A stretch of DNA of 64,000 nucleotides, taken from the IMG/VR virus record IMGVR_UViG_3300032243_000867, positions 192,001 through 256,000 of that record; one strand, given 5' to 3'. This document shows positions 1 through 64,000 of the stretch, one piece after another (the first letter of the stretch is position 1; each line of letters opens with the position of its first letter). Origin of the DNA: a virus (lineage: Duplodnaviria; Caudoviricetes). Below the pieces are notes generated by a model that had not been told where the DNA came from, did not search any database, and was given only the letters and a program-made list of their open reading frames with translations. The translations under genes and the position numbers were made by a program.

Positions 1-18
1 GACTTCTCGAACGAGACG

Positions 19-366
19 ATGAAGCAGCGTACGGCGCGTGCGTGGCGCACGGGTCAGGGTGAGCCCGTCGAGGAGTACACGATGGATGCCGTGTACGACG
101 ATGCGACGGGCAAGAGCGACCCGACGCTGGACGAGGCCCGGAAGTACGTTCAGGAGATTCAAGAAGAGGTCTTCAACGAGATCGTCCACAAATCCCGCGA
201 GGCCGAGCTCGGGAAAGAGTGGTCGGAAATGAGGGAGACTCAGGCCAGCATGGTCGAAGTGAATCGAAAACTCTTCGAGATGGCCCTCGCCCCGTACGTC
301 TCTGCGGTGGCCGATCACACCTACAACCAAGCCGTCACCAACCAGGCCGCGCCCCGCAACCCCTGA
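19..366 (+). CDS. Hypothetical protein (frame is open back to base 1, so possibly 5'-partial)
   Basis: ORF with genome-typical GC3-rich codons; no recognised domain. Confidence 0.6.
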   Translation: MKQRTARAWRTGQGEPVEEYTMDAVYDDATGKSDPTLDEARKYVQEIQEEVFNEIVHKSREAELGKEWSEMRETQASMVEVNRKLFEMALAPYVSAVADHTYNQAVTNQAAPRNP

Positions 367-386
367 ACCTCCCGTAAGGTAAAGCC

Positions 387-656
387 ATGAACGAACTCGA
401 ATACCCGGTGACCCTGGAGGAGTGGCAGGCGTACGTCGATGCCATCCCCAGCGACGAAGAGCTCTACGACAACGCCCTCGCGTTCGGCTCGATGAAGTTC
501 GCGCAGAAGCTCATGTCCGAGGGCTACAACGCCGAGGACATCTCTTCGATCCGCACGATGGTCGCGAAGAAGATGGTGGACGACACCGTCGCCCCGCCCG
601 GTCGCGTGGGGTCGTGCGTGATCGACTACCGCGAGCTCGCGAACTTCCCGTTCTGA
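387..656 (+). CDS. Hypothetical acidic protein, 89 aa
   Basis: ORF preceded by GTAAGGT; typical codon usage. Confidence 0.65.
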   Translation: MNELEYPVTLEEWQAYVDAIPSDEELYDNALAFGSMKFAQKLMSEGYNAEDISSIRTMVAKKMVDDTVAPPGRVGSCVIDYRELANFPF

Positions 657-693
657 CCCCACCCCCTATCCGTTCTATCGCCCGCGCGCGGTG

Positions 694-1296
694 ATGGATC
701 CCATCACCGCTGCGGACGACAACGAGCCCACGAACCCGAAGCTCTGGGAGAAGTGCCAAGACGTAGCGAAGTCTCGCTACACCAAGTGGCCCAGTGCCTA
801 CGCGGTCGGGCACGCCCTCAAGCTCTACAAGGACGAGGGGGGTGGGTGGAAGAAGACCGCCAGCGCCGCCCGTGTCGCGTCCCGCTACCTGTCCGCCAAG
901 GGTAAGGCCAAGAAGGACGTAGGTCACGGGGGCCTCGACGAGTGGTTCAGCGGCCACGGTCAGGGCAAGGGCAAATCACCCGGTGAGGCGCGGTGGGGAG
1001 ATTGGGTGGCGATCTCGCCCGTGAAGCGCACGATCACCCGCGAGGACGGGACCAAGAAGACCTACGAGCCCGGTGACATCATTGGGCCGTGCGGCGACCT
1101 CACGGACGACCCCGACTGGAAAGACCTCACCCGGGGCGGCAAGACCCCTTTCAAGTGCATGGCCCGACCCAAGGCCCACGACATGGCTAAGGGCGAACGC
1201 GCTGACAAGGCCCGCGAGAAGATGCGCGTGCAGGAGAAGGCCCCCAAGGGCAAGAAGCCCGTGAACACGCCGACGTTCAAGGACGACGGGGACTAG
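694..1296 (+). CDS. Basic Lys-rich phage protein, two modules split by KKTA/RVASRYL
   Basis: WPSAYA..YK..GGGW and GLDEWF..WV.I motifs; CTAT box upstream. Confidence 0.65.
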   Translation: MDPITAADDNEPTNPKLWEKCQDVAKSRYTKWPSAYAVGHALKLYKDEGGGWKKTASAARVASRYLSAKGKAKKDVGHGGLDEWFSGHGQGKGKSPGEARWGDWVAISPVKRTITREDGTKKTYEPGDIIGPCGDLTDDPDWKDLTRGGKTPFKCMARPKAHDMAKGERADKAREKMRVQEKAPKGKKPVNTPTFKDDGD

Positions 1297-1313
1297 CGGT
1301 TTCCCGCCTATCG
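1297..1313 (+). promoter_or_regulatory. CGGTTTCCCGCCTAT / CGTTCTATC box, putative late promoter (representative copy)
   Basis: Related copies at 670-680, 3311-3321, 8590-8599, 9575-9583, 11658-11674, 24337-24352, 26351-26367, 36738-36748 and (-) 57981-57990. Confidence 0.55.
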
Positions 1314-1418
1314 CGGCGTCTCTAGCTAGGTAGATCGGCCCTGTCCGGGGTTGTGCCCCGGCCAAGCGTTAGCTTTCAACCTCGGCGTTAGGTCGCCAGA
1401 CAACCGCAGGAGAACTTC

Positions 1419-2519
1419 ATGGGCATCTTTGCAGCAGTCGGAGCGACCGAACAGACGGCTCTCAATCAAGTGGGCGCGGCCCCGAACCGCTCTGTCCCCA
1501 CCGTGGTGTGGGCTCCCTTCAGCGACCCGCTTCCCACCGGGGCGGTGGCGACGTGGGGCGAGGCCGTGGCGGCGGTGCAATCGAGCTCCGCACCCGAGAC
1601 CAGCATCTACATCTTCAACCCGTCGCAGGACGACGTGTACCTCCCGCCGGGGGAGTGGCACCTCAACAACACCACCATCGTGGGCGTGTCCTACGGCTGG
1701 GACGACTACGACTACAGCTTCCGCCCCTACCAGTACCTTCAGTACCTTGAAGCGGACGGCGGCTACGAGTGGCCGTGCCACATCTACGGGTGCGCGGGCC
1801 TCAAGAACATTTTCTTCCGCGGGCAAGGAAGCGGGACGGCGACGTACACAACGTCCGCCTTCACGATGCCCAACGTGGGCGATACCGCCACCGTGACCGT
1901 GGACAACTTCGTCAACGGCTTCGTCGCGGGCGTGCTCGTCATCATCGACAACGCGGGCGCGTTCGAGATCGACTCGGTGTCCGCCGAGACTTCGACCCTC
2001 ACGATTCGCAATCTGGGCTGGGACGGGAACGCCTCGCCCGGTGACCCGATTAGCGACGAGCAGGACGTGACCCTCGACACGTCGGTGTTCCAGTGCCGCA
2101 CCTACGAGGGCACGGACACGACCTTCACGCTCGACAACTGTGACTTCCGCTTCGGCAACTATCAAGCTGGTAGCTTCGCGGTTTACGCGAACGCCACCCT
2201 GTACCTGCGTCTGAAGAACGGCACGGCGATTCGCTGGTACGCCTTCTTCGTGGTGGGCAGCGCCGTCGTGCAGACGGACGGGTCGCCCTGCTGGATCGGC
2301 AACGACACGTTCTTCGGCCCCGGCTACCTCGCCACGTTCCCGGCCCCCGGCACCTACGTCCGTGAGAACCAAGATGTGGGGGAGTGGGACCAGTACCAGA
2401 GCTTCACCACCTACTACCCGGACAACTCGTCGGATTGGGGCGGCAGCACCCAGATGAGCGTCCACGAAGCCCTCGACCGCCTCGCCGCCGCGTGTGTCGC
2501 GGGCGGGCACACCCCCTGA
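1419..2519 (+). CDS. Putative virion fibre/beta-rich structural protein
   Basis: AGGAG RBS; Thr/Gly/Asn/aromatic-rich; C-terminal YYPDNSSDW..SVHEALDRLAA resembles fibre termini. Confidence 0.55.
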   Translation: MGIFAAVGATEQTALNQVGAAPNRSVPTVVWAPFSDPLPTGAVATWGEAVAAVQSSSAPETSIYIFNPSQDDVYLPPGEWHLNNTTIVGVSYGWDDYDYSFRPYQYLQYLEADGGYEWPCHIYGCAGLKNIFFRGQGSGTATYTTSAFTMPNVGDTATVTVDNFVNGFVAGVLVIIDNAGAFEIDSVSAETSTLTIRNLGWDGNASPGDPISDEQDVTLDTSVFQCRTYEGTDTTFTLDNCDFRFGNYQAGSFAVYANATLYLRLKNGTAIRWYAFFVVGSAVVQTDGSPCWIGNDTFFGPGYLATFPAPGTYVRENQDVGEWDQYQSFTTYYPDNSSDWGGSTQMSVHEALDRLAAACVAGGHTP

Positions 2520-2538
2520 TCCAAGGAGACCCCCGACC

Positions 2539-2772
2539 ATGACTACCCGCACCCCCCGTGAGAAGGCCACCCCGTTCGTCTATGTGATGGGCGACGCCGC
2601 CAAGACCCCCGTGGACCCCAAGACCCAGCCCGTGGGCACCGTTCTGGTGTTCGTGTCGGAGTGGGGACAGGAGACCCCGGCGGTCAAGGGCAAGACCGTC
2701 ACGAAGGATCAAGCCGCGCGCGACGCGAGCCTCGCCGCCGCGAAGGCCAAGCCCGCTGGCTACGAGGGCTGA
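2539..2772 (+). CDS. Small hypothetical protein
   Basis: AAGGAG at 2523, ATG 2539. Confidence 0.6.
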   Translation: MTTRTPREKATPFVYVMGDAAKTPVDPKTQPVGTVLVFVSEWGQETPAVKGKTVTKDQAARDASLAAAKAKPAGYEG

Positions 2773-2797
2773 TCCCCCGCCCACGGTCGTTTCATGC

Positions 2798-2806
2798 GGG
2801 CGTAAC
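2798..2806 (+). promoter_or_regulatory. GGGCGTAA(C/T/A) motif, putative -10 element (representative copy)
   Basis: Also on the - strand at 10317-10325, 35921-35929, 36483-36491, 43570-43578, 59356-59364, 60464-60472, 63528-63536. Confidence 0.65.
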
Positions 2807-2813
2807 TCCCCGC

Positions 2814-3293
2814 ATGGAACGACCGCACCCCGCCGACGACCCCGCCCTTGAACCCATCAGGGCTGCGATCCGCAAACTCCCCCCGTATCCGTTCGCCGTC
2901 TACGGCGATTCGGTGATGACCGACTACACCGCCGGGTTGAAGGCGTGCGAGACGCCCGAAGCCCTGCGCGAGTTCGTCGCCCGCTGGGCACCCCTGTGGA
3001 CGATCAATTTCCGTGAGCCGGATGTCACCTCCGTTGAAGAAATGTCCCTCGCGGAAGGCACCTTCGACGAGGGCGAAGTGTTCGCGGCGATGGCCACCCT
3101 TCGACAAGAGTCCAGCACCGACGAAGCTAGAAACGAGCTCGACCGTCTGATGCAGGACAGCCTTCCGCACCGCACGGCGATGAACGCCCTCATGCCCCGC
3201 GCGATGATTGAGATGACCATCGTCGCGAATCACTTCGGTGCGCCCGTGAACGTGGCCTGGATTCAGGCTTCGGGCCTCGTCGAGCTCTTCTAA
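2814..3293 (+). CDS. Hypothetical protein
   Basis: ATG 7 nt after GGGCGTAAC motif. Confidence 0.65.
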   Translation: MERPHPADDPALEPIRAAIRKLPPYPFAVYGDSVMTDYTAGLKACETPEALREFVARWAPLWTINFREPDVTSVEEMSLAEGTFDEGEVFAAMATLRQESSTDEARNELDRLMQDSLPHRTAMNALMPRAMIEMTIVANHFGAPVNVAWIQASGLVELF

Positions 3294-3344
3294 CGACCCC
3301 CCGCCCCTAACCGTTCTATCCCCCGCCGTCTGTAGGCCACACCT

Positions 3345-3401
3345 ATGGACAGACTCGCTTGCGTCATTGCTGCTGGTGTTTGGGACGGGGATTCATGCTG
3401 A
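3345..3401 (+). pseudogene. Stranded 5' copy (MDRLACVIAAGVWDGDSC*) of the gene restarting at 4069
   Basis: 9/13 identity to RTACIIAAGEWGG at the start of the 4069 ORF; lies right after the CTAT box and GTAGG. Confidence 0.7.
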
Positions 3402-3463
3402 CCCTGAATCTCACACCACGACGGTCTCTTCCATCATCCCCGTGGGTACCAAACAGAACCCAC

Positions 3464-4072
3464 ATGGATACTGGCGGATTGTATCTCCTGTGGCTTTCGG
3501 ACTCCCACTACTACGGGGGTAGAGCCAGGTGTTTCAATGAGCGGTGGCAAGGCCACCTCAAGGCCCTTCGGCAAGGCAAGCACTGCAACCCTTGGATGCA
3601 GCGGTTGTACAATATCCACAAGATGTTTGAGCCCGAGGTGTGCCTGGAACTTCCAACGGGTGGGGATCATCAGGCTGCGGAACAAGCCTGGATTGATGAG
3701 AACTACGGGAAGCCGGGTTGCGTGAATCTCAGTCGGGCCGCCGATGGTGGTGCCATGACCGGACGAAGGCACACCGCGGAGACCCGGGCCAAGATGTCCG
3801 CTTCGCGGAAGGGTAAGCCAACCAAGGCTCCGTCCCTAGAAACTCGGGCCAAGATGTCGGAGTCAGGTCGAAAGAGGGCCAAGATTTTCGGGGTGAGCCG
3901 TCCTCACACGGAAGACACCAAGGCGAAGATGTCGTCTTCTCATAAGGGGCTTGTGTTCACAGAAGAGCACAAGCTCAATATGTCTCTGAATCACGCGAGC
4001 AAAAGGGACCCGGAAGGTTACAGGGAAAAACTGCGGGCCGCTTGGTCTAGGAAAAAGGGAGTCACGCCGTGA
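3464..4072 (+). mobile_element. Free-standing GIY-YIG homing endonuclease with NUMOD3 repeats
   Basis: GLY..YYGGRA..F..RW..H...L..GKH.N N-terminus; HTAETRAKMS-type repeats; lower-GC codon usage. Confidence 0.85.
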
Positions 4073-6186
4073 ATTCCAGAACCGCATGTATCATCGCCGC
4101 AGGAGAGTGGGGAGGAAAGCGTGCTCTGTTGAAGTCGAGGGACCGCAACTACACCCCCGAGGTCACCCTCGTCCGCGAGCTCCTCGACGGCGTCGAGGTC
4201 GCGTATATGCGCGATGACGTGACGGGGTGGTGCGAGGGCATGAACGAGCATGGCATCGGGATTACCAACGCGGCGCTCGCCGTGGGGATCGACGAGGCCG
4301 AAGGAAAACTCGTCAAAGTCACGGGCAAGACGACGAAGGACGGCAAACGAATCCTCAAGGCTCTATCCTGCGACAACCTCGACGATGCCGTCGAGTCCGT
4401 CTGCGAGTTCATGGGGGGCTTGAAGGGGCACACGTTCGTATCGACCCCCAACAAGGTGCTCTGTATCGAGCAGACTCGGGAGCACGAGTGCCGGGTGATG
4501 GAACTGAACCCGGAGGATGTTCACGTCCGTACCAACCACGGCCACTACCACACAGACGCCGGGTACACGGAGGGGAAGGATTACGTCTCGTCGGTGATCC
4601 GCCGCGAGAAGGCGCTTCTCACCCTTCGCGATTTGGAGAGTCACCTTGATCTCGGCCCCGGTCTGATGAAGGGCCGGATGAAGGATCGGAACGATCCGAA
4701 CAACATGGTGCGGGACACGAACAATATGTCCACCACCTCCCAGATGGTGATGAACCTCACGGATCGGGAGGCAGTCTTCTACGTCATCCCCGGCAAGATG
4801 GACTACGAGGGGATAGAAGACAACCTCCCTGACGGTTACTCACCGAAGATCAAGATCAAAGTGTTCAGCTACCGCAACGGAGGCAAGGAGCTCGTGGAAC
4901 TCTCCCTAAAGACGGGGTTGCGCCGGAAGTCCGTGGACCCGGTGAAGCTCGCTTCCCGGTACCTGATGGCATCCTCGGCACACGCCAAGTCCATCGCGTT
5001 GATGAGTTTTCTGTCTGAGGTGGCCCGTGACGCTGGCGTCGCCCGACACGTCTACGTCGTCGGCGGTGCCGTGCGGAACTTCATCCTCGGTGTGCCCATC
5101 AAGGACATCGACGTGGTGGTGGACTCCGTGTCGGCGGGCCGGGATTCAGAGTGGTTCGCCCGAAAGGTGGTGGACGCCATCCCTGTCCCGACGAACCTCG
5201 CGACCAACCAGTACGGGGTGGGGATCCTCACCGTGAAGGGGGAGTGGCTGCTCGACGGGATCAACCTGAAGGGCGAGGTGATCGAGATCGCCAACGCCCG
5301 CAAGGAGTCCTACGAGGGTGCGGGGGGCAAGGGATACAAGCCCACGGACGTGTCCCCCGCGACCATTGAAGAGGATGTGTTCCGCCGAGAGTTCACGTTC
5401 AACACCCTGCTGTGGCGGATGCATGACCTCGCCAACGGCCCTGACAAGGCCGAAGTGATTGACCTCACGGGGCTGGGTCGTCAGCACCTTGAGCAGAAGC
5501 TCATCTCGACGCCCGTGGACCCCGACAAGACCTTCAGCGACGACCCGACTCGGATGCTCCGGGTCTTGAAGTTCTTGCTGCGGTATGACTTGACCATCTC
5601 GCCCGATGCTATGGCCTCTGTGAGGCGCAACGCCGCGAAGCTCAAGAATATGCCGTGGGAAGCTGTCGGGAACATCCTCGTCGGGGACATCCTCAAGTCA
5701 CCCAAGGCGACGATGGGCCTCAAAGTGATGCGTTCCCTTGGCCTACTCGACGTGATCGTCGAGATGGTGCAAGAGAACCCCCCGTTCGCGGCATACCTCA
5801 CCAAGCAACTGGCGAACGGCAACCATACGGTCGAGCTCTTGTTGGAGCTTGCCGACATCGGGATCGCGGGGAGGGTGCTGGACTTTTTGACGCCGAACGA
5901 GCGCGAGCAGTTCAAGCAGAACACCAGCGGATGGTCCAGTGACGAGGCAAGGAAGTACCTTGAAGCCCTGCGGAAACCCGCAGTGGACAACATGGCGCTC
6001 ATTCAAGAGTTCTCGTTGACGGGCAGGGCTCGCGCGAGCCTTGTCCCCATTGCTCGCGAGTTCCTCCTGTCGGACCCGAACTTGGCCGACCAAGACGTGA
6101 AACTCAACGACCGCGTGCGAGAGAGGCTCCGCGCATCCCCCGTCCGTGTCGCCCAACGGTTCGCTCGTCTATCGAGCCAACACTAG
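4069..6186 (+). CDS. Fusion of an Ntn-hydrolase (peptidase C45/AAT-like) and a CCA-adding/poly(A)-polymerase-family nucleotidyltransferase
   Basis: N-half: C-IIAAG, KSRDR, EGMNEHGIGITNAAL, RTNH. C-half: VYVVGGAVRN..DIDVVV, EIANARKE, EDVFRREFTFN, DDPTRMLRVLKF. Confidence 0.85.
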   Translation: MNSRTACIIAAGEWGGKRALLKSRDRNYTPEVTLVRELLDGVEVAYMRDDVTGWCEGMNEHGIGITNAALAVGIDEAEGKLVKVTGKTTKDGKRILKALSCDNLDDAVESVCEFMGGLKGHTFVSTPNKVLCIEQTREHECRVMELNPEDVHVRTNHGHYHTDAGYTEGKDYVSSVIRREKALLTLRDLESHLDLGPGLMKGRMKDRNDPNNMVRDTNNMSTTSQMVMNLTDREAVFYVIPGKMDYEGIEDNLPDGYSPKIKIKVFSYRNGGKELVELSLKTGLRRKSVDPVKLASRYLMASSAHAKSIALMSFLSEVARDAGVARHVYVVGGAVRNFILGVPIKDIDVVVDSVSAGRDSEWFARKVVDAIPVPTNLATNQYGVGILTVKGEWLLDGINLKGEVIEIANARKESYEGAGGKGYKPTDVSPATIEEDVFRREFTFNTLLWRMHDLANGPDKAEVIDLTGLGRQHLEQKLISTPVDPDKTFSDDPTRMLRVLKFLLRYDLTISPDAMASVRRNAAKLKNMPWEAVGNILVGDILKSPKATMGLKVMRSLGLLDVIVEMVQENPPFAAYLTKQLANGNHTVELLLELADIGIAGRVLDFLTPNEREQFKQNTSGWSSDEARKYLEALRKPAVDNMALIQEFSLTGRARASLVPIAREFLLSDPNLADQDVKLNDRVRERLRASPVRVAQRFARLSSQH

Positions 6187-6199
6187 GAAGAGATACCAA

Positions 6200-6913
6200 A
6201 TGGCAATCTACACATCCATCGGCGCGACCCCCGAGACGGCCCGCGCCATGATCGACGCCGTGGGGCCGACCCCCGACCAACAAACCCCCGCCCCGGGCGT
6301 CGGTGACGTTCTCTCTTGGAACGGGACAAACTGGGTGCCCGGTGCAACGGCCCCGGCGGGCTCCCTCCAGATGTACGCGGGTGCGACCGCCCCCTTCGGC
6401 TACCTTCTGTGCAACGGGGCGGCGGTCAGCCGCACGACCTATGCGGCTCTGTTCGCGGTGATCGGGGCGACCTACGGTGGCGGCGATGGGCTCAACACCT
6501 TCAACCTCCCCGACCTCCGTGGTCGCGGCCCTATCGGTGTCGGTACGGGCGCGGGTCTTACCGCACGGGTGCTAGGCGGGACGGGCGGCGCGGAGACGGT
6601 CACCCTCGACGCGACGACCATCCCGGGCCACACGCACACCGGCACGACGGACTCCAACGGGTCGCACGCGCACACGTCGAACGCCACGGGCGGTCAGGGA
6701 AACTACGGCCTCGCCCTCGCGGACGGTACCAACACGGTGACTTCGACGGACCCCAGCGCCGGGGAGCTCAACGTGTGGACCGTCCCGGCGGCGCTGTCCA
6801 TCGACGCGAACGGGGCGCACACGCACACGTTCACCACGGGTTCGACGGGCGGTGGCAGCGCGCACGCCAATATGCAGCCGTGGCTCGCCGTGAACTTCAT
6901 CATCAAGACGTGA
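6200..6913 (+). CDS. Phage tail-collar domain protein
   Basis: GSLQMYAGATAPFGYLLCNGAAVSRTTYAALFAVIG.TYG.GDG..TFNLPDLRGR; HTH/HAH repeats; NMQP.LAVNFIIK end. Confidence 0.92.
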   Translation: MAIYTSIGATPETARAMIDAVGPTPDQQTPAPGVGDVLSWNGTNWVPGATAPAGSLQMYAGATAPFGYLLCNGAAVSRTTYAALFAVIGATYGGGDGLNTFNLPDLRGRGPIGVGTGAGLTARVLGGTGGAETVTLDATTIPGHTHTGTTDSNGSHAHTSNATGGQGNYGLALADGTNTVTSTDPSAGELNVWTVPAALSIDANGAHTHTFTTGSTGGGSAHANMQPWLAVNFIIKT

Positions 6914-6915
6914 CC

Positions 6916-8589
6916 ATGAACCACCGCCGCACCCGAACCGCCGACGTGCCCAAGAAGTACGAGCACATCGATTTCAAGCCCCCGCAGTCGGTGGCCGACG
7001 AGGCCGAGAAGGGCCTTGAGTACCGGGAGAAGGCCAGCCCGTCGAACAAGGGCGGGCTCACCCCGGCGGAAGCGGCCAAGCAGGGCATCGGTAGTGGGGT
7101 GCAGCGTGCGGTGAACCTCAAGAACCGCGACAACACCTCCCCCGAGGTCATCAAGCAGATGGCGGCGTTCTTCTCGCGCCACGAGAAGAACAAAGGTGTC
7201 TCTCCCGAGCACAAGGGGGAACCTTGGAACGACAAGGGCAACGTCGCGTGGTTGATCTGGGGCGGCGACTCCGGGCGGGCGTGGGCTGAAAAGGTGAAGA
7301 AGCAGATGGAAACCGCTGACGAGAAGGCGAAGAAGAAGGCTGATATCTCCCCGCCGCTGGGCGTGAAGGGTGGCCCGTGCAAGGTGGTCGAGAGGATCAA
7401 CAACGCCATTCGCAACCCCTCCATGCGGACCGACCTCATCGAGGATGCCCAGACGGGAGACCTGTCAAATCAAGACGCCCGAAAGGTCTACCCACTCGAC
7501 ACGGAGAGCGGGTCTGGGTTCAAGAGTTTCACCATCCTGCCCCATGCCCAGTTCCGCATGGATTACCGATCCATCACGGTCAAGGACGTGGAGGCGGCGC
7601 TCAACTCCTTCATCGTCCACGCGCAGGGTCTACAGAGGTCGAACCCTCGCCAGTACGAAGCTTTGATGGCGCAAGACAAGATCGAATGGATCGACCCCAA
7701 GACGCGCCTGAAAATCGTCTTCGCCACCGACGCAGGGCGCATCGAGATCGTCACCGTGTTCTGGAAGGGTCGGCAAGATCCTCCCCCTGCCGTCTGCGAG
7801 ACGCCTTTCAGGAACCTTGCCCGTCGCGTCGCAGCCCAACACCAGATGAAGGATCTGACCTCCGTGACCGAGTACGAACCCCCCTTTCAAGTTATCGAGG
7901 CCGAGCTCACGGTGCTGGAATCCCTCTGGTCGGACATCCAAGCGGTGCTCGATACCTACGCGGAGACGGTGCCCATGCCGCACGTCGGGCGCATCGCCGC
8001 CGCCGACCTCGCCCTGCACTCGCAGACGGAGGTGTTCGTCAAGTGCGAGCACGCGATGCGACACGCGGAGCGTGTAGTCAATATGTGTCGCACGCAGCTT
8101 CAACTCAGCCCCGGCAACGAGACGGTTTCCTCGTTCCTGCGGGACGCGCAGATGTTGTATGACCGCTTCTCGGAGGGGCGTGCGGCGGCGCGGGAAGTTC
8201 TCTCCGCGATGAGCCAGAAGATCCTGCCCGTTGCGCTGAAAAGCATCGTCGCGGAGGCGGTAGACGCCGTGAAGGCCGTCACCCGGTACCCGAACAGCGT
8301 GACCGTGAAGATTCACGCCCACATGGCCCCGGTGGAGCTCAACAACGGGGTGGTGTCGGCGCAGGTCTTCGACGCCTACGTCACCGTCTACCCGCTGCCG
8401 AAGGACGAATCCCCCGCCTACCAGCAGCTCGTGTTCACTCAACGCACCCTCGGCGACACCAACGTCTACCTCACGGTGATCGACCGCACGAACGCGGAAG
8501 CCCCCGCCAAGCCCGTGAAGGTCACGGACGGGGAGACCGCCGCCAAGAAGATCCTCGCCTCCCTCAAGGGCTGGTCGGGCTTCGTTTGA
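6916..8589 (+). CDS. Multi-domain putative head protein: head-associated domain + DUF4258-like RNase domain + C-terminal domain
   Basis: PPQSVADEAEKGL..GGLT..QMAAFFSRH..AWLIWGGDSGRAW; HAQFRMDYRSITVKDVEAAL..KIVF..IVTVF. Confidence 0.65.
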   Translation: MNHRRTRTADVPKKYEHIDFKPPQSVADEAEKGLEYREKASPSNKGGLTPAEAAKQGIGSGVQRAVNLKNRDNTSPEVIKQMAAFFSRHEKNKGVSPEHKGEPWNDKGNVAWLIWGGDSGRAWAEKVKKQMETADEKAKKKADISPPLGVKGGPCKVVERINNAIRNPSMRTDLIEDAQTGDLSNQDARKVYPLDTESGSGFKSFTILPHAQFRMDYRSITVKDVEAALNSFIVHAQGLQRSNPRQYEALMAQDKIEWIDPKTRLKIVFATDAGRIEIVTVFWKGRQDPPPAVCETPFRNLARRVAAQHQMKDLTSVTEYEPPFQVIEAELTVLESLWSDIQAVLDTYAETVPMPHVGRIAAADLALHSQTEVFVKCEHAMRHAERVVNMCRTQLQLSPGNETVSSFLRDAQMLYDRFSEGRAAAREVLSAMSQKILPVALKSIVAEAVDAVKAVTRYPNSVTVKIHAHMAPVELNNGVVSAQVFDAYVTVYPLPKDESPAYQQLVFTQRTLGDTNVYLTVIDRTNAEAPAKPVKVTDGETAAKKILASLKGWSGFV

Positions 8590-8632
8590 CCGTCTATCCC
8601 CCCCCCCACCCCGTAGGGAAGGTTCCATCTCA

Positions 8633-9001
8633 ATGAGCGACCAAGCACTTCGTTCCAAGCTGATCCGTCTGGCTCACAACAACCCGGAGCTCCGTCCGCA
8701 TCTCATGCCCCTGCTGGGCAAAACGGCAGGACCGTTCGAGTCAGTCGATTCGAGCAAGTCGGATTACGGGGCGGCGCAGAGAGCCATGAACGACGCCATC
8801 GCCTACCTGCGGATGGCTGAAGAAAACGCGAGCAAAGCGTTCGACCACGCCATCGACGGGGCCGAACAGAACCCCGGGCAGGGTCATAACCTCTTGGTCA
8901 AGAGCATTGCCCAGGTCCACGACGCCCTGGAGGACTGCCGTCGCTCGCAGAGCCGTCCGATGCACGAAGCCTTTGAGGCTCTGACGAACCTCGCCCGCTA
9001 A
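8633..9001 (+). CDS. Helical protein with LRSKLIRLAH leader
   Basis: Leader shared with the 33196 and 38299 ORFs; CTAT box upstream. Confidence 0.7.
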   Translation: MSDQALRSKLIRLAHNNPELRPHLMPLLGKTAGPFESVDSSKSDYGAAQRAMNDAIAYLRMAEENASKAFDHAIDGAEQNPGQGHNLLVKSIAQVHDALEDCRRSQSRPMHEAFEALTNLAR

Positions 9002-9004
9002 CGA

Positions 9005-9559
9005 CTAGCGAGGGCGCTTCACCCAGCACGGTAGGCACACCGGGACGTACTCCCCCGCCCCGCCTACCAGCACGTCCCCGTCCTTCTTGACCCGGCACGC
9101 CGTCCGGGTGGCATCCCCCCCGCACGCGCAGATCGCCGTGAGCTTCTCCACCCGGTCCGCGAGGCACATGAGGTGCCCCATCGGCCCGAAGGGTCCGCCC
9201 TCGCTGGTGAGGTCCAAGCCCGCCGCGACGACGTGAACACCCTGCTCGACGAGCTTCCCCACCCACAGCGGAAGGTCAATGTCAAAGAACTGGGCTTCTT
9301 CGATCACCATCAGGTCGGGCGCGGGCGTGGGCATCGCCCGGTACAGGTCCGCCGAGCTTGTCACCACGCGGGGCTTCACGTCCAGCGATTCGAGGGTGAG
9401 TCCGCTATGGGTGACGACCTGTCCTTTGCTGCGAGTGTCTATCTTGGGCACCACCACGTCCACGCGCTTCTTGGAACGGAGCGCGCGAGAGACGTAGCGG
9501 TAGTACAGGGTGGTAGACTTCTCGGCGTACATGGGGCCGGTTACGACGGTCAGCGGCAT
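9005..9559 (-). CDS. tdk: Thymidine kinase (type II)
   Basis: VTGPMYAEKST, IEEAQFF, AGLDL, CACG..CLPC zinc ligands. Confidence 0.92.
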   Translation of the reverse strand: MPLTVVTGPMYAEKSTTLYYRYVSRALRSKKRVDVVVPKIDTRSKGQVVTHSGLTLESLDVKPRVVTSSADLYRAMPTPAPDLMVIEEAQFFDIDLPLWVGKLVEQGVHVVAAGLDLTSEGGPFGPMGHLMCLADRVEKLTAICACGGDATRTACRVKKDGDVLVGGAGEYVPVCLPCWVKRPR

Positions 9560-9595
9560 GGCGTCCTAACGATACGTCTATTGCCCCCGCACTGT

Positions 9596-9772
9596 GTGGG
9601 GAACAGGTTTCCACAGGAAGATCGCTGGTGCTCTCTCGAACCCGAAGACCCCTGCGAGCACAAGTACCTGCGGGTAGGAATCAACGGGTTCGTTTGCGCG
9701 GTGTGTGAGGAGCCCGTGCGGTTTTCCCCGCACGATCTGGTAAAGGACGACGGCCCCCCATCACGCACCTGA
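9596..9772 (+). CDS. Small Cys/His protein, possible zinc ribbon
   Basis: GTG start after CGTCTATTG; CEH..CAVC. Confidence 0.4.
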   Translation: MGNRFPQEDRWCSLEPEDPCEHKYLRVGINGFVCAVCEEPVRFSPHDLVKDDGPPSRT

Positions 9773-9880
9773 ACCCTACCAATTCTCCGCGAGAATCGCA
9801 CGGTATGCGGGCTACCGCGTCCTCATCCTTGGTGAAGTAGGAGAGTCCCTCCGCCCGCCTACGGGTTTTTTGCTCGGGCC

Positions 9881-10309
9881 TCATGGACCTTTTCGGACGA
9901 TGTCCTCGGCCTCGGCCAGAACGGACTTCGGCACCTTCCACGTCTTCTCCTCCGCGTACCAGCGGGCTCCGATGGCCTTGAGCTTTTCCTTCACGTCGTA
10001 GGTGCGACCGCGCACCGGGACGTAGTCGTCTTTAGACGACACCCCCGACAGGATGCGCGTCTCGTCCAAGGAGAGGTACAGAACCGCCCCGCGCAGCACC
10101 AGCCCGTTGTTTCCGCCACGGGCACGGTAGAACCGGGTAGCCCGTTCGTTCTCGGGAATCTCGAACGGTTGCGCCTCCCACCAAGTGGAACCGTCCGGGG
10201 CGAGGTGCTTGTAAGTACCCGGAGCGCCGAGAAGTTTGGCAATCTCTCCTTCGCTCTTCGGGGGGACGATCTCAGAAGTCTCGCCCGAGACGGGAATCAA
10301 GGTGGACAT
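9881..10309 (-). CDS. Hypothetical protein with C-terminal DUF5710-like domain
   Basis: GRTYDVKEKLKAIGARWYAEEKTWKV; GGGCGTAAC 7 nt upstream. Confidence 0.65.
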   Translation of the reverse strand: MSTLIPVSGETSEIVPPKSEGEIAKLLGAPGTYKHLAPDGSTWWEAQPFEIPENERATRFYRARGGNNGLVLRGAVLYLSLDETRILSGVSSKDDYVPVRGRTYDVKEKLKAIGARWYAEEKTWKVPKSVLAEAEDIVRKGP

Positions 10310-10342
10310 GACCGACGTTACGCCCGCGCGTAGGGTAGAGGA

Positions 10343-10636
10343 ATGAACTTGACGGATTCGGAAGAAGTCAGCTTGCGAACCCGCGCCAACCTCGGGCGCA
10401 GCTACTTGGGAGTTCCGGCGTTCTTCTTGACCATCGTCGGGGCAACCGTGGCGCTCGTTGCCCCCGTTGCTCACGAACCCGACAAAGCCGTGTACGGCGT
10501 GTACACCTTGGGAGCGGCCTTCGCCCTCTACCTACTCGGTGAGGTGGCGAACTTTCGGCGGGCGCGTGCTCGGGCCATCGTGCAGATGATTGACCGGGAG
10601 CGCGCCTTCAGTTCGTCTATGACCCCCTTGGAGTAG
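10343..10636 (+). CDS. Small two-TM membrane protein
   Basis: Two hydrophobic segments; AGAGG RBS. Confidence 0.55.
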   Translation: MNLTDSEEVSLRTRANLGRSYLGVPAFFLTIVGATVALVAPVAHEPDKAVYGVYTLGAAFALYLLGEVANFRRARARAIVQMIDRERAFSSSMTPLE

Positions 10637-10643
10637 GGAACGA

Positions 10644-10772
10644 ATGCGAAAAGCAGCACAGGCACGGCCCCGTCGAACGAACAGCCCGGAAACGAAAGAG
10701 AAAATGCGCCAGTCCGCTATCGAGGCGCATCGCGCTCGACGAGAGAAAACCTCAATGATTTCGGAGGGTTGA
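10644..10772 (+). pseudogene. NUMOD3-only relic of a homing endonuclease
   Basis: 42-aa ORF containing NSPETKEKMRQSA; A-rich composition. Confidence 0.5.
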
Positions 10773-10773
10773 G

Positions 10774-11655
10774 ATGTCGTTTGGCTGGCTAGGGTTTTTT
10801 CGCGCCGGGGCGTGGCTCTCCTACCGCACTTTCGTCCTTAATCAACGCCGGGACGTAGGCGCGCGTATCACCGCTATCAACGCGGAACTCGACCGCATTG
10901 GGTACGTTCGCATTCTGTACGCGGCGAACGCGAACAACCGGAACGTTCTGACCGAGAGGCGCATCGGGCTAGACGTTACGCCGAACACTTCCATCGAGCA
11001 GCTACTCCGCGCCTACATCGCGGCGGGGGGCAACCCCTTCGACATCTCGATGTTTCTCACCCCAGAATCTATCGAGGTGACGGAGAACGCTTCGGAACCG
11101 AACGCAGACGGGACGCTCTCCCAGACCTCGGTGAGACAGACGCAGCCCTACGGGGGGATCGCTACCTCTGCCACTACCGACCCTGTGACACCCGGCTTGT
11201 ATATGGGAGGTTGGCTCCCCCTGTGGAGGTATCCCCCGCGCCGCTTCGGAAACACCGTAAGCTACACGGCCCAGGCTGCGGACATGACCCGGACGATTCA
11301 CGCGACGCGGGAATGGGTGACTCAGGAGATTCGTACCCTTCGGAACGATCTCGAAGCCCGGATCATCAAGCTCATGGATCTCCGCGAACAGCTCACCAAG
11401 GAGAGGGACGAGCTCCTACCGCAGTCCGTCGCCGGGGCGGTGCCGAGCATTCCATGGTCCGACAACGGTCAGTTTGCCGTGAGCCACAACGTCGCCCCTA
11501 TCGTCGAGGGTATCGACGCGGTTTTCTTTCCGACGAAGCTCCCGGACGGGAGGCGGGATTTCGACAACCCGCGTGTGTCGGGTCCGAACCCAGAGAGTCC
11601 GATGCTCCTGGACGACGCGCCGAACGGCGAAGAGGATTTTTGCGCGATTGGTTGA
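10774..11655 (+). CDS. Hypothetical virion-associated protein
   Basis: GGAGG RBS; lies directly before baseplate genes; coiled-coil near the C-terminus. Confidence 0.6.
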   Translation: MSFGWLGFFRAGAWLSYRTFVLNQRRDVGARITAINAELDRIGYVRILYAANANNRNVLTERRIGLDVTPNTSIEQLLRAYIAAGGNPFDISMFLTPESIEVTENASEPNADGTLSQTSVRQTQPYGGIATSATTDPVTPGLYMGGWLPLWRYPPRRFGNTVSYTAQAADMTRTIHATREWVTQEIRTLRNDLEARIIKLMDLREQLTKERDELLPQSVAGAVPSIPWSDNGQFAVSHNVAPIVEGIDAVFFPTKLPDGRRDFDNPRVSGPNPESPMLLDDAPNGEEDFCAIG

Positions 11656-11691
11656 AGCGGTTTCCCCGCTATTGCACGCCCACGGTGAACC

Positions 11692-12795
11692 ATGTCGCTC
11701 GACGTGCAATTGGCTTTTTTGTGCCCCCACCTGATCGGTGAGGAACGGGTTGCTCTGGGTAGCGACCGCCGCACGTTGTACACGTCAAAGCCCATCAACG
11801 GACCGTCCCTTCTACGAGTGCAGGCCAACGACGGGACGGACATCTCCCCTTACACGGGGCTTGTGACGCTCGCTTCGGTGAAGTCGTACCGCCGCGAGCC
11901 GTACAAGATCACCCTTGCGACCCGAACGCTCGTCGTCGTCTCCCAGACGGGTACGGCCACCGTGACGTTTCCCCAGGGGTACCTATCGGCGGCGCGGGTA
12001 ACGGACGCCCTCAACGCCGGGGCGGGGAGCCTCATCGTGGCGGCAGCTTCCACAACGGGCTACGTCACGATCACGGACAAGGGCAATCCCGGACCCGCTT
12101 CGCGCGTGCAACTCTCGGGAAGCGCGCTGGAACCTCTCGGGTTCGACCTTCAATCGGGCGCGAAGGGGCGCACGGTTGTCCCGCCGTGGAGGCTGTACTC
12201 TCGGAACGTCGTGAACCCGCAGGATGCCGTGGATTCCCTCGGGTACTACGTCGGGTTCGATGCCCCCGTATCGCAGAACCCCTACTTCACGGTGACGTAC
12301 ACCGTGGCCCCGAACCTGTGCCTTCGGTGCCTGACCACGGAGGTCGAGAACGATTACCGCTTCGACGCGCAGGGCGCGGCGCTGGTGGTGAAGGACGAGA
12401 ACCTCCTGTACCAATCCGTCCTGAAGTACCTTCTCACCGACATCAAATCGAATATGTACCACCCGTGGTACGGAAGCACTCTGAAGTCCCTTATCGGCAC
12501 GAAGGTTCTGAGCGGCGCGGCGGCGGGTATCCGTCAGTCGGTGAGCACGGCGCTGTCTACCTTCAAGGCGTTGCAGGACGCCCAAGCGAAGTACCAACGG
12601 ATCACGGCCAAGGAGAGACTTTTCTCCGTGGACAACATCGCCGTGGCTCAGTCCCCCGTTGATCCGACGGTGTTCTACGTTCAGGTCAGCGTGCGAAACT
12701 ACGCGAACGAACCCGTGGACATCACCATCGCGTACGCGGCACCGGGGACGTTCGCGCTACCGGGCACCAACCAGATCTCACTAGGGAACTATTGA
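11692..12795 (+). CDS. Baseplate wedge protein with C-terminal gp25/gpW-like domain
   Basis: LLYQSVLKYLLT..HPWYGSTL..IG..ERLFSVDNI.V....TVFYVQVSV. Confidence 0.8.
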   Translation: MSLDVQLAFLCPHLIGEERVALGSDRRTLYTSKPINGPSLLRVQANDGTDISPYTGLVTLASVKSYRREPYKITLATRTLVVVSQTGTATVTFPQGYLSAARVTDALNAGAGSLIVAAASTTGYVTITDKGNPGPASRVQLSGSALEPLGFDLQSGAKGRTVVPPWRLYSRNVVNPQDAVDSLGYYVGFDAPVSQNPYFTVTYTVAPNLCLRCLTTEVENDYRFDAQGAALVVKDENLLYQSVLKYLLTDIKSNMYHPWYGSTLKSLIGTKVLSGAAAGIRQSVSTALSTFKALQDAQAKYQRITAKERLFSVDNIAVAQSPVDPTVFYVQVSVRNYANEPVDITIAYAAPGTFALPGTNQISLGNY

Positions 12796-15700
12796 TGGCC
12801 ACCTCGGTACAGATTCTCGGTCCCGACAATGTCCTCCGGGAAACCCTCATCTTTAGCACGACGCAGACCGCCCGGTTCTTCACGGGGGTTCTCCCCGATG
12901 ACACGGTGGACGTGGAGGTGTCCCTCTTCGGCCAGCCTTTCACCACGGACCCGACGCTGGTCGCGTTTCAGGGCACGGGCTTCGTTGTCCCGAACCCCAC
13001 GGCATACCCCGGCGGGTTGGACCTTTTCTCGGGCGACAACGAGATTCAGGTCCGGGCCGTGTTCCTCTCGGGGACTCGTTCGCCCGCCGCGACCGCCACG
13101 GTGCATCTCCTTCCGGCGAACCAGTCCGAGACTTTCTCCCCTCCCACGGGCGTCACCCTCGAACGTCTGGACGGGTCGGTGAAGGTGACGGTGCTCGGGC
13201 TCTCGGACGCCCGCATTGTCGGATACAACTTCTACGCTTCGTCCACGCAAGGGGGCGGGACGGCGGGTTACTCTCTTCTCAACGTGAACCGGGTGACTAC
13301 GGGGACGCCCGTTCAGAACGTCACCGACCTCTACACCCTCACGGCGGACAACGTAGCTCAGACGGCCACGCCCCTCTACTACCGGGCGGTTATCACGCAA
13401 GAGAACAGCGCCGAGACGGTTCTATCGACGGACGTAGACTCGCGGGTGGAGATCCCCAGTGCGGTGACGGCTCTTCGGTCTACCGTGACGGTTTCCTCCG
13501 TCGAGACTCTCACCTACTACAGCTTTCAGCACAACCGCTCTGCCTCGGCGCTATCTATCCCCGCCACGATCTTCAACGGGGTGTTCGCTAGCACCCCGGC
13601 GACGGACCTTCTGTACTACGTCTCCACGGCGATCTACTACGACAGCATCCTTCGGGTGGAGTACGAGTCGTACTACTCCACGGAGGTGACGGGGGCTCCC
13701 GCGCAAGTACGCCAACAGATCAACGGCATCACCGCCGTGTCTCGGCAACAGGTTCTGGAGAACGCCATCGCTAGCATCTACCGGCAAAACCCCGACATCG
13801 CGGTTCAACCGGGCTCGGTGGTGCGGGATACGTTCCTCGACCCGTTCACCACGGAGGCCGAACGTCTCCGTCTCATGCTGGACTACGTGTACCGCGCGAG
13901 TTCGTTCGACACCCTGCTCTTGGTAGACGACCCCTCGGGATCGGGAGTCTCTCAGCCCCCGGCTTCCTCCCCCTACAAGACCGCGCTAGCGGCGGCGCTG
14001 TTCTACGCGAACGTGGACGACGTGCAAAACGTCATCGACGGAAGCTTCGACAAGATCGCCGCGAACTTCGACGTGTTCCGCCTCGCGGGCACCCCCGCCG
14101 TGGGGGAGGTTCGCTTCTACACCTCCGCCGTTCCCTCCCAGACCGTTCAGATTCCTCTGGGAACGGTGGTGAAGGGCGGTGGGGTTGATTTCCGAACTAC
14201 GCGCTCCGCGTCGATGCCGGTGTCCCAGCTCGCTTCGTTCTACAACCCCTCCACCCGCCTTTACTCGGTCACGGTGCCGGTGCGGGCGATCAGCGTGGGG
14301 GCATCTACGAACGTCGGCCCGAACCAACTCACCAACTCGAACGTGTACGGGATGTCCGTTACGAACGATGCGGCGACCTTCGGCGGCGCGGACATCGAGA
14401 CCAATGCGCGTCTCGCCGCCCGCGCCCGGAACTCCCTCGCTTCGGTGGATACGGGTACGACCCTCGGGTATCTCCAAACGGCAGCGGGGGTGCCGGGAAC
14501 GATCCAGAACATGGTAGTCCGGGCGGGCGACCCCCTCATGCAGCGGGACTACGACACCACTCTTCAGCGGCACTTGGGCGGGAAGGTAGACGTGTGGGCG
14601 CGGGGGCTCCGCACCGTCACCGTCACGGACTCCTTCGCGTTCACCTACGAACGCCGAGACGGCGTGCAGTTCGTCGTGATCGGCAACCCGATGAACTACG
14701 TGTTCCGAGCGGTGAGCGAAGAGGTGACGCCCGACAACCCTCTGGCCGCGATGCTGTACTACCCTTCGCTGGACCTGGGGCTGAAGAACGTGACAACGGG
14801 CACGACGTTCAACCTCACCAACGTCACCTACCTGAACTTCAATACCATCCAGCTCGACGCGACCCTCACGCAACCGCCCGTCACCCTCACGGACATCGTG
14901 CTAGGGGACTTCCGGTTCCGCCTCGGAAACAAGCACACCTTCGTGCGCCAGCCCGTGAACGCTGTGTCTTCGGTGGTCGGAGACGTTACGGGGTCGCTAG
15001 ACTTCGACTTGTTCTCTCTGGTTCACCCGAACGGGCCTCTGGGCCTCGGGTGCAGCACCAAGGCCGGAGACTACCTCCAGATCAACCAGTCCACCGACCC
15101 GGCGGCGGTTACTCCCTCGGGGAACCTCATCCCGGTTTCTTCCGAACCCCACGTCATCACCGGGTTCTACACGGAGTACCTGTACTTCCTCGGTGCGGAG
15201 ACTCTCTCCATCGTGGTGAAGGACAACACCAACTCGATTACCTACAAGGGTCCCTACGATCCCAGCGGGTCGCCCGATTACCTCATCGTTGAGGGCACCT
15301 CGACCACGGCGGCGGGTATCAAGCGCACCTCGACCAGCGCGATCCCGGACGGCGCGGTCATTCTCATCTCGTACAGCTACTACGAGAACTTCGCCGTGAC
15401 CTACACGACGAACTTGGTGACCTCGGTGCTTCAGCAAGAGCTTGACGACATGGCTCACGCCACAGCGGACGTTCTCGCAAAACAAGCCGTTCTCACCCCG
15501 GTGGACATCACGGCTACGGTGATTCTGAAGAAGGGCGTGGACCGCGTGAACGCGGACCTCGCGATCCGCAACAATCTCCAGTACCTCGCGGGGACGCTCA
15601 AGCTCGGTGACCCGATGCGTCGCAGCGACGTGATCGGTGAGATCGACGGGACCGCCGGGGTGTCCTACGTCGTTGTCCCGCTCACAAAAATGGTACGGGC

Positions 15701-16160
15701 GACGGGGTGCCAGATCGTGCGGAACGATCTGGCTACGGGCTCCTTCGCGGACTCGTTCCTCATCCCCGATTGGTCCAACGGCCAGTATCAGACGTGGCTG
15801 ATTCTCGAAGAGCTCACGGCCCCGACCGCTACGGGGGGCGGGCCTATCAACGAGTTTCGTGGGGTGTACCAAGACGACAACGAGCTCACCCTTCAGTTGT
15901 CCGCGCCGCAGAACCTCGCCCTCGCTGGAGGGCAAGCCTACATCATCGGCAGCGAGGGTCAGGTGATCCCCGGTTACGGAACGGGTGCCGTGAAGAACCG
16001 TGTGCTGGTCTCCCTCCCCGTAGGGGACACCCCGACGAACCACACGTACTGGTGTACCTACACCACGTCGGAGGACGTGGGCGACAAGGACATCGACCCG
16101 AACTCGATGGAGTTCTTGGTGCTGGGTGATGTGCAAATTACGTTTGACGAGGATAGATAG
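12795..16160 (+). CDS. Baseplate J-like (P2 gpJ/T4 gp6-type) large wedge protein
   Basis: A.GEVRF..IPLGTVV..FRTT..VPVRA...GAS.NVG..VTN.AATFGGAD.ET..L.AR; DMAHATADVL. Confidence 0.85.
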   Translation: MATSVQILGPDNVLRETLIFSTTQTARFFTGVLPDDTVDVEVSLFGQPFTTDPTLVAFQGTGFVVPNPTAYPGGLDLFSGDNEIQVRAVFLSGTRSPAATATVHLLPANQSETFSPPTGVTLERLDGSVKVTVLGLSDARIVGYNFYASSTQGGGTAGYSLLNVNRVTTGTPVQNVTDLYTLTADNVAQTATPLYYRAVITQENSAETVLSTDVDSRVEIPSAVTALRSTVTVSSVETLTYYSFQHNRSASALSIPATIFNGVFASTPATDLLYYVSTAIYYDSILRVEYESYYSTEVTGAPAQVRQQINGITAVSRQQVLENAIASIYRQNPDIAVQPGSVVRDTFLDPFTTEAERLRLMLDYVYRASSFDTLLLVDDPSGSGVSQPPASSPYKTALAAALFYANVDDVQNVIDGSFDKIAANFDVFRLAGTPAVGEVRFYTSAVPSQTVQIPLGTVVKGGGVDFRTTRSASMPVSQLASFYNPSTRLYSVTVPVRAISVGASTNVGPNQLTNSNVYGMSVTNDAATFGGADIETNARLAARARNSLASVDTGTTLGYLQTAAGVPGTIQNMVVRAGDPLMQRDYDTTLQRHLGGKVDVWARGLRTVTVTDSFAFTYERRDGVQFVVIGNPMNYVFRAVSEEVTPDNPLAAMLYYPSLDLGLKNVTTGTTFNLTNVTYLNFNTIQLDATLTQPPVTLTDIVLGDFRFRLGNKHTFVRQPVNAVSSVVGDVTGSLDFDLFSLVHPNGPLGLGCSTKAGDYLQINQSTDPAAVTPSGNLIPVSSEPHVITGFYTEYLYFLGAETLSIVVKDNTNSITYKGPYDPSGSPDYLIVEGTSTTAAGIKRTSTSAIPDGAVILISYSYYENFAVTYTTNLVTSVLQQELDDMAHATADVLAKQAVLTPVDITATVILKKGVDRVNADLAIRNNLQYLAGTLKLGDPMRRSDVIGEIDGTAGVSYVVVPLTKMVRATGCQIVRNDLATGSFADSFLIPDWSNGQYQTWLILEELTAPTATGGGPINEFRGVYQDDNELTLQLSAPQNLALAGGQAYIIGSEGQVIPGYGTGAVKNRVLVSLPVGDTPTNHTYWCTYTTSEDVGDKDIDPNSMEFLVLGDVQITFDEDR

Positions 16161-16179
16161 CTTATACCTCTCGGAGGGT

Positions 16180-17256
16180 ATGCGGTTCATCTACGACGGT
16201 CACGCCAATGAGGGTGGAATCTACCGGATCACCAACCAGATCAACGGTCGGTTCTACATTGGCAGCACTTGTCAGTTCAAGGTGAGATGGGCAACCCATC
16301 GCCGTGAACTACTCAAGGGGAACCACTGTAACGCATTTCTCCAGAATGACTTCAACAAGTGTGGCGCAGATGCGTTCGTTGTTGAGGTGCTGGAGGTGAT
16401 CCCGGACAGGGACTCCCGCCTCTGGGCTGAAGGTGCGCTGATCCGCCAGCACTTCGGAAAGGGGTGTTACAACCTCGAACCTGAAGTAGGCCCCCACTAT
16501 CCAGTGAACTCACGGCCCCGGAAACCGCATACCGAGGCAACCAAGGAAAAAATTCGTCAGGCCAAGCGGGGTAAGAGACTCCCCCCAGAGGTCGAGGCAC
16601 AACGTGTAGATGCTGTCCGAGCATCCATGGCAAAACTGAAAGCCACCGGAGGAACCCGTGATTGGGGGGCATCCAAGCGTGGGGTACCTCGAACCGAGGA
16701 AGCCAAGGCCAAAATGCGGGAGTCCGTTGAGCAGCGCCGACAGAATGGGACACTGGTTCTGTCCCCAGAGCAGAGGGATCACCTTCGTCAGGTCAACCTC
16801 GGCAAAGTCTACGGTCCGCGTAGCGAAGAGACAAAGGCGAAACTGCGGGAGGCCTGGGAGTATCGTCCCAGGGTAGCAACCCGTGGTCCTATGAGCGAAG
16901 AGACCAAGGAGAACATCCGGCGGTCCAAGCTCGGGACCAGCCACACGGAAACGGCACGGGCTAAGATGTCAGCATCACACAAGGGCCGACCGTTGTCCGA
17001 CGAGACAAAAGCCAAAATGTCCACCGCACGGAAGGGTCAGGGCACGGGCCGACGCCACTCAGAGGAGACTCGGGCCAAGATGTCGGCTGCGAAGAAAGGC
17101 CGACAGGGACGACCCCTGTCGGATGAGACCAAGGCCAAAATCTCTGCCGCACGGAAAAATCGTAGGTCTGTGCCCCACTCAGAGGAAACGCGGGCCATGA
17201 TGTCACTCGCACAACAAAACCGTAGGGCATCCGAGAAGAGTGGGGCTGCACAGTGA
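16180..17256 (+). mobile_element. Free-standing GIY-YIG homing endonuclease with about 9 NUMOD3 repeats
   Basis: GGIYRITNQINGRFYIGST..FKVRW..H..GNHCNAFLQNDFNKCG; repeated (H/L)SEET(K/R)AKMS. Confidence 0.92.
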
Positions 17257-20200
17257 CAACACCCATCATCCCGAAGTCTCCGGTCCTCTACGGGCTGTAC
17301 AGGTTCTTCCCGCCGTCGGTCTACGGGCCAGCGCCGCAGAACCCCGCGCCCTTCAACCTGCACGGGCAGGTGGATCTGGACCGGGTGAAGTCCCTGGCTG
17401 ACCAGATCGTGACGGTGTTCCTGAACTCTCTGCCGAGCAACTATGTCTCGCAGGTGAAGGGGCCGTACTACGTCCAGCAGTTCCAAGCAGCGGCGGAAGA
17501 ACTCGCGAAGATTCAGGTACTGCTTTCCGACGCCTACGAAGACAGCGACTACGACTTCACCCGCACGGAGGTTCTGTACCAGTTCCTCGCCACGCTGGTG
17601 TTCCCGGACTCGGGGAAGTCTGGGCTACCCCAGATCGACGGGGATCTCACCTACCGTGACTTCCTCAAGCGCATGGTCGCCCTGCTGTTGCAGGGGTCGA
17701 AGTACGTCTCGCTGGTAGGCGGGCTGGAAGCCCTCACCGACGCGAACGTGTCGGTGCTGGAAAAGGTCAAGCATCTTTCCGACCCGGGAATCCTATGGAC
17801 CCTTGCCGACCAGTTCACCTTCGAGGTGGACGTGTCGAACTTCAAGCGCACGGGTACCACCACGGCGATCACCGTCGCCACGCACTACCACACCGTCACG
17901 GTGAACGTATCGGGCACGGGCACCACGGCCTCGGTGCTGTACGACGCGGGCACCGGGCCAGCGCACACGCACACGATCACCGACTTCTTGGTGCAAGAGG
18001 GCGCGGGCACGGGACAAGCCCCGCACACTCACGACCTGATCTCGACGTTCCCCGACCTGCCCATCGTCCTTCAGCGCAACGCGGCGCTGGTGCTCCAGGC
18101 CCTCGATCCGGCCAGCACCTTGTACGAGTACCGAAATCTGTTTCGCGAGAACCTACGGGGGCTCATCACCGACCAAGTGACGGCGATGGACCTGTCCTCG
18201 GGATACTACGAGGACTTCCGGCACGATTGCTCGGGCGTGCGGGAAATCTCGGGCACCGACGGCATCGTGGGCGCGGACCGCTTCCTGTTCCACGACCCGA
18301 CCCTGTCGTTTCGCAGCGTGCGTGTCGGCGCGGAACTGGTCATTCCGGTGCTCCCGCCTCCCGCACCTTCGTCTCACCTACCGCGCGAGAACCGCTACCG
18401 GGTCACGGCGGTGGTGCCCTTCCCCTACGGCGACGACCCCATTCCGCGCGCGTATACCACGTCGCCCACGGGCTTGACGGGATTCGTGACCGTGAGCGAG
18501 GGCGCGTTCACGGATACGACCCAGAACTTCACCCTGTGCGGCGAGGGTGAGACTATCACCCTCACCTCGGGGCCGAACGCAGGCACCTACCTGTTGGACG
18601 TGGCCACGGGGTTGAACGGGGGTCCGTTGGGCAACCCGGCTACTCTCGGACCGTCCACGGGCGTGCGCCCCGTGCCGTCCTACCTCCGGGTGGTGCCGCG
18701 CATTATGACCCCCGGTACGGGCATCACCTACCGGGTGATGGTGGATCACCTCGGCGTGCGCGTGCCGCAGACGGTGACGAACGAAGATGCCGGTTGGTAC
18801 TTCTTCGGCCCCGCCGTCACGGACACCCTCTACACGCGCCTCGGGCCTCTGGTGAAGTCTTGGGGTGACGCAACCCCGGCGCAGGTGGCCGACGTGACGG
18901 TGCGGTACGACGGGCTCCCTATCCCCGTCAGTGCCGTCAACCCCTACACGGGGGAAGTCACCCTCGCCGCGCCCGTCGCCCCGTTTGCGCCGGGGGCTCA
19001 CACGGTAACGGTGAGCTACCGCTGGTTCATCTCGCCCGTGACGGGGATGGCGGGGTTGAACACCAAGGGGCTCACCCTCAACAAGTGGTCCCTGCGCGGT
19101 GGCCGCAACACAACCACCACCCCGACGCCGACGAGCGTCTATGGCGGTTTCTACACCACCCCGTTTCCCATGGGCGTGACCCTCGGGCGGTTCAACCGTC
19201 GGGCTCCCTCCCTTCGCATCGCTCACAGGTACATCGGGTTCGAGAAGGGCTACACGGCGAGCCTCAACTCACCGACCACGATGCTCCTCAATCAAGTGCC
19301 GGGGAGAACCTCCGTTCCGTACGCCGTCGCGGACGTATCGCCCCAGAGCTTCCGATACGAGGGTGACGTACTGCCCGCCGCACCGTGGGAGCCCGTGGGT
19401 CCGGTGCTCGGGTCGCTGAATGAGGGGTACTACACCCTCGCGGACAACAGCCCCGCGCAGGTGGGTTACTGGAAGCGGGACTTCGCCCTTCCTACCTCCA
19501 CCACCGTCGCGATGGCCGCACGCTTTCGAGTGGTGAGTGCGAGCCCTGATGGGGTGTTCGCGGGCGTGGGCTTCGGGTTCCACAACAACCGTAGGCTGTT
19601 CTTCGCGGGTGCGTTGCGGGTGCCGAACCCGGTGACGGGAGAGCCTCTTCGGCACATTGGGATTCTCCTCCGTCCGGGAGACGCCTCACTGCGGTCTTCG
19701 TGGACCATCGGGCCGAACGCAGACGGCAAAGTGCAGAAGCTGTCCGCAGGGGCGACCTACGGCACGGTGGCCGTCCCCACGGCCACCGTGCCGACACTGG
19801 TCACGGCGGGCGACAAGTTTCAGATTCTCGACGGCACGCAAGCTGGCGTGTACACGATCACGGACTTGTACCTGTCGCGGCGCACGGGGCAGACCTTCTT
19901 GGTCGTTTCACCCCCGTTCCCGGCGAACCCGGAGCTTTTCGGCAACCGGGACGTGACCCTGTACTTCGACACCCCGTGGGATGCGGGGATGTGTACGTGG
20001 CGTCTGTACGCGAACACCCGTAGTCAATCCGTCACGGTGGTGTTTGGCGGCACGTCGGGGTCTACGACCTCGGTCACGACGAACACCTTGGCTAGCCCCG
20101 CGTACCTCGGCCCGGACGTACTCCCAGAGGGCTACGGGCGGGCGCTCTGGGGCTCCCTCGACCGCATCGCCACGAACACTGCGACGTGGGACTTCGTGCG

Positions 20201-22895
20201 GGTGGCAAGCACACCCGACGGGGGGTACAACTACTCGCGTGGGACGCTGATCGACACCAAGTGGGCGCGGGGCACCGTTACGGTTCTCACCCCGATTGCC
20301 GGGGACACCCTCACCATTGATGCCTCGCCCGCGCCGATTCTGGGCCCGACCGTCACCCTGACGGCGGGCACCAGTTACTCCATCGGGGCCACGAACGTGG
20401 ACACGGCGACGAACCTCGCCGCCGCGATCAACGCGAGTATCCTCGCCCCGAACTACCTCGAAGCCGCGGCCAACGGCATTCGCGTCACCCTCACTACCAA
20501 CACCAGCGGATCACCCGGCAACGGCATCGGGCTATCTACCGTCAGCGGCGGGCGGCTGGTGCTATCGGGCGCGACCCTCGCGGGCGCAGCGACGGACCCG
20601 GAGAACGGCGATTGGTACCTAGAAACACCCTTCGGTGACACCCGCGCCTCGGGCAGCACCGTCTCCATCACCAGCACCCCGGCGGAAGCGGGGCTGGGCA
20701 CCTACTACGGCTACGGGTACACGGACCCGTTCCTCAACGGGCGACGGGTGACGGCCTTCGACGCGAAGGTATCGGTGCAGCGAGATACGGCGGGCGTCGG
20801 CGGTGCGACCCTTGTGCTGCGCGACACACACAAGGAAGCCCGCCTCGCTACCCTGCGGTGGATCGACAAGGGAGTGCTCGGGAAGTTCATCTTCCGCACG
20901 GATACCGTATCCCTCGTAGGCAGCACCCCGTACTGGCAGCAAGGCTGGGACGGGCTCGCGGGGGACCGTGCGTTTGCCAACGGCCCGGAACAAGTGCTTC
21001 GCGGGGGCGACCTCCCGTGGTCGGTGTTCCGAAACCTCACCCCGTACCACTCCCCCGACGTGGGGAGGTTCTTGGAGTTCCGCCTCGCGGTGGAAAGCTC
21101 GACCCCCGGCGCGCTGGGCCGCATCGGGCTGTCTCTCTCCTGTGAGTTTGGCCCCATCCCCCGCGCCGTGTACCTAGAGTTCCGCACGGGCGGTGTGACG
21201 CTCACCACCGCACCGGGCGCGGGTGCTATCGTAAACGTCGGCGTGCCGTGGGAAGATGGCGCTGCCCGTACCTACCGTGTCACCTACAACGTAGGTACGA
21301 ACACCGTTGATCTGCACATCGACGGCGTGGCGGGCGTTCTGGGCGTCGCCCTCGGGCTGTTCTCACCGAGCTCCCTTTCGGGCAGCGCGCAGGTGCAGTC
21401 CGACGTGGTCGCGGGGGCGGGCTTCACGGCCAACCTCCGGGGCTTGTGTTACGGCGGGACGGACGAAGGGGTGTCGGGCCTCGGGCGCACCTTCGGTATC
21501 TACCTCGGCGGCGACCCGCAAGACTTCAACAACTGGCGTATCCCTCGCACGGACGGGCTGAACGTCCCGAACAGCGACCCCTCGTCGGTCATCACCCCGA
21601 TGGATTGGTCGAGCGAGTGCTGGGTGCGGGTGTTCATGGACCCGACCTTCGGCGTGGCCTTCATCCGCCCTGACCTCGCGCCCCCGCCCGGATACACGGG
21701 CGACTTCGCCACGCAGTCGATGAACCCCAGCGCCGGGTGGGTGAGGCTGGAGTACGCGAAGCTACCGAGATTGCCCTCCGCCGAACGCTTCGGGGCCGTT
21801 TCTTTCGGCGCACTGAACGCGAACGGCTCGGTGCTCTCGACGTGGAACGACGTGCGGTACCGGGTGTTCACGAACACGTCGGTGGACTACGCGGCTCCGC
21901 AGGGGATGGCCCTGAACCGCTGGAACGTGGTATCCAGCAACGAGTTCGCGCGCGACACCACCCCGGAAGAAGTGGTCGTCGCCAGCGTAACCCGGTTCCG
22001 GGTTTCACTCCGTCCGTGCCACATCTTCGCGGACCGGGTGTTCGCCGTGCGGGTGGGCGGTGTGACGGTGCCGCAGAACCTCTGGCGGTTCAACCGCGAT
22101 AGCCAAGAGGTCACTCTGGTGCCGGGGCTCCCTTCGGAGGGCTATCCCGTGAACGTGGTGTTCGCGCCCGGTAGGCCGATCACCACCACCTACCTGCAAT
22201 CGCAGCCGTTCGACCAGTCGCAGACGATTCTGAACGAGGGCACGCCGACGTTCCAAGAGTCGCAGTCGGGCACGGCGGCGTATTCCACCATCACCCTCGA
22301 TACCGTCTCGGGCGACGGCGGGCGCACCCCCAAGTTCCCGCCCGCTGGCCCCACCGACCCGGAGTACTTCCTTCGGGATCAGTACCTCGTACGGCAAGCG
22401 TCGGACACCGACGCCCTGTACGAGCGCATGGACTTCATCCGCCTCGAAGACGGCGGGCAGCGCGGACGGATCTCCTCGTACTGCGAGGGCGGTCCCGGCC
22501 CGGACGGGACGTGGGCGACGACGGAGTTCGCCTTCGCGGGAGCGGCCTTCACCGACCCCTACGCGGGGCGGGTGCGCCCCCCGGTAGGCGTGCGCCCCGG
22601 TTCGTACCGCTACTCCCTCATGGCCTCGGGGGCTGGGTTCAACGGCGGCGAACTGGGAACCTACTCGTTCGCAAATCCGACAACGGGCGTGGTAGCGCCC
22701 TTCAGCGGGGCTTCTCCCGTCACGACGGGTGCCGAACCTCGGATGCTCTACGCCACGGCACCTTCCTCGGGCGTGGTGCGGGGCACCGACAATGGGGCCA
22801 TCTACCGGGAAACCCTGTTCGTCCTTCGCACGGGCGCGGCACCGGGCACGGTCACCGTCTGGACGGGCGGGAGTCCGCAACAGACGTGGGGTTGA
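17253..22895 (+). CDS. Very large baseplate/tail structural protein, 1880 aa
   Basis: Follows the J-like gene; Thr/Gly/Val beta-rich; HYH/HTH motifs; shared IG...T.TNLAAAIN module. Confidence 0.7.
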   Translation: MTTPIIPKSPVLYGLYRFFPPSVYGPAPQNPAPFNLHGQVDLDRVKSLADQIVTVFLNSLPSNYVSQVKGPYYVQQFQAAAEELAKIQVLLSDAYEDSDYDFTRTEVLYQFLATLVFPDSGKSGLPQIDGDLTYRDFLKRMVALLLQGSKYVSLVGGLEALTDANVSVLEKVKHLSDPGILWTLADQFTFEVDVSNFKRTGTTTAITVATHYHTVTVNVSGTGTTASVLYDAGTGPAHTHTITDFLVQEGAGTGQAPHTHDLISTFPDLPIVLQRNAALVLQALDPASTLYEYRNLFRENLRGLITDQVTAMDLSSGYYEDFRHDCSGVREISGTDGIVGADRFLFHDPTLSFRSVRVGAELVIPVLPPPAPSSHLPRENRYRVTAVVPFPYGDDPIPRAYTTSPTGLTGFVTVSEGAFTDTTQNFTLCGEGETITLTSGPNAGTYLLDVATGLNGGPLGNPATLGPSTGVRPVPSYLRVVPRIMTPGTGITYRVMVDHLGVRVPQTVTNEDAGWYFFGPAVTDTLYTRLGPLVKSWGDATPAQVADVTVRYDGLPIPVSAVNPYTGEVTLAAPVAPFAPGAHTVTVSYRWFISPVTGMAGLNTKGLTLNKWSLRGGRNTTTTPTPTSVYGGFYTTPFPMGVTLGRFNRRAPSLRIAHRYIGFEKGYTASLNSPTTMLLNQVPGRTSVPYAVADVSPQSFRYEGDVLPAAPWEPVGPVLGSLNEGYYTLADNSPAQVGYWKRDFALPTSTTVAMAARFRVVSASPDGVFAGVGFGFHNNRRLFFAGALRVPNPVTGEPLRHIGILLRPGDASLRSSWTIGPNADGKVQKLSAGATYGTVAVPTATVPTLVTAGDKFQILDGTQAGVYTITDLYLSRRTGQTFLVVSPPFPANPELFGNRDVTLYFDTPWDAGMCTWRLYANTRSQSVTVVFGGTSGSTTSVTTNTLASPAYLGPDVLPEGYGRALWGSLDRIATNTATWDFVRVASTPDGGYNYSRGTLIDTKWARGTVTVLTPIAGDTLTIDASPAPILGPTVTLTAGTSYSIGATNVDTATNLAAAINASILAPNYLEAAANGIRVTLTTNTSGSPGNGIGLSTVSGGRLVLSGATLAGAATDPENGDWYLETPFGDTRASGSTVSITSTPAEAGLGTYYGYGYTDPFLNGRRVTAFDAKVSVQRDTAGVGGATLVLRDTHKEARLATLRWIDKGVLGKFIFRTDTVSLVGSTPYWQQGWDGLAGDRAFANGPEQVLRGGDLPWSVFRNLTPYHSPDVGRFLEFRLAVESSTPGALGRIGLSLSCEFGPIPRAVYLEFRTGGVTLTTAPGAGAIVNVGVPWEDGAARTYRVTYNVGTNTVDLHIDGVAGVLGVALGLFSPSSLSGSAQVQSDVVAGAGFTANLRGLCYGGTDEGVSGLGRTFGIYLGGDPQDFNNWRIPRTDGLNVPNSDPSSVITPMDWSSECWVRVFMDPTFGVAFIRPDLAPPPGYTGDFATQSMNPSAGWVRLEYAKLPRLPSAERFGAVSFGALNANGSVLSTWNDVRYRVFTNTSVDYAAPQGMALNRWNVVSSNEFARDTTPEEVVVASVTRFRVSLRPCHIFADRVFAVRVGGVTVPQNLWRFNRDSQEVTLVPGLPSEGYPVNVVFAPGRPITTTYLQSQPFDQSQTILNEGTPTFQESQSGTAAYSTITLDTVSGDGGRTPKFPPAGPTDPEYFLRDQYLVRQASDTDALYERMDFIRLEDGGQRGRISSYCEGGPGPDGTWATTEFAFAGAAFTDPYAGRVRPPVGVRPGSYRYSLMASGAGFNGGELGTYSFANPTTGVVAPFSGASPVTTGAEPRMLYATAPSSGVVRGTDNGAIYRETLFVLRTGAAPGTVTVWTGGSPQQTWG

Positions 22896-22931
22896 CCCGC
22901 CGTTACCTTGCCTATACTGACCTCATATTAT

Positions 22932-23087
22932 ATGGCAGCGAAGGTTCAAGTGCTCGTCGGATTCGATGCAGACCAGATTGAATGGCTCAAGTCTGAGAGC
23001 CTTCGACGCCGCGTGCCCAGAGCTCAAGTTGTTCGCGAGCTAGTCCTCCGAGAAATGACTCCGCAACCGAAAACGCCCGTCGAATGA
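22932..23087 (+). CDS. Ribbon-helix-helix (CopG-like) protein, 51 aa
   Basis: MAAKVQVLVGFDADQIEWLKSESLRRRVPRAQVVRELV; ATGA overlap with tnpB. Confidence 0.7.
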   Translation: MAAKVQVLVGFDADQIEWLKSESLRRRVPRAQVVRELVLREMTPQPKTPVE

Positions 23088-24322
23088 TCTTGCGGGCCTA
23101 CAGGGTAGAGCTCGACCCAAACGACCGGCAACGGACGGCCTTTATCCGTCATGCCGGGTCCGTGAGGTTCGTCTACAACTGGGGCCTCGCTACTTTGATG
23201 CAGGACTACGCGGAGCGGAAAGCTGCCACCCCCGAAGGCGAAAAGGTGAAGGGTGGGTTGCGACCTCTCGATCTACAAGCCCGCCTTCCGGCGTTGAAGA
23301 TCGAGCACCCGTGGCTCGCGGAAGTTACCGCACAGTCTCTCCAGATGTCTGTTCGCAACCTCGACCGTGCGTTCCGAGGCTTCTTTCGACGGGTGAAAGC
23401 GGGTCTCACTCCCGGATACCCCCGCTTCAAGAAGCGCGGGTTGACCAAGCCCGCGTTCCAATTTGCTCAGAAGGTCAAGGCTACGGGGACTCGCGTTTGT
23501 CTCCCGAAGATCGGACCCGTGCGGTTGAAGCAGCGGGGCTACATCCCCGCAGACCTCCCCCTCAAAACCGTCACCGTCAGGGAGGTTGTGGGGAGGTGGT
23601 TCGTAACGGTTCTGGTTGAGGTTCCAGACCCACCGAAGGTCGAAACGACCGGGGGGATCATTGGGATCGACCTCGGCGTCAAGACCCTCGCCACCCTATC
23701 GGACGGAACGGTCTACCCCAACCCGAAACACCTTGAACGGTCTCAAGATTCCCTAACGCGCCTTCAACGGAAGCTCTCCCGTCAGCAGAAAGGATCGAAC
23801 AGACGGGCCAAGACCAAGGTCCGCATTGCGAAGGCCCACGCACGGATCAGTAACCAACGGGTGGGTAGCCTCCACAAGATGACCAGCGAAGTCGTGAAAA
23901 CCAAGCGACCTACGACTATCGTCATCGAGGACTTGAACGTCGCGGGAATGACCCGGAATCGTCGTCTAGCGAGGGCGGTGAGTTCCGCATCGTTCGCGGA
24001 GATTCGTCGTCAACTAACATACAAGTGTGACTGGCACGGGGTGAAACTCGTGGTAGCAGACCGCTTCTATCCGTCCAGCAAGACTTGCAACGGCTGCGGG
24101 GCGGTGAAGAGCGACATCACCTTGGGGGAGCGTACCTACGTCTGCGACCTTTGCGGGTATGTTCGAGACCGAGACGTGAACGCGGCTCTCAACCTACGGG
24201 GTTGGGGAATGAATTTTCTGGCCGGGGGAACCCCGGCGACTGCTCGCGGAGGAAACGTAAGACCCGAAGCAATTCGGGCAGATTCCGTTGAAACGAGAAC
24301 CGATCAGGGGACGGCCCCGTAA
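23084..24322 (+). CDS. tnpB: TnpB RNA-guided endonuclease
   Basis: HTH_OrfB N-terminus (AYRVELDPN..RFVYNWGL); RuvC GIDLG, VIEDL, DRDVNAA; CxxC..CxxC. Confidence 0.95.
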   Translation: MILRAYRVELDPNDRQRTAFIRHAGSVRFVYNWGLATLMQDYAERKAATPEGEKVKGGLRPLDLQARLPALKIEHPWLAEVTAQSLQMSVRNLDRAFRGFFRRVKAGLTPGYPRFKKRGLTKPAFQFAQKVKATGTRVCLPKIGPVRLKQRGYIPADLPLKTVTVREVVGRWFVTVLVEVPDPPKVETTGGIIGIDLGVKTLATLSDGTVYPNPKHLERSQDSLTRLQRKLSRQQKGSNRRAKTKVRIAKAHARISNQRVGSLHKMTSEVVKTKRPTTIVIEDLNVAGMTRNRRLARAVSSASFAEIRRQLTYKCDWHGVKLVVADRFYPSSKTCNGCGAVKSDITLGERTYVCDLCGYVRDRDVNAALNLRGWGMNFLAGGTPATARGGNVRPEAIRADSVETRTDQGTAP

Positions 24323-24364
24323 GCATCGGAGTTCAACGTATCCCGCCTATAAACGGGAGAGGGT

Positions 24365-25015
24365 ATGCGCTACGCCGACCGGGTCAACCGACCCCGCGAG
24401 GGACTCAAGATGGGCTTCGATTTCGGGCACGCCGATGGTGTGGTGTCCCTCAAGGGGACGTACATCATTCACCTCACGGACATCGCCACGGGTGAAGTTC
24501 TCGATCACCGAGAGAAGTCAAACATCGTCACGCTGGACGGCGGGATTCTGGTCGCGTTGCTTCTCGCCTCGGGTCCGACCCCGGTGCCTCCTTCGCAGCG
24601 CGGGCTCACCATGCTCGCCGTGGGCACGGGGGCGACGGGGCCGTTGCTGAACCCCGACGCGCCCGACCCCCGGCAACGGAAGCTCAACAGCGAGCTCTGG
24701 CGCAAGGTTTTCAGCGTTCGCCAGTTCCGCAACTCGACAGGCGGTGCCGTGAGCTATCCCACCAACGTGGTGGACTTCACGGCGACCTTCGGCGCGGGCG
24801 AGGCCGAAGGTCCCCTCAACGAGATGGGCCTGCTACGCACCCTCACCCTCGGGCCGACCCCCGGTACGCCGATTACCCCGGCCCCGGTGTTCCCGGCATA
24901 TGACCCGACCGTGGATCTCACGAACTACGACATCCTCGCGAACTACACAACCTTCGGGGTATGCGTGAAACCCGCGAACAGCCTCCTCACCATCACTTGG
25001 CGGCTTACGACGTGA
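24365..25015 (+). CDS. Tail/baseplate protein, DUF3751-like
   Basis: NIVT..G..LAVGTG..LNSELWRK..F.ATFG.GEA.G.LNEMGL..LTITWRL. Confidence 0.7.
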   Translation: MRYADRVNRPREGLKMGFDFGHADGVVSLKGTYIIHLTDIATGEVLDHREKSNIVTLDGGILVALLLASGPTPVPPSQRGLTMLAVGTGATGPLLNPDAPDPRQRKLNSELWRKVFSVRQFRNSTGGAVSYPTNVVDFTATFGAGEAEGPLNEMGLLRTLTLGPTPGTPITPAPVFPAYDPTVDLTNYDILANYTTFGVCVKPANSLLTITWRLTT

Positions 25016-26346
25016 ACGAGAAGCTCTACGTCCTCGATACTTCCGTTCTCATCCACGACCCCGAAGCTCTGAGGTCGTTCCGCGGCACATCGGTCGCCAT
25101 TCCGATCTTCGTGGTGATGGAGCTCGACGACCTCAAGGTGAGCACCCGTCACGAGGTGTCGAGTGCAGCCCGCACGGCTTCGCGGCGCATCGCCCGCATC
25201 GTTTCGCAGGGCGACGTGAACAACCCGAACGGGATCAACGATCTCAAGACCGGGAGCACGTTCTACGTCGTCGGTCAGGACGAGCACTTCGAGAGCCTCC
25301 AGAACACCACCTTGTCCCGCAAGATGGACCTGCTCATCCTCGGCAGCGCCCTGAAGCTACAGGAACGCTTTGCCAACAAAACGGTGGTGCTGGTTTCCAA
25401 GGACGTGAACCTTCGCATTCTCGCCGCCGCCAAGGGCGTCGGGGCGGAGGATTATCGCAAGGACCGGGTGGACCCGAACGAGGTTCCCTCGGGCGTTCAT
25501 ACCCAGGTGCTCACGGACCCCGATGCCCTTCAGCCCCTCTACGGGGCGGACCCGCCCGATACGGTGCCGTGCGTAGACCTAGACGCGGTGTCCCCCAACG
25601 AGTTCATTCGGTTCACCGGGCAAGGGTTCAGCCCCCAGTTGTTCCGATGGAACGGGACCGCCTTGCGCCCCGCTTCGCGCGGGAAGGGCATGAAGTTCGA
25701 GGCCCGCAACGACGGCCAGCGTATGGCGCTGGACCTATTGATGGACCCGAAGGTCCACCTCGTCGTGCTGAACGGCGCGGCGGGCTCGGGCAAAACGCTG
25801 CTCAGCCTGATGGCGGGGCTGTACCAGTTGGAACGCCAATACGACAAGATCATCCTGTCGAAGCCCGTGGTGTCGATGGGCCGTGACCTCGGGTATCTAC
25901 CCGGCACCGAGAGCGACAAGATGCACCCGTGGATGTTGTCGTTCTACGACAACCTCGACCAGCTTCTCACCACCGATGCGAAGGAAAACAAGCGCAAGGG
26001 GGTCAAGGAGAAGAACTGGGAGCAACTGATGCAATCGGGGCAGGTGGAAATCCAGCCCATGCACAGCATCCGTGGGCGGTCTATCCCGCGCTCGTTCATG
26101 CTGTTCGACGAGATTCAGAACGCCACCCCCCACGAGGTGAAAACCGTGGTGAGCCGTGCGGCCACGGGGACGAAGGTAGTCCTGTGCGGTGACCCGTCGC
26201 AGATCGACGACCCGTTTCTGGATGCCTTCAGCAACGGGTTGGTACACGCCGCGAAGATGACTCGGGAATCACCCTTGGCCGGGTCGGTCTATCTCGGTGA
26301 GGGCGTCCGCAGCCCACTGGCAGAGCTCGCGGCCAAGTCCCTCTGA
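25012..26346 (+). CDS. phoH: PIN-PhoH (PhoH2/YlaK-like) protein
   Basis: YVLDTSVLIHDP PIN motif; GAAGSGKT; LGYLPG; RGRS; DEIQN; GDPSQID. Confidence 0.93.
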   Translation: MNEKLYVLDTSVLIHDPEALRSFRGTSVAIPIFVVMELDDLKVSTRHEVSSAARTASRRIARIVSQGDVNNPNGINDLKTGSTFYVVGQDEHFESLQNTTLSRKMDLLILGSALKLQERFANKTVVLVSKDVNLRILAAAKGVGAEDYRKDRVDPNEVPSGVHTQVLTDPDALQPLYGADPPDTVPCVDLDAVSPNEFIRFTGQGFSPQLFRWNGTALRPASRGKGMKFEARNDGQRMALDLLMDPKVHLVVLNGAAGSGKTLLSLMAGLYQLERQYDKIILSKPVVSMGRDLGYLPGTESDKMHPWMLSFYDNLDQLLTTDAKENKRKGVKEKNWEQLMQSGQVEIQPMHSIRGRSIPRSFMLFDEIQNATPHEVKTVVSRAATGTKVVLCGDPSQIDDPFLDAFSNGLVHAAKMTRESPLAGSVYLGEGVRSPLAELAAKSL

Positions 26347-26400
26347 CGGCGGGTTTCCCTTCTATCCGCGTACCGTTGCGGAACTCCTCACAGGTGAACG

Positions 26401-29400
26401 ATGCCCGCTTTCAACCGCTATTACACGCCCCCCGGTTCAGCCGTTCCCTCGTCGGTATCGCGGGATCTGGACCCCGGCGAGTATTCGTGGGACACGGTCG
26501 TCTACCAGAGTGGGCGACCGATCCTCGACGCGGAGCTCAACCTTGCCCAAGACGCCAGCGAGTACAACCGCACCCTTCTCGCGGGTAAGGCCCTGCCCTC
26601 GGGGTTCATCCGCGGGCAAAGCACCTTTTCCGCGCTGAACGACTACGCCTTCGGGTTGCCCCCCGGCGTGCCCGTGAACTCGTTCATTCTTCCCCGCTTG
26701 CTCGCCAACGTAGCGGGAATGCCCGTGGTGGTGGAGTACACGGGCACGGTCACTCCGAACGCAAACGTAGTAACGCTCCCCGCTGCGACCGCGTACGCGG
26801 GTCTCCCGGCGAACATCAAGCGCACGGACTTCGTGTTCCTAGAAGTCTGGCGTGCACAGGTAGCACCCTCACCCCGTGCCTACGGGTACGTCCAGATCGT
26901 GGACTCCCCGTTCGCCATCGCCCCCGGTGACACGATCACCATTGACACGACGGTGTTGGGCGGTGCCCCGGTGGTGCTCGCGGCGGTGGCGGGAGTTCCC
27001 GCCGTGGGGCAGTTCCAGATCGGGGCCAACGCCGACGCGACGGGTGTCAACTTCGCGGCGGCGGTGAACAACCCTGCAAACGGTCTGTTTCCCGACGTGA
27101 CGGCGAACGCCCACAGCTCCAGCATCGTGCAGATCACCGCGGGCACGGGCGGTGTCGTCGGAAACGGCGTCACCCTTGCGGAGAGCACGGCGGGCGCTCG
27201 CATTGTTCTCTCGGGGCCGAATCTCCTCAACGGCGCGAACCGCCCGAACAAGCCCACGCAGGACGCCATCTACCACCACGGCAACGTGGGCTCGCCCCCG
27301 GGTGTGGACCTCCCCGACAACTTGGTCGATCCCGCCCTGAACGTCGAAAGCACCCAACGGGTGCAGGTCCAGTACCGCCTACGGACGTACAGCGACGTGG
27401 CGGCGGGCATCAACCCCAAGACTCAGCCCGACGGGTTCAGCAATACGAACCTACTGGCGCAGGGCGCGGCGGTCGCCCCCGTTGTGGGCTATCCGTTCGT
27501 CCCCGCCGACGGGGTCACCGTCACGGTTAACTCCGACGCCACGGCCTACGGGTTCGTGGACAACGGGCTGTACATTGCGGGTGATGGGACGGCGGTAAGC
27601 GCCGCTGCGCTGGGAACGGTGGACGGGTTCGTGTACGCGATCCCCGTGTGCTTTGCGTTTCGCCGCAACAACGCGGAGGGCACAGGCGGCTTCGATCCGG
27701 CGTCGAACGCGAACGGGGCGCTGTCCTACGGGCACGCCGCACCCTTCTTGAACTCGCACCTAGAGACACCCGGCCCGGTCAACATCGCCGCGAACGCTTC
27801 GGATCGCCCGGACGGGTTGTTCCACGACGTGATTGCGGCGGCGGACGTTCTGGACCTTCGTCGGCACGTCACCCCGCCGGGGTACGACTTCGGCTCGGAG
27901 CTCAAGTACCAGACCCAGTCCCTGCTCGACGCCACCAACCTCTCGTGGCAGGTGGAATCGTCGGACCTCGGGACGATGGGCGCGGGATCGGGCGGGGAGT
28001 CCACCACCCCGATGGTGTGCGACGAGATCGCCCGTCCCGGCAGTCCGGGGTCTGGGGTTTTCGGGGACCGCATCCGCACGTTCGACCACATCGCTCGTCG
28101 GTTTGCTTCTCAGCCCATCGTCGAACGGGTGATCTTCGAGGTGCTACCGAACGCTGTTTCCTACCCCGTGGGCTTCGCGGTGGCGAACTCGGGCACGGGG
28201 TGGTGCGAGGACGACACCATCTCCCTCGACTTCACGGCGCTGGACGCTTCGACACTACAAGACTGGCTGCTTCCCACGGCGGCGCGGCCCGTGACGGGCA
28301 ACTGGCCCGTTGGGACGAAGGTCACCGACGTTCTGGTGAGCTACCACGATGACGGCCATAGCACCGTTCCCGTGGACCAAGTGGTTCAGTTCAAGAGCAT
28401 CACGGGCGTGGGGACCGACGTGGTGACCGTCACCTTGGACCACAACCCGCAGGTAACGAACGTGGCGGCATCGGGGACCATGTTGACCGACCTGTCATTG
28501 GGAGTGAACGGTTCGCAGCGGCGCATCTTCCTAGAGGTTGAGGTCACCTACCCCACGGGTGCGGGGTTGATTCGCACGCCGCGCGCACCCCTCACCCCTA
28601 GCGCGTCCTCGGGATACGCCCCGTACAACGGCGGGGCGATCATCGAGTTCGACCCTTCGCAGCGCCCCACGGACATGGTGGTGGGGTGGGTGCCGCAACC
28701 GAAGTTCCGCCCGCCGTTCCGAGAGGTTCTCCTCGAACAACAAACCAAGAACGTCGTGGACAGCGTCGTCACGCGGGACCCCGCCACCGTCTACACCCCT
28801 CGGAGGGTATCCACCACGGTGGGTATGTTGGCGAACGGGGTTGCTCCCGTGAGCGCCACGGTGGGAAGCTCGGAGCGAAAGGTGGTTCTGGGCGCGGCGG
28901 CGGTGGGGCAAAGCCCCGTGCCGGTGAACTACCGACCGCAAGACCCCATCCCCGACTACGGAGCGTCGGGCTACCGTCTCGACGTGTACTACCAAGGGAC
29001 CGCCCCGCAGACGTGCGGGGTTCAGCCGGGGGCGATTCCGACGAACCTTCTTCCCCACGGCTTCACCGTCGAACCCCTGGCGGTTTCCAACCACGTCTGG
29101 ACGGGTCAAACGGGCGCTGGCTCGGTGGACCTCGCGTTCCCCTACGCGGTGCCCCTCGACAACATCCCGATGGCGAACTTGGTGCCGGGAAGCGACCTTG
29201 AGTGGTACTTCGCGGCGACGGCCGCGGTGGCGGTATCCGACTTCAACGCCGACACGGGCTCGCTCACCTTGCACCCGATGGTGCCGATGGACGCTTCGGC
29301 CCCGTTGACCCTCGGGGATGTCGCGCACGGAACGAAGATCGACGGGGAGTTCCGCGCCTACTACGACTTCGTGAACGCGGGCGGGTACAAGTCCACGGTG

Positions 29401-29637
29401 ATGGCGCAGCCCTTGTCGGGCGCGACCCGTCACAAAGTGTTCACGACGATGCTCGTTCGCCCCACCACGGCGACGTTGCTCTTCCGCCCTGGTGAGCTCG
29501 TCCTTCTGGTGTTCTCTCGGTGGGCCGTGCTGGACGCCGACAACAAGGTGGTGGTGGCCGACCCGCCCGTGGGGACGGCCTCTTCCATCGTGGCCGTGTT
29601 TCGCACCAAGAACCTTCTACTCACCGCAGGTACCTGA
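26401..29637 (+). CDS. Large virion structural protein, 1078 aa
   Basis: N-terminal YQSGRPILDAELNLAQD; RPDGLFHD; shared fibre-like module. Confidence 0.7.
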   Translation: MPAFNRYYTPPGSAVPSSVSRDLDPGEYSWDTVVYQSGRPILDAELNLAQDASEYNRTLLAGKALPSGFIRGQSTFSALNDYAFGLPPGVPVNSFILPRLLANVAGMPVVVEYTGTVTPNANVVTLPAATAYAGLPANIKRTDFVFLEVWRAQVAPSPRAYGYVQIVDSPFAIAPGDTITIDTTVLGGAPVVLAAVAGVPAVGQFQIGANADATGVNFAAAVNNPANGLFPDVTANAHSSSIVQITAGTGGVVGNGVTLAESTAGARIVLSGPNLLNGANRPNKPTQDAIYHHGNVGSPPGVDLPDNLVDPALNVESTQRVQVQYRLRTYSDVAAGINPKTQPDGFSNTNLLAQGAAVAPVVGYPFVPADGVTVTVNSDATAYGFVDNGLYIAGDGTAVSAAALGTVDGFVYAIPVCFAFRRNNAEGTGGFDPASNANGALSYGHAAPFLNSHLETPGPVNIAANASDRPDGLFHDVIAAADVLDLRRHVTPPGYDFGSELKYQTQSLLDATNLSWQVESSDLGTMGAGSGGESTTPMVCDEIARPGSPGSGVFGDRIRTFDHIARRFASQPIVERVIFEVLPNAVSYPVGFAVANSGTGWCEDDTISLDFTALDASTLQDWLLPTAARPVTGNWPVGTKVTDVLVSYHDDGHSTVPVDQVVQFKSITGVGTDVVTVTLDHNPQVTNVAASGTMLTDLSLGVNGSQRRIFLEVEVTYPTGAGLIRTPRAPLTPSASSGYAPYNGGAIIEFDPSQRPTDMVVGWVPQPKFRPPFREVLLEQQTKNVVDSVVTRDPATVYTPRRVSTTVGMLANGVAPVSATVGSSERKVVLGAAAVGQSPVPVNYRPQDPIPDYGASGYRLDVYYQGTAPQTCGVQPGAIPTNLLPHGFTVEPLAVSNHVWTGQTGAGSVDLAFPYAVPLDNIPMANLVPGSDLEWYFAATAAVAVSDFNADTGSLTLHPMVPMDASAPLTLGDVAHGTKIDGEFRAYYDFVNAGGYKSTVMAQPLSGATRHKVFTTMLVRPTTATLLFRPGELVLLVFSRWAVLDADNKVVVADPPVGTASSIVAVFRTKNLLLTAGT

Positions 29638-29642
29638 ACGCC

Positions 29643-32600
29643 ATGCCGCGCACGAACGATCCCTTGGGCATTCTCACGGGCGGTGGGCTCGCGCCTCCCG
29701 GTTCCGTGAGTTCGTCGTCCATCGCTCCCGGTGAAGTCGGCCCGGTGTCGGAGACTCTTGGAGCCCACGTAGGAAACCCCACGGGGGCGCACCCAGCGAG
29801 TGCGATCTCGATCCTCGACCCCTACACCCGGTACTTCATGGGGCCGAACGTCCAGGGAGCCATCAACGAACTCGCGGCGCTGGTACCGCCGCCCATGGGC
29901 GGTGTGGGAAGCGAGGGGGTGGCGTGGCTGGGCAGCACCAACGTCGGCACGCCCGACTGGGGCATCCTCAAGCTCCACGACGGCATCCTTCCCTTCACGG
30001 GCAACACCCTCGCGGACCCTCACGGCGTGTACCCGTACTACTACCGCGCCCCGGTGACAGACTCGGGCGTGGGGCTGACGGGAACGGGCATTGAGCCCGC
30101 GACGGACCCGACCTTCAACGTGGTGGACGGTCTGTACACGGGCGGCGGGAATGGCGCGGCACACGCGGGCTTCGCGACCCTCTCTAGCTACGGCGCGGGC
30201 TACCCGACGTGGAGGATTCTCTCGGCCATCGCGAACCCCGCCGCCGTGGTGTCTGGAATCGTTTCGCCCTCCGACCGTGGGGTGCTTGCGCTGGTGAAGT
30301 GGCCTTCGGGGGATGAGCCCGCCCCCGCCCCGGCGGCGAACGTAGGGGACATTCAGGCCCGGTGCGTCGCGGCCCTCCTTCTTGGCAAGGGCATCCTCGA
30401 CAACGGGTGTGACGGCGAACCGGGCGGGGTTTTCGTCGAAGCCACGGGCGGTCTTCGGGCCATCGCCTCGGCCAAGTACAACGTGAACCCCGCTGCGGGG
30501 TACACGTTCACGCTGGACCTGTCCTCGGTAGGCGGTCCTCCCGCCCCGGTGACGTTCACGGCGGTGGCGGGTGCCCCCGCTAACCCGTACGAGTTCCAAG
30601 TAGGCGGCGGCGCGGCGGCGACGGCGGCGAACTTCGCGCTGGCCCTGAACACCCTGTACTACAGCGAGGTTCTCGCAGCGATTACCAACGGAACGGATAC
30701 CGTCACCCTCTACCTGCGGACTCCCGGCACCGTAGGGAACGCTCCGACCACCACCATCACCTGCACGGCGGCACCGGGCGCCATCGGGGTTACGAACTTC
30801 AACGGCGGGACGGACGCGATTCTCAGCCCGTACGCTTTCCCCGGACGCGCGGCGGGGCAGTACAACCTCGAAGAGATTCACGCGGGTCTTTCGGGCACAA
30901 CGGGAACCGATCCCTTCTTCAACCCCGCAGCGGGTCAGGTGAGACTTCTCACCGATCCGGCGGCGGTGACGTTCGCCCCGGCGACGGTTACGGGCGGTCT
31001 GCCCATCTTCGGCGGGACCAGCAAGGCCATCGGCACGGTTACTCCCTTGTCGGGGTTTCCGTTCAGCCTCGGCGGCGGGACGGATGGAAACTTCTTCGCG
31101 TACCGACTGCCCTACCTGAAGGACTACTCGGTGGCCTCGGGGCTGGTGTACACCCCGGCGGCGGAAAAGACCCGGTTCACGACGAAGCTCGCTCCCGCGA
31201 GTGCGGGTGCCCTAACCCAAGCGGGCGACTACGACGACTTCACGACGGACTTCTGGGCCTTCCAGATCGCCCGCTACCGTCACCGATTCGTTCTCACCCC
31301 CCCTCCCGTTGTGGCGCTCACCCGCGAGGACGGCAACTACGCCCTCGTACACTTCAAAAAGGAAGCGTACTTCGAGGCGTACGTTCGTGACGGGGTGGTT
31401 CCCGCCAGCGATCAGCTATGGTCGGTGAACCTCGTGCGGTGGACGGGAAACGTGCCCCCGTACGACCTGACCGAGAACCTCGTCACCAGCACCCCCGGAG
31501 CCTCCGCGGCCAACCCGGTGAACCGCTCGGAGGTGTTCGAGGACAAGAACGGCACCTTCGTCCCCGCGCCCGCTGGGTTGTTGAGTTTCACTTTGGGCAC
31601 GGCGGCGGTTCCGACAAGGATGTACTGCTCGGGCATCGAGTACTACGTCCCCATCGACGTGACCACGGTGAACACGCCGAACGTCGCAATTATCAACCTC
31701 GCCTTCACCTACAACGGGGTGTTCGACCGTGGGTACCGCTCGCACGACAAGGTGCCCACGGGCGGTCCCCTGTCAACGGACAACCGCAGGTACGCGCTGA
31801 ACCAGAACCCGGTGTTCATCTCTCTCGCCTCGTTCAGCTACGAGGGAGATGAGGCCCTCGGGACATCTACTCTCGCGACGGGCTCTCCCGGCGCGGTCAC
31901 ATTTCCCGCCGAACTGGGGGAGATCCGCCGCCAGCGCATCGAGTTTGGCTACGCGGATTTGACCCCGGCGGCGACCCTTGACCCCGCCGTTGGGGACCCG
32001 GCCTCCTACGCCTTCTCAGTTGCCCCCTACACGAAGGGAATCTACTTCACGGGCGACCCGAACACCCCGGTGTTCACAACGGATGCGAAGGTGCGGGTGT
32101 TTCTGCGCCGCCCGCTGGTGGTGGACGGCGTGACCGGGTATTCGGAACCCATCGCGGGCGCGAACGTCCCGAACAGCACGGGTGACGTGATCCTGTACCA
32201 CTCCATGCAGGAGGGGAACGCGACGGCGACGGTGCCTTACGGGAACCCCTCGAACGCCGCTCTTCGCGGTCTGTCGAAAGAGAAGGACCGCGAGGAGCGG
32301 TTCCTCGACGAGATCTACCGCTACCCGGAGAACTGGGCACCCCTAGCCGTTCCCGCCGACGTGTCGCAGCTACAGGGTCCGGGGCTTCCCTTCGGCCCCG
32401 CGCCCGTATCGGTGCCTGTACGCCCCGACTCTGCCCTCAGTTATGACGGCTGGTACCTGATCGGGTACAACGCGAATGCATTGACGACGGGTGGGGGGGA
32501 CCCGAACCTCAACAACGGCCTACAGGTGGCGGGGCTCCCACCGCGCGACCCTTCGTACAAAGAGGGGCTTCTATCTCCCGCCCCGTCGCGCGGGTTGCTC

Positions 32601-33155
32601 ATCTACCCGCAGACGGACTACACCTCGGGCTATGTCCCGGTCCAGTCGTTTGGCGCGGCGGCGAACTACTCGGTGCTTACGGGCGACCGGGTATACATCC
32701 GCGCGTTCGACGCGGACGCGGCCAACGCGGGCCTATCCACGGTGACCTTCCGCCTGTGGGGCGTGGAGCTCACGGACTTCCAATACGCAGCCCTCACGGC
32801 ACCCGGCGCGGTTGGAATGGCCGTGATGGTGAAAGTGCCGGGGCTTACGACGTGGATGGATGCGGGGCGGGCAGACGGCACGGGTCCGTCGAAGCAGGAC
32901 ATTGCCCTCGACGGCGCGGGGTGCTTGGTGAGCTCCACGGCGGCGACGGACACCGTGTCGCAGATTCGCTACACGGACGTGACGGTGAATCTCTCGCCCG
33001 CCGCGCTGTTCATCAACGGCGAAGGCAAGTGCCCGGTGCTGGTGAAGGTCATCATCAAGGACCACGTAACGGGCAAGGCGCTGAACTTCGTGGGCGCTGG
33101 CGAAACGGCGGCGACGGACACCCTTCGGGGCCTCGTTGGGATCGAGATCCTGTGA
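29643..33155 (+). CDS. Large virion structural protein, about 1170 aa
   Basis: H...PTGAHPASAI and NVQGAINELAA fibre motifs; ATG follows the previous stop. Confidence 0.7.
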   Translation: MPRTNDPLGILTGGGLAPPGSVSSSSIAPGEVGPVSETLGAHVGNPTGAHPASAISILDPYTRYFMGPNVQGAINELAALVPPPMGGVGSEGVAWLGSTNVGTPDWGILKLHDGILPFTGNTLADPHGVYPYYYRAPVTDSGVGLTGTGIEPATDPTFNVVDGLYTGGGNGAAHAGFATLSSYGAGYPTWRILSAIANPAAVVSGIVSPSDRGVLALVKWPSGDEPAPAPAANVGDIQARCVAALLLGKGILDNGCDGEPGGVFVEATGGLRAIASAKYNVNPAAGYTFTLDLSSVGGPPAPVTFTAVAGAPANPYEFQVGGGAAATAANFALALNTLYYSEVLAAITNGTDTVTLYLRTPGTVGNAPTTTITCTAAPGAIGVTNFNGGTDAILSPYAFPGRAAGQYNLEEIHAGLSGTTGTDPFFNPAAGQVRLLTDPAAVTFAPATVTGGLPIFGGTSKAIGTVTPLSGFPFSLGGGTDGNFFAYRLPYLKDYSVASGLVYTPAAEKTRFTTKLAPASAGALTQAGDYDDFTTDFWAFQIARYRHRFVLTPPPVVALTREDGNYALVHFKKEAYFEAYVRDGVVPASDQLWSVNLVRWTGNVPPYDLTENLVTSTPGASAANPVNRSEVFEDKNGTFVPAPAGLLSFTLGTAAVPTRMYCSGIEYYVPIDVTTVNTPNVAIINLAFTYNGVFDRGYRSHDKVPTGGPLSTDNRRYALNQNPVFISLASFSYEGDEALGTSTLATGSPGAVTFPAELGEIRRQRIEFGYADLTPAATLDPAVGDPASYAFSVAPYTKGIYFTGDPNTPVFTTDAKVRVFLRRPLVVDGVTGYSEPIAGANVPNSTGDVILYHSMQEGNATATVPYGNPSNAALRGLSKEKDREERFLDEIYRYPENWAPLAVPADVSQLQGPGLPFGPAPVSVPVRPDSALSYDGWYLIGYNANALTTGGGDPNLNNGLQVAGLPPRDPSYKEGLLSPAPSRGLLIYPQTDYTSGYVPVQSFGAAANYSVLTGDRVYIRAFDADAANAGLSTVTFRLWGVELTDFQYAALTAPGAVGMAVMVKVPGLTTWMDAGRADGTGPSKQDIALDGAGCLVSSTAATDTVSQIRYTDVTVNLSPAALFINGEGKCPVLVKVIIKDHVTGKALNFVGAGETAATDTLRGLVGIEIL

Positions 33156-33195
33156 CCCGTTAGAACGACGATATCCCCGCATTCTCGGAGCCCCC

Positions 33196-34713
33196 ATGAC
33201 TACCCTTCGCACCAAACTGATCCGGCTGGCCCAGGTGCGGCCCGCTCTTCGATCCCAACTGTTGCCCCTGCTCACCAATCGGGTAGCAGGTGAACCGACC
33301 CCGTTGGAGGTTTGGGAGGCTAGCCGTCCGATGATGCGGGCTGCGATCACCCCGGCTTTTTTTTTGAAGATCAAGCGGTCTCTGAGAACGGCCCCCCCTG
33401 CGGTTCTCGATTTTTTCAACCTCTACAACTGGCTGCAAAAATCGGCTGTGGGGGCACCCCTCCCTGATGGCGGGTTTCAACCCAAGATCAAGGAAGGAAT
33501 GGTGGCTCTCTCTCGCTCCCTGCCTCGAATCATGTCTCGGGACATGGCCAACGAGGCCGCGGATGTGTTGAAGGACACCTACGCCCGAACCGTCATGCCC
33601 ATCAAGATGATCGACAAGGGGCGGGGGAGTAAACGAAACTTCGTTGACGTGTCGGACGCTTTGGCGAGTGGGCTCGCCATCGTTCTGAACTCTGCGGGGC
33701 TACCCACGGAGACCTTCGACATCCCCGGCACCGTCAAGTTCGTCGGGCTTCGATCCTCTCAACCGGAGGAGATGAACCCCCCGGTGCCCGAAGCGGTGGC
33801 CCAATCCTTTACCCCGGAAGAAGAATCCCTACCGGGCAAGGCTTTCCAGAACACGAAGGACATCGACGAGCTCTACGAAGGAGTGTCGCAAGCAGAGGAG
33901 TTCCAGCTCGATCTGCTGAACCGAGGAACGGGTCTGGACTCCAAGATCGGAGCGAAGGTGGTCTATCCGGGTCAAAAGGTGGACCTCATGGCTGACGCGG
34001 GGCCGGTTATTATGATCGGCCCCCGCAAGAAGCGGGAGCGGGTGATCCAAAAAACCCAGGCCGAAGGGGAGGACGTGAACTCCGCTCTGGACTTGGTGAG
34101 GTCTACCGTCGCCGTGGACAACCTCTCTGACGTGCCCCGGGTCGTGAACCTCCTCCGAGAGATGGGGGTCGAGTTCGCCCGAAAGCCCAAGAACAGGTTC
34201 AGCAAGCCTACGGAAGTCGGGTACCGGGACCTGATGTTCAACGTCCGGTATCCCAACGGTCACGTTGGCGAGATTCAAGTGAACGTGAAGTCCATGCTCG
34301 TCGCTAAGGATCTCGGGCACAAGCTTTACGAGAGGGTTCGCGAAATCGACGCGAAGAAGAAGGCAGAAGGCAATACGGAGCTGACCTTTGAGGAGCAGCA
34401 AACGGTTGATCTCGCCAACGACTCGCAGAAGCGGCTCTACGACGAGGCGTGGCGTCAAGTGTCGGGCGGTGTTGGCGGGGGGTTGCCGAGGCTCGCTATG
34501 GAAAAAACCGCCGAGTCCGTCAAATATTTCGAGTACGAAGACAGACCTGCTCGGGTTGTCCGCGGCAATTTCCCGATCCTCATTACGAGCAAGGGGGATG
34601 AGGTTGTCCTCTACGATCAGCAGAAGTTCTACCTGGAGGCCCATCGCATCTCGGAAGCCCAGTACAACATGATGGTCTTCTCGATCTTCCGACCGAGCTA
34701 CAAGAACGGGTGA
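33196..34713 (+). CDS. RelA/SpoT-like (small alarmone synthetase fold) nucleotidyltransferase with LRTKLIRLA leader
   Basis: PRKKRERVIQK, DLVRSTV, NRFSKP..GYRDL, GEIQV, GHKLYE. Confidence 0.7.
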   Translation: MTTLRTKLIRLAQVRPALRSQLLPLLTNRVAGEPTPLEVWEASRPMMRAAITPAFFLKIKRSLRTAPPAVLDFFNLYNWLQKSAVGAPLPDGGFQPKIKEGMVALSRSLPRIMSRDMANEAADVLKDTYARTVMPIKMIDKGRGSKRNFVDVSDALASGLAIVLNSAGLPTETFDIPGTVKFVGLRSSQPEEMNPPVPEAVAQSFTPEEESLPGKAFQNTKDIDELYEGVSQAEEFQLDLLNRGTGLDSKIGAKVVYPGQKVDLMADAGPVIMIGPRKKRERVIQKTQAEGEDVNSALDLVRSTVAVDNLSDVPRVVNLLREMGVEFARKPKNRFSKPTEVGYRDLMFNVRYPNGHVGEIQVNVKSMLVAKDLGHKLYERVREIDAKKKAEGNTELTFEEQQTVDLANDSQKRLYDEAWRQVSGGVGGGLPRLAMEKTAESVKYFEYEDRPARVVRGNFPILITSKGDEVVLYDQQKFYLEAHRISEAQYNMMVFSIFRPSYKNG

Positions 34714-34734
34714 GATAGAGCCGGGTGTGACCCT

Positions 34735-35913
34735 TCACGCGGGCTCGCGCACCCCGTAGACGCGGGGCTTGTCCTCGGGCACCCCGCCACCGACCCACAC
34801 GGGGGCGACCCACTTCAGCGACGCCTTCCGCATCGCAGGGTCGATCCTCTCGCCAGCCTCGGTCTTTCGCGGCCCCACCCGGTAGGTATGCCAGTGGCCC
34901 CGGCGAATGTGCCCCTTCACGGTGCGGGTGCCCGTGAGGTCCGTGTCGCCGCCCGCACTCGTTTCGATGGTCGGGCCGATCCACGTCACCCGGTACTTGG
35001 GGAGGGCGTCGAGGTCGCGGGCGAGCTTCTTGGCGTCCTTGCCGTTCTTGTGCTTCTTGCGCCCCAGCGCAGTCTCTAGCTCGCGGCGCTTCCCATCGTT
35101 GTCGGCGCTCTTGGTCTCACACGACGCGCTGTTGATGTACAGCAGGGTGTTGATCACCACCCGCAGGAACGCCTTGACCATGGCCTTGACCTCCCGCGCG
35201 AGCTCCTCGGATTGAGGGATGTTCGCGAGACGGTCACTGATGTTCGCACCGCGGTCATCGAGGATGCCGTTCACCCGCGCGTCGAGGTCCATGCGGGTGA
35301 CGGCGGACTCCAGTTCGATGTTCCGCAGGGTGCCTTCGCGAAGCTCGGCCAAGTCGAGGCGCTTCTCCAAGTCGCCGTCGAGGTCCACGGTGCCGCCGTG
35401 ACCCAGCTTCATCGAGAACCAGAACGTCGCATCGTCCGTGGGAAACTGCGACCGCTCGTTCGCCGCGCCCCAGATGAGGACGCTCATCACCCCCGGCTCG
35501 GCGGGGTCTTCCATGACGTAGGCACCTTCGACCCGGTGCCACAGGGTGTCACTTCCGCCCCACGCCTTGAGCTTGCTGTCGGGCGTGGCGAGGTAGAAGC
35601 AGGGGAAGGGGAAACGGATGTGCTCCGCACTCACCTCGGAGAGCGAGGTGTTGGCGAACGCCTCCTGCATTCGCGGCCCCAGCACCACCACTTGCTGCCC
35701 TCCGCGCTCGTAAGCGACGGTAGACCGCATCATGTTGTAGGTGGTGCTGTAGGCGCTGACCGTCTGCGCGGGCAGGGGGTTGTCCCCCTGCTTGTTGAAG
35801 GGGTCGTGCAGGATCTTCGACTTGATGTCTTCGGGGAACACCCGCAGCGGGTTGCGCGGGTCCTTGCGGATCATCTCGTAGTGGACGACGGGGCGGGGGA
35901 GGGAAGCGGTCAT
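34735..35913 (-). CDS. Hypothetical protein with C-terminal HxRRGHW motif
   Basis: GHIRRGHWH..KWVAPVWV; ATG 7 nt after GGGCGTAAT (alternative start 35922). Confidence 0.65.
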   Translation of the reverse strand: MTASLPRPVVHYEMIRKDPRNPLRVFPEDIKSKILHDPFNKQGDNPLPAQTVSAYSTTYNMMRSTVAYERGGQQVVVLGPRMQEAFANTSLSEVSAEHIRFPFPCFYLATPDSKLKAWGGSDTLWHRVEGAYVMEDPAEPGVMSVLIWGAANERSQFPTDDATFWFSMKLGHGGTVDLDGDLEKRLDLAELREGTLRNIELESAVTRMDLDARVNGILDDRGANISDRLANIPQSEELAREVKAMVKAFLRVVINTLLYINSASCETKSADNDGKRRELETALGRKKHKNGKDAKKLARDLDALPKYRVTWIGPTIETSAGGDTDLTGTRTVKGHIRRGHWHTYRVGPRKTEAGERIDPAMRKASLKWVAPVWVGGGVPEDKPRVYGVREPA

Positions 35914-35963
35914 GGTCTTCATTACGCCCCTCTGGACGTTGGAAGGCCGAGGATACTGACAGG

Positions 35964-36461
35964 CTAGAAGCCGAGATACTCGATCTCGGAGTCGTCCAGC
36001 GTGTGGATCACGGCGCGCGAACGAAGCTCCCCCGTCTTCTCGTCCACGAAGGGCTGGTCGTCCTTGAGGTTGCGGAGGATGAGGTCGAGGCGCTTCACCT
36101 CTGCCGTCTCGGAGGTGATGAGCTCCTTCTCGGTCACGAGGTTGGCGATCACCCCAGCGGGCACCACCGTCTCCTTGGTCTGCTTGCCCGAAGAAGTGTT
36201 GCTGTTCGGGATCGAGTAGGACATCTTGATACCTCCGCCCCGGCGCTGGTCCTGCGAGTACTGCACGATGAGGTCAGACAGGGCCTCGGGGGTGATCTCG
36301 TTCTCGCGGGTGATCTTGTCGATGCGGCCCCGGCGCTCCTCGATCTTCGCTCGCACCGCCTCGACCTTGCGGTTCATCGCCTCGCGGATCTGCCCACTCG
36401 TGAACTTGTTGTACTGAACTCCACGGAACATGTCGTCTACCTCGTTGAAAGCGCCCATCAT
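35964..36461 (-). CDS. Hypothetical coiled-coil protein
   Basis: AAAGGAG RBS; GGGCGTAAC upstream. Confidence 0.7.
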   Translation of the reverse strand: MMGAFNEVDDMFRGVQYNKFTSGQIREAMNRKVEAVRAKIEERRGRIDKITRENEITPEALSDLIVQYSQDQRRGGGIKMSYSIPNSNTSSGKQTKETVVPAGVIANLVTEKELITSETAEVKRLDLILRNLKDDQPFVDEKTGELRSRAVIHTLDDSEIEYLGF

Positions 36462-36483
36462 GGGTGCTCCTTTCCACGGGTAG

Positions 36484-36756
36484 TTACGCCCGCCATCGTA
36501 GGCGCGCGGGGCCTCGTAGGCGCTTCACCAGCCTCTCGGCCCGTTGGGCGTCACCCCTCCCGTCGAACGGCCCGTACACCACCCCAAGCTCCCACGGTCG
36601 CCATCGTTGGGTGAACCGCGCGCCCCCAGAGAGTTCTCCGTTGTGCTGGCGCACCCGCCGGGGCACGTCGTTGGTACACCCGACGTAGGTGACGGCGCGG
36701 ACGGTGCTGACGAGGACGTAGACGTGCCACGGGCTAGTGCTTCTATCGCCGTTCAT
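36484..36756 (-). CDS. Small GIY-YIG nuclease, SLX1/UPF0213-like
   Basis: [36 protein letters not shown]. Confidence 0.85.
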
Positions 36757-36760
36757 AGGT

Positions 36761-38125
36761 ATGGCCCTCTACCCGCAGCCGCCGTTGAACACGATGGTCG
36801 TGTCGCCCTTCGGCAAGGGCGTGTTGGACATCCGTTGGGATGACCCTTCGCTTATCGGCGCGAACACCGAGTACAACGTGGTGGGCGTGAACGTCTACCG
36901 TAGCGAGGCGAGCGACCGGGGGCCGTTCAAGCGGCTCAACTCTTACCCAGTGAGCGGGACGTTCTTCCGCGACTTCACCGACATCGCACAAGTGTCGCGG
37001 GAAGTCATCCCGTGGGACGGCGGGTGGCAATCGAAGGGCGACGCACCGAACGTCCTGCGGTGGACGTTCAAGACCCGGTACCCCATCGCGAAACCGCGCT
37101 TCCAAGGTGTGCCCGCGAACTCCCCGGACGACGTGCTGGTGACCATCGACGGGGTGCCCGCGTGGGTGGGGTCGGTATTCGGGCAGACGGGTGAGGTCAC
37201 GATTCAGGCCATCACGGACCTAGACCCCCGCGACGACCGCAACGTGTACTCCCCGCTTCCCGGCCCGAACAGCGAGGTGGCCGTCACCTACTACACGGCC
37301 CGGAACATCTTGTTCCCGAACACGATGATCGACCGCAAGCTGTTCTACCGTGTGACCACGGTGGCGGTCGCGGAAGGATCAACCACGGGCTACGTTGAGA
37401 CGCCGTTGGATCAGACGATGCCCGCGTCGGATATGCAGATCGAGCAACTCGACTACATCTGGCGCGAGGCCATGCGTCGCAACCGCTGGATCTTGGAACA
37501 GGGCGGGGAGCGCGTGAAGCTCTTCGTTCAGAAGGTCAGCGGGATGCCCTGCCCGTGTCGCAGCGAGACCGATCCGCAATCCCGCGCCTACAACAAGCAG
37601 CCCAGCAACAGGTGCCGGGTCTGCTACGGGACGGGATTTGTTGGCGGGTACGAGGGTCCGTACGACATCTTGGTGGCCCCAGACGACGCCGAGAAGAGAA
37701 TCTCGCAGACGCCGAACGGACGGAGAAAAGAGCACAGCTACGAGGTGTGGATGAGCTTCTCGCCCATCATCTCGATGCGCGACTTCGTCCTCAAGCAGAA
37801 CAACGAGCGGTACAGCGTTGGCCCGGTACGCCGTCCCACGAACCGTGGCAACGTGATGCAGCAGCACTTCAACATCGCGTACATCGACCCGAACGACATC
37901 CGGTACGACGTACCCGTGGAAATCGTGCTGGCGTCGCCGAACCTCCCGTGGCCGCAGACCCGGTACCCCTACCGCCCGTACCGTGAGACCTACGACAAAC
38001 AGACGGGAGCACCGTGGTCCGTCACGCCCGACGCGGTGTTCCCCATGTCCACGGACAAAGGCAACGTGCCGGATGGCGTGCAGATCAGAGGACGTGCGGG
38101 CACTTTTGAAAATCAGAACTACTAA
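36761..38125 (+). CDS. Virion head/neck-associated protein with FN3-like N-terminus and CxC..CxxCxGTG zinc motif
   Basis: LDIRWD..GVNVYRS; [16 protein letters not shown]; CTAT box upstream. Confidence 0.55.
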
Positions 38126-38136
38126 ACAGGTGAACA

Positions 38137-38286
38137 GTGGTCATCAGCTATCTATCACCGGGTCTGTGCGAGGCGTGGTCCACCAAGGGCCTCGGCACCT
38201 ACGCAGACCAACCCTTCCCCAAGGGGTCGGTGCTTGCCGTCTTCGGCGGCGAGGTGCTTCTCCCCCTACGTCGCCAACTTGATTGA
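38137..38286 (+). pseudogene. Truncated SET-domain fragment, 49 aa
   Basis: YLSPGL..KGLGTYA..PFPKGSVLAVFGGEV matches the SET N-terminal strands, then stops. Confidence 0.55.
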
Positions 38287-38298
38287 GGAAACACGAAC

Positions 38299-38694
38299 AT
38301 GACACCACTTCGATCCAGACTCATCCGCCTTGCGTATCAGAACCCGTCGATGCGGCCCCACATCCTCCCGATGCTAATGGAAGGAGATCGCACGGCGACG
38401 GAGAACCACAAACTCCCTGAAGATCCTTGGCGGTACTTCAAGAAGGTACCGGGCACCATTCTCGTGGACCTGAAGGACCTCACCCCGACCCGTGCTCGCG
38501 AGAAGGGGATCGCCAATGCCAACAGGTATATGTGGCAAGCGTACAACGGCGACACGGAGAAGAGGAAGCCCATCTCACTCAAGGACAACGGAGACGGCAC
38601 CTATACGGTTCTCGACGGCAACTCGACCTACGCGAATGCCGTGGCAAGCGGCTGGAAGAAGATCCCCGGCGTGGTCGAGGAGTCTGATCACTAG
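38299..38694 (+). CDS. ParB/Srx-like domain protein with LRSRLIRLA leader
   Basis: PISL..NGDGTYTVLDGNST..A..GW..IP; GAGGA RBS. Confidence 0.65.
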   Translation: MTPLRSRLIRLAYQNPSMRPHILPMLMEGDRTATENHKLPEDPWRYFKKVPGTILVDLKDLTPTRAREKGIANANRYMWQAYNGDTEKRKPISLKDNGDGTYTVLDGNSTYANAVASGWKKIPGVVEESDH

Positions 38695-38767
38695 GCACTC
38701 CGTCTGAGATGCGGTCAAACACCTGATCAGTGGTTTGCGGTGACTGCCCGATAACCCGACCGTAGGT

Positions 38768-39169
38768 ATGGCTGCAACGCGCGAGTATGACGGTGTCTGT
38801 GTGAGGGTGATCGACGGCGACACGCTCGTGCTACGCCTCACGCACACCTTCACCCAAGAAGTAGACTTCGGCTTCCACGTCAAGGACACGATGGCGCTCA
38901 CCAAGACTGCTGAAGTCACCTTCCGGCTCAACGGAATCAACACCCCGGAAGTGACGGGTCCGTCGAGGGCTGTGGGCCTCGCCGCGAAGGCGGCGCTGGA
39001 GGGGATGCTCGTCGGGAAGCCCTTACGGGTGACCTCCCACAAGGCCGACAAGTACGGGCGCTGGCTCGCGGACATCTGCGTCCAAGGGGAGACGGTCAGC
39101 GTCAACCAGCGGATGATCGACGGGAAGTTCGCCCTGCCGTGGGACGGTAACGGTCCCAAGCCCGTCTAG
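38768..39169 (+). CDS. Thermonuclease (SNase) family protein
   Basis: RVIDGDT, FRLNGINTPE, DKYGRWLA, VNQRMI. Confidence 0.9.
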   Translation: MAATREYDGVCVRVIDGDTLVLRLTHTFTQEVDFGFHVKDTMALTKTAEVTFRLNGINTPEVTGPSRAVGLAAKAALEGMLVGKPLRVTSHKADKYGRWLADICVQGETVSVNQRMIDGKFALPWDGNGPKPV

Positions 39170-39537
39170 CCGTTCGACGGCGGGGGCAACGTCCCGTAGG
39201 TGAATCGCACGGCGGGGATAGTGCCCCGCCCTTCCCGCAACGCCCGCGCCACACGGTGGTAGCCGTCCATCAGCCATCCGGCTGGGTGGAGGATGATGGG
39301 ATACGAGAGGTCGGCGTCGATCACCCGCTCCATCTCGGTTATGACCATCGGGTGCGAGTCATCCCGACAGTGACGTAGCCACCCGTAGGAGAGGGTGACT
39401 TCTTCAAGGGTGTCGAGGCGAACCTCGGTCACGGGGAGGCCCTTCGATGCCTCCCACAGTCTCGGGACTACCCAGCTTTCGCGGCAACCGTCGGGAGTCG
39501 CCCACGAACAGGTGTGCCCCTCGGACATCAGTCCCAC
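39166..39537 (-). CDS. ParB-like N-terminal domain protein
   Basis: ADLSYPIIL..LMDGYHRVARA. Confidence 0.75.
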   Translation of the reverse strand: MGLMSEGHTCSWATPDGCRESWVVPRLWEASKGLPVTEVRLDTLEEVTLSYGWLRHCRDDSHPMVITEMERVIDADLSYPIILHPAGWLMDGYHRVARALREGRGTIPAVRFTYGTLPPPSNG

Positions 39538-39908
39538 TTCCCCGGCCCGCTGTAGGACATGAGGACTTCTCCGTCCTTGGTGCGCTTGAACACCTTGACC
39601 CGCACGCCCAGCGCCCGGGCCAACTGATTGGCGACCACGAGGTCGGATACCTCGTGCAAGAACTTCCCAGCGCGCGTGCGGAGGACGTAGTCCCTCGGAC
39701 CCGTGACGGGCTGTAGACCCGTGGCGTCGTCGTCGTCGAGGATCGCCTCGAAATCGAGGTCGGTCTGGGCTAGCTTGGGGGCGGGCTTCTTGGCTACCGC
39801 GACCTTTGCCTTCTTCTTGGCGGGAGCCTTCTTGGCGGGAGCCTTCTTGGCGGGAGCCTTCTTGGCGGGAGCCTTCTTGGCGGGAGCCTTCTTCTTCGTC
39901 TGGGCCAT
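39528..39908 (-). CDS. Histone H1/Hc2-like Lys-Ala-Pro-rich protein
   Basis: (KKAPA)x5 N-terminus followed by an acidic/globular region. Confidence 0.7.
   Translation of the reverse strand: MAQTKKKAPAKKAPAKKAPAKKAPAKKAPAKKKAKVAVAKKPAPKLAQTDLDFEAILDDDDATGLQPVTGPRDYVLRTRAGKFLHEVSDLVVANQLARALGVRVKVFKRTKDGEVLMSYSGPGKWD
39816..39890. repeat. Perfect 15-bp tandem repeat x5 (CTTGGCGGGAGCCTT), coding KKAPA
   Basis: Read directly from the sequence. Confidence 0.95.
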
Positions 39909-39930
39909 CACTTCACCATACGGGGCGGGG

Positions 39931-40533
39931 TCACCCCGGAAGATTTGAAGCCTCTGGAGTCAGTTCATTGCCGAACCGATCCCACCCGTTGATCGTACTC
40001 CCACGGGCAAACATCTCCAGTCTTCTTACGCCCGGTCCGAACAGGGACTCGATTCTTGCCCGCACCTCAACGGGCTTTTGCGAGTGTGCCCCGCGAGGTG
40101 CCAGCACCACCTGTCCGACGCCCTCGTCGAACACGGGCAATGGGCGTCCAAGTTTCTGGGTGCTCCCGACCAGCACCAGTTCTGTCGTGGGCTTCACCAC
40201 CGTAGGGCGCACGCCTTGACCGTGGATCACTTTGCCACTCACGGTGGTCTTTACCCACACGAAGGCCACGCCTCGGTAGACGAAACCCCACTGTTCCATG
40301 AGCTTCATTGCGGCGTCGAGACGAGGGCACGTCGCCCACATCAGCAGGACGGCCCGGTTGCGGCACTTCGCCCGGACGGGCATCGCCGCTAGGTCCGCAT
40401 CGGACATCAACCCGTAGTGCTTCCCGGCGGCACCGTACTTGTCGGACTCCCCGTAGTAGTACCAAGGGGGGTCCGCGTACACCACGTCGTAGGCGTCCTC
40501 AGGGATGTCGTTGAAGTCGGTGAAGATTGTCAC
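39931..40533 (-). CDS. MT-A70-family N6-adenine methyltransferase
   Basis: YDVVYADPPW, LLMWAT, WGF.Y, FVWVK, HSQKP, LEMFAR. Confidence 0.9.
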   Translation of the reverse strand: MTIFTDFNDIPEDAYDVVYADPPWYYYGESDKYGAAGKHYGLMSDADLAAMPVRAKCRNRAVLLMWATCPRLDAAMKLMEQWGFVYRGVAFVWVKTTVSGKVIHGQGVRPTVVKPTTELVLVGSTQKLGRPLPVFDEGVGQVVLAPRGAHSQKPVEVRARIESLFGPGVRRLEMFARGSTINGWDRFGNELTPEASNLPG

Positions 40534-41483
40534 AGGGAGAAGAAGTCAAGGACATTTTCGTCCGTCGCCTTGTCGAACACTCCCCCCGGATACCGTGGGT
40601 CCACGGGACCGATCTCTGCCGTGGCGCGCTTCGCATCCCCCTTCACGAACACCAGCACCATCTGGTGCCTCATGCCCGCCTTGCGGCTGGCCTCGAACTG
40701 GCGTGTCACCCGAAGGCGCAAGGTGCCTACGGAGTTCACGAGAACGAACTGGTTGTAAAACAGGGCCCCGGCTTCCTCAAAGGCCCTCACCGTTTCCCCC
40801 GTGAAGTCGAACATACTGCCGTCCTTCAGACGGTAGTTCCCCACGACGAACGCTGCGAAACGGTTGGGCTTGAGGTACTTCAGGGTGTGCTGGATGATCG
40901 TCCGGTAGGTGGCCACGAAGTCCCGGTGGGACATGTTGGACAAGTCCTTCGGGTCGTCGCTGTACACCTCCAAGTCGCCATAGGGGGGGCAGGAGAACAC
41001 GAAATCGTAGAGCGCCCCCTCGGGCAAGAGGGTAGGGATGTTCGAGCTATCCCCGCAAACCCACTTGACGTCGGCTTCAGGGCACACGACTTGGTATTGG
41101 GTGAGGTTCTCCGTCACCTGTTCCGGCCTCAAGTCCACCCCGGTATAGCTGCGGCCCAGCCTTCCAGCTACCACCCCACGGGTGCTGCCCCCTGCGAACG
41201 GATCGAGGATAGAACCCGTGTTGGGGGTGAACCAGCGGTACATCATCTCGCACAGCACCGGGTCGAACGTGCTGGTAGTTCCAGCACTCTCGAACTGGGA
41301 CTGGAGGAAGTCCTCTATCTCCTTATCGCCGTAGGTAAGGGCTACGTCACGGCCTGACGCACTGTTGATGCCCAACTCATCCCACAGCCTCACCCGAGCG
41401 CGCCACGGACCTTGAACGGTGTCCAAGACGCTGAACGGTGGAATGATGAATCTGTCGAACAGGGCCCCACTTTTCTCGTCCAT
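40530..41483 (-). CDS. DNA amino-methyltransferase (N4/N6)
   Basis: PPFSVLD, STFDPVLCE, ILDPFAGGSTRG, DFVFSCPPY. Confidence 0.88.
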   Translation of the reverse strand: MDEKSGALFDRFIIPPFSVLDTVQGPWRARVRLWDELGINSASGRDVALTYGDKEIEDFLQSQFESAGTTSTFDPVLCEMMYRWFTPNTGSILDPFAGGSTRGVVAGRLGRSYTGVDLRPEQVTENLTQYQVVCPEADVKWVCGDSSNIPTLLPEGALYDFVFSCPPYGDLEVYSDDPKDLSNMSHRDFVATYRTIIQHTLKYLKPNRFAAFVVGNYRLKDGSMFDFTGETVRAFEEAGALFYNQFVLVNSVGTLRLRVTRQFEASRKAGMRHQMVLVFVKGDAKRATAEIGPVDPRYPGGVFDKATDENVLDFFSL

Positions 41484-42364
41484 CACTTCACCAGCCTCGG
41501 AAGAGTTACGCCTGTCTGCCCTTGATACTTGCCCTTGCGGTCGGCGTAGGAGGTTTTGCAGGGGGAGGGGGATCGCAGGAAGATGAACTGACACGCGCCC
41601 TCGTTGGCGTAGAGCTTCGCGGGCAGGGGCGTGGTGTTCGAGAACTCCAGCGTGACGTACCCTTCCCACTCGGGTTCCAGCGGGGTCACGTTCACGATGA
41701 TGCCGCACCGGGCATAGGTGGACTTCCCGACGCACACCACCAGCACGTCCCGGGGGATGCGGAACCGTTCGACGGTGCGGCCCAGAACGAAGCTGTTGGG
41801 CGGGATGATCACGTATCCCTCGGTCGCCCGCACATCTACGAAGCCTCGGTCGTCAAAGCCCTTCGGGTCGATCACGGCACCGTAGGTGTTCGTGAACACC
41901 TTGAACTCGTCGGCCACCCTCGCGTCATACCCGTAGGAACTCACCCCGTAGGACAGCACCCGTTGATCGTCGCGCTTCGAGACTTGCGAGCTCTCATAGG
42001 GGGTGATCATCCCGGCTTGGGCGAGCGCGGTGATCTCGTGGTCTGGGAGGATGCCGGGAGCGCCCTTGGGGAACTCGACCTTCGCATCGCCGTCCACGGG
42101 ACGAAAGCGTTCTTTCAGCATCTCCCGCACGTCCTCCAGCTTCGCCACCACCTCATCGCGCGCATCCTCGTCCGCCTCAAGCTCTTGAAGAGCCGACTCG
42201 ATCCCCTCAAGGGCGCTCTCCCCGTTGGCATCTTCGGCCTCCAGCACGTTGTCGAGGGCTTCCTGCGCGCACTCCTCAAACGTGCGGTTGCCCATCAAAA
42301 ACTGCGTGAAGGCGTAGTCCGTAAGCGGGTTGATTTTTTCGGCCCAGTAGCGGATGTCCCTCAT
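41483..42364 (-). CDS. dcd: dCTP deaminase with an acidic N-terminal extension of about 100 aa
   Basis: [52 protein letters not shown]; GGAGG RBS. Confidence 0.93.
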
Positions 42365-42366
42365 CG

Positions 42367-42504
42367 TCACCTCCACAGCACAAACCACGTCACGCCAAAA
42401 TAGCCTACCGCCCAAGCGCCTACGACAAGGGGCACGAGATTCCAGAGGTTGACCTCGTCGGGGGGTTCCTCGGTCGGTTCGTCTCGCGTCCAGCCTTCAT
42501 TCAT
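42367..42504 (-). CDS. 45-aa single-TM membrane protein
   Basis: [28 protein letters not shown]; ATGA overlap with the upstream gene. Confidence 0.5.
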
Positions 42505-42746
42505 GCCACAGGGTGCATATAGGCGAGCACCCGTGCCGCGAGCGCATGGGCGCGGCAGTGGACGTACTCACCTTTCACCTCGGCGGGCATCCCGGCCACG
42601 AGGATCGTTTCGTCGAAGGTCTTACCTCCCACGGCGACCGTGACGTACAGGGAGTCGGTGTCTCGCTCCTCGGCGCGGATCGTAGCCCCGTGGGGGGTGA
42701 GGTGTGCGTCGAGAACGCCTTGGGCCTCTTCGATCAGTGTGCTCAC
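42501..42746 (-). CDS. Hypothetical protein
   Basis: Coupled GTGA start. Confidence 0.55.
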   Translation of the reverse strand: MSTLIEEAQGVLDAHLTPHGATIRAEERDTDSLYVTVAVGGKTFDETILVAGMPAEVKGEYVHCRAHALAARVLAYMHPVA

Positions 42747-42970
42747 GGTGTCACGTCCTTCGCCTTGGCTTCGATCCAGAATTTGTCCCCACGACGGACG
42801 ACCTTCTCCCCGGCCTCACGAAGCACCCGGATGTCTCGGCTCAGAGTCCGGTCCGACACGCCCAATTCCTCTGCCGTGCCGTAGAGGCAGATGCGCTCCC
42901 CCCGGTCGAGCCGACGCAGGAGGTGGATAGCCCGGAGGGTCTGTTGGCTGGCACCTTTCGGTCGCCCCAT
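42743..42970 (-). CDS. HTH_11-type winged-helix protein
   Basis: TAEELGVSDRTLSRDIRVLREAG. Confidence 0.8.
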   Translation of the reverse strand: MGRPKGASQQTLRAIHLLRRLDRGERICLYGTAEELGVSDRTLSRDIRVLREAGEKVVRRGDKFWIEAKAKDVTP

Positions 42971-43374
42971 CACTTCATCCCCAGCAGGGCGAGGAGGTCG
43001 TGACCGCCCGTGTTCTTGGCGGGGGCCGTTTTCCGGGCGGGCGGTGTGGGTGACTCGGGGGTTTTGACGACGGGGCGAGCCGCCTCGACGGGCGCTTTCA
43101 CGGAGGCGGCGGGAGCCTTCTTTTCCCGCGCGCTCTCGGGCGCGGCTTCGGATGTGCCCTTGGGCGGGTCCGGGAGCCGTTGACTCTCGGGGTCTCGCTT
43201 CTGTCCGTCTCTCACAACGGACGCCATGGCATTCCCGCACGGGTCGCAGTAGGGAGACCACTCGCAGTCCTCGTCCGGGAACGTCTTGAGGGACATAGTG
43301 GCATACGTCCCGTCCCGGCAGAGACGGCAATACGGGTGAGGACTCGGGGGCAGGGGGGCCTGTCGTTTCTTCAT
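42970..43374 (-). CDS. Zinc-finger protein with low-complexity Pro/Ala tail
   Basis: CRLC..CDPC. Confidence 0.55.
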   Translation of the reverse strand: MKKRQAPLPPSPHPYCRLCRDGTYATMSLKTFPDEDCEWSPYCDPCGNAMASVVRDGQKRDPESQRLPDPPKGTSEAAPESAREKKAPAASVKAPVEAARPVVKTPESPTPPARKTAPAKNTGGHDLLALLGMK

Positions 43375-43377
43375 ACC

Positions 43378-43563
43378 CTAGCTCGCCATCAATCGGAGGT
43401 AATCCATCACGAGGGCGGAAACGCAGTCCTCCAGGGGGAGATTCGGGTCGTCGTGCCCCGACTTCACGAGAATCTCTCGAAGAGAGTTTTCCCAGCTGAG
43501 TGACTCGTCGAGGTACTTCACCAGTGCGTTCATCAGCATCTCGTTTGCTTCCGCGTCTTCCAT
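43378..43563 (-). CDS. Small acidic hypothetical protein
   Basis: ATG 6 nt after GGGCGTAAA. Confidence 0.6.
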   Translation of the reverse strand: MEDAEANEMLMNALVKYLDESLSWENSLREILVKSGHDDPNLPLEDCVSALVMDYLRLMAS

Positions 43564-43597
43564 GCGGACTTTACGCCCGAGAGCGTGAAATCCCCCG

Positions 43598-44317
43598 ATG
43601 CCGAAACGCCTCCCCTGGACGCCCGAAGAGCTGGAAGATTTGCGGAGACTCTGCGAGAAGCGGAAGAACCACCGCCTCGACTGGAAGAAGATTCTCAAAC
43701 GGTTTCCCGACCGTTCCGTTCACGCGATCAACAAGCGGATGCACCTACACGGGATGTGCAAACCCCGGTCCTGGACACCGCGCGAGGATGAAACCCTCCT
43801 CCTGAACTGGAACGATTCGGCCCTCGCCTCTCTGAAAAAGTACCTTCCGGGCAGGACGAAGGACGGAATCTACGGGCGAGCGCGGAAGCTGGGTCTGAGC
43901 GCGGGAACGCCCCAAGGGATGATCTCTTTGAAGTCGTTGTCGGAGGACCCGGCATGGGGGTACGACTACTACAAAACCCTGCGGATTCTTCAAACGGCGG
44001 GCATCGTCGTGAGGCGATTTGGTTACACGGGAAACAAGAGCGGGGTTCGGTACGTCGAACGGGACGGGGCCCGCCGCGCCGCTGTGGAGTGGGAACGAAA
44101 GATTGCCGAAGAGCGGGTCGGGAAAGAGACTCCGAAGGAGGCCGCGGCGAGGTTGCACGTTCGCCCGAGCACTTTTCGAGATTGGCTGACCCTAGAGGGT
44201 ATGCTCCCCCCGAAGAGCCGCGAGAACAAGCGGCTGTTCTGGGCCGTGCCCGAAGTGTTCGACCGGGTGTACGCGAAGTACGGGGCTAACCGCCCGACGC
44301 GGACTGAATCTCCCTAG
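43598..44317 (+). CDS. Myb/SANT-like repeat HTH protein
   Basis: WTPEELEDL..W..I..RFPDRS..AI..R and WTPREDETL..LPGRT..GI..RA; further HTH (KEAAARL.VRPSTFR.W). Confidence 0.7.
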   Translation: MPKRLPWTPEELEDLRRLCEKRKNHRLDWKKILKRFPDRSVHAINKRMHLHGMCKPRSWTPREDETLLLNWNDSALASLKKYLPGRTKDGIYGRARKLGLSAGTPQGMISLKSLSEDPAWGYDYYKTLRILQTAGIVVRRFGYTGNKSGVRYVERDGARRAAVEWERKIAEERVGKETPKEAAARLHVRPSTFRDWLTLEGMLPPKSRENKRLFWAVPEVFDRVYAKYGANRPTRTESP

Positions 44318-46841
44318 CCACAATGTCGATGAGAATAGAGGGAGCCGACCCCGCGACAAAGACCAGCCCGCCCGCGTAGGCTTTCGGACCTTCCTGGGGT
44401 TTTTCCCGCGCTGAGACGAGCCCCGATACGATCCCAGAGGTTCCGTTCGTGATGAGCACTAGCACCTTCGCGCTCGGAAAAGAAATCTGGTAGGGGATGT
44501 CCAGCAGGGTTTCGATGCGCCGGATGAGTTCCTGAATCTCCCGCACCCGTTGCTCCAGGAAGTCGATCACGCGGGTGATCCCGTCGGATACGTCTTCCCC
44601 CCCGGCGAACAACGTGTTGAAGAACCCGTCCACTTTGTTGAGAACGGTGAGCACCGCGCCCGTCGGGGCGCGCGGGGCGAACACTCTCTTCGAGACCCAA
44701 GTCCCCCCTGCCGTGGAGGCGGTCTGGCTAGAGGTGAGGGCGAGAACGGTCGCCGCCTTCTCGTAGATTTCGTCCGGGATCAAGTCCCGGACGAACCAGT
44801 ATTGCGGCTGCGCTCCGCGGGAGGGGCCGATGACCGGGGAACTGTCAAGGGACGTGGGGTGGTAGGTGATCCCGAAGGTTCCTTCGAGCCACTTCGCGCG
44901 GATTTCCTCCAGAACGGCAGCGGGGGTTCCGCTGGGGTTGCTGTAGTACAGGCGGGTGGTGTTACGGTTGCGGGAGAGGGGCGTGTTGACGTTCGTGGAC
45001 AGGAGGGACTGTAGGATCGTGTACCGAAGAGCGGGGTTCCCGCTTGCGACGGACGTAGGGCTATCCGACCATTTCCAATTCACCAAGTCTTCGAGAGTCG
45101 GCTGAAGAGAGTCGAGGAGGTCTTGCGAGAGGACCCCTTGGGTACGGATGTATGCGTCTGCGGCGGCTGAGATACGGGGGTACAGATCCGATACGAACCC
45201 GTTCGGTGACTCGGTAGACGGGCGCTGGTTGTAGTAGTTTTCTGGGGTGGGGATGAGCAGCTTCTGACTGATCTCGGTCGCAACGGACTCCAGACCCGTG
45301 GGCTGGTAGGTTCTGTCAGGCGGGGGATTCTGACCGCCCGATACCGGGTCGGGTGTGTCGAGGTCGCTGCGGGAGAGGGTGACGATAGCGAGGGCCGTTT
45401 GTAGAGCCTGGGCGTAGAGGTTCTGTTGAGCGTTGGGGATGGCGATTTCGACAACCTCACTGGGCGTGCCGAGGTCGCTTGCGCCGAGGGGCTCGGGATC
45501 GCCAGAAATCACAACCGGGTTGAGGTTGACGATGGTCTGATCACTACTCGTCCAACGCTGCGGCTTCCATTGAGCGGAGCGAAAGTTGTTTTCGTCTACA
45601 CGGTTCGACACCGGGATCACCCGGACGTACACCGAGCGAGGGCGCTCCTTCAAGGACGGGTCGAACTCCCCGTTCACGATGGGGCAGTACCAAGGGAGGT
45701 CCGTCTCCGAGAGGGTGATGGAGTAGTTCCCACCCATGATTCCCTGGGCGATGGCTTCAGCCTTGGTGACGAAAAATCGCTTCTGGTTGTAGTACGTTTC
45801 GCCCGTCTTACCGAATGCCTTGCGGATCACCTCGGGCGTGCGGGCATCCCGGTAGAAGTACAGGGGGTGGGAACCGCTATCAAGGTTCGTTCCGGGAGTG
45901 AAACCCGGAGGCCATTGAACCGGGGGTTCAATGAGGATGGCGTCTTCCCCGCCGAAGATCACAAGGGGCTGTCCGGTGGTGCTGGTCTGGTATTGGCCCG
46001 TGGTGAAGGCTTGTGTGTTCCCGCCTCCCGTGGGGCTGGGGGTATTTCCAATACCCGTACCCGAGGGGGCGGGGCCGATCCACGCAGCGGTGAAGCCCTG
46101 GGGGTAGCAGGACACTTCGACGATGAACCCGCAAGGAGGAACGGTGGGCTGAGCGTCTTGGCTGTTTCCGTTCGGGGCCGGGGCGGTGTTCCAGACGATC
46201 TGGGTGCGGGTTCTTCCGAGCAGGGACGAAAGGGCAAGAGTGAAGTCCTGGGCCGTGGATGCGTCCGGGCTGGTGTACTCAGCCCGGAGGTTCACCGCAA
46301 CGGGGAGGGAAAGGTCGTTCCCATCAAACGACAGACCGAGGAGGGTGGCGAAAGACCGAAGGAGTTGACGCAGGGGGCCGAAGCGCGAGGTGTCGATCAG
46401 GTCGTCGATGAAAGAGATGTCCACCCCGATGTAGAAGAACAAAGCCAGCACCGTGGCCGAGTTCGTGTAGTCCGGGCGGTTGGGGTCGCTGCGGTCGTTG
46501 AGCCTTTGGAGCATCCGGCGCTCGTAGGCCCGGTATCCGCCCTTGAGCCCCGCGGTTCCTTGTCTGAGTAACCGGAGGTCCCCGAGGTTCGCGTAGACCC
46601 CGAGGCTGAAGAGGTCTTGGATGAGGCTTCGTAGTTGGTCGAGAATCTCTCGGACGAGCGCGCGAGCAGGGTTCAGGTTCGAGGTGACGAAGGTCTTGGC
46701 GATCTCACCGACTTCCAGAGCGATGCTGAGAGCTTCGTTGAGAATCTCCAGAAAGCTCTTGGCCGCTTCAATAGCCGCAACGGCTTCCTCCGAGACGAGC
46801 TGAATATCCAGCCCTCCCCACGTCGCTACGGTGCTTGGCAT
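44286..46841 (-). CDS. Probable baseplate/virion protein, 851 aa
   Basis: Downstream of the giant structural ORF; helical termini around a beta-rich core. Confidence 0.55.
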   Translation of the reverse strand: MPSTVATWGGLDIQLVSEEAVAAIEAAKSFLEILNEALSIALEVGEIAKTFVTSNLNPARALVREILDQLRSLIQDLFSLGVYANLGDLRLLRQGTAGLKGGYRAYERRMLQRLNDRSDPNRPDYTNSATVLALFFYIGVDISFIDDLIDTSRFGPLRQLLRSFATLLGLSFDGNDLSLPVAVNLRAEYTSPDASTAQDFTLALSSLLGRTRTQIVWNTAPAPNGNSQDAQPTVPPCGFIVEVSCYPQGFTAAWIGPAPSGTGIGNTPSPTGGGNTQAFTTGQYQTSTTGQPLVIFGGEDAILIEPPVQWPPGFTPGTNLDSGSHPLYFYRDARTPEVIRKAFGKTGETYYNQKRFFVTKAEAIAQGIMGGNYSITLSETDLPWYCPIVNGEFDPSLKERPRSVYVRVIPVSNRVDENNFRSAQWKPQRWTSSDQTIVNLNPVVISGDPEPLGASDLGTPSEVVEIAIPNAQQNLYAQALQTALAIVTLSRSDLDTPDPVSGGQNPPPDRTYQPTGLESVATEISQKLLIPTPENYYNQRPSTESPNGFVSDLYPRISAAADAYIRTQGVLSQDLLDSLQPTLEDLVNWKWSDSPTSVASGNPALRYTILQSLLSTNVNTPLSRNRNTTRLYYSNPSGTPAAVLEEIRAKWLEGTFGITYHPTSLDSSPVIGPSRGAQPQYWFVRDLIPDEIYEKAATVLALTSSQTASTAGGTWVSKRVFAPRAPTGAVLTVLNKVDGFFNTLFAGGEDVSDGITRVIDFLEQRVREIQELIRRIETLLDIPYQISFPSAKVLVLITNGTSGIVSGLVSAREKPQEGPKAYAGGLVFVAGSAPSILIDIVAREIQSASGG

Positions 46842-46842
46842 A

Positions 46843-47052
46843 TTAGCTTGTCTTCTCCCCCGGGATGCCGTCCACCATTAGGCAGAGCATTTCGGCGGAG
46901 GTGTGTGAGTTGTTCATGCTTGACTGGAGTATCTCGATGGAAGCGCCTTCTTTTACCGCCGCATCGAAAGCCTCCGAAGCGGCATGAAAGTCTTCCGCCC
47001 TCCCGCTGAGTAGGAACGCGAAGTAAGCATCCGTGAAGTCGGAGAGACTCAT
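46843..47052 (-). CDS. Small hypothetical protein
   Basis: Coupled ATGA start. Confidence 0.5.
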   Translation of the reverse strand: MSLSDFTDAYFAFLLSGRAEDFHAASEAFDAAVKEGASIEILQSSMNNSHTSAEMLCLMVDGIPGEKTS

Positions 47053-47282
47053 GCCCCGCCCCCGTTCTTCATTCTCTCCCTCTGCTCCAAGGCGGCTTCC
47101 AGCTTGGACCGGCTCTCCGCGAGTTCCGTCTGAAGTAGTTCTCGGAGCTTCATCAGAAGTTCTCGGTTCTTCTGAATCGTCGGAAGCTCGTTGATGTCTA
47201 CGGGTTGGGTCTCCACCCATCGGGCATCTTCGGGCTTCAGCCCAAGAGCCTCTAGCCTCTTGAGCATTTCGGGGTCGATCAC
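47049..47282 (-). CDS. Small coiled-coil protein
   Basis: Coupled start; heptad C-terminus. Confidence 0.6.
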   Translation of the reverse strand: MIDPEMLKRLEALGLKPEDARWVETQPVDINELPTIQKNRELLMKLRELLQTELAESRSKLEAALEQRERMKNGGGA

Positions 47283-50200
47283 GGCAGCTTCTCCACGGAC
47301 TGTACGGTAAGCAGGGCTCTCTCAGCTTCGGCTTCGCGCTTGGGGCGTTCGATGTCGAAGCGGCGGATGCTTTCTAGGCTACCCGTCACGCGGTTCACGC
47401 GCAGGTCCAGCCATGCGTACCGGGTCGCGCGGAGCTTGTCCCGCCCGTCGAGGGCTTCATTCACCCGGTCCACCAGCACGGGTCGCCCCACTCCGTTCGA
47501 GAGGTCGGCATACGGGGTCACGGGGAGTGCCGCGTAGCGCGGCCCCACGGTGTCCAGCCGGTAGTCAAGGCACCAGAAGCGGCGGTCGAGGATAGAGAGA
47601 CAATCCCGCACGTTCGAGAACGGCGATACCGTCCAGTTGCCGATCAGCCCCAAGAGGTACGGGTTGGTGAGCAGCCCCAGACCGCTTTCGGGGTCGGTGG
47701 TCAACCCGAGGTCGGTGATGTGCTGGTCGCGTTGGAACAAGAAGTACGTCCCGTACTTGAACCGCACGGCGCGGATCTCTTCCATCCACGACAGCATTCG
47801 TTCGCGCATGGAAAGGATGAGCTCGACCGTCTTCGAGGAGAGCAGGGAGGTCGGTCGGATCACCCGGTACGCGAAGGGCTCGACGGACTTGAACGTGGTC
47901 GTGTACGAGTTGCCCACGGGCGGGGCGGTCTCGCGCAGGTCCATCTGCCCTTCCGTACCGCCCGTGAGCCCGCTGGCGTGGACAGTGGGGTAGACGGTGT
48001 AGGCGTTCGTGCCCGATCCGAAGGTCACGTCCCCGCCGTTGTTGCCCGCGAGTCCTCCGATGGCTTCGACGGTGAGCTGGGTAGCCGTGCGGGAGACGAC
48101 CCGGTAGTAGCCCCGGTTGTCGTCGGCGCGGGCGGGGCTTCCCGCTGCGTAGTTCGCCCTACCCGTCACGGCGTTGTCGCCGTAGGGGCGTCGCCCGTAC
48201 TGCGGCGGGGTAGTAGAACCCGCGGGGGTGGTAAGGGTTCCCGCCGGGTCGATGACGACGATGTCGCCCTCAGCTACCCCTGCCGCCGTGTAGTTCACCG
48301 TGGTGTCGGTGTCCCCGATCTTGTTCGTAGCCGGGGCGCGTCCGCCCGTTTGTGCCACGAGGTTCGCGGGTCTGTTGATCAGCACCCGGTCGGTCGCGTA
48401 GCCGAGAAGTTCCTCGTTGGATTGCTCGTGCGGGACGGGCGGAACCTTCAGGTACACCTCGAAGCGCGCACCGGGGGCGACCGTCACCTTGCGGGACAGA
48501 GTGAGGGTACGGGCTCCCGTGACCTTCACCACCTCTGCCCGTGCGGCGATCACCCCCGAAGCGTTGATGAAACGCACCTCGTCGCCGGGGTTCACGTTCA
48601 CGAGCTTGCTGGTGAAGTCGCCCAGTTGGGTAGCGGTTCCGCCCACGGTTGCCACGGGGGGCACCGCGCCGTCCACGGCGTCGGCGGTGAGAACCCCGTA
48701 CCCGCCCGAAGCGGTGACGGTGGAGACGATGCCACGGCGGATCTCGTAGCTGTACCGCAGGGACAGCAGGGCTTCCGCGAACGAGTTGCCGAGGTCATGG
48801 AAGCGGCGCGGGCGGCGCACTTCGATCTGGCCCACCTCAAGGTACGAGTTTCCTGCTACCGGGACGCTGGTCATGTACGTGGTGAGGCGACGTACGCCGA
48901 CGCGGGACGTAGTGCTGGTGTTGCCCGCGTCCACGACGTTGCGATAGATGGGGTCCGCGAGGGTGTTGCCCGTGCGCGGGAACGAGGGCTCGACGTAGAT
49001 GCCCGCCGCGCCCGAATAGTCCACCGTCCAAGCGTCACCGGGCAAGAAGCACCGCGCACCGTCGATGGCGAACGGCGGAGGGTACACGCCCGTAGGGGTG
49101 TGCAAGCGGTCCCAATCGGTGCCCGCAGTGTAGATACTGGTGATGTCCATCACGCCGGGGATCTCGTCGTACACGGGCGCGGACAGGGGTAGGAACGTCT
49201 CCGAGGTGAGCTTGATCTTCTCGTACACGTCCACCTTCGAGGTGGCTGGCGGAACGTAGCTGAGAAACCCGAGCGTACTGGCCGTCCAATTGAGGGTGTT
49301 CGCGCCGCGCGTTGCTTGAAGGGTTCGCAGCCCGTAGGCTGAGTTCGGGCTCGCGCCGTCACCGCCGTTGCAATAGCCGGGGAGGTTCTCCGGGATGCCG
49401 TCCCCGTGCGGGTTCAGCGGGATCATCGTGAAGCCCGACACCTTCAGGCCCGCCTGTGCGGCGGTTGCGAAGGCCGCTCCCGAGATGGCGAGCCCCTGCC
49501 CGTCTTGGTAGTTGTTCAGCCCCGTGAAATCCATGGTTACGGGGTTGAAGCCCGTGTAATCGGCGCTCACGATGCTGGAGGCGAACGTCGCGGGGACAGG
49601 GCTATTCAACCCCGCCTCGTTGACGATCACGAACACCCGCCCAGCGGGTGGGAAGGTGTGCGTTTGTGCGGTGGCCGTTCCCGCCCAGTTCTTCGACGGC
49701 GGGAGGGAAGGGATCTCCGACACGATCAGGTTCGTGGCGGTTGCCGTTACCACCGTGGGGAACGCCACCGGGAGCCAGCCCGAGGAATAGTCCCCCGCGC
49801 CATCGGGCACGGTGTACGTCACGTCGCGCCGTTCCAACCCGCCGCCGGAAGCGATCACTCCCCGTACGAGGTGCGTTCCCACCTTGCCGTTCTGCGCGGC
49901 CTTCGTGTACGCCGGGTCTTCGCTGTTCGACCGAAGGGTTACGATGTCGCCGGGGAGCACGCTGGCCGTCGCCCCCGTGAGCGTGGCCGAGGGAATGAAG
50001 CGGTTGTCCCCCCATGAGAACGTGTGCGCCACGGGCGTGCCGTCGATACGGTCCGTGTACACGTCGGCGGTGAGGATCGCGTTCGTGGTGTTTTGCCGTG
50101 AGGACGGGGCGGCGCTGAACGTGATGTTCGTACCCGGGATAGCGATATTCCCGTGCCCCTCGAAGGGCATGGTCTTCAGGGCGAACACCCCGGTGCCCGT

Positions 50201-53200
50201 TTCGGCCCCCACACCGAAGGTGCCCGTGGTGAAGGGCGCATAGTTACGCTGGAGGAACGTGAAAGGGACGCCCCCGTTGACGTTCGCAGCGCGGTTGACC
50301 GTGTTGTAGATGTCGGCGGTGCCTACGGGGACGGTCGTTTCGTAGGTGGACAGGGCGCGCACCACTTCGAGGCGGCACTCGACGGACTCCGCCGCCGGGT
50401 TCACCGCCCCGCGCTCGCGGGCGCTGCGGGTGTCCACGGGGCCGGATACGGTCAGCCGGTCACCCTCGATAACGTAGGCGGCGGACTTCACCGCTACGAG
50501 GTCGATGGTGAAGTCCAGCGGGTCAAGATCGGTCACGCCTCCGTAGGCGGCGAAGTCGAACACCGGGACGGCGGTTTCGACGGTGAGCTTCGTGGTGTTG
50601 AAGAAGCACGGGCCTACGCTTGGAACGAACGACCCGCCGTTGTCGCCCGATACGTCGAACACGCACGCCGTGATAACGGGGTTCGGGGCGTTCAATCGCA
50701 TGATGAACGTCGCGGCGGGAGCGAACGTGCCCGAAGCCTTCATCACGTTGATGCGAATTTCCGAAGGCTGGTCGGACGAGGTGAAGAAGGTGTTGAACCC
50801 GCCCGTGGGGGGGACGGCCCCGCCGCCGCCGTTGTTGTCGTCGAACACGAGGTTCGGCACGCCGATGAGCTCGAACGTCGTGCGGTAGTTCGGCCCGAAG
50901 GGGGCCTGCTTCACCCGGATGCCCGTGGTATGGGGAGCGGGAAAGGGCGGGTCGGCTTCGATGAACGTCTGGATCGCCGTGACGTTCAGGTCGATCAGGC
51001 TGTTCTTGTCGGTGCGAGAGATGAACCGTGGGGGTTCGATGACCTTCGCCCCGTAGTCCACCGCCCCCACGGTGAGGATGCCCTGCGACCCGTTGGGGAG
51101 ACCGCCCGTGCCTTGTTGGACGAACACGAGGTCGTAGGGGTTCACCGTGCCCACGCCCGAGTGCGCGGCGAACGGGGGGTCAAGGGTGACCGAAGCCCGA
51201 AGGGCGGCGGGTGCGGTAGGGAGGCTGTTGACCGCCCCGGCGTTGTCGAGGATCTCGTCCGGGTACGCGGCTTCCAGCGCGTACGGCGGGTACCCCGGGG
51301 CGGGCGGGTTCGCGGGCGGCGTCACCGTATCTACGGTGTAGAAGTCCACGCCCGCCGTGAAGGCGTCCCCAAGAACGGCGAGCTCCGTGGGGGCGATCTG
51401 GTAGTAGGGCAGGGAGTAATCCCCCGAGTCGAGACGGGATGCACCCCGTAGGGCCGGGATGTTTGACGGGCTCACGTCTCCGTTCTGGAACGTCACCCGA
51501 GCTTGAAGGTTGCGAAGCGGGGCGGGGGGCTTCTGGCCGAAGATTTCCTTCAGCCCGAAGAGGTTGGGGTCGCTGAACGACGGCAGGGTGATGTCTACTA
51601 GCTCGCCCGAGCGCCCGTCCAACCCCACGTCCGTTCCCGTGCGGTAGGCGGGAAGGGACTGCGAGAAGGCCGCGAGTTCGGCGTTCGTCGGCGGGTCGGA
51701 CACGGCGGGGAGCACCGCGCCCGTGGTAGGAACCACGAACAGGGTGTCCCCCTTCTCGACCAGCGCAGCGGTGAGGGGCACGCCGTTCGCCGGGGCCGTG
51801 AGGCGCACGAGATTGCCCACGTTCGCCGCGGTGATCAGGACCGTTGCCCCCGCCGCGTCGTAGGTCTTCAGCGTGACGTAGCACCCTTGGAGGACCGTAT
51901 CGACGAACACCCCCGCATACACGGGTTGCCCGCCCACGGTGATTGTCGTGCCCGCGTAGCCCAGCCCGTAAACCGCCCCGTCGGGGGTTCCCAGTGATAG
52001 TTGGTCGCCGGGGGCGAAGGGCGGCGTGTGAAGGCTGGGGTCGCCCGTAGACAGGTCGTACAGGCCCGAGGTGCCCGTGCCGTTGGAGTACAGCAGGGCC
52101 GTGTCGGGCGTGCCGTTGGACTTCAGCGGGAACTGATCGAGGGGGAGCACCGTCGCCGCGAAGGCGGGTCGAATGACCGGGGGGACGGCGCTGAGGTAGC
52201 CCGAGGGCGAGAACGAGAAGATGCGGGCGCGGGCGAGACGATCTTGCACCGTGGCCCCGAGCACCGACGTGAGGTTGCCCCGCACGGGGTTGCTCAACCG
52301 CGCGATGGCTTTCCCGTTGGTGGACTGAAGGTCGATGACGGGCGGCGACGCGAACAGGTCTAGAAGCAGCTTCCCGTAGCTGTACACCCCGTTGTTGCCC
52401 GTGGTCGGGTCGTACCCGATGCCGGGGTCGGTGGTAGTAAACGCTTCCGTGCGTTCGGGGTACAGCCGCGAGAAGGCCGAAGGCTGGGACAGCCCCCGGT
52501 ACACGCCGTAGGAGGACACCTTGAAGTGGATGAGCCCCGTGAGGGATACCGTGGTGCCGGTGAGGCCGTTGAGCACAACGTCGTCAACGTCGTTCTTGAT
52601 GGCGCGGTATTGGGCGTTTTGAAGCGTTCCGAGGGCGTTCGCGGAGAGGGCCAGACCCTCGACCGCCCCGCCCGTGAGCGTCGCGCTGTACGGGTTGACG
52701 ATGGGGTCGGTGGCGAGAAGCGCGACGGGCACCGTGCGGTAGCCGTTCCAGACTTCGTTCCACACGTTGCGGGCGTTGACCGCCCCAGTGATGCCGTCCT
52801 CGTATCCCGGCGGCGTCCACGGGTCGCCCACCCCCATCCACATACGGAGCTTGCCGTCGCGGTCACCCACGGGGTTGCCCGCGATGTTCTCCAACACCTG
52901 CTCGAACGAGGTGATCACCCCGTTGAAGTAGCGGAGGAACGTACGGGTCACCCGGTCACGGGACACGAGGTCTTGCCGCTCGGATGTCAGCCCCGCCGTG
53001 CCTTGCGTGGACGGGGAGTTCTTGGGGAATCCCCCCACCGAGGGGTTCGTGCCCGAGGCGTTGCGGGTGACCCCCTGCACGATGCTCCGCGCCGTCTCCG
53101 TGATGTACGCGGGGAGAGGTAGCGACCGTGCATAGAAGCTATCGGGCGAATCGAACGTGTAGGTGGCGGTGAGGGTCGCACCCAGCCTCCCGTTGCTATC

Positions 53201-56200
53201 GCTGGGCGGGTCGATGTAGCCCGCCGATGCGCTCACCCGTGGGTACTGCACTTTGCCCTGAAACACGAACGGGGCGAGAGTGCCTTGCACGGTGCGGTAG
53301 AACTGCAACGAGGACAGGGCCGGGAGGCCCCGCGTGCGCGGTTCCAGCAGGGTGAGCGTGCCCGCCGAAGGGTCCAGTTGGTAGTCTCGCCCTTCCGTAA
53401 GCGTCGCGCCGGGGACGGTGCCTTCGTACAGGACCACCTCGTAGGGCTCGGTGCCAACGAACGCGCCCGCGCCGATGAACACCGTTGCGCCTTCCGAGTA
53501 CACCGGGCGCACGGAGATGCGGACGTAGTTCGGGCTCATTCCCGAGGTCCAGGTCATCTGGATGGGGGACGGCGACCCGAGGGTGATGTCGGTGAACGCC
53601 CCGTCTACGAACTCTCCCTTGGCGATGAGGAAGGGCACCCCGAAGAGTTCGAGGACGTGACCCGTCACCGCGTACCGGGTGAGATCCCCCTCGAAGCGCA
53701 CGACGTTCTGGCCCTTGGTGAGGGGCTGGAAGGCCGGGACGCTAGCCAACCCGTAGGCCGCGGTGAGCAGGGGCAGGAACCCCGCGTCGGCACCCGTCGC
53801 GACGGGCGACCCCACGGGGTCCACCGTGGGTGTGATGGCCCGGTCGGTGAGGAGGTTGATGGGCGGTTCGCTAGGGGAGAGCGTGCCCACGCTCTTCGTC
53901 GGCGTCGGGTACACCGTGACGGTGGTGATGTCCGCGGGAAGGCCGCTGTAGACGGACGCCTTGATGTAGGTGAGGTAGTTGCTGATACGAAGAATGCGCC
54001 CCGGCACCATGTCCGCAGTGCGGTCGCCGTCGAGATTGAACGTCGAGACGTTGGCTTCAAGGCGGAACGGCGGACGCCACACGGGGCCTTGAGACACCGT
54101 GTAGGAGGTTTCGCCGCCCGAGGCTTCGTACACCCCGTAGGTGATCAGCACCTTCGTCGCGGGGTCGTTGACGGCTTTCACCAATGAGATGGTGTTGTTC
54201 GACGGGGTGACCGTGCAGCCCTTGGGGAACCCGTACGTCACCAACGTCGCCCCCACGTACACCGAGGGCTCTACGTCTGTGTCGATGGTGCGCCCCACCG
54301 CGTTGAACGAGTAAAGCTGCGAGCTGACGCGCGCCGCGGCTTCGCGACGGACGATCACGGGCAGGAACTCCGTCACCTGCACGGGTTTCCCGTCACTGTC
54401 TAGGTACAGCGCGCCCGAGTCGGGCACGGCGCGGTAGTAGGTGACCTCGACCAGTTGCCCGGTCTGTACCGGGCGCTCGAAGGAGAACGCCCCGAGGATC
54501 GGGTTCAAGAACACCGTCTCGAAGGTCTGGAGGTCAACGAGGTAGATGCGGTCGGTTCTGAGGGACAGCCCCGCAACGCTCACCGCACCCGTAAACGGGC
54601 TGATCTCAGCTTCACCCGCCGGGACGTTCGCAGACGGCAGTACCTCTTCGCGGTACGTCACCGTGGCCGATTGATAGTTGGCCTTCACCGTCGCGCCGAA
54701 GCGGAGCTCCCCGTCCGTCGTGCGGTACTGCACTACGTTCGCGGGGATGGGGGCGAGGAAGTTCGGCACGGGCAAGAGGTCCACGCCGTGGGCGAACACC
54801 TTGGTGCCCACGACAACGCTGAACGACCCGGTGGTGAAACGATCCCCCGCCGCGGGAACGTTCAGCGCCCCGTCTGCGACGGACCCGAGAACGGAACTGG
54901 TGAGAATGGTCGCCGGGAAGTTCGCGCCTGTGAGCCCGTACCGCACGGCGAGGGAGCGACCCGAGTTCGCCGTGGGGAGGTCAACGGGCGACGGGGCGGC
55001 GGGGGCCGTGCCCAGAAGGGTCAGCAACCGCACTTCGTACGGTTCGCTGGAGAGGTGGTTGAAGTCCCGGTAGACGGCATCGCCCAGCACGGCGGGGTTG
55101 ATCGTTCCCGGCGCGACCCCGTCATAGAGCTCCCACGCGACGTTGCCCGTGCTGGCGGCGATGAAGTCCGGGGTGACGGTGATGGTGGGGGCGGTAGAAG
55201 CCGTGACCGTGTACGAGCCCGCGTTCGCGCCCGAGGTCACCTTCAAGCGGTCGCCCGCGCTGGCCGTGATGGTGAGGGACGTATCGGTGAGAGTGTTGGG
55301 AAGGGTGATCGCCCCACGGTAGCCCGATTGCTTCAGTTCACCGATGCGGGTGACCAGCACCGCCTCGCCCGAGCCCGAAGGCACCAAGAAGTCCGTCCCG
55401 AGGGTGAGCGTCTGCGCCGCCCCGCCCGTCGCGGACACCTTGAGGTATCCCCCCATCGCCGGGTAGAAAGTGGACGGAACCACCCCCGCGTTGCCGAGGT
55501 TGATGGATGAGACGGGCGATAGAACCTGCCCCGCGAACGAGAAGGTGGACAGCCATCCGAAGCGTGACTGGTCGAACTGGTAAACGGCGTCCTTCCAAGG
55601 TTTGACGGTGGTGCTGAGACGCAGCGTGTTCGGGGATGCAACGCCCGACAGGGAGAAGAACTCCCCCACGTCGTAGCCCGCGATGTCCTCGCGCGGCGGG
55701 TAGCTCAGGAGCTGGTACGGGATGGTTTGAAGGTCTTCCGATAGGGCCGCGTCCGTCACCCGATAGGTAGCCCGCACGTCGGGGGCGCTTTGCGACCCGT
55801 CGAGATTGTTCGGGCTGCGGGACAGCCCGAAGGCGAGGCCCGTATCGGGGAGCCAGTTCGGGTCCGTGGCGGTGTGCGTTCCCGCGCTGGGGTTGGAGAC
55901 GCGCCACCCGGGCGGGTACCCCATCGCGCGGCACCCGTCCTCGTTGAAGCCCACGGCCACGGTGCCCGTGGGGTTGTTCGATGCGATGTACAGGTAGCCC
56001 GAGAGAACGCCCGCCGTGCCCGCCCCAGCCATGATGGCATTGAGGGCGACGGCCACCGTCGCGGCGGGTACGTTCGTTCCCGCCGCGGGTGAGTAGTTGA
56101 AAGCGGTGCCGTCCACCGAGAAGGTGAACGTCTCGGTGCCCGCGAAGGTGAACGTGTCGCGGGTGCGCGAAAACACCCTTGCACCGTCGGGGTACGAGGC

Positions 56201-57961
56201 CGGGGTGAGGAGGGCCTGGACGAAGTACAGGGTTTTGCCGCTGATGGCTTGAGCAAGGGCGTAGCCCACCCGTACGATCCCCGTGTTGAGGGCGACGTAA
56301 GCCGTGTCGAGCGGGAGGGAGAAGATGTCCGTGGGAAGGTCGGCGTCGTAGTTGACTGTGACGATCTTGGCGATGCGCCCCGCACGGGTAAACAGGTAGG
56401 CGTCACCGAAGCCGGGGGAAAGCCTCTCCACCAGCCCCGACGACAAGGGTCGGGGTTGTACGGGCAACGTGGGGTTGGGGGCGTTGCCTGTACCGTCGGG
56501 CACCCGGACGATTCCCGAGATGCCCGTGCCGGGGAGCCCCGCGGCGGCGGGGATCACATAGTCCGATCCCCAAGAGGTGAGGGTGACGGGGGCCTGTACG
56601 GGCTGCGGGTAGAGGTTGAGGGCTACGCCGTCGTACCGAAGGCTCGCGTCGAGGTACAGCGGGTCGAAGGCGGGGGCGGCGGGGTTGGCCTTCGCCACGT
56701 CCGTTGGGTCCAGCTTCACCCGCCCCGTGGAAAGTGACACGCCCGCTTCGCCCGGATTGACGGCGAGGCCCGCGAGGGCGGTTTCGTTGGCGACGGTGAT
56801 GACGGTGAGGGGTGCGCGATTGCCGATGCGAAGAATCGGTCGGTCCGTCGGGCCGGGGACGGGAGAGATGTAGTGCGGACCGCCCAGCAAGGGGCCGACC
56901 ACGCCGTCGTTCATGGCCGCGAAGTCGCGGGGTGAGTACCAGAGGGCCTCGCCCTCGTGCGCGGCGATGAACGCCGGGTTCCACGCGATCTCTCCCGAGT
57001 CGCTACCGATCACGCCCGCGAGGGCCGGGGACACGGAGCCGAAGTCATAGCTGGCGTTCGCCACGTCGTCGGCTACCACCAGCACGCCGCTGTACGAAAC
57101 CCCCGTCACCACGGGGTAAGAAGCCTCGTCGGGCGAGTTTCCGAGGCGCAGCATCGCGTACTGCCCTGTGGTGGCCGTGCCCGGAAGGTAGCTGCCGAGG
57201 GGTGCGGTGGGGACGGGCGACAGGGTGTACCGGGAGCCTGCCGAGGACAGGAGCTTGCCGAGGTTCTTGGTTGCCCCGCCCTTGAAGGGCTCCCATTTGC
57301 GGTGCGCGGCGTTCCAGCCGAAGCGGGCCGCACCGGGATCATTCCGCGTCCAGTTGAACGTCGCGGGGCCTACCGTGTAGGTGACTGAGGTGAAGGTGTC
57401 ACCGCGCGAGGCGCTCACGGCGACGGGCGCAGAAGCCGGGACGTTTACCGCCGCGCGCACGGTGGCGGTGTCGTTCAGTTTGACCGTGCCCGACACCGGG
57501 TCGAGGGTGAAGTCTGGAGACGTAAACGTGACCTTGGTGGAGGTCCCGCCCCGCACATAGACCATGCTGGCGACCGAGGCGACGTTCGCTCCACCGTCGT
57601 CGGTGACTACCACCCGCTGCGTGCCGTCCGTGAGAACGCCCGACGTGGGCACGGTCGGGTCGTTGACCGTGAGCGTGCCCGTGGGGATTGCCACCGTGCC
57701 GTCCGTGGACGTTGTGCCGGGGGCGACGGTCAGCGGTCCCGAGGTGTTCGCCCACAGCAGGTACTCAACGGTCTGCCCGCTTTCACTCAGCGTCGCGCGG
57801 TACCGCGCGCCGTTGATGTCCGTGACCGTGGCCGTGGGGTACGCAGGGGTGGGGGAGGTGAACACCGCACGGGACACGCCCGAGGAGACCTCGCCCGTCG
57901 TGTCCGCGTTGCTGGTCGAGGCCCGAGCGCCCGGAAGTACCTGACCGTCGAAGTTGCCCAT
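47279..57961 (-). CDS. Giant virion structural protein, 3560 aa
   Basis: Uninterrupted 10.7-kb ORF with native codon bias; Thr/Gly/Pro/Val beta-rich; CTATCG box upstream. Confidence 0.8.
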   Translation of the reverse strand: MGNFDGQVLPGARASTSNADTTGEVSSGVSRAVFTSPTPAYPTATVTDINGARYRATLSESGQTVEYLLWANTSGPLTVAPGTTSTDGTVAIPTGTLTVNDPTVPTSGVLTDGTQRVVVTDDGGANVASVASMVYVRGGTSTKVTFTSPDFTLDPVSGTVKLNDTATVRAAVNVPASAPVAVSASRGDTFTSVTYTVGPATFNWTRNDPGAARFGWNAAHRKWEPFKGGATKNLGKLLSSAGSRYTLSPVPTAPLGSYLPGTATTGQYAMLRLGNSPDEASYPVVTGVSYSGVLVVADDVANASYDFGSVSPALAGVIGSDSGEIAWNPAFIAAHEGEALWYSPRDFAAMNDGVVGPLLGGPHYISPVPGPTDRPILRIGNRAPLTVITVANETALAGLAVNPGEAGVSLSTGRVKLDPTDVAKANPAAPAFDPLYLDASLRYDGVALNLYPQPVQAPVTLTSWGSDYVIPAAAGLPGTGISGIVRVPDGTGNAPNPTLPVQPRPLSSGLVERLSPGFGDAYLFTRAGRIAKIVTVNYDADLPTDIFSLPLDTAYVALNTGIVRVGYALAQAISGKTLYFVQALLTPASYPDGARVFSRTRDTFTFAGTETFTFSVDGTAFNYSPAAGTNVPAATVAVALNAIMAGAGTAGVLSGYLYIASNNPTGTVAVGFNEDGCRAMGYPPGWRVSNPSAGTHTATDPNWLPDTGLAFGLSRSPNNLDGSQSAPDVRATYRVTDAALSEDLQTIPYQLLSYPPREDIAGYDVGEFFSLSGVASPNTLRLSTTVKPWKDAVYQFDQSRFGWLSTFSFAGQVLSPVSSINLGNAGVVPSTFYPAMGGYLKVSATGGAAQTLTLGTDFLVPSGSGEAVLVTRIGELKQSGYRGAITLPNTLTDTSLTITASAGDRLKVTSGANAGSYTVTASTAPTITVTPDFIAASTGNVAWELYDGVAPGTINPAVLGDAVYRDFNHLSSEPYEVRLLTLLGTAPAAPSPVDLPTANSGRSLAVRYGLTGANFPATILTSSVLGSVADGALNVPAAGDRFTTGSFSVVVGTKVFAHGVDLLPVPNFLAPIPANVVQYRTTDGELRFGATVKANYQSATVTYREEVLPSANVPAGEAEISPFTGAVSVAGLSLRTDRIYLVDLQTFETVFLNPILGAFSFERPVQTGQLVEVTYYRAVPDSGALYLDSDGKPVQVTEFLPVIVRREAAARVSSQLYSFNAVGRTIDTDVEPSVYVGATLVTYGFPKGCTVTPSNNTISLVKAVNDPATKVLITYGVYEASGGETSYTVSQGPVWRPPFRLEANVSTFNLDGDRTADMVPGRILRISNYLTYIKASVYSGLPADITTVTVYPTPTKSVGTLSPSEPPINLLTDRAITPTVDPVGSPVATGADAGFLPLLTAAYGLASVPAFQPLTKGQNVVRFEGDLTRYAVTGHVLELFGVPFLIAKGEFVDGAFTDITLGSPSPIQMTWTSGMSPNYVRISVRPVYSEGATVFIGAGAFVGTEPYEVVLYEGTVPGATLTEGRDYQLDPSAGTLTLLEPRTRGLPALSSLQFYRTVQGTLAPFVFQGKVQYPRVSASAGYIDPPSDSNGRLGATLTATYTFDSPDSFYARSLPLPAYITETARSIVQGVTRNASGTNPSVGGFPKNSPSTQGTAGLTSERQDLVSRDRVTRTFLRYFNGVITSFEQVLENIAGNPVGDRDGKLRMWMGVGDPWTPPGYEDGITGAVNARNVWNEVWNGYRTVPVALLATDPIVNPYSATLTGGAVEGLALSANALGTLQNAQYRAIKNDVDDVVLNGLTGTTVSLTGLIHFKVSSYGVYRGLSQPSAFSRLYPERTEAFTTTDPGIGYDPTTGNNGVYSYGKLLLDLFASPPVIDLQSTNGKAIARLSNPVRGNLTSVLGATVQDRLARARIFSFSPSGYLSAVPPVIRPAFAATVLPLDQFPLKSNGTPDTALLYSNGTGTSGLYDLSTGDPSLHTPPFAPGDQLSLGTPDGAVYGLGYAGTTITVGGQPVYAGVFVDTVLQGCYVTLKTYDAAGATVLITAANVGNLVRLTAPANGVPLTAALVEKGDTLFVVPTTGAVLPAVSDPPTNAELAAFSQSLPAYRTGTDVGLDGRSGELVDITLPSFSDPNLFGLKEIFGQKPPAPLRNLQARVTFQNGDVSPSNIPALRGASRLDSGDYSLPYYQIAPTELAVLGDAFTAGVDFYTVDTVTPPANPPAPGYPPYALEAAYPDEILDNAGAVNSLPTAPAALRASVTLDPPFAAHSGVGTVNPYDLVFVQQGTGGLPNGSQGILTVGAVDYGAKVIEPPRFISRTDKNSLIDLNVTAIQTFIEADPPFPAPHTTGIRVKQAPFGPNYRTTFELIGVPNLVFDDNNGGGGAVPPTGGFNTFFTSSDQPSEIRINVMKASGTFAPAATFIMRLNAPNPVITACVFDVSGDNGGSFVPSVGPCFFNTTKLTVETAVPVFDFAAYGGVTDLDPLDFTIDLVAVKSAAYVIEGDRLTVSGPVDTRSARERGAVNPAAESVECRLEVVRALSTYETTVPVGTADIYNTVNRAANVNGGVPFTFLQRNYAPFTTGTFGVGAETGTGVFALKTMPFEGHGNIAIPGTNITFSAAPSSRQNTTNAILTADVYTDRIDGTPVAHTFSWGDNRFIPSATLTGATASVLPGDIVTLRSNSEDPAYTKAAQNGKVGTHLVRGVIASGGGLERRDVTYTVPDGAGDYSSGWLPVAFPTVVTATATNLIVSEIPSLPPSKNWAGTATAQTHTFPPAGRVFVIVNEAGLNSPVPATFASSIVSADYTGFNPVTMDFTGLNNYQDGQGLAISGAAFATAAQAGLKVSGFTMIPLNPHGDGIPENLPGYCNGGDGASPNSAYGLRTLQATRGANTLNWTASTLGFLSYVPPATSKVDVYEKIKLTSETFLPLSAPVYDEIPGVMDITSIYTAGTDWDRLHTPTGVYPPPFAIDGARCFLPGDAWTVDYSGAAGIYVEPSFPRTGNTLADPIYRNVVDAGNTSTTSRVGVRRLTTYMTSVPVAGNSYLEVGQIEVRRPRRFHDLGNSFAEALLSLRYSYEIRRGIVSTVTASGGYGVLTADAVDGAVPPVATVGGTATQLGDFTSKLVNVNPGDEVRFINASGVIAARAEVVKVTGARTLTLSRKVTVAPGARFEVYLKVPPVPHEQSNEELLGYATDRVLINRPANLVAQTGGRAPATNKIGDTDTTVNYTAAGVAEGDIVVIDPAGTLTTPAGSTTPPQYGRRPYGDNAVTGRANYAAGSPARADDNRGYYRVVSRTATQLTVEAIGGLAGNNGGDVTFGSGTNAYTVYPTVHASGLTGGTEGQMDLRETAPPVGNSYTTTFKSVEPFAYRVIRPTSLLSSKTVELILSMRERMLSWMEEIRAVRFKYGTYFLFQRDQHITDLGLTTDPESGLGLLTNPYLLGLIGNWTVSPFSNVRDCLSILDRRFWCLDYRLDTVGPRYAALPVTPYADLSNGVGRPVLVDRVNEALDGRDKLRATRYAWLDLRVNRVTGSLESIRRFDIERPKREAEAERALLTVQSVEKLP

Positions 57962-57988
57962 CGCGATACCTTACGCGGGGCGATAGGT

Positions 57989-58567
57989 TTACACGGGAAC
58001 CGAGGTGGACACTCCCACAGATGAACTGGGTCCCAACGGGCCGGTGGGGGCGACGGCACCGATGCCCGTGCCCGTGATCACCACGGTGGCGATGCCCGCT
58101 GCGAGGGCATCGTAGAAAGCCGGAACGGTCGATCCCGTCCCGCCCTGCACGGCACAAGCGGCACTGTGCGCCGTGCGAAGGGCTATGGACAGGGCGGGGA
58201 TGTTGGCGCTCACCACCCGAGACACGTCCGTGCCCGTTCCTACGCCTACGCTCACCCCCGCGTAGGGGAGGCCCGCTAGGCCCGCCGTAAGGCCCGCTGC
58301 GAGGGTGGCGGCGAGGGCGGGAACGTTCGGCCCGTGCAGTGCTCCCATAGCCCCCAGCACCAGCGGGGGCGTCCCGGCGAAGGCAAGGGTGCCCGTGACG
58401 GTGCCCGCTCCTACCACACCCGTGGTGACACCCGTGAGGGTCACCCCCGCGGGCAACCACGTCACCGTGGCATTGGCGATGGCTTGGCAAAGGAGGTCGA
58501 AGGTGGGACCGCCGGGGAAGGGCGCGGAGGTGCGGAGGGCGGCGGCGAGAACGGCGGGGGGGATCAT
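57989..58567 (-). CDS. Gly/Ala/Thr-rich virion-associated protein
   Basis: Immediately upstream of the giant ORF; internally repeated A.A.A...V......TG.G pattern. Confidence 0.6.
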   Translation of the reverse strand: MIPPAVLAAALRTSAPFPGGPTFDLLCQAIANATVTWLPAGVTLTGVTTGVVGAGTVTGTLAFAGTPPLVLGAMGALHGPNVPALAATLAAGLTAGLAGLPYAGVSVGVGTGTDVSRVVSANIPALSIALRTAHSAACAVQGGTGSTVPAFYDALAAGIATVVITGTGIGAVAPTGPLGPSSSVGVSTSVPV

Positions 58568-58568
58568 C

Positions 58569-59306
58569 TCAACGAACGATACGCCATTGGGCCATACCGT
58601 CGCGGGCCAGAATGCCCTTCGCGATGAGGTTCCGGGTGATCTCGCTGACGGCGGAGCGCACGCTTTCGCCCGTGAGGTTCGCGTTCACCGTGTGGTACCA
58701 TTCGGAGATTTCGGGCCGGTTGACCACGCTCTTGGTCGAGAACCGATCCAGAAACGCGCGTTCACGAGGCGCGAGGCGGTAGTGGCTGTACCGTTTGTTG
58801 TTAGGCAGAACCGTAGGGGCGGCGGGTTCGGCCACGGGAGCCGTGGGTTCGGCCACGGGAGCCGTGGGTTCGTTGAACTGCCAGCGGTCGGGGCCGATGG
58901 CCTTGAGGACGCCTTCGCTCACGAGGGACTTCGTGATTTCGAGCGACATGGTCATCATGGAGTTCCGCGCGATCCCCGGCGACATGGCACGCTTGTACCA
59001 CTCGTTGATCTCTTCGCGGGTCACGGTGCCCTTCGGGGCGAACTGGTCGATCACCCGGCACCAACGGGGCTGGAGGTTCAGGTGCGCCCAGCGCCGAGAA
59101 GGAATGGCATCCGACCCGTACCCCGCAGCGGTTACGGGGAGGGTCAGAGACGCGGCTACCTGTGCGATCTTCGTCAGCGGTTCGAGCTCCTCGCGGTAGC
59201 TGGCGAGGATGGCTTCGGCCTCCGCGATGTCGGTTTTCAGTTGCGCGATGCGGCGGGTGACGACTTCGTTGATTGCGGTAAGGGCGCTAGGTGTGGTGCT
59301 GTTCAC
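58569..59306 (-). CDS. Coiled-coil + tandem winged-helix-like protein (paralogue 1)
   Basis: AINEVVTRRIAQLKTDIAEAE; two R.EI.EWY..S..EIT..L...G.L repeats; EPTAPVA x2 linker. Confidence 0.65.
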   Translation of the reverse strand: MNSTTPSALTAINEVVTRRIAQLKTDIAEAEAILASYREELEPLTKIAQVAASLTLPVTAAGYGSDAIPSRRWAHLNLQPRWCRVIDQFAPKGTVTREEINEWYKRAMSPGIARNSMMTMSLEITKSLVSEGVLKAIGPDRWQFNEPTAPVAEPTAPVAEPAAPTVLPNNKRYSHYRLAPRERAFLDRFSTKSVVNRPEISEWYHTVNANLTGESVRSAVSEITRNLIAKGILARDGMAQWRIVR

Positions 59307-59800
59307 TGGAATCCTCGATTCTTGGGGTTAGGTTCAAGGCACTTGGCCTGATTGCATTACGCCCTACGGGACGATCTTCCACGACCCCTCGTCGTGGGGG
59401 ATGATGAACCCTTTGGCGGTGAGGTGCCGAGTCATATTGCAGATTTCAACCCCGAGGGAACGGGGGAGAATCTTGGGGTTCACCGCACGCCGATACCACC
59501 CGGCAATGTCCTCGCGGGTGAAAGGCTTGGACCACTTGGCGAAGTGATTGACCGCTCTCTGGTAACGGGGCGGAAGGCGGTAGGGGTTGTACCGATTGCG
59601 TCTGGGCGGGACGGGCTCCGTGACTGGGGCGGGAATCGCCGCCGCCGCAGGGGCACCCGCACCCGTCACCTGTGTGACTTTGAGCAACAAAGCAATCTCC
59701 TCGCGGTAGCGGGCGAGGGTGGCTTCGGCCTCCGCGATGTCGGTTTTCAGTTGCTCGACGCGGCGGGTGACGACTTCGTTGATTGCGGTAAAGGCGCTGG
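59191..59800. repeat. About 100-bp near-identical direct repeat (59191-59290 and 59701-59800)
   Basis: Shared GGCTTCGGCCTCCGCGATGTCGGTTTTCAGTTGC and GCGGCGGGTGACGACTTCGTTGATTGCGGTAA. Confidence 0.9.
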
Positions 59801-59804
59801 ACAT
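59364..59804 (-). CDS. Coiled-coil + winged-helix-like protein (paralogue 2)
   Basis: AINEVVTRRVEQLKTDIAEAE; TREDIAGWY..MTRHLTAKGFI. Confidence 0.65.
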   Translation of the reverse strand: MSSAFTAINEVVTRRVEQLKTDIAEAEATLARYREEIALLLKVTQVTGAGAPAAAAIPAPVTEPVPPRRNRYNPYRLPPRYQRAVNHFAKWSKPFTREDIAGWYRRAVNPKILPRSLGVEICNMTRHLTAKGFIIPHDEGSWKIVP

Positions 59805-59855
59805 GGTGTTGTTTTTCTTTACAACAGAGGCGTGAATCCTGAATGCTTTTCGCAC

Positions 59856-60242
59856 TCACATTTCTGTAGGCCCATGCAGGAACCACGGGGTGAGGGCCGG
59901 GACGTACTCGACCTTGGGGTGTGGGGGCTCCGAGCCCGTGCGCTTCTTGACTTTGGCGAGCACGTCTTCAAGGGACCGCCCGACGTGGACGAAATCGTCC
60001 AAGGGCCACACGAGGTGGTCGCCGTAGTGCCAAGCGGTGCCCGCGCGCACGGGGACCATCACCTTCTTCGCCCCCGGTTGGCACTCCGCGAGGTTCCACG
60101 GAGACACCTGTCCCATGCGCTTTCCCCCGCCGGGTTCGGCCCATGCGGGGCAGTAGGGGCACGTCCAGAAATCTGTGTTCTTGTAGAGCTTTTCACAGGG
60201 AGTGCCACACAACGGGCACGTCCAGAAATGATCGCAGTTCAT
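59856..60242 (-). CDS. Double zinc-ribbon small protein
   Basis: FWTCPLC..FWTCPYC. Confidence 0.6.
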   Translation of the reverse strand: MNCDHFWTCPLCGTPCEKLYKNTDFWTCPYCPAWAEPGGGKRMGQVSPWNLAECQPGAKKVMVPVRAGTAWHYGDHLVWPLDDFVHVGRSLEDVLAKVKKRTGSEPPHPKVEYVPALTPWFLHGPTEM

Positions 60243-60457
60243 AGGCCAACTTTCGACGGGTCACGGGGTTCCCTTCCCCGAAGGGCGCACCGAAACCCGG
60301 CATCGTCGAGACGGCACGCAGGCCCGTACGTGTCGCGAGACGCGGCGCGCACCCTCGACGGTACGTTGCTGTACCAACCGCCGCCGCGTTGGACGCGAAG
60401 GCGGGTGTCGGTCGGGTTTGTTTCGTAGGGAGCGGGGGTCTTTCGTGATCTTGCCAT
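60239..60457 (-). CDS. Mini CLec/FGE variable-region protein A, 72 aa
   Basis: RVQRGGGW..PSRVRAASR..GFRCA; GGGCGTAAC upstream. Confidence 0.75.
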   Translation of the reverse strand: MARSRKTPAPYETNPTDTRLRVQRGGGWYSNVPSRVRAASRDTYGPACRLDDAGFRCALRGREPRDPSKVGL

Positions 60458-60506
60458 ACCCCCGTTACGCCCTACAGGTCTTCGGGGTCTTCCAACATCG
60501 CCCCCG

Positions 60507-60950
60507 TCAGAACGTCGCACGTCGCACGTTGGCGAAGGGTAGATTCGTGAGGTCGGCCTCTACGCGGGGAGAGTACTCGGTGGAACCGCAGAAGGGGCAG
60601 GGCTCGCCCGTGTCATGGGCGACATGGTGACACTGCGCGCAGAAGTGCTCCGTGATGCACCCCTCGTCGTCGCACGCATAACACCGCTGTCCCACCGTGT
60701 GGATGTACGTCCGGGTGGCGATAGCGCCGCACTCGCCGCACTTGGGGAGGTGCTGGCGCAGCAAGGAATCCATCGCCTCGACACGGCGTACCAACTCCCG
60801 TGCGATCTCCAAGATCTCCGGTCCCGAGGAGTCCACGGGCGCACCGAGGGCTTCACCGATGGCGATGATCTCGTCCAAGTGACGGGCGTCGTCCCGCAGG
60901 GCTTGTTCCAGCAGTTCTTCTTGGGGGGAGTGAATCCGTCGCGGGGTCAC
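60507..60950 (-). CDS. Multi-CxxC zinc-finger protein
   Basis: CGEC, CYAC, CAQC, CPFC. Confidence 0.65.
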   Translation of the reverse strand: MTPRRIHSPQEELLEQALRDDARHLDEIIAIGEALGAPVDSSGPEILEIARELVRRVEAMDSLLRQHLPKCGECGAIATRTYIHTVGQRCYACDDEGCITEHFCAQCHHVAHDTGEPCPFCGSTEYSPRVEADLTNLPFANVRRATF

Positions 60951-61300
60951 GGTTCACCCCGCTTGGCCCGCAGCTTGGCGCAGTGATCTTCCCACACCCT
61001 CGCGGACTCTTCGTCTGACAGGGGCTCTACTTCCACGGTCACCTTCACCCGCATCACCGGGAGGGCCTTGCGGGCGGTGAGTTCGCGGTACTCGTCCCTC
61101 AAGTCCTTGAAGTAGCCGTCCTCGTCCACCTCGTCCTCAAACGCCATAGGGGCCGACGCACGGACGGTTGAACCCCCTGCGTCGAGGACGAAGGCGCTGA
61201 TGCCCTTCATCACGGTCTCGTCGGTCCCGAGCCCGTAGATGTAGTTCTCCTCGTAGTCGGCCACGCACAGGGCGTGGCCCTCAAACTTGCTCGTGCCCAT
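60947..61300 (-). CDS. Acidic hypothetical protein
   Basis: Coupled to neighbouring genes. Confidence 0.55.
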   Translation of the reverse strand: MGTSKFEGHALCVADYEENYIYGLGTDETVMKGISAFVLDAGGSTVRASAPMAFEDEVDEDGYFKDLRDEYRELTARKALPVMRVKVTVEVEPLSDEESARVWEDHCAKLRAKRGEP

Positions 61301-61839
61301 CACTTCGCACGATACACAGAGAGCCCGTCGTGAATCCCCGACCACTGAGGAAGGCAGACGCACTGCTCCTCGCTCCAGTGCTCGTCGAGGATGCGATGGA
61401 ACTCGTCGTCGGCGGTGCAGCCCCCGGAGCCCTCACCGACGTACACGAGGGTGCTCCCGCCCGCCTCCATGAAGCGAAGGAGGCACTCCGTGCCCATCGG
61501 CGTGGCATACGGGGGCCACACCAACATGAGCGCGTGGTCCTTGTGCGCGCGGGTGATTACGTCGCACGTCCCCTCCGACACGGGGTGCCAGAGCTTGCCC
61601 GTGGCCCCATCAGAATGGTCTCCCGGTTCGCGGTCGTAGCACTCGACGGTGCCGCCCGCTTCGGCAATGAGGCTGGCCCAGTAGCCGTTCCCGGCCCCAA
61701 GCTCGATGACGGGTTTGCAGAGTCCGACGATGGTCGCGATGGCACGGTCGTCGGGGATCGCCCATGCGTACTCGGCCACGAGGGCGGCACGGGCACTCCA
61801 CCCTCGCTCCCGTTGGGCGCGGAGTTCGTAGGCGTTCAT
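61300..61839 (-). CDS. Class I SAM-dependent methyltransferase-like protein
   Basis: YAWAIP, VIELGAGNGYWA, LMLVWPP, LVYVGE..CT.D. Confidence 0.75.
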   Translation of the reverse strand: MNAYELRAQRERGWSARAALVAEYAWAIPDDRAIATIVGLCKPVIELGAGNGYWASLIAEAGGTVECYDREPGDHSDGATGKLWHPVSEGTCDVITRAHKDHALMLVWPPYATPMGTECLLRFMEAGGSTLVYVGEGSGGCTADDEFHRILDEHWSEEQCVCLPQWSGIHDGLSVYRAK

Positions 61840-62033
61840 GCACGCACCGCGTGACCTTTGCAGGGCTCGTTTGCCGCCGCTTGCCCCGGTTCTGTTGACA
61901 GGTAGTACAGGGTGTAGTGAGCCCCGCACTTCTCACAGCAGATACGGGTCGGGAGGCTGGACCCGCCGTGGAGCTCCAGCCCCGGCTTCACCCTCCAGAC
62001 GTGCGCCCCGTCGTCGATTTTGGACTCACTCAC
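61836..62033 (-). CDS. Small zinc-ribbon protein
   Basis: CEKC; coupled GTGA start. Confidence 0.5.
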   Translation of the reverse strand: MSESKIDDGAHVWRVKPGLELHGGSSLPTRICCEKCGAHYTLYYLSTEPGQAAANEPCKGHAVRA

Positions 62034-62221
62034 GGTTTTACTTTCCTCTCACATCCCACACGCGCGCACCGAAACCCCAGGTTGTCGAACCGGTACGTCG
62101 GACCGTCCCCGCGACGGTCCGCGACGCGCACCCTCGACGGATAGCTGACGCCCCAGCTACCGCCGTGGCTGAGGCGGTGAAGGGTGTCGGAGGTGGGTTG
62201 CTTGGTGGTGGGGGGGTTCAT
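62030..62221 (-). CDS. Mini CLec/FGE variable-region protein C, 63 aa
   Basis: RLSHGGSW..PSRVRVADR..LGFRCA. Confidence 0.75.
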   Translation of the reverse strand: MNPPTTKQPTSDTLHRLSHGGSWGVSYPSRVRVADRRGDGPTYRFDNLGFRCARVGCERKVKP

Positions 62222-62229
62222 ACGGGTAC

Positions 62230-62400
62230 TTACGCCCGGGGTTCCCTTCCCCGCAGCGCGCACCGAAAACCGAGGCTGCTGTCCCGGAGCGTCGGCCCGA
62301 TCCTGTTACGGAACGCGACGCGCACCCTCGACGGATCGCGGTCGTCCCAGCCACCGCCGCGGAAGACGCGGAGGCGGGTGTCGGTCTTGGACTCACTCAC
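62230..62400 (-). CDS. Mini CLec/FGE variable-region protein B, 56 aa
   Basis: RVFRGGGW..PSRVRVAFR..LGFRCA; GTGA-coupled. Confidence 0.75.
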   Translation of the reverse strand: MSESKTDTRLRVFRGGGWDDRDPSRVRVAFRNRIGPTLRDSSLGFRCALRGREPRA

Positions 62401-62828
62401 GGCTTCACCACGGGCCACGGCACGAGGTTGCCGTCCCAATCAATCGACCGCCAGTACCACACATGGAGTCGGGGGTTCTTTCGCTGGTAGGCGGCGTACT
62501 TCTTGGCCGTCTCGCCGCCCATCACCCGGCAACACGGGCCACCAGAGCGGTGGTCGAAGCTGACCAAGAAGTCCCCTCCGTTGTCGTCGTGCGCGTCCAC
62601 CTCCTCGTCGGTGGGGGGCACCGTGCGGTAGTCCTTCGCAGTGAGGGTGGCCTCTCGCAGCACCGTGCGGGCATCGAGCACCTCGATGCCCAAGAGCTTC
62701 CCGTCCGCGTCGTAGTCGATCACGAACGGGCCGTGGGTGTCCCGTCGCACGGACTCACTGGGACGGGTGCCGTCCGGGTTGACGTGCAGGTAGGCGGCGT
62801 TGGCTTCGGCGTCGTATGTGAGTCTCAT
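62397..62828 (-). CDS. DUF2283-domain protein with C-terminal extension
   Basis: MRLTYDAEANAAYL..VIDYDADGKLLGIEVLDA. Confidence 0.8.
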   Translation of the reverse strand: MRLTYDAEANAAYLHVNPDGTRPSESVRRDTHGPFVIDYDADGKLLGIEVLDARTVLREATLTAKDYRTVPPTDEEVDAHDDNGGDFLVSFDHRSGGPCCRVMGGETAKKYAAYQRKNPRLHVWYWRSIDWDGNLVPWPVVKP

Positions 62829-62852
62829 GGCTCTTTTAGAAGATACCGCGGG

Positions 62853-63014
62853 TCATCGCGGCATCTTTCCCGGTAGGTGCGTGCGAAAGCCCAGCGCACT
62901 GTTACATCCCGAGGGCACGCGCGAATGGCGAGCAGACGCGAGCACCCACGACGGATCGTCGTAGAGCCAAGGGCTACTGCGGAAGACGCGAAAGGCTTTG
63001 ACCGACGGCTTCAC
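62853..63014 (-). CDS. Mini CLec/FGE variable-region protein D, 53 aa (diverged; not in the ORF track)
   Basis: RVFRSSPWLYDDPSWVLASAR..SALGFRT; GTGA-coupled. Confidence 0.65.
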   Translation of the reverse strand: MKPSVKAFRVFRSSPWLYDDPSWVLASARHSRVPSGCNSALGFRTHLPGKMPR

Positions 63015-63520
63015 GGCTTCGCCCACGCCTCCGCGAGCACCTCCGCAGGGGCCACGTCACCGTGTCGGGTGGCGAGGTCCGTGGCCCACTCCATCACCAG
63101 ACGCGGGTAATCCCGTGCCTCGGTCCCGTAGGGGACCAGCACCGCCGGGATCACCCCCATCGGGTCGCCGCCGCACTCGCGCGCCGTGGGGTGATCGTAG
63201 GTATCGAACGCGGTGCGGGACGGGTCACCGGGCCACGGGATCTCCCCGGTCTTCGTCCACCCCCGCGCCACCAGCACCCGCCGCATCGCGTCGGGCGAGG
63301 TGGCCTTGAGGGAGTCCTTGTCGAGACCCGCGAGGGCACGAACCGCACGGAGCAACTGCCCCTGCCCCGCCGCCTCGTGACGGTAGAGGGCAGCTTGGGC
63401 GCGGTGTACCGTGGCTTCACAGTAACGGAGGTCACGGGGTGTCAGCTTCCCTTGGGCAAACAGTTCCGTGCCTTCCGCGAGGTCTTCGAGGGCTTGGGCG
63501 AGGGGGAGCTTCGGGTCCAT
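63011..63520 (-). CDS. Hypothetical protein
   Basis: ATG 7 nt after GGGCGTAAC. Confidence 0.65.
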   Translation of the reverse strand: MDPKLPLAQALEDLAEGTELFAQGKLTPRDLRYCEATVHRAQAALYRHEAAGQGQLLRAVRALAGLDKDSLKATSPDAMRRVLVARGWTKTGEIPWPGDPSRTAFDTYDHPTARECGGDPMGVIPAVLVPYGTEARDYPRLVMEWATDLATRHGDVAPAEVLAEAWAKP

Positions 63521-63702
63521 GCCCGACGTTACGCCCGTGGATGGGAGTCGTGACTGCGATTGAGGGTGGGACGTTCTACTACGAGAACGAACACGGGTCG
63601 GAAGTAGCTGGCGGTGACCCTACGGCATGGTGGCGATGAACTAGGGGGTCATCCGGCTGGCCCATGCCAACCCGGCGTTGCGACCGCACCTGTTGCCGTT
63701 GC

Positions 63703-63921
63703 TCACCCGTTGGTGAGCAGGGAGACCACGGCGGGACCGTGCTTCAGCGGGCACGTCTCCCATGCCCCGGTCGTGTACGGGTACACGCCGAAGAGAGCGC
63801 CCGTGAGGCGGCACTCTGGCGGGTGACCGTCGATGGCCACGGAGTCGTCGCGGAAGGGGCACGAGTTGCACCCTTCGACGGACACCCCCGTCACCGTCAC
63901 CGTAGGCACCTTGGGGGTCAC
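63703..63921 (-). CDS. Small Cys-rich protein
   Basis: CNSCPF..C..CPL. Confidence 0.55.
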   Translation of the reverse strand: MTPKVPTVTVTGVSVEGCNSCPFRDDSVAIDGHPPECRLTGALFGVYPYTTGAWETCPLKHGPAVVSLLTNG

Positions 63922-64000
63922 CGCAGCAGCTTCGCGGCTTGATCGAGGGTGACCTTGCCCGCTGCGAGAAGTCCCAGCGCCCAGTTCGTCCGGGCCGCGT

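Follow-up and report, generated by a model that had tools for sequence, protein, structure and literature searches.

Polyvalent proteins, in which unrelated enzyme domains are shuffled within single chains, are predicted to act in counter-defence or host takeover and to be processed into units (Iyer et al. 2017, PMC5512222). The text of that study contains no occurrence of the Ntn domain, gives a Pol-beta nucleotidyltransferase (NTase) only for proteins of conjugative elements, and ascribes processing to a zincin MPTase peptidase (Iyer et al. 2017, PMC5512222). In T4, the capsid targeting sequence of internal proteins IPI-III and of Alt is removed by gp21 (PMC5694885). The "Swiss Army Knife" RNA-repair proteins (Pfam HAD_SAK_1) are likewise strings of shuffled enzyme domains, and the E. 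coli multifunctional CCA enzyme carries a tRNA nucleotidyltransferase and a second, hydrolytic domain in one chain.

Here we describe a gene joining an Ntn module to an NTase module in a 64,000-nt stretch of DNA (the window) from an uncultured jumbo phage, the source record of which is 265.9 kb long and ~59% complete. No description of an Ntn-NTase fusion was found in the literature searched. The fusion has in common with polyvalent proteins at least two unrelated enzymatic domains and architectures that vary across relatives, and InPase, 2H, ART-PolyVal and GNAT domains are shared with them; unlike in polyvalent proteins, however, the modules here are separate genes as often as they are fused. 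The E. coli enzyme is similar in placing a hydrolytic domain and a tRNA nucleotidyltransferase in the same chain, although its partner is an HD phosphohydrolase and not an amidase-type Ntn fold; its HD-like healing function would correspond to 2H, HAD and InPase modules, which are fused in relatives and separate genes here. As in the T4 internal proteins, N-terminal leaders of 5–35 aa ending in [LIVM]xE stand immediately before the predicted mature N-terminus in 41 Ntn representatives. Unlike T4, the clade of the window has [KR]xA, no recognisable S77 protease and a different tag at either terminus.

A genuine two-module gene

The fusion ORF (P0001, 705 aa; 4069..6186, + strand) runs from a GTG at 4069 to a TAG at 6186 with no internal stops; 7 nt ahead of the start codon is a Shine-Dalgarno sequence, GGGAG. 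The original prediction that one ORF combines an Ntn half with a nucleotidyltransferase half is upheld for both folds by models and structure matches. A search for the fusion elsewhere found it, in frame, in seven further metagenomic proteins with 47–97% identity to P0001 (P0002, P0003, P0005, P0006, P0011, P0012 and P0014), in which Cys7 and the NTase motifs are invariant and the linker between the two modules is kept. These seven recurrences argue against a read-through or assembly error, and we conclude that this phage truly carries both modules in one gene. Antisense and overlapping ORFs within the gene gave no family matches; its region had no Rfam match, and promoter and terminator signals were not above chance.

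The Ntn module

The N-terminal module (aa 7–285; 4087..4923, +) was delimited by an AF2 model, structural alignment and conservation. The model (pLDDT 93.7) has the four-layer alpha-beta-beta-alpha Ntn fold, with VIA-align Z-scores of 19.3 (3gvz), 18.8 (NAAA), 17.8 (isopenicillin-N acyltransferase, IAT) and 17.7 (acid ceramidase). Model residue 7 aligns to NAAA 126, IAT 103, acid ceramidase 143 and BSH Cys2 (VIA-align), and also to the PVA nucleophile. Cys7 (TGT, 4087–4089) is the predicted catalytic N-terminal nucleophile of the module; a Cys is found at this position in 143 of the 144 Ntn representatives whose N-end is covered, and K22, R24, D25, Y28, D49, E56, N59, N156, R178 and R215 are conserved family-wide. 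This gives a fold and a predicted catalytic residue to phage "hypothetical proteins" that make up a large family.

With the known Cys-Ntn hydrolases, namely IAT (C45, 2x1c-e), NAAA and acid ceramidase (C89), bile-salt hydrolase (BSH) and penicillin V acylase (PVA) (C59), and CV2077 (3gvz), the phage module shares the alpha-beta-beta-alpha fold (Z 15–19), a Cys opening the first strand, an Arg/Asp pair ~17–18 residues past it, conserved Asn and Arg residues further on and, we suggest, a short leader that has to be removed for activity. The phage proteins differ in having only 10–16% identity to these enzymes and no sequence-level PDB match, in being embedded anywhere in giant multidomain proteins, and in carrying [KR]x[AGS] or [LIVM]xE before the Cys, where known Cys-Ntn hydrolases usually have Gly.

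The Ntn family alignment (A4), run as a profile against the PDB, gave no match, and the fold was placed only by structure comparison. Against Pfam AAT (PF03417, peptidase C45), P0001 scores 16.7 bits, under the cut-off of 23.2, which homologues P0055 (32.5) and P0004 (24.1) pass. Thus, of the earlier description of this half as C45/AAT-like, the Ntn fold stands and the AAT score of P0001 falls short; we treat the phage proteins as a separate family related to Pfam AAT. They presumably also resemble the TANGO2/NRDE proteins (CII...NRD), to which Foldseek matches were weak only.

The nucleotidyltransferase module

Pfam, PHROG and PDB matches together with an AF2 model identify the C-terminal module (aa 300–705; 4966..6183, +) as a class II tRNA nucleotidyltransferase with head, neck, body and tail. 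The Pfam PolyA_pol head (PF01743) is found at aa 328–479 (E 1.6e-14, 54.8 bits, cut-off 23), and the NTase half matches PHROG 2244 (tRNA nucleotidyltransferase) at E 9.5e-33 and, in the PDB, CCA enzymes at E 1e-16. The model (pLDDT 93.0) aligns to 3h38 of T. maritima with a Z of 25.1 (283 residues aligned, model residues 6–396) and to 1miv with a Z of 22.0 over residues 10–401. The PolyA_pol head and the two Asp of motif A are common to the module and the class II CCA enzymes (3h38/5hc9 of T. maritima, 1miv of B. stearothermophilus, 6qy6 of Planococcus), with head, neck, body and tail aligned end to end at Z 22–25. At ~405 aa and lacking an HD domain, the module is like the Bacillus, Thermotoga and eukaryotic CCA enzymes. 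It differs from class II CCA enzymes in its sequence (~21–24% identity; GGAVRN/RRE/DDPTR versus GGxVRD/RRD/EDxxR; degenerate motif E) and in being phage-encoded and modular, with an N-terminal tag helix.

Two details of the original prediction are borne out: GGAVRN...DID is present at aa 332–348, and no HD domain was detected in P0001 at E≤1 (Pfam). Structure alignment and family counts place motif A, GGAVRNFILGVPIKDID, at 5062..5112 (+), with D346 and D348 as the predicted catalytic carboxylates and with Asn instead of Asp after VR throughout the subfamily. EDVFRRE (aa 435–441), previously taken for the nucleotide-templating motif, is actually part of motif B (ribose recognition): the region EDVFRREFTFN (5371..5403, +) was assigned by alignment to cca1/cca2 structures and by family counts, and RRE in place of RRD, a conservative change, is common to most of 121 relatives. 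The predicted templating motif, whose amino acids serve as template for CTP/ATP, is motif D, DDPTR (aa 491–495; 5539..5553, +), the equivalent of EDxxR, which aligns to EDPLR of 9ns4; it is found in 103 of the 121 family members and retains the Asp and Arg, with the leading Glu changed to Asp. Both deviations are shared by over 100 of the 121 members, so RRE and DDPTR belong to the subfamily rather than to the fusion. Motif E is degenerate in the subfamily, ERxxxE being absent.

Based on the full CCA-enzyme architecture and the RNA-repair partners of its relatives, which are fused to RNA ligase, HAD_SAK_1, 2H and InPase, the most likely reading of the NTase is tRNA 3′-end repair. This is in line with the earlier proposal of a tRNA-repair enzyme. 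In motifs B, D and E the module departs from the canonical CCA-enzyme sequences, so its specificity may differ. RNA ligase and RtcB were not found in the available ~59% of the phage genome.

Homing endonuclease insertion and cassette exchange

Sequence comparison indicates that the 5′ end of the Ntn-NTase gene has been invaded by a GIY-YIG/NUMOD3 homing endonuclease (3395..4072, +; NUMOD3 E 4e-11, PHROG 314 E 4.9e-20, GIY-YIG weak), inserted after Ntn codon 15. The original 5′ end persists as a remnant of 18 codons (MDRLACVIAAGVWDG plus 3) followed by a stop (3346..3402, +), and its codons 1–15 are those of the start of the intact gene at the syntenic locus L002, save for a silent difference at codon 12 (GTT/GTG). 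At L002 and L003, which are syntenic, the endonuclease is missing. The endonuclease stop codon overlaps the GTG from which the Ntn gene now starts (GTGA), and the six-residue leader (M/V)NSRTA (4069..4086, +), which provides the R-x-A context before the nucleophile, is in P0001 a recoded copy brought by the endonuclease insert.

The joint between the modules, KLASRY (4945..4962, +), is the first copy of a tag, [KR][VLI]A[SAQR][RKQ][YFH], and is the site of both the L002 recombination breakpoint and the L003 deletion edge. Identity between the window and L002 is 96% up to the endonuclease, 53–92% over Ntn and 100% over NTase, and L003 is without exactly the NTase segment 4958–6144. In P0016 the same Ntn allele (96%) is joined to the module protein w6916, with the NTase absent. 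Near-identical phages variously hold Ntn alone, Ntn-NTase, Ntn-w6916 or NTase-w6916, and because they carry these differing combinations the modules are independent cassettes. A C-terminal copy of the tag, RVAQRF (6145..6162, +), forms the same tail that ends stand-alone Ntn proteins in relatives. The tag was counted 95 times versus 2.45 expected (94 of 95 outside domain cores), counts that are not independent events since the representatives are related by descent, and 9 times versus 0.8 expected in the phage's own genome.

A Tail-collar-domain gene (255 aa; 6146..6913, +; Pfam Collar E 1.6e-22) lies between the fusion and w6916; it is absent from L002, and its loss joins the flanking genes in frame, as seen in the DNA alignment. 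The w6916 protein itself (557 aa; 6916..8589, +), which has a weak DUF4258-like region, is a frequent fusion partner of Ntn and NTase alike in relatives, while tag-bearing w691 (691..1296, +; weak DUF5872 match) is fused in relatives to Ntn, 2H and NTase. We conclude that Ntn and NTase are swappable cassettes, fused, split and exchanged among related phages at [KR][VLI]Ax[RK][YF] joints. Near-identical phages thus provide a natural experiment that reveals enzyme kits rebuilt via cassette exchange, plus a homing endonuclease.

Distribution and partners of the Ntn family

The Ntn family comprises 452 representative clusters, and its Atlas clusters are 100% viral. The domain was present in only 2 of 50,697 phage records, and a pattern-limited scan (with A1) of 185,579 species genomes returned only two MAG contigs as cellular occurrences. 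In the cultured Chryseobacterium phage MA9V-1, which has a stand-alone Ntn, the neighbours at the Ntn locus are all hypothetical proteins. The family looks virus-only and unannotated.

The Ntn domain may be N-terminal, internal or C-terminal, and the proteins that contain it reach 2,792 aa, with 36 domain architectures seen, ranging from the two domains of P0001 to six or more in some relatives. Among the domains joined to it are topoisomerase IB, 2H phosphoesterase, HAD_SAK_1, RNA ligase and InPase. Ntn and NTase occur together in 17 proteins, arranged in six or more domain orders. One single chain (P0262) has the order RNA ligase-NTase-HAD_SAK_1-2H-Ntn-TopoIB. The family constitutes a hub of jumbo-phage multi-enzyme proteins tied to RNA repair and topoisomerase modules.

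Leader classes and head proteases

The residues preceding the Cys fall mostly into two classes: of 143 representatives, 95 have [KR]x[AGS] and 41 have [LIVM]xE. Phages with [LIVM]xE leaders encode a T4 gp21-type protease (Peptidase_S77). This match between leader class and protease hints at unmasking of Ntn by the head protease, and suggests a testable mechanism in which an Ntn zymogen would be activated by capsid maturation. Cleavage before the Cys would be required for activity, because 53 of the 143 representatives, with internal or C-terminal Ntn domains, hold more than 30 residues upstream of it.

In Ntn enzymes the cut lies upstream of the nucleophile Cys, not downstream. Since cleavage falls on that side, the Ntn domain cannot free the NTase in cis, and release of the NTase by its partner domain, as originally suggested, is not supported. 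A search of the phage's record and of four related ones, all of them incomplete, found no Peptidase_S77, S78 or S21; an intein-interrupted ORF near 98 kb encodes a putative head protease (weak PHROG "head maturation protease" match). Genes for HAD_SAK_1 and 2H-TopoIB are located between the portal gene and this putative protease gene. The shared terminal tag, the leader classes set against head-protease types and these portal-side sister modules are hints of capsid delivery, and the Ntn and NTase cassettes may be phage-head cargo.

Proposed function and alternative readings

We consider it reasonably probable, if far from certain, that the gene encodes a masked Ntn amidohydrolase and a complete CCA-type NTase, both facultative cassettes of a polyvalent kit. 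The ORF, the two folds, the place of the nucleophile, the recurring fusion and the exchange of cassettes are observed, whereas processing, tRNA substrate, nucleotide specificity, amidase substrate and packaging are what we infer here. The six-residue leader ending in R-T-A would mask the catalytic Cys7, and activation would occur by cleavage between Ala6 and Cys7, either autoproteolytically, as in known Ntn enzymes, or by a head-maturation protease, to which the leader classes point. The NTase, a complete class II enzyme of CCA type, would rebuild damaged tRNA 3′ ends, with HD-type end-healing left to the 2H and HAD_SAK_1 proteins that this phage encodes separately. Ntn and NTase would not be an obligate catalytic pair, being drawn instead from a shared pool of cassettes (Ntn, NTase, 2H, HAD_SAK_1, RNA ligase, InPase, topoisomerase IB, w691 and w6916) that makes up a "Swiss-army-knife" enzyme kit, plausibly head cargo. 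Given such a pool and joining at short tags, the fusion would be one facultative way of arranging the modules.

That the fusion arose as an assembly, frameshift or read-through artefact is scarcely credible: the source is a metagenomic assembly and a homing endonuclease has rearranged the 5′ end of the gene, but P0001 is free of stops and frame changes, and the same in-frame architecture recurs in seven other proteins down to 47% identity with the linker conserved. It is unlikely, though less so, that the NTase is an RNA-tailing enzyme (a poly(A) polymerase, or one adding other nucleotides, acting on host or phage RNA) and not a CCA-repair enzyme. The subfamily-wide changes in motifs A, B and D, the degenerate motif E and the match to E. 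coli poly(A) polymerase (Z 18) would suit such an activity; nevertheless, the best, full-length structural matches are to true CCA-adding enzymes, tRNA-binding body and tail included, motif D keeps its base-contacting Asp and Arg, and the NTase co-occurs with RNA-repair modules.

Two further explanations concern the role of the Ntn domain. It could clear tRNA 3′ ends of an acyl, N-acyl-aminoacyl or comparable block so that the NTase rebuilds the CCA, and would then join 2H, HAD and InPase as one more end-healing partner, given that the nearest folds of Ntn all cleave non-peptide amides, that the other frequent NTase partners (2H, HAD_SAK_1, InPase) are all 3′-end or phosphate healers, and that the two domains are joined in so many orders. 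We nonetheless find this coupling quite unlikely, as near-identical phages (L003, P0016, P0122, P0123) have dropped the NTase with Ntn unchanged, topoisomerase IB is the commonest Ntn partner (present in 22 of the 88 multidomain holders, NTase in 8), more than 100 Ntn proteins stand alone and an NTase is absent within 6 kb of most Ntn loci. We also give little credence to the idea that Ntn only cuts in cis, parting the modules of a polyprotein, and acts on no other substrate. The internal or C-terminal placement in 53 of 143 representatives would fit such a role, as would a gene boundary in L006 that coincides exactly with the Cys position of the Ntn domain in P0262; yet 90 representatives have nothing to release because only 1–27 residues lie upstream, four begin with Met-Cys, and the family-wide conservation of R24, D25, N156, R178 and R215 is what would be expected of a working active site.

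Beyond the facultative-cassette reading that we prefer, a more specific and rather speculative scenario would make Ntn a head-cargo deblocker of tRNA ends, with its Cys bared by the head-maturation protease, acyl or N-acyl-aminoacyl adducts left on tRNA 3′ ends by host toxins hydrolysed and the CCA rebuilt by the attached NTase; we rate it as improbable. Should the NTase specificity be altered, or should the amidase act on RNA adducts, a wider phage counter-defence against tRNA-targeting immunity would be implied.

The available ~59% of the phage genome contains one tRNA gene, and because there is only this one a role of the NTase in the maturation of phage tRNAs is unlikely.

Recurrence and architecture of the fusion

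The fusion gene is a single open frame of 705 codons, running from GTG at 4069 to TAG at 6186 on the + strand, with a ribosome-binding site (GGGAG) 7 nt 5' of the start codon, and joins a Cys-Ntn hydrolase module (aa 7-285) to a tRNA nucleotidyltransferase (NTase) module (aa 300-705). A search of 5.8 billion proteins recovered the same architecture in seven further full-length proteins (97, 80, 82, 72, 48, 48 and 47% identity), which come from separate assemblies (longest contig 372 kb) and in whose alignment Cys7 and every NTase motif are invariant. The fusion is therefore no assembly or read-through artefact. We conclude that it is real, and that the domain calls and the recurrence are solid. 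None of the records in a 50,697-genome phage collection carries both halves together, and only two, Chryseobacterium phages MA9V-1 and MA9V-2, carry the N-terminal domain; neither this Ntn family nor the fusion was described in the literature searched. Other ORFs overlapping or antisense to the gene gave no family match, the region had no Rfam match and its regulatory signals were not above chance. The virus record itself (265,895 bp, ~63% G+C) is 59% complete according to CheckV, which implies a full genome of some 450 kb and hence a jumbo phage.

As originally predicted, a class II nucleotidyltransferase makes up the C-terminal half, with matches to the Pfam PolyA_pol head (E 1.6e-14), PHROG 2244 tRNA nucleotidyltransferase (E 9.5e-33) and the PDB cca2 structure 9ns4 (E 1e-16); the HD domain, also reported missing at that stage, is indeed absent from the fusion protein. 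Over its full length the structural model of this half (pLDDT 93.0) matches genuine CCA-adding enzymes, namely those of T. maritima (3h38, Z 25.1, model 6-396), Planococcus (6qy6, Z 22.8) and B. stearothermophilus (1miv, Z 22.0, model 10-401), and thus comprises a head, a neck, a body and a tail; the match to E. coli poly(A) polymerase is weaker (Z 18.2). The original prediction had read EDVFRRE as the nucleotide-templating motif. In the alignment this segment instead falls on the RRD box (motif B) of cca1 and cca2, and the counterpart of the templating EDxxR is DDPTR (aa 491-495). GGAVRN, RRE and DDPTR occur in >100 of 121 NTase relatives, and so mark a phage subfamily. A role in tRNA repair is probable; the nucleotide specificity, which sequence alone cannot reveal, we infer.

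The N-terminal half matches Pfam AAT below threshold only. A confident model (pLDDT 93.7, pTM 0.91, from a 103-sequence alignment) nevertheless bears out its assignment to the Ntn hydrolases, with Foldseek and VIA-align in agreement: Foldseek put isopenicillin-N acyltransferase (IAT) at the top (E 1.6e-8), ahead of bile-salt hydrolases (BSH), penicillin V acylase (PVA), NAAA and TANGO2, and VIA-align gave Z scores of 19.3 to CV2077 (3gvz), 18-19 to NAAA beta chains, 17.4-17.8 to IAT, 17.7 to acid ceramidase and 15-16 to BSH and PVA. Residue 7 of the model falls opposite the N-terminal residue of the mature chain in almost every VIA-align match (NAAA Cys126, IAT Cys103, acid ceramidase Cys143, BSH Cys2), which identifies Cys7, as modelled, as the N-terminal nucleophile. 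The module presumably acts on an amidase substrate. A profile search of PDB sequences with it returned zero matches, which sets it apart as a family of its own. Exhaustive HMMER searching across 1.84 billion representatives placed 452 clusters in this family; its ESM Atlas clusters are wholly viral (100%) and carry the name "hypothetical protein", and a pattern-limited scan of one genome per species (185,579 species) yielded only two metagenome-assembled contigs.

Leader sequences and putative processing

The residues directly before the nucleophile conform to [KR]x[AGS] in 95 of 143 representatives and to [LIVM]xE in 41, against background frequencies of 2.8% and 1.8%, respectively; four others are Met-Cys and three fall into none of these classes. 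The Met-Cys forms indicate that the enzyme itself requires no particular leader, and the two conserved leader types are therefore probably there for an outside protease. In T4, cargo leaders are 10-20 residues long, and proteases of the T4 type cleave x-X-E motifs on the C-terminal side of the Glu (PMC5694885). A T4 gp21-type Peptidase_S77 was present in three of five records of the [LIVM]xE class, themselves just 13-31% complete, and in none of six of the [KR]xA class, including our own genome and a 288-kb relative. Small as these record numbers are, they suggest that a head protease unmasks the Ntn cysteine, which in turn suggests that members of the family travel as head cargo. The fusion protein, too, may be processed and packaged.

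Partner domains and the likely role in tRNA repair

Among 150 representatives the Ntn domain stands alone in 41, is N-terminal in a longer protein in 49, internal in 27 and C-terminal in 26. Its partners in 88 multidomain proteins are led by topoisomerase IB (22), PolyA_pol (8), 2H phosphoesterase (7) and DUF5661 (7), with GGACT/ChaC, GNAT, RNA ligase, HAD_SAK_1, Zeta/AAA_33 kinase, PAP2, InPase, SOD and Ham1 being rarer. The NTase family is mostly alone or joined to 2H, InPase, HAD or the product of the downstream gene at 6916-8589 (w6916); 17 proteins combine Ntn and NTase in one chain, in at least six domain orders. One protein of 2,792 aa, P0262, has six domains in the order RNA ligase, NTase, HAD_SAK_1, 2H, Ntn, TopoIB. 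At a relative's locus (L006) an NTase-HAD_SAK_1-2H gene ends and the Ntn leader opens the next one, so that the two genes meet at the predicted Ntn cut site. The fusion's neighbours w6916 and w691 (691-1296) belong to the same module pool. The fusion belongs to a known kind of phage enzyme kit, polyvalent in the manner of a "Swiss army knife".

Elsewhere in the same record, at about 92,790-96,800 (L033 4793-8805), a HAD_SAK_1 phosphatase gene (E 1.6e-21) lies beside one for a 1,156-aa 2H-phosphoesterase/TopoIB protein. The pair is flanked by the portal gene on one side and by an ORF interrupted by an intein on the other. This ORF (98,071-100,000; L033 10072-12000) has Hint and LAGLIDADG intein signatures and a weak head-maturation-protease PHROG match, and may be an intein-split prohead protease. 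Neither RNA ligase nor RtcB was found in the 265.9 kb available (59% complete), where the only tRNA gene is tRNA-Leu(TAG) at 75,929-76,010. Sealing of anticodon breaks or maturation of phage tRNAs is therefore a poorer fit than 3'-end healing with CCA rebuilding.

Cassette exchange and a homing endonuclease

Joining of the two modules is facultative. Genes flanking the fusion are ~96% identical between the window and two syntenic loci (L002 and L003). Against L002, identity falls to 53-92% across the Ntn module, starting exactly where the endonuclease is inserted, and returns to 100% from position 4969 across the NTase. L003 lacks exactly 4958-6144, the NTase segment, its Ntn protein joining the same C-terminal tail directly. 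Other homologues show further combinations: P0016 joins the window's Ntn allele (96%) to w6916 without the NTase, P0122 and P0123 are Ntn alone ending in the same tail, and in P0005 the Ntn allele is at 60% and the NTase at 98%. A tail-collar-domain gene (6146-6913, 255 aa) separates the fusion from w6916; in L002 (about 8100-8200) ~630 bp of it are gone, placing Ntn-NTase in frame with w6916 as a 1,289-aa ORF. Such rapid fusion and fission argues that the modules function independently, which makes catalytic coupling less likely.

A remnant of the original 5' end of the Ntn gene (3346-3402) retains the first 15 codons, 18 in all before a stop, whereas in L002, where the gene is intact, these 15 run on uninterrupted. 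A GIY-YIG/NUMOD3 homing endonuclease gene (3395-4072) is inserted after codon 15, and its stop overlaps the new GTG start (GTGA), which opens a recoded replacement of the same N-terminus, Cys included. The divergent allele starts exactly at the insertion, as expected if endonuclease and Ntn cassette arrived together.

The joint (aa 293) and tail (aa 693) of the fusion protein both carry the tag [KR][VLI]A[SAQR][RKQ][YFH]. Across 375 collected proteins, relatives by descent included in the counts, it occurs 95 times against 2.45 in shuffles, with 94 copies outside domain cores. Our own genome has nine copies (0.8 expected), in w691, the fusion, w6916, the TopoIB protein and two others.

Neighbouring genes

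The TTG-started ORF at 6316-8589 is probably over-called, the likely gene being ATG 6916-8589 (557 aa), which contains a weakly DUF4258-like (RelE/BECR-type) region and, internally, the tag RRVAAQH; in relatives, InPase or phosphatidylserine decarboxylase domains are inserted in or beside it. The 691-1296 gene (weak DUF5872 match) has homologues split in frame by ~1.07 kb in L002 (2259-3941) and L003 (2723-4420), an insert in which Pfam detected neither intein nor endonuclease. Two conserved genes 5' of the fusion (1419-2519 and 2661-3293) are 97% identical in L002 and match neither Pfam nor PHROG. A 3,560-codon ORF occupies 47279-57961 on the - strand.

Follow-up and report, generated by a model that had tools for sequence, protein, structure and literature searches.

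Otherwise unrelated proteins of a group of huge phages share one short peptide, and there is good support for its role as a portable docking tag. Very probably, the tag binds a common partner. The destination is named with less confidence: the full statement, in which the tag directs accessory proteins into the prohead, is a tentative one, and both this destination and cleavage at the junction behind the tag are inferred more weakly than the common partner.

The peptide and its copies

The window analyzed here (64,000 nucleotides) is part of a 265,895-bp phage contig, G000. A preliminary description of the window had reported a leader shared by three unrelated + strand ORFs and a fourth, orphan copy, and all four are found where they were reported (Table 1). 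The count of four copies, however, was too low. When the tag HMM is run against the six-frame translation of the entire contig, exactly 10 matches are returned (E 1.8e-21 to 1.5e-12, 45-74 bits), while the best non-tag match has E 0.96 and 7.7 bits. Four of the ten copies are inside the window, one of them the 23-codon orphan (45.5 bits, E 1.5e-12). In each of five related huge-phage contigs (167-485 kb), 8-15 copies are present.

Table 1. Tag-bearing genes, tags and upstream boxes, in window coordinates
Feature	Position	Strand	Remarks
CTATCCCC box and G+C-rich stretch	8594-8632	+	Immediately 5' of the P0001 ATG
P0001, tag-bearing gene, 122 aa	8633-9001	+	Tag HMM 73.9 bits
P0001 tag, residues 6-28	8648-8716	+	Then G-K-T-A, to nt 8728
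ATATCCCC box, CTAT-box variant	33171-33195	+	25 nt 5' of the P0024 ATG
P0024, tag-bearing gene, 505 aa	33196-34713	+	Tag HMM 52.4 bits
P0024 tag, residues 4-26	33205-33273	+	Then N-R-V-A, to nt 33288
P0025, tag-bearing gene, 131 aa	38299-38694	+	Tag HMM 61.9 bits
P0025 tag, residues 4-26	38308-38376	+	Then D-R-T-A, to nt 38397
Orphan tag, 23 codons (GVIRLAHANPALRPHLLPLLTRW)	63648-63716	+	Between TAG 63645-63647 and TGA 63717-63719

The tag is a helix-Pro-helix peptide of about 28 residues, made up of a hairpin part of about 23 residues and a junction. Its consensus is LR[ST][KR][LIV]IRLAHxxPxLRxxLLPLL, usually followed by K-x-A-[A/G]. [KR]xA is a low-information motif. The conserved positions are L6, R7, R12, L13, A14 and R21, together with H15; three arginines are invariant, two prolines fall in the second half and the net charge is basic. 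Synonymous codons vary freely among the copies (for example, CTA/CTG/CTT and CGT/CGC/CGA/AGG); thus, selection acts on the peptide, and the tag is conserved as a peptide to a degree far above chance. A DNA-level repeat or recombination linker was rejected on the same synonymous-site variation.

AlphaFold2 gives each tag a helix-kink-helix shape (pLDDT 70-85, helices at residues 3-16 and 18-30) in disordered surroundings. The tag is predicted to be an exposed, basic, amphipathic helix-Pro-helix hairpin, with a flexible stretch joining it to interchangeable bodies. The K/R-x-A noted earlier after each intact copy is seen in the window as GKTA, NRVA and DRTA; clade-wide, 54 of 62 carriers have a [KR]-x-A that begins 0-4 residues past the tag, where about 5% would be expected to. 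The K-x-A-(A/G) may be just a piece of the folded motif. The CTAT-type boxes reported upstream of two window genes are also present, as CTATCCCC and ATATCCCC. More generally, a [CA]TAT[CG]CC box lies 18-39 nt 5' of the ATG in five of the seven N-terminal tag genes, and a G+C hairpin is directly upstream of several tag genes. The CTATCCCC box with its G+C-rich stretch appears to be a promoter-like element common to several of them.

Bodies and distribution

The body of P0001 is a small helical protein without a family in Pfam or PHROGs; it has orthologues, and tag-only relatives also exist. P0024 had been described as RelA/SpoT-like, which is moderately supported: a RelA/SpoT-like nucleotidyltransferase region spans residues ~264-385, with a match to Pfam PF04607 (E 2.2e-5, 25.1 bits) that is below the cut-off of 27 and weak matches to Tas1 and RelA in the PDB. 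This body has no homologue in the five relatives, though the tag is present there. The ParB-like assignment of P0025 is unconfirmed. Its resemblance to ParB_N is weak in both Pfam and PHROG (E ~0.09), a Foldseek search of the PDB with an AlphaFold2 single-sequence model (pLDDT 57.6) gives no usable match, and phmmer against the PDB finds nothing. The orphan tag has no body. It occupies the space that separates two minus-strand genes, lacks a syntenic counterpart in the five relatives and is probably a decayed tag gene.

The clade consists of uncultivated phages with genomes of roughly 450-485 kb, 64% G+C and a near-identical HK97-type capsid protein; the MCPs of the relatives are 87-99% identical to that of G000. 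The 62 carriers in six related genomes represent 48 unrelated body families, and almost none has a Pfam domain in its body. They are fast-changing accessory proteins, many of them small orphans, with the RelA/SpoT-like enzyme also among them, and the set that is tagged shifts quickly between relatives. At the locus syntenic with P0001, a relative has the same tag and another body. With so many body families and a body swapped in place, the earlier idea of one peptide serving as a portable module on unrelated proteins is borne out.

The description of the tag as an N-terminal leader is accurate for most copies in the clade and not for the wider family. In the close relatives, 49 of 56 copies start at residues 1-10 and the other seven are internal or C-terminal (~13% of clade copies). 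Two of the nine intact copies in G000 are internal, at residue 90 of 165 in P0018 and residue 444 of 537 in P0022. Internal and C-terminal positions account for 232 of the 372 copies in the wider family, where a protein carries 2-7 of them.

That wider family comes from a tag profile search, which finds 3,570 representative metagenome proteins, one uncultured phage record (unannotated, and the sole public phage record with the tag) and no cultured phage. Most of the high-scoring distant carriers have 2-7 tags spaced by long K/E/D-rich low-complexity linkers, often with a tag at both ends. Some tandem tags are ~37 residues apart; across the wider set, tags are single or 30-300 residues apart, with a linker or domain between. 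The clade has one tag per carrier nearly throughout, and no multi-tag scaffold is seen in it. The peptide is kept across lineages of very different composition. Among 185,579 bacterial and archaeal species genomes there is one match, at the contig end of a Myxococcales MAG; the tag is therefore no mimic of a common host motif.

The leader had not been recognized as a named family, and database searches agree. No Pfam or PHROGs family covers the tag in any of the nine G000 carriers, the tag profile has only chance matches in the PDB, the ESM Atlas has no tag match and a full-text literature search for tag strings finds no paper. Megablast of the window against cultured phages also returns no match. 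The peptide has the look of an address or docking signal not described before.

Possible destinations of the carriers

Capsid loading is the best single guess for the destination, although we would not give it even chances. The tag would dock its carriers to the scaffold core or inner shell of the assembling prohead, the head protease would cut it off at the K-x-A-(A/G) junction, and the docked carriers would be packaged and then leave the head together with the DNA, by analogy with the capsid-targeting sequence (CTS) of T4 IPI-III and Alt. An invariant K-L-A-A in the MCP N-terminus (residues 27-30) and the repeated K-K-A-A of the acidic scaffold-like protein are compatible, weakly, with a cleavage rule shared with the tag junction. 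In one relative (G001), a 134-aa tag gene has the scaffold gene on one side and the decoration and MCP genes on the other. Across the proteome, [LIVM]IRLA is confined to the tag proteins apart from a single occurrence in the prohead protease, in its conserved C-terminal tail; this may be a weak lead to the head. The protease segment 'EARTLIRLAKL' was rejected as a tag homologue, as it is below HMM noise and part of a larger conserved domain. A removable N-terminal propeptide leaves the internal and C-terminal copies and the 2-7-copy proteins unexplained, which counts against it. A co-fold of the MCP alignment with the tag alignment has a score of 0.00 and counts neither for nor against binding.

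Alternatively, the tag may dock to a hub outside the virion, a phage-encoded or host protein or assembly that gathers diverse effectors in the infected cell. A replication/transcription factory, a membrane or cell-pole site, a chaperone or a protease could serve; we consider this possible, if rather doubtful. The modularity and the conserved Arg and Leu residues imply a common partner, and nothing links that partner to the head. The tag genes had all been placed among structural genes, which is true in part: their neighbors also include genes for a CCA-adding enzyme, thymidine kinase, a nuclease, GroEL, RNR and helicases. The tag genes are spread across the genome and not clearly enriched close to head genes, and five of those in G000 are in its first 45 kb, among the GroEL, RNR and helicase genes. 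Such a setting among replication and metabolic genes favors a hub.

So does the absence of the tag from head proteins. The head module was located with PHROGs (searches with Pfam Gp23, Peptidase_S77, Terminase_6C and Phage_capsid give no match), and in the HMM scan of G000 its MCP, protease, portal and scaffold-like protein (P0199, like its G001 homologue) are all without the tag. Proteins encoded there are instead marked by a different peptide, (A)RRVAxR[YFH]L, which occurs 12 times against 0.8 expected. It is found on proteins other than the tag carriers, including enzymes encoded inside the head module, and could be the real head tag. On the other hand, no candidate hub is found, the near-absence of the tag from bacteria and archaea leaves no common host motif to imitate, and the extreme N-terminal preference and the junction motif look like processed virion cargo.

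It is unlikely that the tag is a self-associating 'sticker', with tags that pair or stack so that multi-tag proteins build a multivalent network (an inner body or condensate-like viral body) and single-tag proteins join it as clients. The distant carriers, with several tags on charged linkers and often at both ends, would suit such a network, and an isolated amphipathic hairpin requires a hydrophobic partner. The single-tag carriers of the clade speak against such a network, and the three invariant arginines are more in line with a specific acidic partner than with plain hydrophobic self-packing. An AlphaFold2 model of a two-tag protein has helical tags, but at pTM 0.23 the relative placement of the two hairpins has no confidence, and so the model has no bearing on tag-tag packing. 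An elaboration to which we give little credence is a phage-encoded sticker-and-spacer body, an inner body or condensate-like core that multi-tag proteins with charged disordered linkers would build. The tags would bind each other or an acidic partner with repeats, for example the scaffold. Single-tag enzymes and anti-defense clients would be packaged with it and delivered to the next host, and the tag and (A)RRVAxRYL would be two orthogonal sorting codes in phages of ~0.45-0.5 Mb.

Binding of nucleic acid is very improbable. A small basic HTH-like element, tethering proteins to phage DNA or RNA or acting on its own mRNA leader, would fit the net basic charge, the conserved R7, R12, R21 and H15 and the G+C hairpin just 5' of several tag genes. 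However, no DNA- or RNA-binding family is matched in Pfam or in the PDB profile search, the second half of the tag contains two prolines, and there is no obvious reason why bodies so varied should need tethering to DNA. Least credible, and largely refuted by the codon comparison, is a peptide with no function as protein (a DNA recombination linker, a translation-start cassette or an annotation artefact): the promoter-like CTAT box does travel with many tag genes and bodies are swapped behind a constant 5' end, but amino acids are fixed while synonymous sites are free, internal and C-terminal copies exist, and the peptide persists in lineages of very different composition.

Should the tag be an address signal, the proteins bound for one destination can be picked out by sequence, without other data, as a large and rapidly evolving set (3,570 representative proteins, with 8-15 in each genome). 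Should the destination be the head, the carriers would be an injected 'first-strike' proteome and a rich source of anti-defense and host-takeover functions, including the RelA/SpoT-like enzyme, and the 28-residue peptide would be a handle with which to load foreign proteins into capsids. The tag is also a simple marker of this phage lineage, and the tag and the second peptide together open protein sorting in very large phages to direct tests.

Comparison with known systems

The tag matches no folded domain in Pfam or the PDB. Locally, the pattern of the leucine-rich repeat variant (LRV; PF01816, PF25591) is similar, with hR-x-A-x-x-NP-x-h-x-x-x-L-x-x-L in a helix-helix unit, but membership was rejected: the best match, to LRV_2, has E 0.011 and 16 bits against a 27-bit cut-off. 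True LRV repeats do occur in two carriers, in the body past the tag (one with E 3e-11). LRV repeats are contiguous 24-residue units, whereas the tags are single units on linkers.

The T4 CTS is a short N-terminal peptide and the only shared part of diverse, fast-evolving anti-host proteins (PMC3012670, PMC7411985); it attaches to the prohead core, and gp21 cleaves it off (PMC7411985). Like the CTS of IPI, IPII, IPIII and Alt, the tag is a short terminal peptide common to otherwise unrelated proteins of one phage, and a short conserved junction follows it, here a candidate head-protease site. The two differ in length (~10 residues for the CTS, ~28 with helix-Pro-helix for the tag) and in junction (L/I-x-E against K-x-A-(A/G)). 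Their sequences are not similar, and none of the PHROG or Pfam families, those of CTS-bearing or internal head proteins included, covers the tag, which is also internal, C-terminal and multi-copy rather than strictly N-terminal and single-copy. For the tag, packaging and cleavage are hypothetical.

In giant phages, many proteins are loaded into the head by way of N-terminal regions, which the prohead protease removes; the protease has a C-terminal targeting tail of its own (PMC7411985). The propeptides of the ejection or inner-body proteins SPN3US gp53, gp54 and gp47 and of those of phiKZ have 110-130 residues, form paralogous families and carry A-x-E at their ends; here, by contrast, one short peptide is on about 48 unrelated bodies.

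The P22 scaffolding protein docks by charge to the capsid interior through a basic helix-loop-helix, and carries fused foreign cargo. The tag is like this coat-binding helix-turn-helix in basic shape, in its two AlphaFold2 helices and its conserved arginines. The P22 motif is at the scaffold C-terminus, whereas here the scaffold-like protein is without the tag. Microcompartment encapsulation peptides and encapsulin cargo-loading peptides differ from the tag in sequence, and their shells are cellular. In these systems, an amphipathic terminal helix with a flexible linker sends unrelated enzymes into a shell; the peptides can be N- or C-terminal, and scaffold proteins carry them as repeated motifs.

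The tag and its carriers

The window spans bases 192,001-256,000 of G000, a single contig from an IMG/VR virus record (265,895 bp, 64% G+C), which CheckV estimates to be 59% complete. A six-frame translation of G000 was searched with a regular expression and then with a hidden Markov model (HMM) built from 18 tags; here the tag is the helix-Pro-helix peptide of ~23–28 residues with its K-x-A-[AG] junction, and the body is the rest of the carrier protein. Exactly ten copies were found, all on the plus strand, at 45–74 bits (E 1.8e-21 to 1.5e-12); the next match scores 7.7 bits. Among them are all three ORFs and the orphan copy reported in the preliminary description, at the positions given there. 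Seven of the ten start at ORF residue 4–6, and two are internal (see table). The orphan is a 23-codon remnant flanked by stop codons, in the gap separating two minus-strand genes.

The tag consensus is x-LR[ST][KR][LIV]IRLAHxxPxLRxxLLPLL-K-x-A-[AG], in which L6, R7, I11, R12, L13, A14, P18, R21 and P26 are invariant or nearly so. Carriers were compared in a set of 62 proteins, comprising nine intact ones from G000 and the rest from five relatives. The K/R-x-A motif said to follow the leader holds across this set: in 54 of the 62, [KR]-x-A begins at most 4 residues past the tag (5% expected), and [KR]xA[AGS] does so in 40. Beyond the junction there is no further conservation among carriers. With the tags masked, the 62 carriers fall into 48 body families at BLASTP E < 1e-4, which bears out the view that one leader sits on otherwise unrelated proteins. 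Pfam recognizes hardly anything in the bodies apart from two cases of DUF5710 and one weak match each to the RelA_SpoT, SH3, bactofilin and MazE-like families.

The tag stays constant and the bodies turn over fast, as accessory or conflict genes do. At a locus flanked by the CCA-adding enzyme and thymidine kinase genes, the tag of a syntenic relative (29/35 residues identical) is joined to an unrelated body; of the RelA/SpoT-like gene at 33196, the five relatives match the tag alone and lack any homologue of the body. Orthologues of P0001 (122 aa) occur in metagenomes; other relatives of it are alike over the first ~35 residues only.

Distribution, placement and upstream box

When 1.84 billion representative proteins were searched with the tag profile, 3,570 passed E <= 1e-3 and 571 passed E <= 1e-10. 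In IMG/VR the tag is found on large viral contigs, several copies to a contig, and the five relatives (167–485 kb) have 8–15 copies apiece. The HK97-type capsid proteins of these relatives are 87–99% identical to that of G000, and thus all belong to one clade; contigs of 472,929 and 485,040 bp (92% complete) indicate a clade genome size of roughly 450–485 kb. Of the 50,697 phage genomes deposited, LR745208.1, an uncultured 485-kb phage, is the only one with the tag (at 11 places); no cultured phage has it. The species genomes of bacteria and archaea, 185,579 in all, gave a single match, an 81-aa ORF (L119:4998-5243 in our extracted stretch) adjoining feoB-like genes where a 25.9-kb contig from an uncultured Myxococcales MAG ends. 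It could be a mis-binned phage fragment; as evidence on the host it is no more than a hint.

The N-terminal position given in the preliminary description applies to 49 of the 56 tag ORFs from the relatives; the other seven are internal or C-terminal, as are 232 of 372 tags in a wider set of 176 proteins (140 N-terminal, 60 at the extreme C-terminus, 172 internal). Most high-scoring proteins of the wider set contain 2–7 tags, a set biased toward multi-copy proteins because these score highest. Many multi-tag carriers are small, with a tag at either end and an acidic linker between; others are long, K/E-rich and of low complexity, with tags at intervals and sometimes in tandem. A removable N-terminal propeptide as the sole explanation would leave internal, C-terminal and multiple tags unexplained.

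Charged, disordered linkers of multi-tag proteins (P0030, P0032, P0036, P0109, P0027, P0041 and the stretch L098:2501-3184) have short motifs in common, namely SDAxKPWxxGEFTQQE, EEGKPADPTxNMSxEDKKKW, CEKLPEGGMRDNCEKK and FxNPxTxxxVKFxSLPxxxQKxI, which look like a kit of linear motifs.

A [CA]TAT[CG]CC box lies 18–39 nt upstream of five of the seven N-terminal tag genes, including the two in the window for which a CTAT-type box had been noted. It is often followed by a CCCC-loop-GGGG hairpin ending at the ATG, and the two together may form a phage-specific promoter or leader. Since few other genes have the box (the first one after the portal gene does), its placement suggests that tag genes are co-regulated, self-contained cassettes.

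Coordinates of tag copies, upstream boxes, head genes and neighboring features
Feature	Location	Details
Tag gene, P0001	window 8633-9001 (+)	122 aa
Tag gene, P0024	window 33196-34713 (+)	RelA/SpoT-like
Tag gene, P0025	window 38299-38694 (+)	
Orphan tag	window 63648-63716 (+)	
Internal tag, P0018	G000, residue 90 of 165	HMM
Internal tag, P0022	G000, residue 444 of 537	HMM
[CA]TAT[CG]CC boxes	window 8594-8632, 33171-33195, 3316	
[CA]TAT[CG]CC boxes	G000 19399, 20777, 92314, 136664, 163544	
Terminase	G000 86,743-88,590	PHROGs
Portal	G000 89,174-90,862	PHROGs
Portal–protease interval	G000 92792-96804	HAD phosphatase; 1,156-aa fusion
Prohead protease gene	G000 98,071-100,827	918 aa, intein-interrupted; PHROGs
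Scaffold-like protein	G000 100,840-102,366	acidic, EEPKAEE repeats
226-aa protein		between scaffold-like protein and MCP
MCP	G000 103,265-104,146	HK97-type, 293 aa; PHROGs
(A)RRVAxR[YFH]L carriers	window 691-1296, 4069-6186, 6316-8589	
Homing-endonuclease (two) and transposase genes	window 3359-4072, 16126-17256, 23084-24322	transposase TnpB-like, PHROG 506, E 7e-114
Single ORF	window 47279-57961 (-)	3,560 aa, GC3 0.87

Relation to the head module

The head module of G000 was located with PHROGs, and the tag HMM finds no tag in any of its listed proteins, from terminase to MCP. Three observations point weakly to the head. Close to its N-terminus the MCP has an invariant K-L-A-A, and the scaffold-like protein has K-K-A-A repeats; both are similar to the tag junction. 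In the related 485-kb contig G001, a 134-aa tag gene (316628-317032) separates the scaffold gene from the decoration and MCP genes, where G000 has a 197-nt gap. Finally, within the proteome (83,163 residues) [LIVM]IRLA is confined to tag proteins and one other, the prohead protease, where it stands 20 residues from the C-terminus (0.4 expected by chance anywhere). The protease tail, EARTLIRLA(K/S)L, resembles tag helix 1, and its helix is conserved across the clade; it is part of a larger conserved domain and has no score with the tag HMM. The protease intein, at about residues 193–623, has Hint and LAGLIDADG domains.

Two observations count against such a link. The leader genes had been placed among structural genes, but across G000 they are scattered, and five of the ten are found within 45 kb of the contig start, close to genes for GroEL, RNR and helicases. 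The predicted proteins of G000 also contain 12 matches (0.8 expected from shuffles) to a second peptide, (A)RRVAxR[YFH]L, at N-termini, C-termini and domain boundaries, on carriers disjoint from those of the LRSKLIRLAH tag. One of these carriers is a 2H-phosphoesterase/TopIB fusion encoded between portal and protease, and the second peptide is no worse a head-tag candidate than the tag itself.

The fusion combines 2H-phosphoesterase, type IB topoisomerase and a coiled coil; the same interval encodes a HAD phosphatase of the 'Swiss Army Knife' RNA-repair type, and both may be virion enzymes. In the window, two homing-endonuclease genes and an IS200/IS605-type transposase gene are inserted among baseplate and large structural genes.

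Interpretation and known address tags

Several features make it probable that the peptide is a docking or address tag, portable between proteins and directed at a common partner: it is under selection at the peptide level, is modular and flexibly attached, keeps its charged and hydrophobic positions, and is used in multiple copies throughout the lineage. In an AlphaFold2 model of a natural two-tag protein, each tag is helix-kink-helix (pLDDT 70–85) and the remainder is disordered (pTM 0.23). The tag is basic and amphipathic, so that in isolation it should need a partner surface. The T4 CTS offers a precedent for prohead loading by a peptide tag (PMC3012670, PMC7411985); by analogy, the tag would load its carriers into the prohead, a role we propose tentatively. 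Docking to a hub outside the virion is somewhat less likely, and a self-associating sticker is unlikely. Nucleic-acid binding by this basic peptide is very improbable. A tag with no role at the protein level is scarcely credible; codons vary freely among the copies while the amino acids are fixed, and therefore what is conserved is the peptide rather than a repeat in the DNA.

Head cargo of phages is already known to bear address tags, as with the T4 CTS and the propeptides of SPN3US and phiKZ. The peptide itself matches nothing in Pfam, PHROGs, the PDB or the searchable literature, in keeping with the earlier remark that it is not a named family. What is new relative to known head-cargo tags is the helix-Pro-helix form, the use at either end and internally, the multi-copy linker proteins and the scale.

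Follow-up and report, generated by a model that had tools for sequence, protein, structure and literature searches.

Stand-alone variable-region genes of a split FGE-type lectin domain in a freshwater jumbo phage, and a matching template in a bacterial DGR

Background

DGRs are usually pictured as self-contained cassettes, in which reverse transcriptase (RT), template (TR) and targets lie in one genome. The stretch of DNA analysed here (the window; 64,000 nt, positions 192,001 to 256,000 of the IMG/VR record IMGVR_UViG_3300032243_000867) raises the question of why a phage carries four very short genes, A to D, that resemble DGR variable regions (VRs) and little else. A first-pass annotation had suggested that they encode peptide-sized binders, serve as donor cassettes for variable regions, or are domesticated copies of DGR cDNA. 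To answer this question, the four mini-genes are considered below together with their relatives in the same phage, in related phages and in bacteria.

Results and Discussion

Four mini-genes in the window

The ORF list and translations bear out the strand, coordinates and lengths given to the four ORFs by the first-pass annotation. All lie on the minus strand. Mini-gene A (60239-60457; ATG, 72 aa) is a class-I gene made only of the variable region and scores 112 bits against the family HMM. Mini-gene B (62230-62400; GTG, 56 aa) overlaps, in GTGA, the stop of an upstream 143-aa gene with a DUF2283 domain (62397-62828, minus strand; Pfam PF10049, E 2.4e-10), and mini-gene C (62030-62221; ATG, 63 aa) starts 8 nt after the TAA stop of B. 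Mini-gene D (62853-63014; GTG, 53 aa), a class-II paralogue with the tail GFRTHLPGKMPR, shares a GTGA overlap with the stop of a 169-aa gene (63011-63520, minus strand) that has no Pfam or PHROG match and was assigned no function; Pfam and PHROG searches of the neighbouring genes gave no functional clue. The C-terminus of C reads ...CERKVKP, a tail variant also found at genome positions 71090-71401.

The translational context of these genes is likewise as first described: B and D start in overlaps, and A and C are preceded by the motif GGGCGTAA. On the minus strand this motif lies at 60465-60472, 7 nt ahead of the ATG of A, with further copies at 62230-62237 before C and at 63529-63536 before the 169-aa gene. 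It occurs 10 times in the window against 1.9 expected, with nine of the ten copies on the minus strand, a number not attained in any of 100 shuffles for the total of 10. The three codons after TGG are indeed NNC in all four genes, and an exact search for CCGTCGAGGGTGCGC, said to be invariant in A-C, gave exactly three occurrences in the window, one in each gene. Exact matching also returned exactly two copies of the 17-mer CGGGG-AAGGGAA-CCCCG, at 60264-60280 in A and 62237-62253 in B (minus strand), where it had been reported; these lie within the ORFs, not 3' of them, and encode RGREPR with the rare codons GGA AGG GAA. The hairpin proposed for it can form, but is no more stable than in shuffled sequence (z -0.1 to -0.8). 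The 17-mer also holds the purine-rich stretch AAGGGA, about 10 nt ahead of the next unit's start in arrays, which may act as a ribosome-binding site.

Domain content and codon signature

The four mini-genes are present as claimed, and they are 4 of 26 copies: the 266-kb freshwater jumbo-phage record carries 26 stand-alone mini-genes (48-72 aa) in six clusters. A, B and C exceed the Pfam FGE-sulfatase (PF03781) cut-off (26.8-28.9 bits against 23.3), and their matches are confined to profile positions ~204-255 of 255 (E 1e-6 to 5e-6; A 1.2e-6 at positions 204-254, B 5e-6, C 1.7e-6). D has no Pfam match and is recognized by the family HMM built here (69 bits, E 1e-19). These profile matches correspond to approximately the last 50 residues of the domain, in agreement with the earlier view that the mini-genes hold only an FGE/CLec C-terminus. 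Alignment to Streptomyces FGE (6muj, 2q17) showed no catalytic Cys pair of the formylglycine-generating enzyme in the mini-proteins, where it would follow RGGS, and variable non-Cys residues stand at the LCHDSYC site of the enzyme.

Codon usage was compared among 26 distinct units, selected solely by a pattern at the protein level. Variation in their 12 variable codons falls on positions 1 and 2, with C kept at position 3 (entropies for the three positions of 1.51, 1.26 and 0.23 bits), and conserved codons show entropies of 0.27, 0.18 and 0.39 bits. At six variable codons NNC reaches 100%, compared with 46% C in third positions generally. Where Leu occurs at variable codons it is CTC in 17/17 cases (background 47%), Ser is encoded 24 times by AGC and once by TCC (AGC makes up 22% of Ser codons in the background), and K and M are absent. 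High GC3 had been put forward as a partial explanation of the NNC bias, but the bias exceeds it, surpassing the third-position C, Leu and Ser backgrounds alike.

A split scaffold and its predicted assembly

The complete FGE domain is not found in one polypeptide in this phage; it is divided over two genes. The scaffold gene, encoded once at genome positions 263930-264799, 8 kb past the window, specifies 289 aa, matches PF03781 at positions 12-193, stops six residues after GNVWEW and is coupled by ATGA to the first mini-gene of an array. The regions matched by scaffold and by mini-proteins complement each other, both on one profile and on solved FGE structures; on PDB 6muj, for example, the scaffold aligns to residues 135-245 and the mini-proteins to 266-307. 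The split is conserved, as ~45 scaffold homologue clusters (43-94% identity) end just past GNVWEW, most of them at ...STVHK, and the homologues are mostly 263-305 aa long, with a few called shorter or longer. A recoded stop after the scaffold gene was considered and rejected: the stop is TGA or TAG depending on the relative, and the next ORF lies in another frame with its own overlapping start.

Prediction of the complex, a check proposed at the outset, placed A as the missing piece of the scaffold, with residues 19-61 of A touching it and an ipSAE of 0.96, against 0.45 for the best of three controls. Among solved complexes 58/80 reached the ipSAE mark, and among mismatched pairs 2/110; these counts are only rough because the alignments were supplied by the analyst, and the score may stem from the intact FGE fold having been learned by the model. 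The mini-proteins thus look like a C-terminal subunit that can be detached from a split domain, the body of which is encoded by a conserved phage gene of its own. The N-terminal 112 residues of the scaffold, modelled at pLDDT 91, have no PDB or AFDB-cluster match at E <= 0.001.

Conservation and shuffling of the units

An NTGA arrangement, in which an ATG or GTG start is followed by A, occurs in 25 of the 26 units, A being the only one without it; starts, NTGA coupling and the leader and tail outside the TR-homologous block are retained in 25/26. Metagenomes hold a further 41 stand-alone homologues (54-124 aa), and a distant 392-kb relative holds 16 very divergent mini-ORFs with the motif. Named phage records match the window neither in DNA nor in protein. 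Class-II units without TR homology are 94-98% identical between relatives. D is a conserved, non-diversifying class-II paralogue: its copy in the related record G001 (L012:1226-1426) differs at 2 of 53 residues by a count made by eye, whereas the scaffold gene of G001 is only ~51% identical. Other units are mosaic. Unit 41743 joins the 5' part of unit 262880 to a 3' part taken from A, and a single 3' half is common to units 263235 and 263408; for some differences, these mosaics point to recombination rather than fresh homing. Array copy number varies between relatives, and strains show replacement and insertion at mini-gene loci.

A cognate template in a bacterial genome

Bacterial genomes were scanned in turn, and a freshwater MAG (G009, 8.1 Mb) proved to contain a complete DGR with RT, TR and fused target. 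The TR (L122:1150-1285) directly follows an RT with YMDD and LGNLTSQ (Pfam RVT_1, E 3e-14), bAvd also adjoins the TR in bacterial loci, and the TR carries AAC, ACG and GAG exactly at the sites that vary in the phage units. The homologous block in A (60283-60400, minus strand, ~118 nt) aligns without gaps to L122:1163-1280. Mismatches to the TR are concentrated at its adenines in all four mini-genes, affecting 15/26 adenine sites and 6/92 other sites in A (Fisher p 6e-8), 17/27 and 12/97 in B (p 4e-7), 18/27 and 19/97 in C (p 7e-6), and 19/26 and 19/83 in D (p 6e-6). With a cognate TR at hand, the original description of stand-alone, DGR-type variable-region genes is upheld. The best unit in the genome, 261509, differs from the TR at 12/27 adenine sites and 0/95 other sites, and at most four non-adenine mismatches are present in 25 of ~55 distinct units drawn from several phage contigs; other bacterial DGR TRs of the same family show 26-28 non-adenine differences from the G009 TR. 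B, C and D, with 12-19 non-adenine mismatches, are not recent copies, as had been cautioned. At four-fold sites, the scaffold positions of the units are 79% identical between records G000 and G001, and the scaffold gene 49%.

The 5' edge of the phage units is that of the TR (CTC before CGCGTC) and not that of the host VRs, a distinction of only 3 nt. At the site where the TR has ...CGAGG, ...CGGGG stands in phage units and host VRs alike. A GGGG/CCCC inverted repeat is present; it folds no better than shuffles. The TR adenine at the third base of GAA is unchanged in 21/26 units, which counts against the explanation favoured below.

The search for an RT and template that the first-pass annotation had called for succeeded in the bacterial MAG; in the phage, with its record estimated by CheckV to be 59% complete, no RT-TR pair was found in the genome that bears the VRs. 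There was no RVT_1 match in this record and three relatives (G000-G003, ~593 kb), and neither a tblastn search with a phage RT nor a motif scan across all related loci gave a match. Neither a DNA scaffold scan nor nhmmer detected an AAC-rich or non-coding template copy in the phage, reconstructed-TR patterns had no match in IMG/VR, and the closest RT relative in IMG/VR is 45% identical. The notion that one phage unit serves as TR for another was rejected, the best ordered pair having 9/16 mismatches at A.

Homologues of the G009 RT with 64-73% identity occupy chromosomal bAvd-RT-TR loci with kinase/TIR-FGE targets. G009 carries VRs of its own, one of them in a caspase-FGE gene, and the start of its TR is identical in two other samples. 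The TR match is the only link of this putative host to the phage. Phage and RT occur in the same habitat type and have one study in common, but share no run among those listed; X1, which contains 93% of the words of the window and is probably its source run, is absent from the 21 runs listed for this RT. None of the runs recorded as RNA holds the window, and X19 is probably DNA.

Potential evolutionary scenarios

The explanation that we favour, and for which we consider the chances about even, is that A-D are translated C-terminal pieces of a split FGE/CLec domain and that the class-I units are DGR VRs written by a host RT. The mini-proteins would supply the missing C-terminal ~50 residues, bearing the ligand-contacting variable residues, and the 26 of them would be alternative partners for one scaffold, so that one body could carry many binding surfaces. 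In A-C, a block of ~118-124 nt would stem from cDNA of a TR identical or near-identical to the G009 bAvd-RT-TR template. The phage would lack its own RT, and during infection the host DGR would retrohome, presumably to this day, into units that keep a VR-like 3' end. The units would then be shuffled by duplication and recombination, with decay increasing from A through B to C, and D would be an older class-II paralogue under ordinary purifying selection. Among the three options first proposed, domesticated DGR cDNA copies come nearest to this explanation. Free peptide-sized binders are probably not what the phage makes, as the separate conserved scaffold gene and the complex model favour a split-domain subunit.

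It is also conceivable, if doubtful, that the phage carries the same bAvd-RT-TR DGR in the missing ~40% of its genome and that the bacterial cassette is a relative or donor. The CheckV estimate leaves room for this, several non-adjacent targets within phage genomes have precedent (PMC5758913), and assemblies break at the TR/VR scaffold, so that an RT-TR cassette tends toward a short orphan contig. However, the four related phage records lack an RVT_1 match, the closest IMG/VR RT is distant, X1 is not listed as an RT holder, and the RT relatives and the bAvd-RT-TR synteny are chromosomal and bacterial. An unlikely scenario is that the VRs are fossils, captured from host target genes or left by old homing and now subject to duplication, gene conversion and selection only. 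The clearly mosaic units, the differences in copy number, the replacements and insertions among strains and the 6-19 non-adenine mismatches of A-D are consistent with such a history. Units with 0-2 non-adenine mismatches nevertheless occur in several phage lineages whose scaffold genes are 20-50% different at four-fold sites, which requires events after those lineages split, and the units have the TR's 5' edge rather than that of host VRs.

More improbable still, the mini-ORFs might be non-functional as proteins and serve host cDNA as neutral landing sites or as decoys at the DNA level. Open frames would then persist because AAC-derived codons cannot become stops, and the TR block alone does account for much of the sequence conservation. 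This scenario is difficult to reconcile with the retention of starts, coupling, leader and tail, with the near-identity of class-II units without TR homology, or with the persistence of divergent mini-ORFs in the distant relative. Moreover, truncation of the scaffold gene persists in homologues with identities as low as 43%, as would be expected only if the C-terminus is provided by something else.

Building on the favoured explanation, we tentatively propose that an RT-less jumbo phage lets the host DGR that hypermutates caspase/kinase-linked FGE 'antigen sensors' rewrite arrays of homing-competent tips for a split lectin scaffold; the renewed tips might act as decoys or counter-sensors mirroring the host's immune receptor repertoire.

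Comparison with known systems

The phage departs from the usual DGR picture in three respects: the variable region is its own gene, with 26 copies in a ~59%-complete record; the lectin-fold body is a separate gene whose truncation is conserved over a deep clade of jumbo phages; and the only matching template found is on a bacterial chromosome, beside an RT of a family that diversifies putative anti-phage sensors (PMC10907252). Should a host element indeed write phage genes, the virus would have its diversification engine in common with a bacterial hypermutation system, through mutagenic retrohoming across genomes, from host to virus, into a naturally split combinatorial receptor, and the TR match would double as a link to the host drawn from sequence. 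A split scaffold, if it does pair with many alternative tips, would be a natural combinatorial binder design.

The closest structural parallel is with FGE-type CLec DGR proteins such as Treponema denticola TvpA (PDB 2Y3C), the category 'b' targets of Wu et al. 2018 (PMC5758913). As in TvpA, the variable region forms the last ~40-50 residues, with RVxRGGSW...GFR and AAC-derived NNC codons, and the catalytic Cys pair is missing; TvpA residues 253-293 are matched by the mini-gene profile and residues 150-229 by the scaffold. Unlike in TvpA-type proteins, the variable region and body are separate genes in a ratio of 26:1, and neither an RT nor a TR was found alongside them. Bacterial DGRs also diversify putative antigen sensors of conflict systems, with caspase/kinase/TIR and CLec targets (Dore et al. 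2024, PMC10907252). These resemble the present case in the cognate TR and RT, G009 having a caspase-FGE target and its relatives TIR/kinase-FGE targets with bAvd-RT-TR, whereas the phage targets are virus-borne, split and without effector domains. Multi-target DGRs include eight tandem targets in Stenotrophomonas and seven remote ones in Treponema, and targets can be as short as 44 aa (PMC5758913); these are precedents for numerous targets of one TR, for action in trans and for targets of very small size. Wu et al. 2018 do not report a case in which viral VRs match a TR from another genome, nor do they discuss a conserved domain split (PMC5758913). A survey of 224 jumbo phages contained no FGE-type lectin domains (PMC7824862).

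Bordetella phage BPP-1 (Mtd) and other phage DGRs share with the present system a phage CLec-fold binding surface and adenine-templated codon variation. BPP-1, however, has its own avd-TR-brt beside a single target, a tail-fibre tip, whereas no RT and no link to the tail are seen here, and the targets are dispersed arrays among small genes. In the silent-cassette antigenic variation of Neisseria pilE/pilS, arrays of partial gene copies of the variable part undergo mosaic exchange, and the phage arrays are alike in both respects. The corresponding donor-cassette model, one of the three original options, was rejected: the flanks common to the other copies are missing from the unit beside the scaffold gene, which makes a single expression site fed by gene conversion unlikely. 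Unlike pilS, the phage copies have their own starts and translational coupling.

Phage record and mini-gene family

The window covers positions 192,001-256,000 of an IMG/VR phage record that spans 265,895 bp at 64% G+C. It contains jumbo-phage features, namely a baseplate wedge protein (window 12663-16157, + strand; phrog_6, E 2.5e-30) and a tRNA nucleotidyltransferase-like protein (window 4051-6183, + strand; phrog_2244, E 9e-33), and these profile matches support its reading as a jumbo myovirus. The longest open frame of the record (3,563 aa) lies at window 47282-57970 on the - strand.

Mini-genes A (60239-60457), B (62230-62400), C (62030-62221), and D (62853-63014), all on the - strand, are variable-region-only genes. 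The first-pass annotation had placed four ORFs at these positions, which we confirmed; its quoted codons, the 15-mer common to A-C, and the 17-mer that A has in common with B all proved exact. Overlaps of the GTGA type and the GGGCGTAA motif were confirmed as well. A, B, and C score above the Pfam threshold for FGE-sulfatase, with the match confined to the last ~50 profile positions, while D falls below the threshold yet is a clear family member (family HMM, E 1e-19). A six-frame HMM search recovered 26 such units in six clusters of the phage record: A-D in the window, and genome positions 5018-5635, 36941-42077, 70870-71568, 261342-262135, and 262886-263948. In all but one of these units (25 of 26) the ATG or GTG start is followed by A, and in unit arrays the TGA of this NTGA arrangement is the stop codon of the preceding unit. 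The products of NTGA units measure 48-63 aa, the exception being A with 72 aa. A further 41 stand-alone homologues of 54-124 aa were found in metagenomes, on contigs as long as 131 kb, and related contigs carry the same unit arrays. The GGGCGTAA motif occurs at 10 sites in the window, between 2798 and 63536, against 1.9 expected, with nine copies on the - strand (for example, at 59357-59364, 60465-60472, 62230-62237, and 63529-63536). It stands 7-8 nt upstream of an ATG at the sites inspected, and the phage may use it as a signal for translation or reinitiation.

DGR signature of the variable codons

Codon usage was analyzed in 26 distinct 33-codon cores chosen by protein-level pattern only. 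The 12 hypervariable codons show 1.51 bits at position 1, 1.26 bits at position 2, and 0.23 bits at position 3. Six of the 12 are NNC in 100% of cases and further codons vary as xCG or GxG, against a genome-wide background of 46% C at third positions. At variable codons, leucine is always CTC (17/17; 47% of background Leu codons) and serine is AGC in 24 cases and TCC in one (AGC is 22% of background Ser codons), while K, E, Q, M, and W, which make up 15% of background residues, are nearly missing. The genome codon and residue background cannot account for this pattern, and the DGR signature in the units is real. Between the variable codons, conservation extends to synonymous sites, and rare codons ending in T are among those kept. 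Identity at four-fold sites between this record and a related phage record, G001, is 79% in the units and 49% in the gene for the rest of the FGE domain (the scaffold gene).

A matching template in a bacterial genome

Comparison of the units within the phage record revealed none that could act as template for another, and the record holds no non-coding or AAC-rich unit copy. The reverse transcriptase (RT) and template for which the first-pass annotation had proposed a search were not found in the phage records (no RVT_1 match in this record and three related ones, ~593 kb in total) but were found in a bacterial MAG. When one genome per prokaryote species was scanned with a 23-nt scaffold pattern, 28 loci matched, three of which (L131, L122, and L117) encode family members. 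L131, a 1349-bp contig of a Terriglobia MAG with two phage-type units in tandem (1006-1347), is probably a related-phage fragment binned into a bacterial MAG. L122 and L117 are contigs of an 8.1-Mb freshwater MAG labelled 'uncultured delta proteobacterium KT_bin-2017'. L122 carries a complete DGR (1-2470), made up of the end portion of an Avd gene; an RT (RVT_1 E 3e-14) in which the YMDD and LGNLTSQ motifs are present; directly behind the RT, a template repeat (TR, 1150-1285); and, on the opposite strand, a fused FGE target bearing a variable region (VR).

The variable codons of the phage coincide exactly with the AAC, ACG, GAA, and GAG codons of the L122 TR, and the rare synonymous codons between them are common to the TR and the phage units. 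Mismatches concentrate at TR adenines (Fisher's test). For instance, the unit at genome 261509-261679 differs at 12 of 27 adenines and at 0 of 95 other sites (p 1e-9), and the units at 263059-263241 and 263235 are changed at 13 and 11 adenine sites and at three and four other sites, respectively. The corresponding values are 15/26 and 6/92 for A (p 6e-8), 17/27 and 12/97 for B (p 4e-7), 18/27 and 19/97 for C (p 7e-6), and 19/26 and 19/83 for D (p 6e-6). Most class-I units (those of the TR-like A, B, and C type) share both boundaries of their homology to the TR. The ~55 distinct units compared, which come from several phage contigs, grade from 0 to ~30 non-adenine mismatches, and 25 of them have four or fewer. 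Since related bacterial DGR TRs differ from the L122 TR at 26-28 non-adenine sites, and the best TR/VR among 30 relatives of the MAG is 82% identical, the match between phage units and this TR is specific. In the ninth codon of the 33-codon core (GAA in the TR, L122:1196-1198), the second A varies freely in units, while the third A persists in both host VRs and in 21 of the 26 phage units, the site being four-fold degenerate in most variants; this third adenine seems to be spared by mutagenesis.

The DGR cassette that matches the phage units is bacterial. Long contigs of chromosomal origin hold RT homologues (64-73% identity) together with bAvd-RT-TR and with TIR/kinase-FGE targets; several of these are labelled Polyangiales, Polyangiaceae, or Sandaracinaceae at NCBI. 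An 81%-identical RT is flanked by a kinase-type target and bAvd, without a match to the phage. The MAG has its own VRs of the TR, one of them in a caspase (Peptidase_C14)-FGE gene (L117:4284-5999), and none of its 25 FGE-domain ORFs includes the N-terminal domain of the phage scaffold. In two other samples, 98%-identical RTs are followed by an identical TR start, and the contigs break inside the repeat. The phage and the RT both occur in freshwater and lake metagenomes (12 and 11 studies), with only one study in common, and the runs listed as containing the RT do not include the one from which the window probably comes.

In our reading, cDNA of a TR gave rise to A-C, and the only such TR recovered lies in a bacterial chromosome. 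We prefer the view that the RT acts from the host; less likely, it acts from phage sequence missing from the record, whose completeness is estimated at 59%. A-C have decayed to different degrees, and D is a conserved paralogue. Between this record and the related locus L007, class-II units (D and four others) share 94-98% identity, and class-I units differ chiefly in the first two positions of variable codons.

A split FGE-type scaffold

The sole N-terminal FGE-domain part in the record is the scaffold gene at genome 263930-264799 (L001:8930-9799, - strand), whose 289-aa product covers Pfam FGE positions 12-193 and stops six residues past GNVWEW. The ATG of the first mini-gene overlaps the scaffold stop (ATGA; GTGA in L007). 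Scaffold homologues form ~45 clusters (43-94% identity, mostly 263-305 aa) terminating just past GNVWEW, most of them at ...STVHK, and fused bacterial relatives reach ~40% identity over half the length only. The split of the FGE domain is old. A 392-kb relative with a 66% identical scaffold gene carries 16 highly divergent mini-ORFs that retain the RGGxW...GFR motif, which argues that the mini-proteins are maintained as proteins, without dependence on any DGR.

On solved FGE-fold structures, the scaffold and the mini-proteins align to segments that complement each other (residues 135-245 and 266-307, respectively, of 6muj; 150-229 and 253-293 of TvpA, 2Y3C), and the catalytic cysteines of FGE are missing. 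Structure prediction in complex, a check suggested by the first-pass annotation, gave an ipSAE of 0.96 for scaffold residues 118-289 with A, with A residues 19-61 in the predicted interface; the highest-scoring of three controls reached 0.45. Among solved complexes, 58 of 80 reach the ipSAE mark, as do 2 of 110 mismatched pairs; these counts apply only approximately because the prediction was run on our own alignments. Because the intact FGE fold is already known, the score speaks for the fit of A as the missing domain piece in the predicted complex rather than for binding in cells. A-D are most likely exchangeable C-terminal subunits of a single split lectin-fold scaffold, their assembly being predicted. 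The scaffold N-terminal domain (residues 1-112) is a confident fold (pLDDT 91) of mostly beta strands and one helix, and neither the PDB nor the AlphaFold cluster library yielded a match to it at E <= 0.001.

G001 also encodes a second truncated scaffold type (L012:5378-6714; ~51% identical, ending ...WEWCDSLYYR), directly behind an A orthologue that has the same leader as A, MARSRKTPAPYETNPTDT, and different variable codons. This type is not in the sampled part of our phage record.

Strain variation

Mini-gene loci behave as hot spots at the strain level and break assemblies. Units are mosaics of one another, and array length varies among relatives. In contigs of run X4, from other lake metagenomes, 604 other letters take the place of window 61775-62396, which contains B, C, and a gene of 65 aa, and runs X2 and X5 have at least 309 extra letters in the D region (window 62853-62892). 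Together, these differences indicate recombination on top of templated variation. A depth spike was also seen over the scaffold sequence common to A and other units.

Comparison with known systems

A full-text literature search returned no report of a split DGR target, nor of VRs in a phage that match the TR of a bacterium. According to a published survey of 224 jumbo phages, FGE-type lectin domains are missing from them (PMC7824862). Bacterial DGRs of the kind found here have been described (PMC10907252), and there are DGR precedents for short targets (44 aa), tandem targets, and action in trans (PMC5758913).
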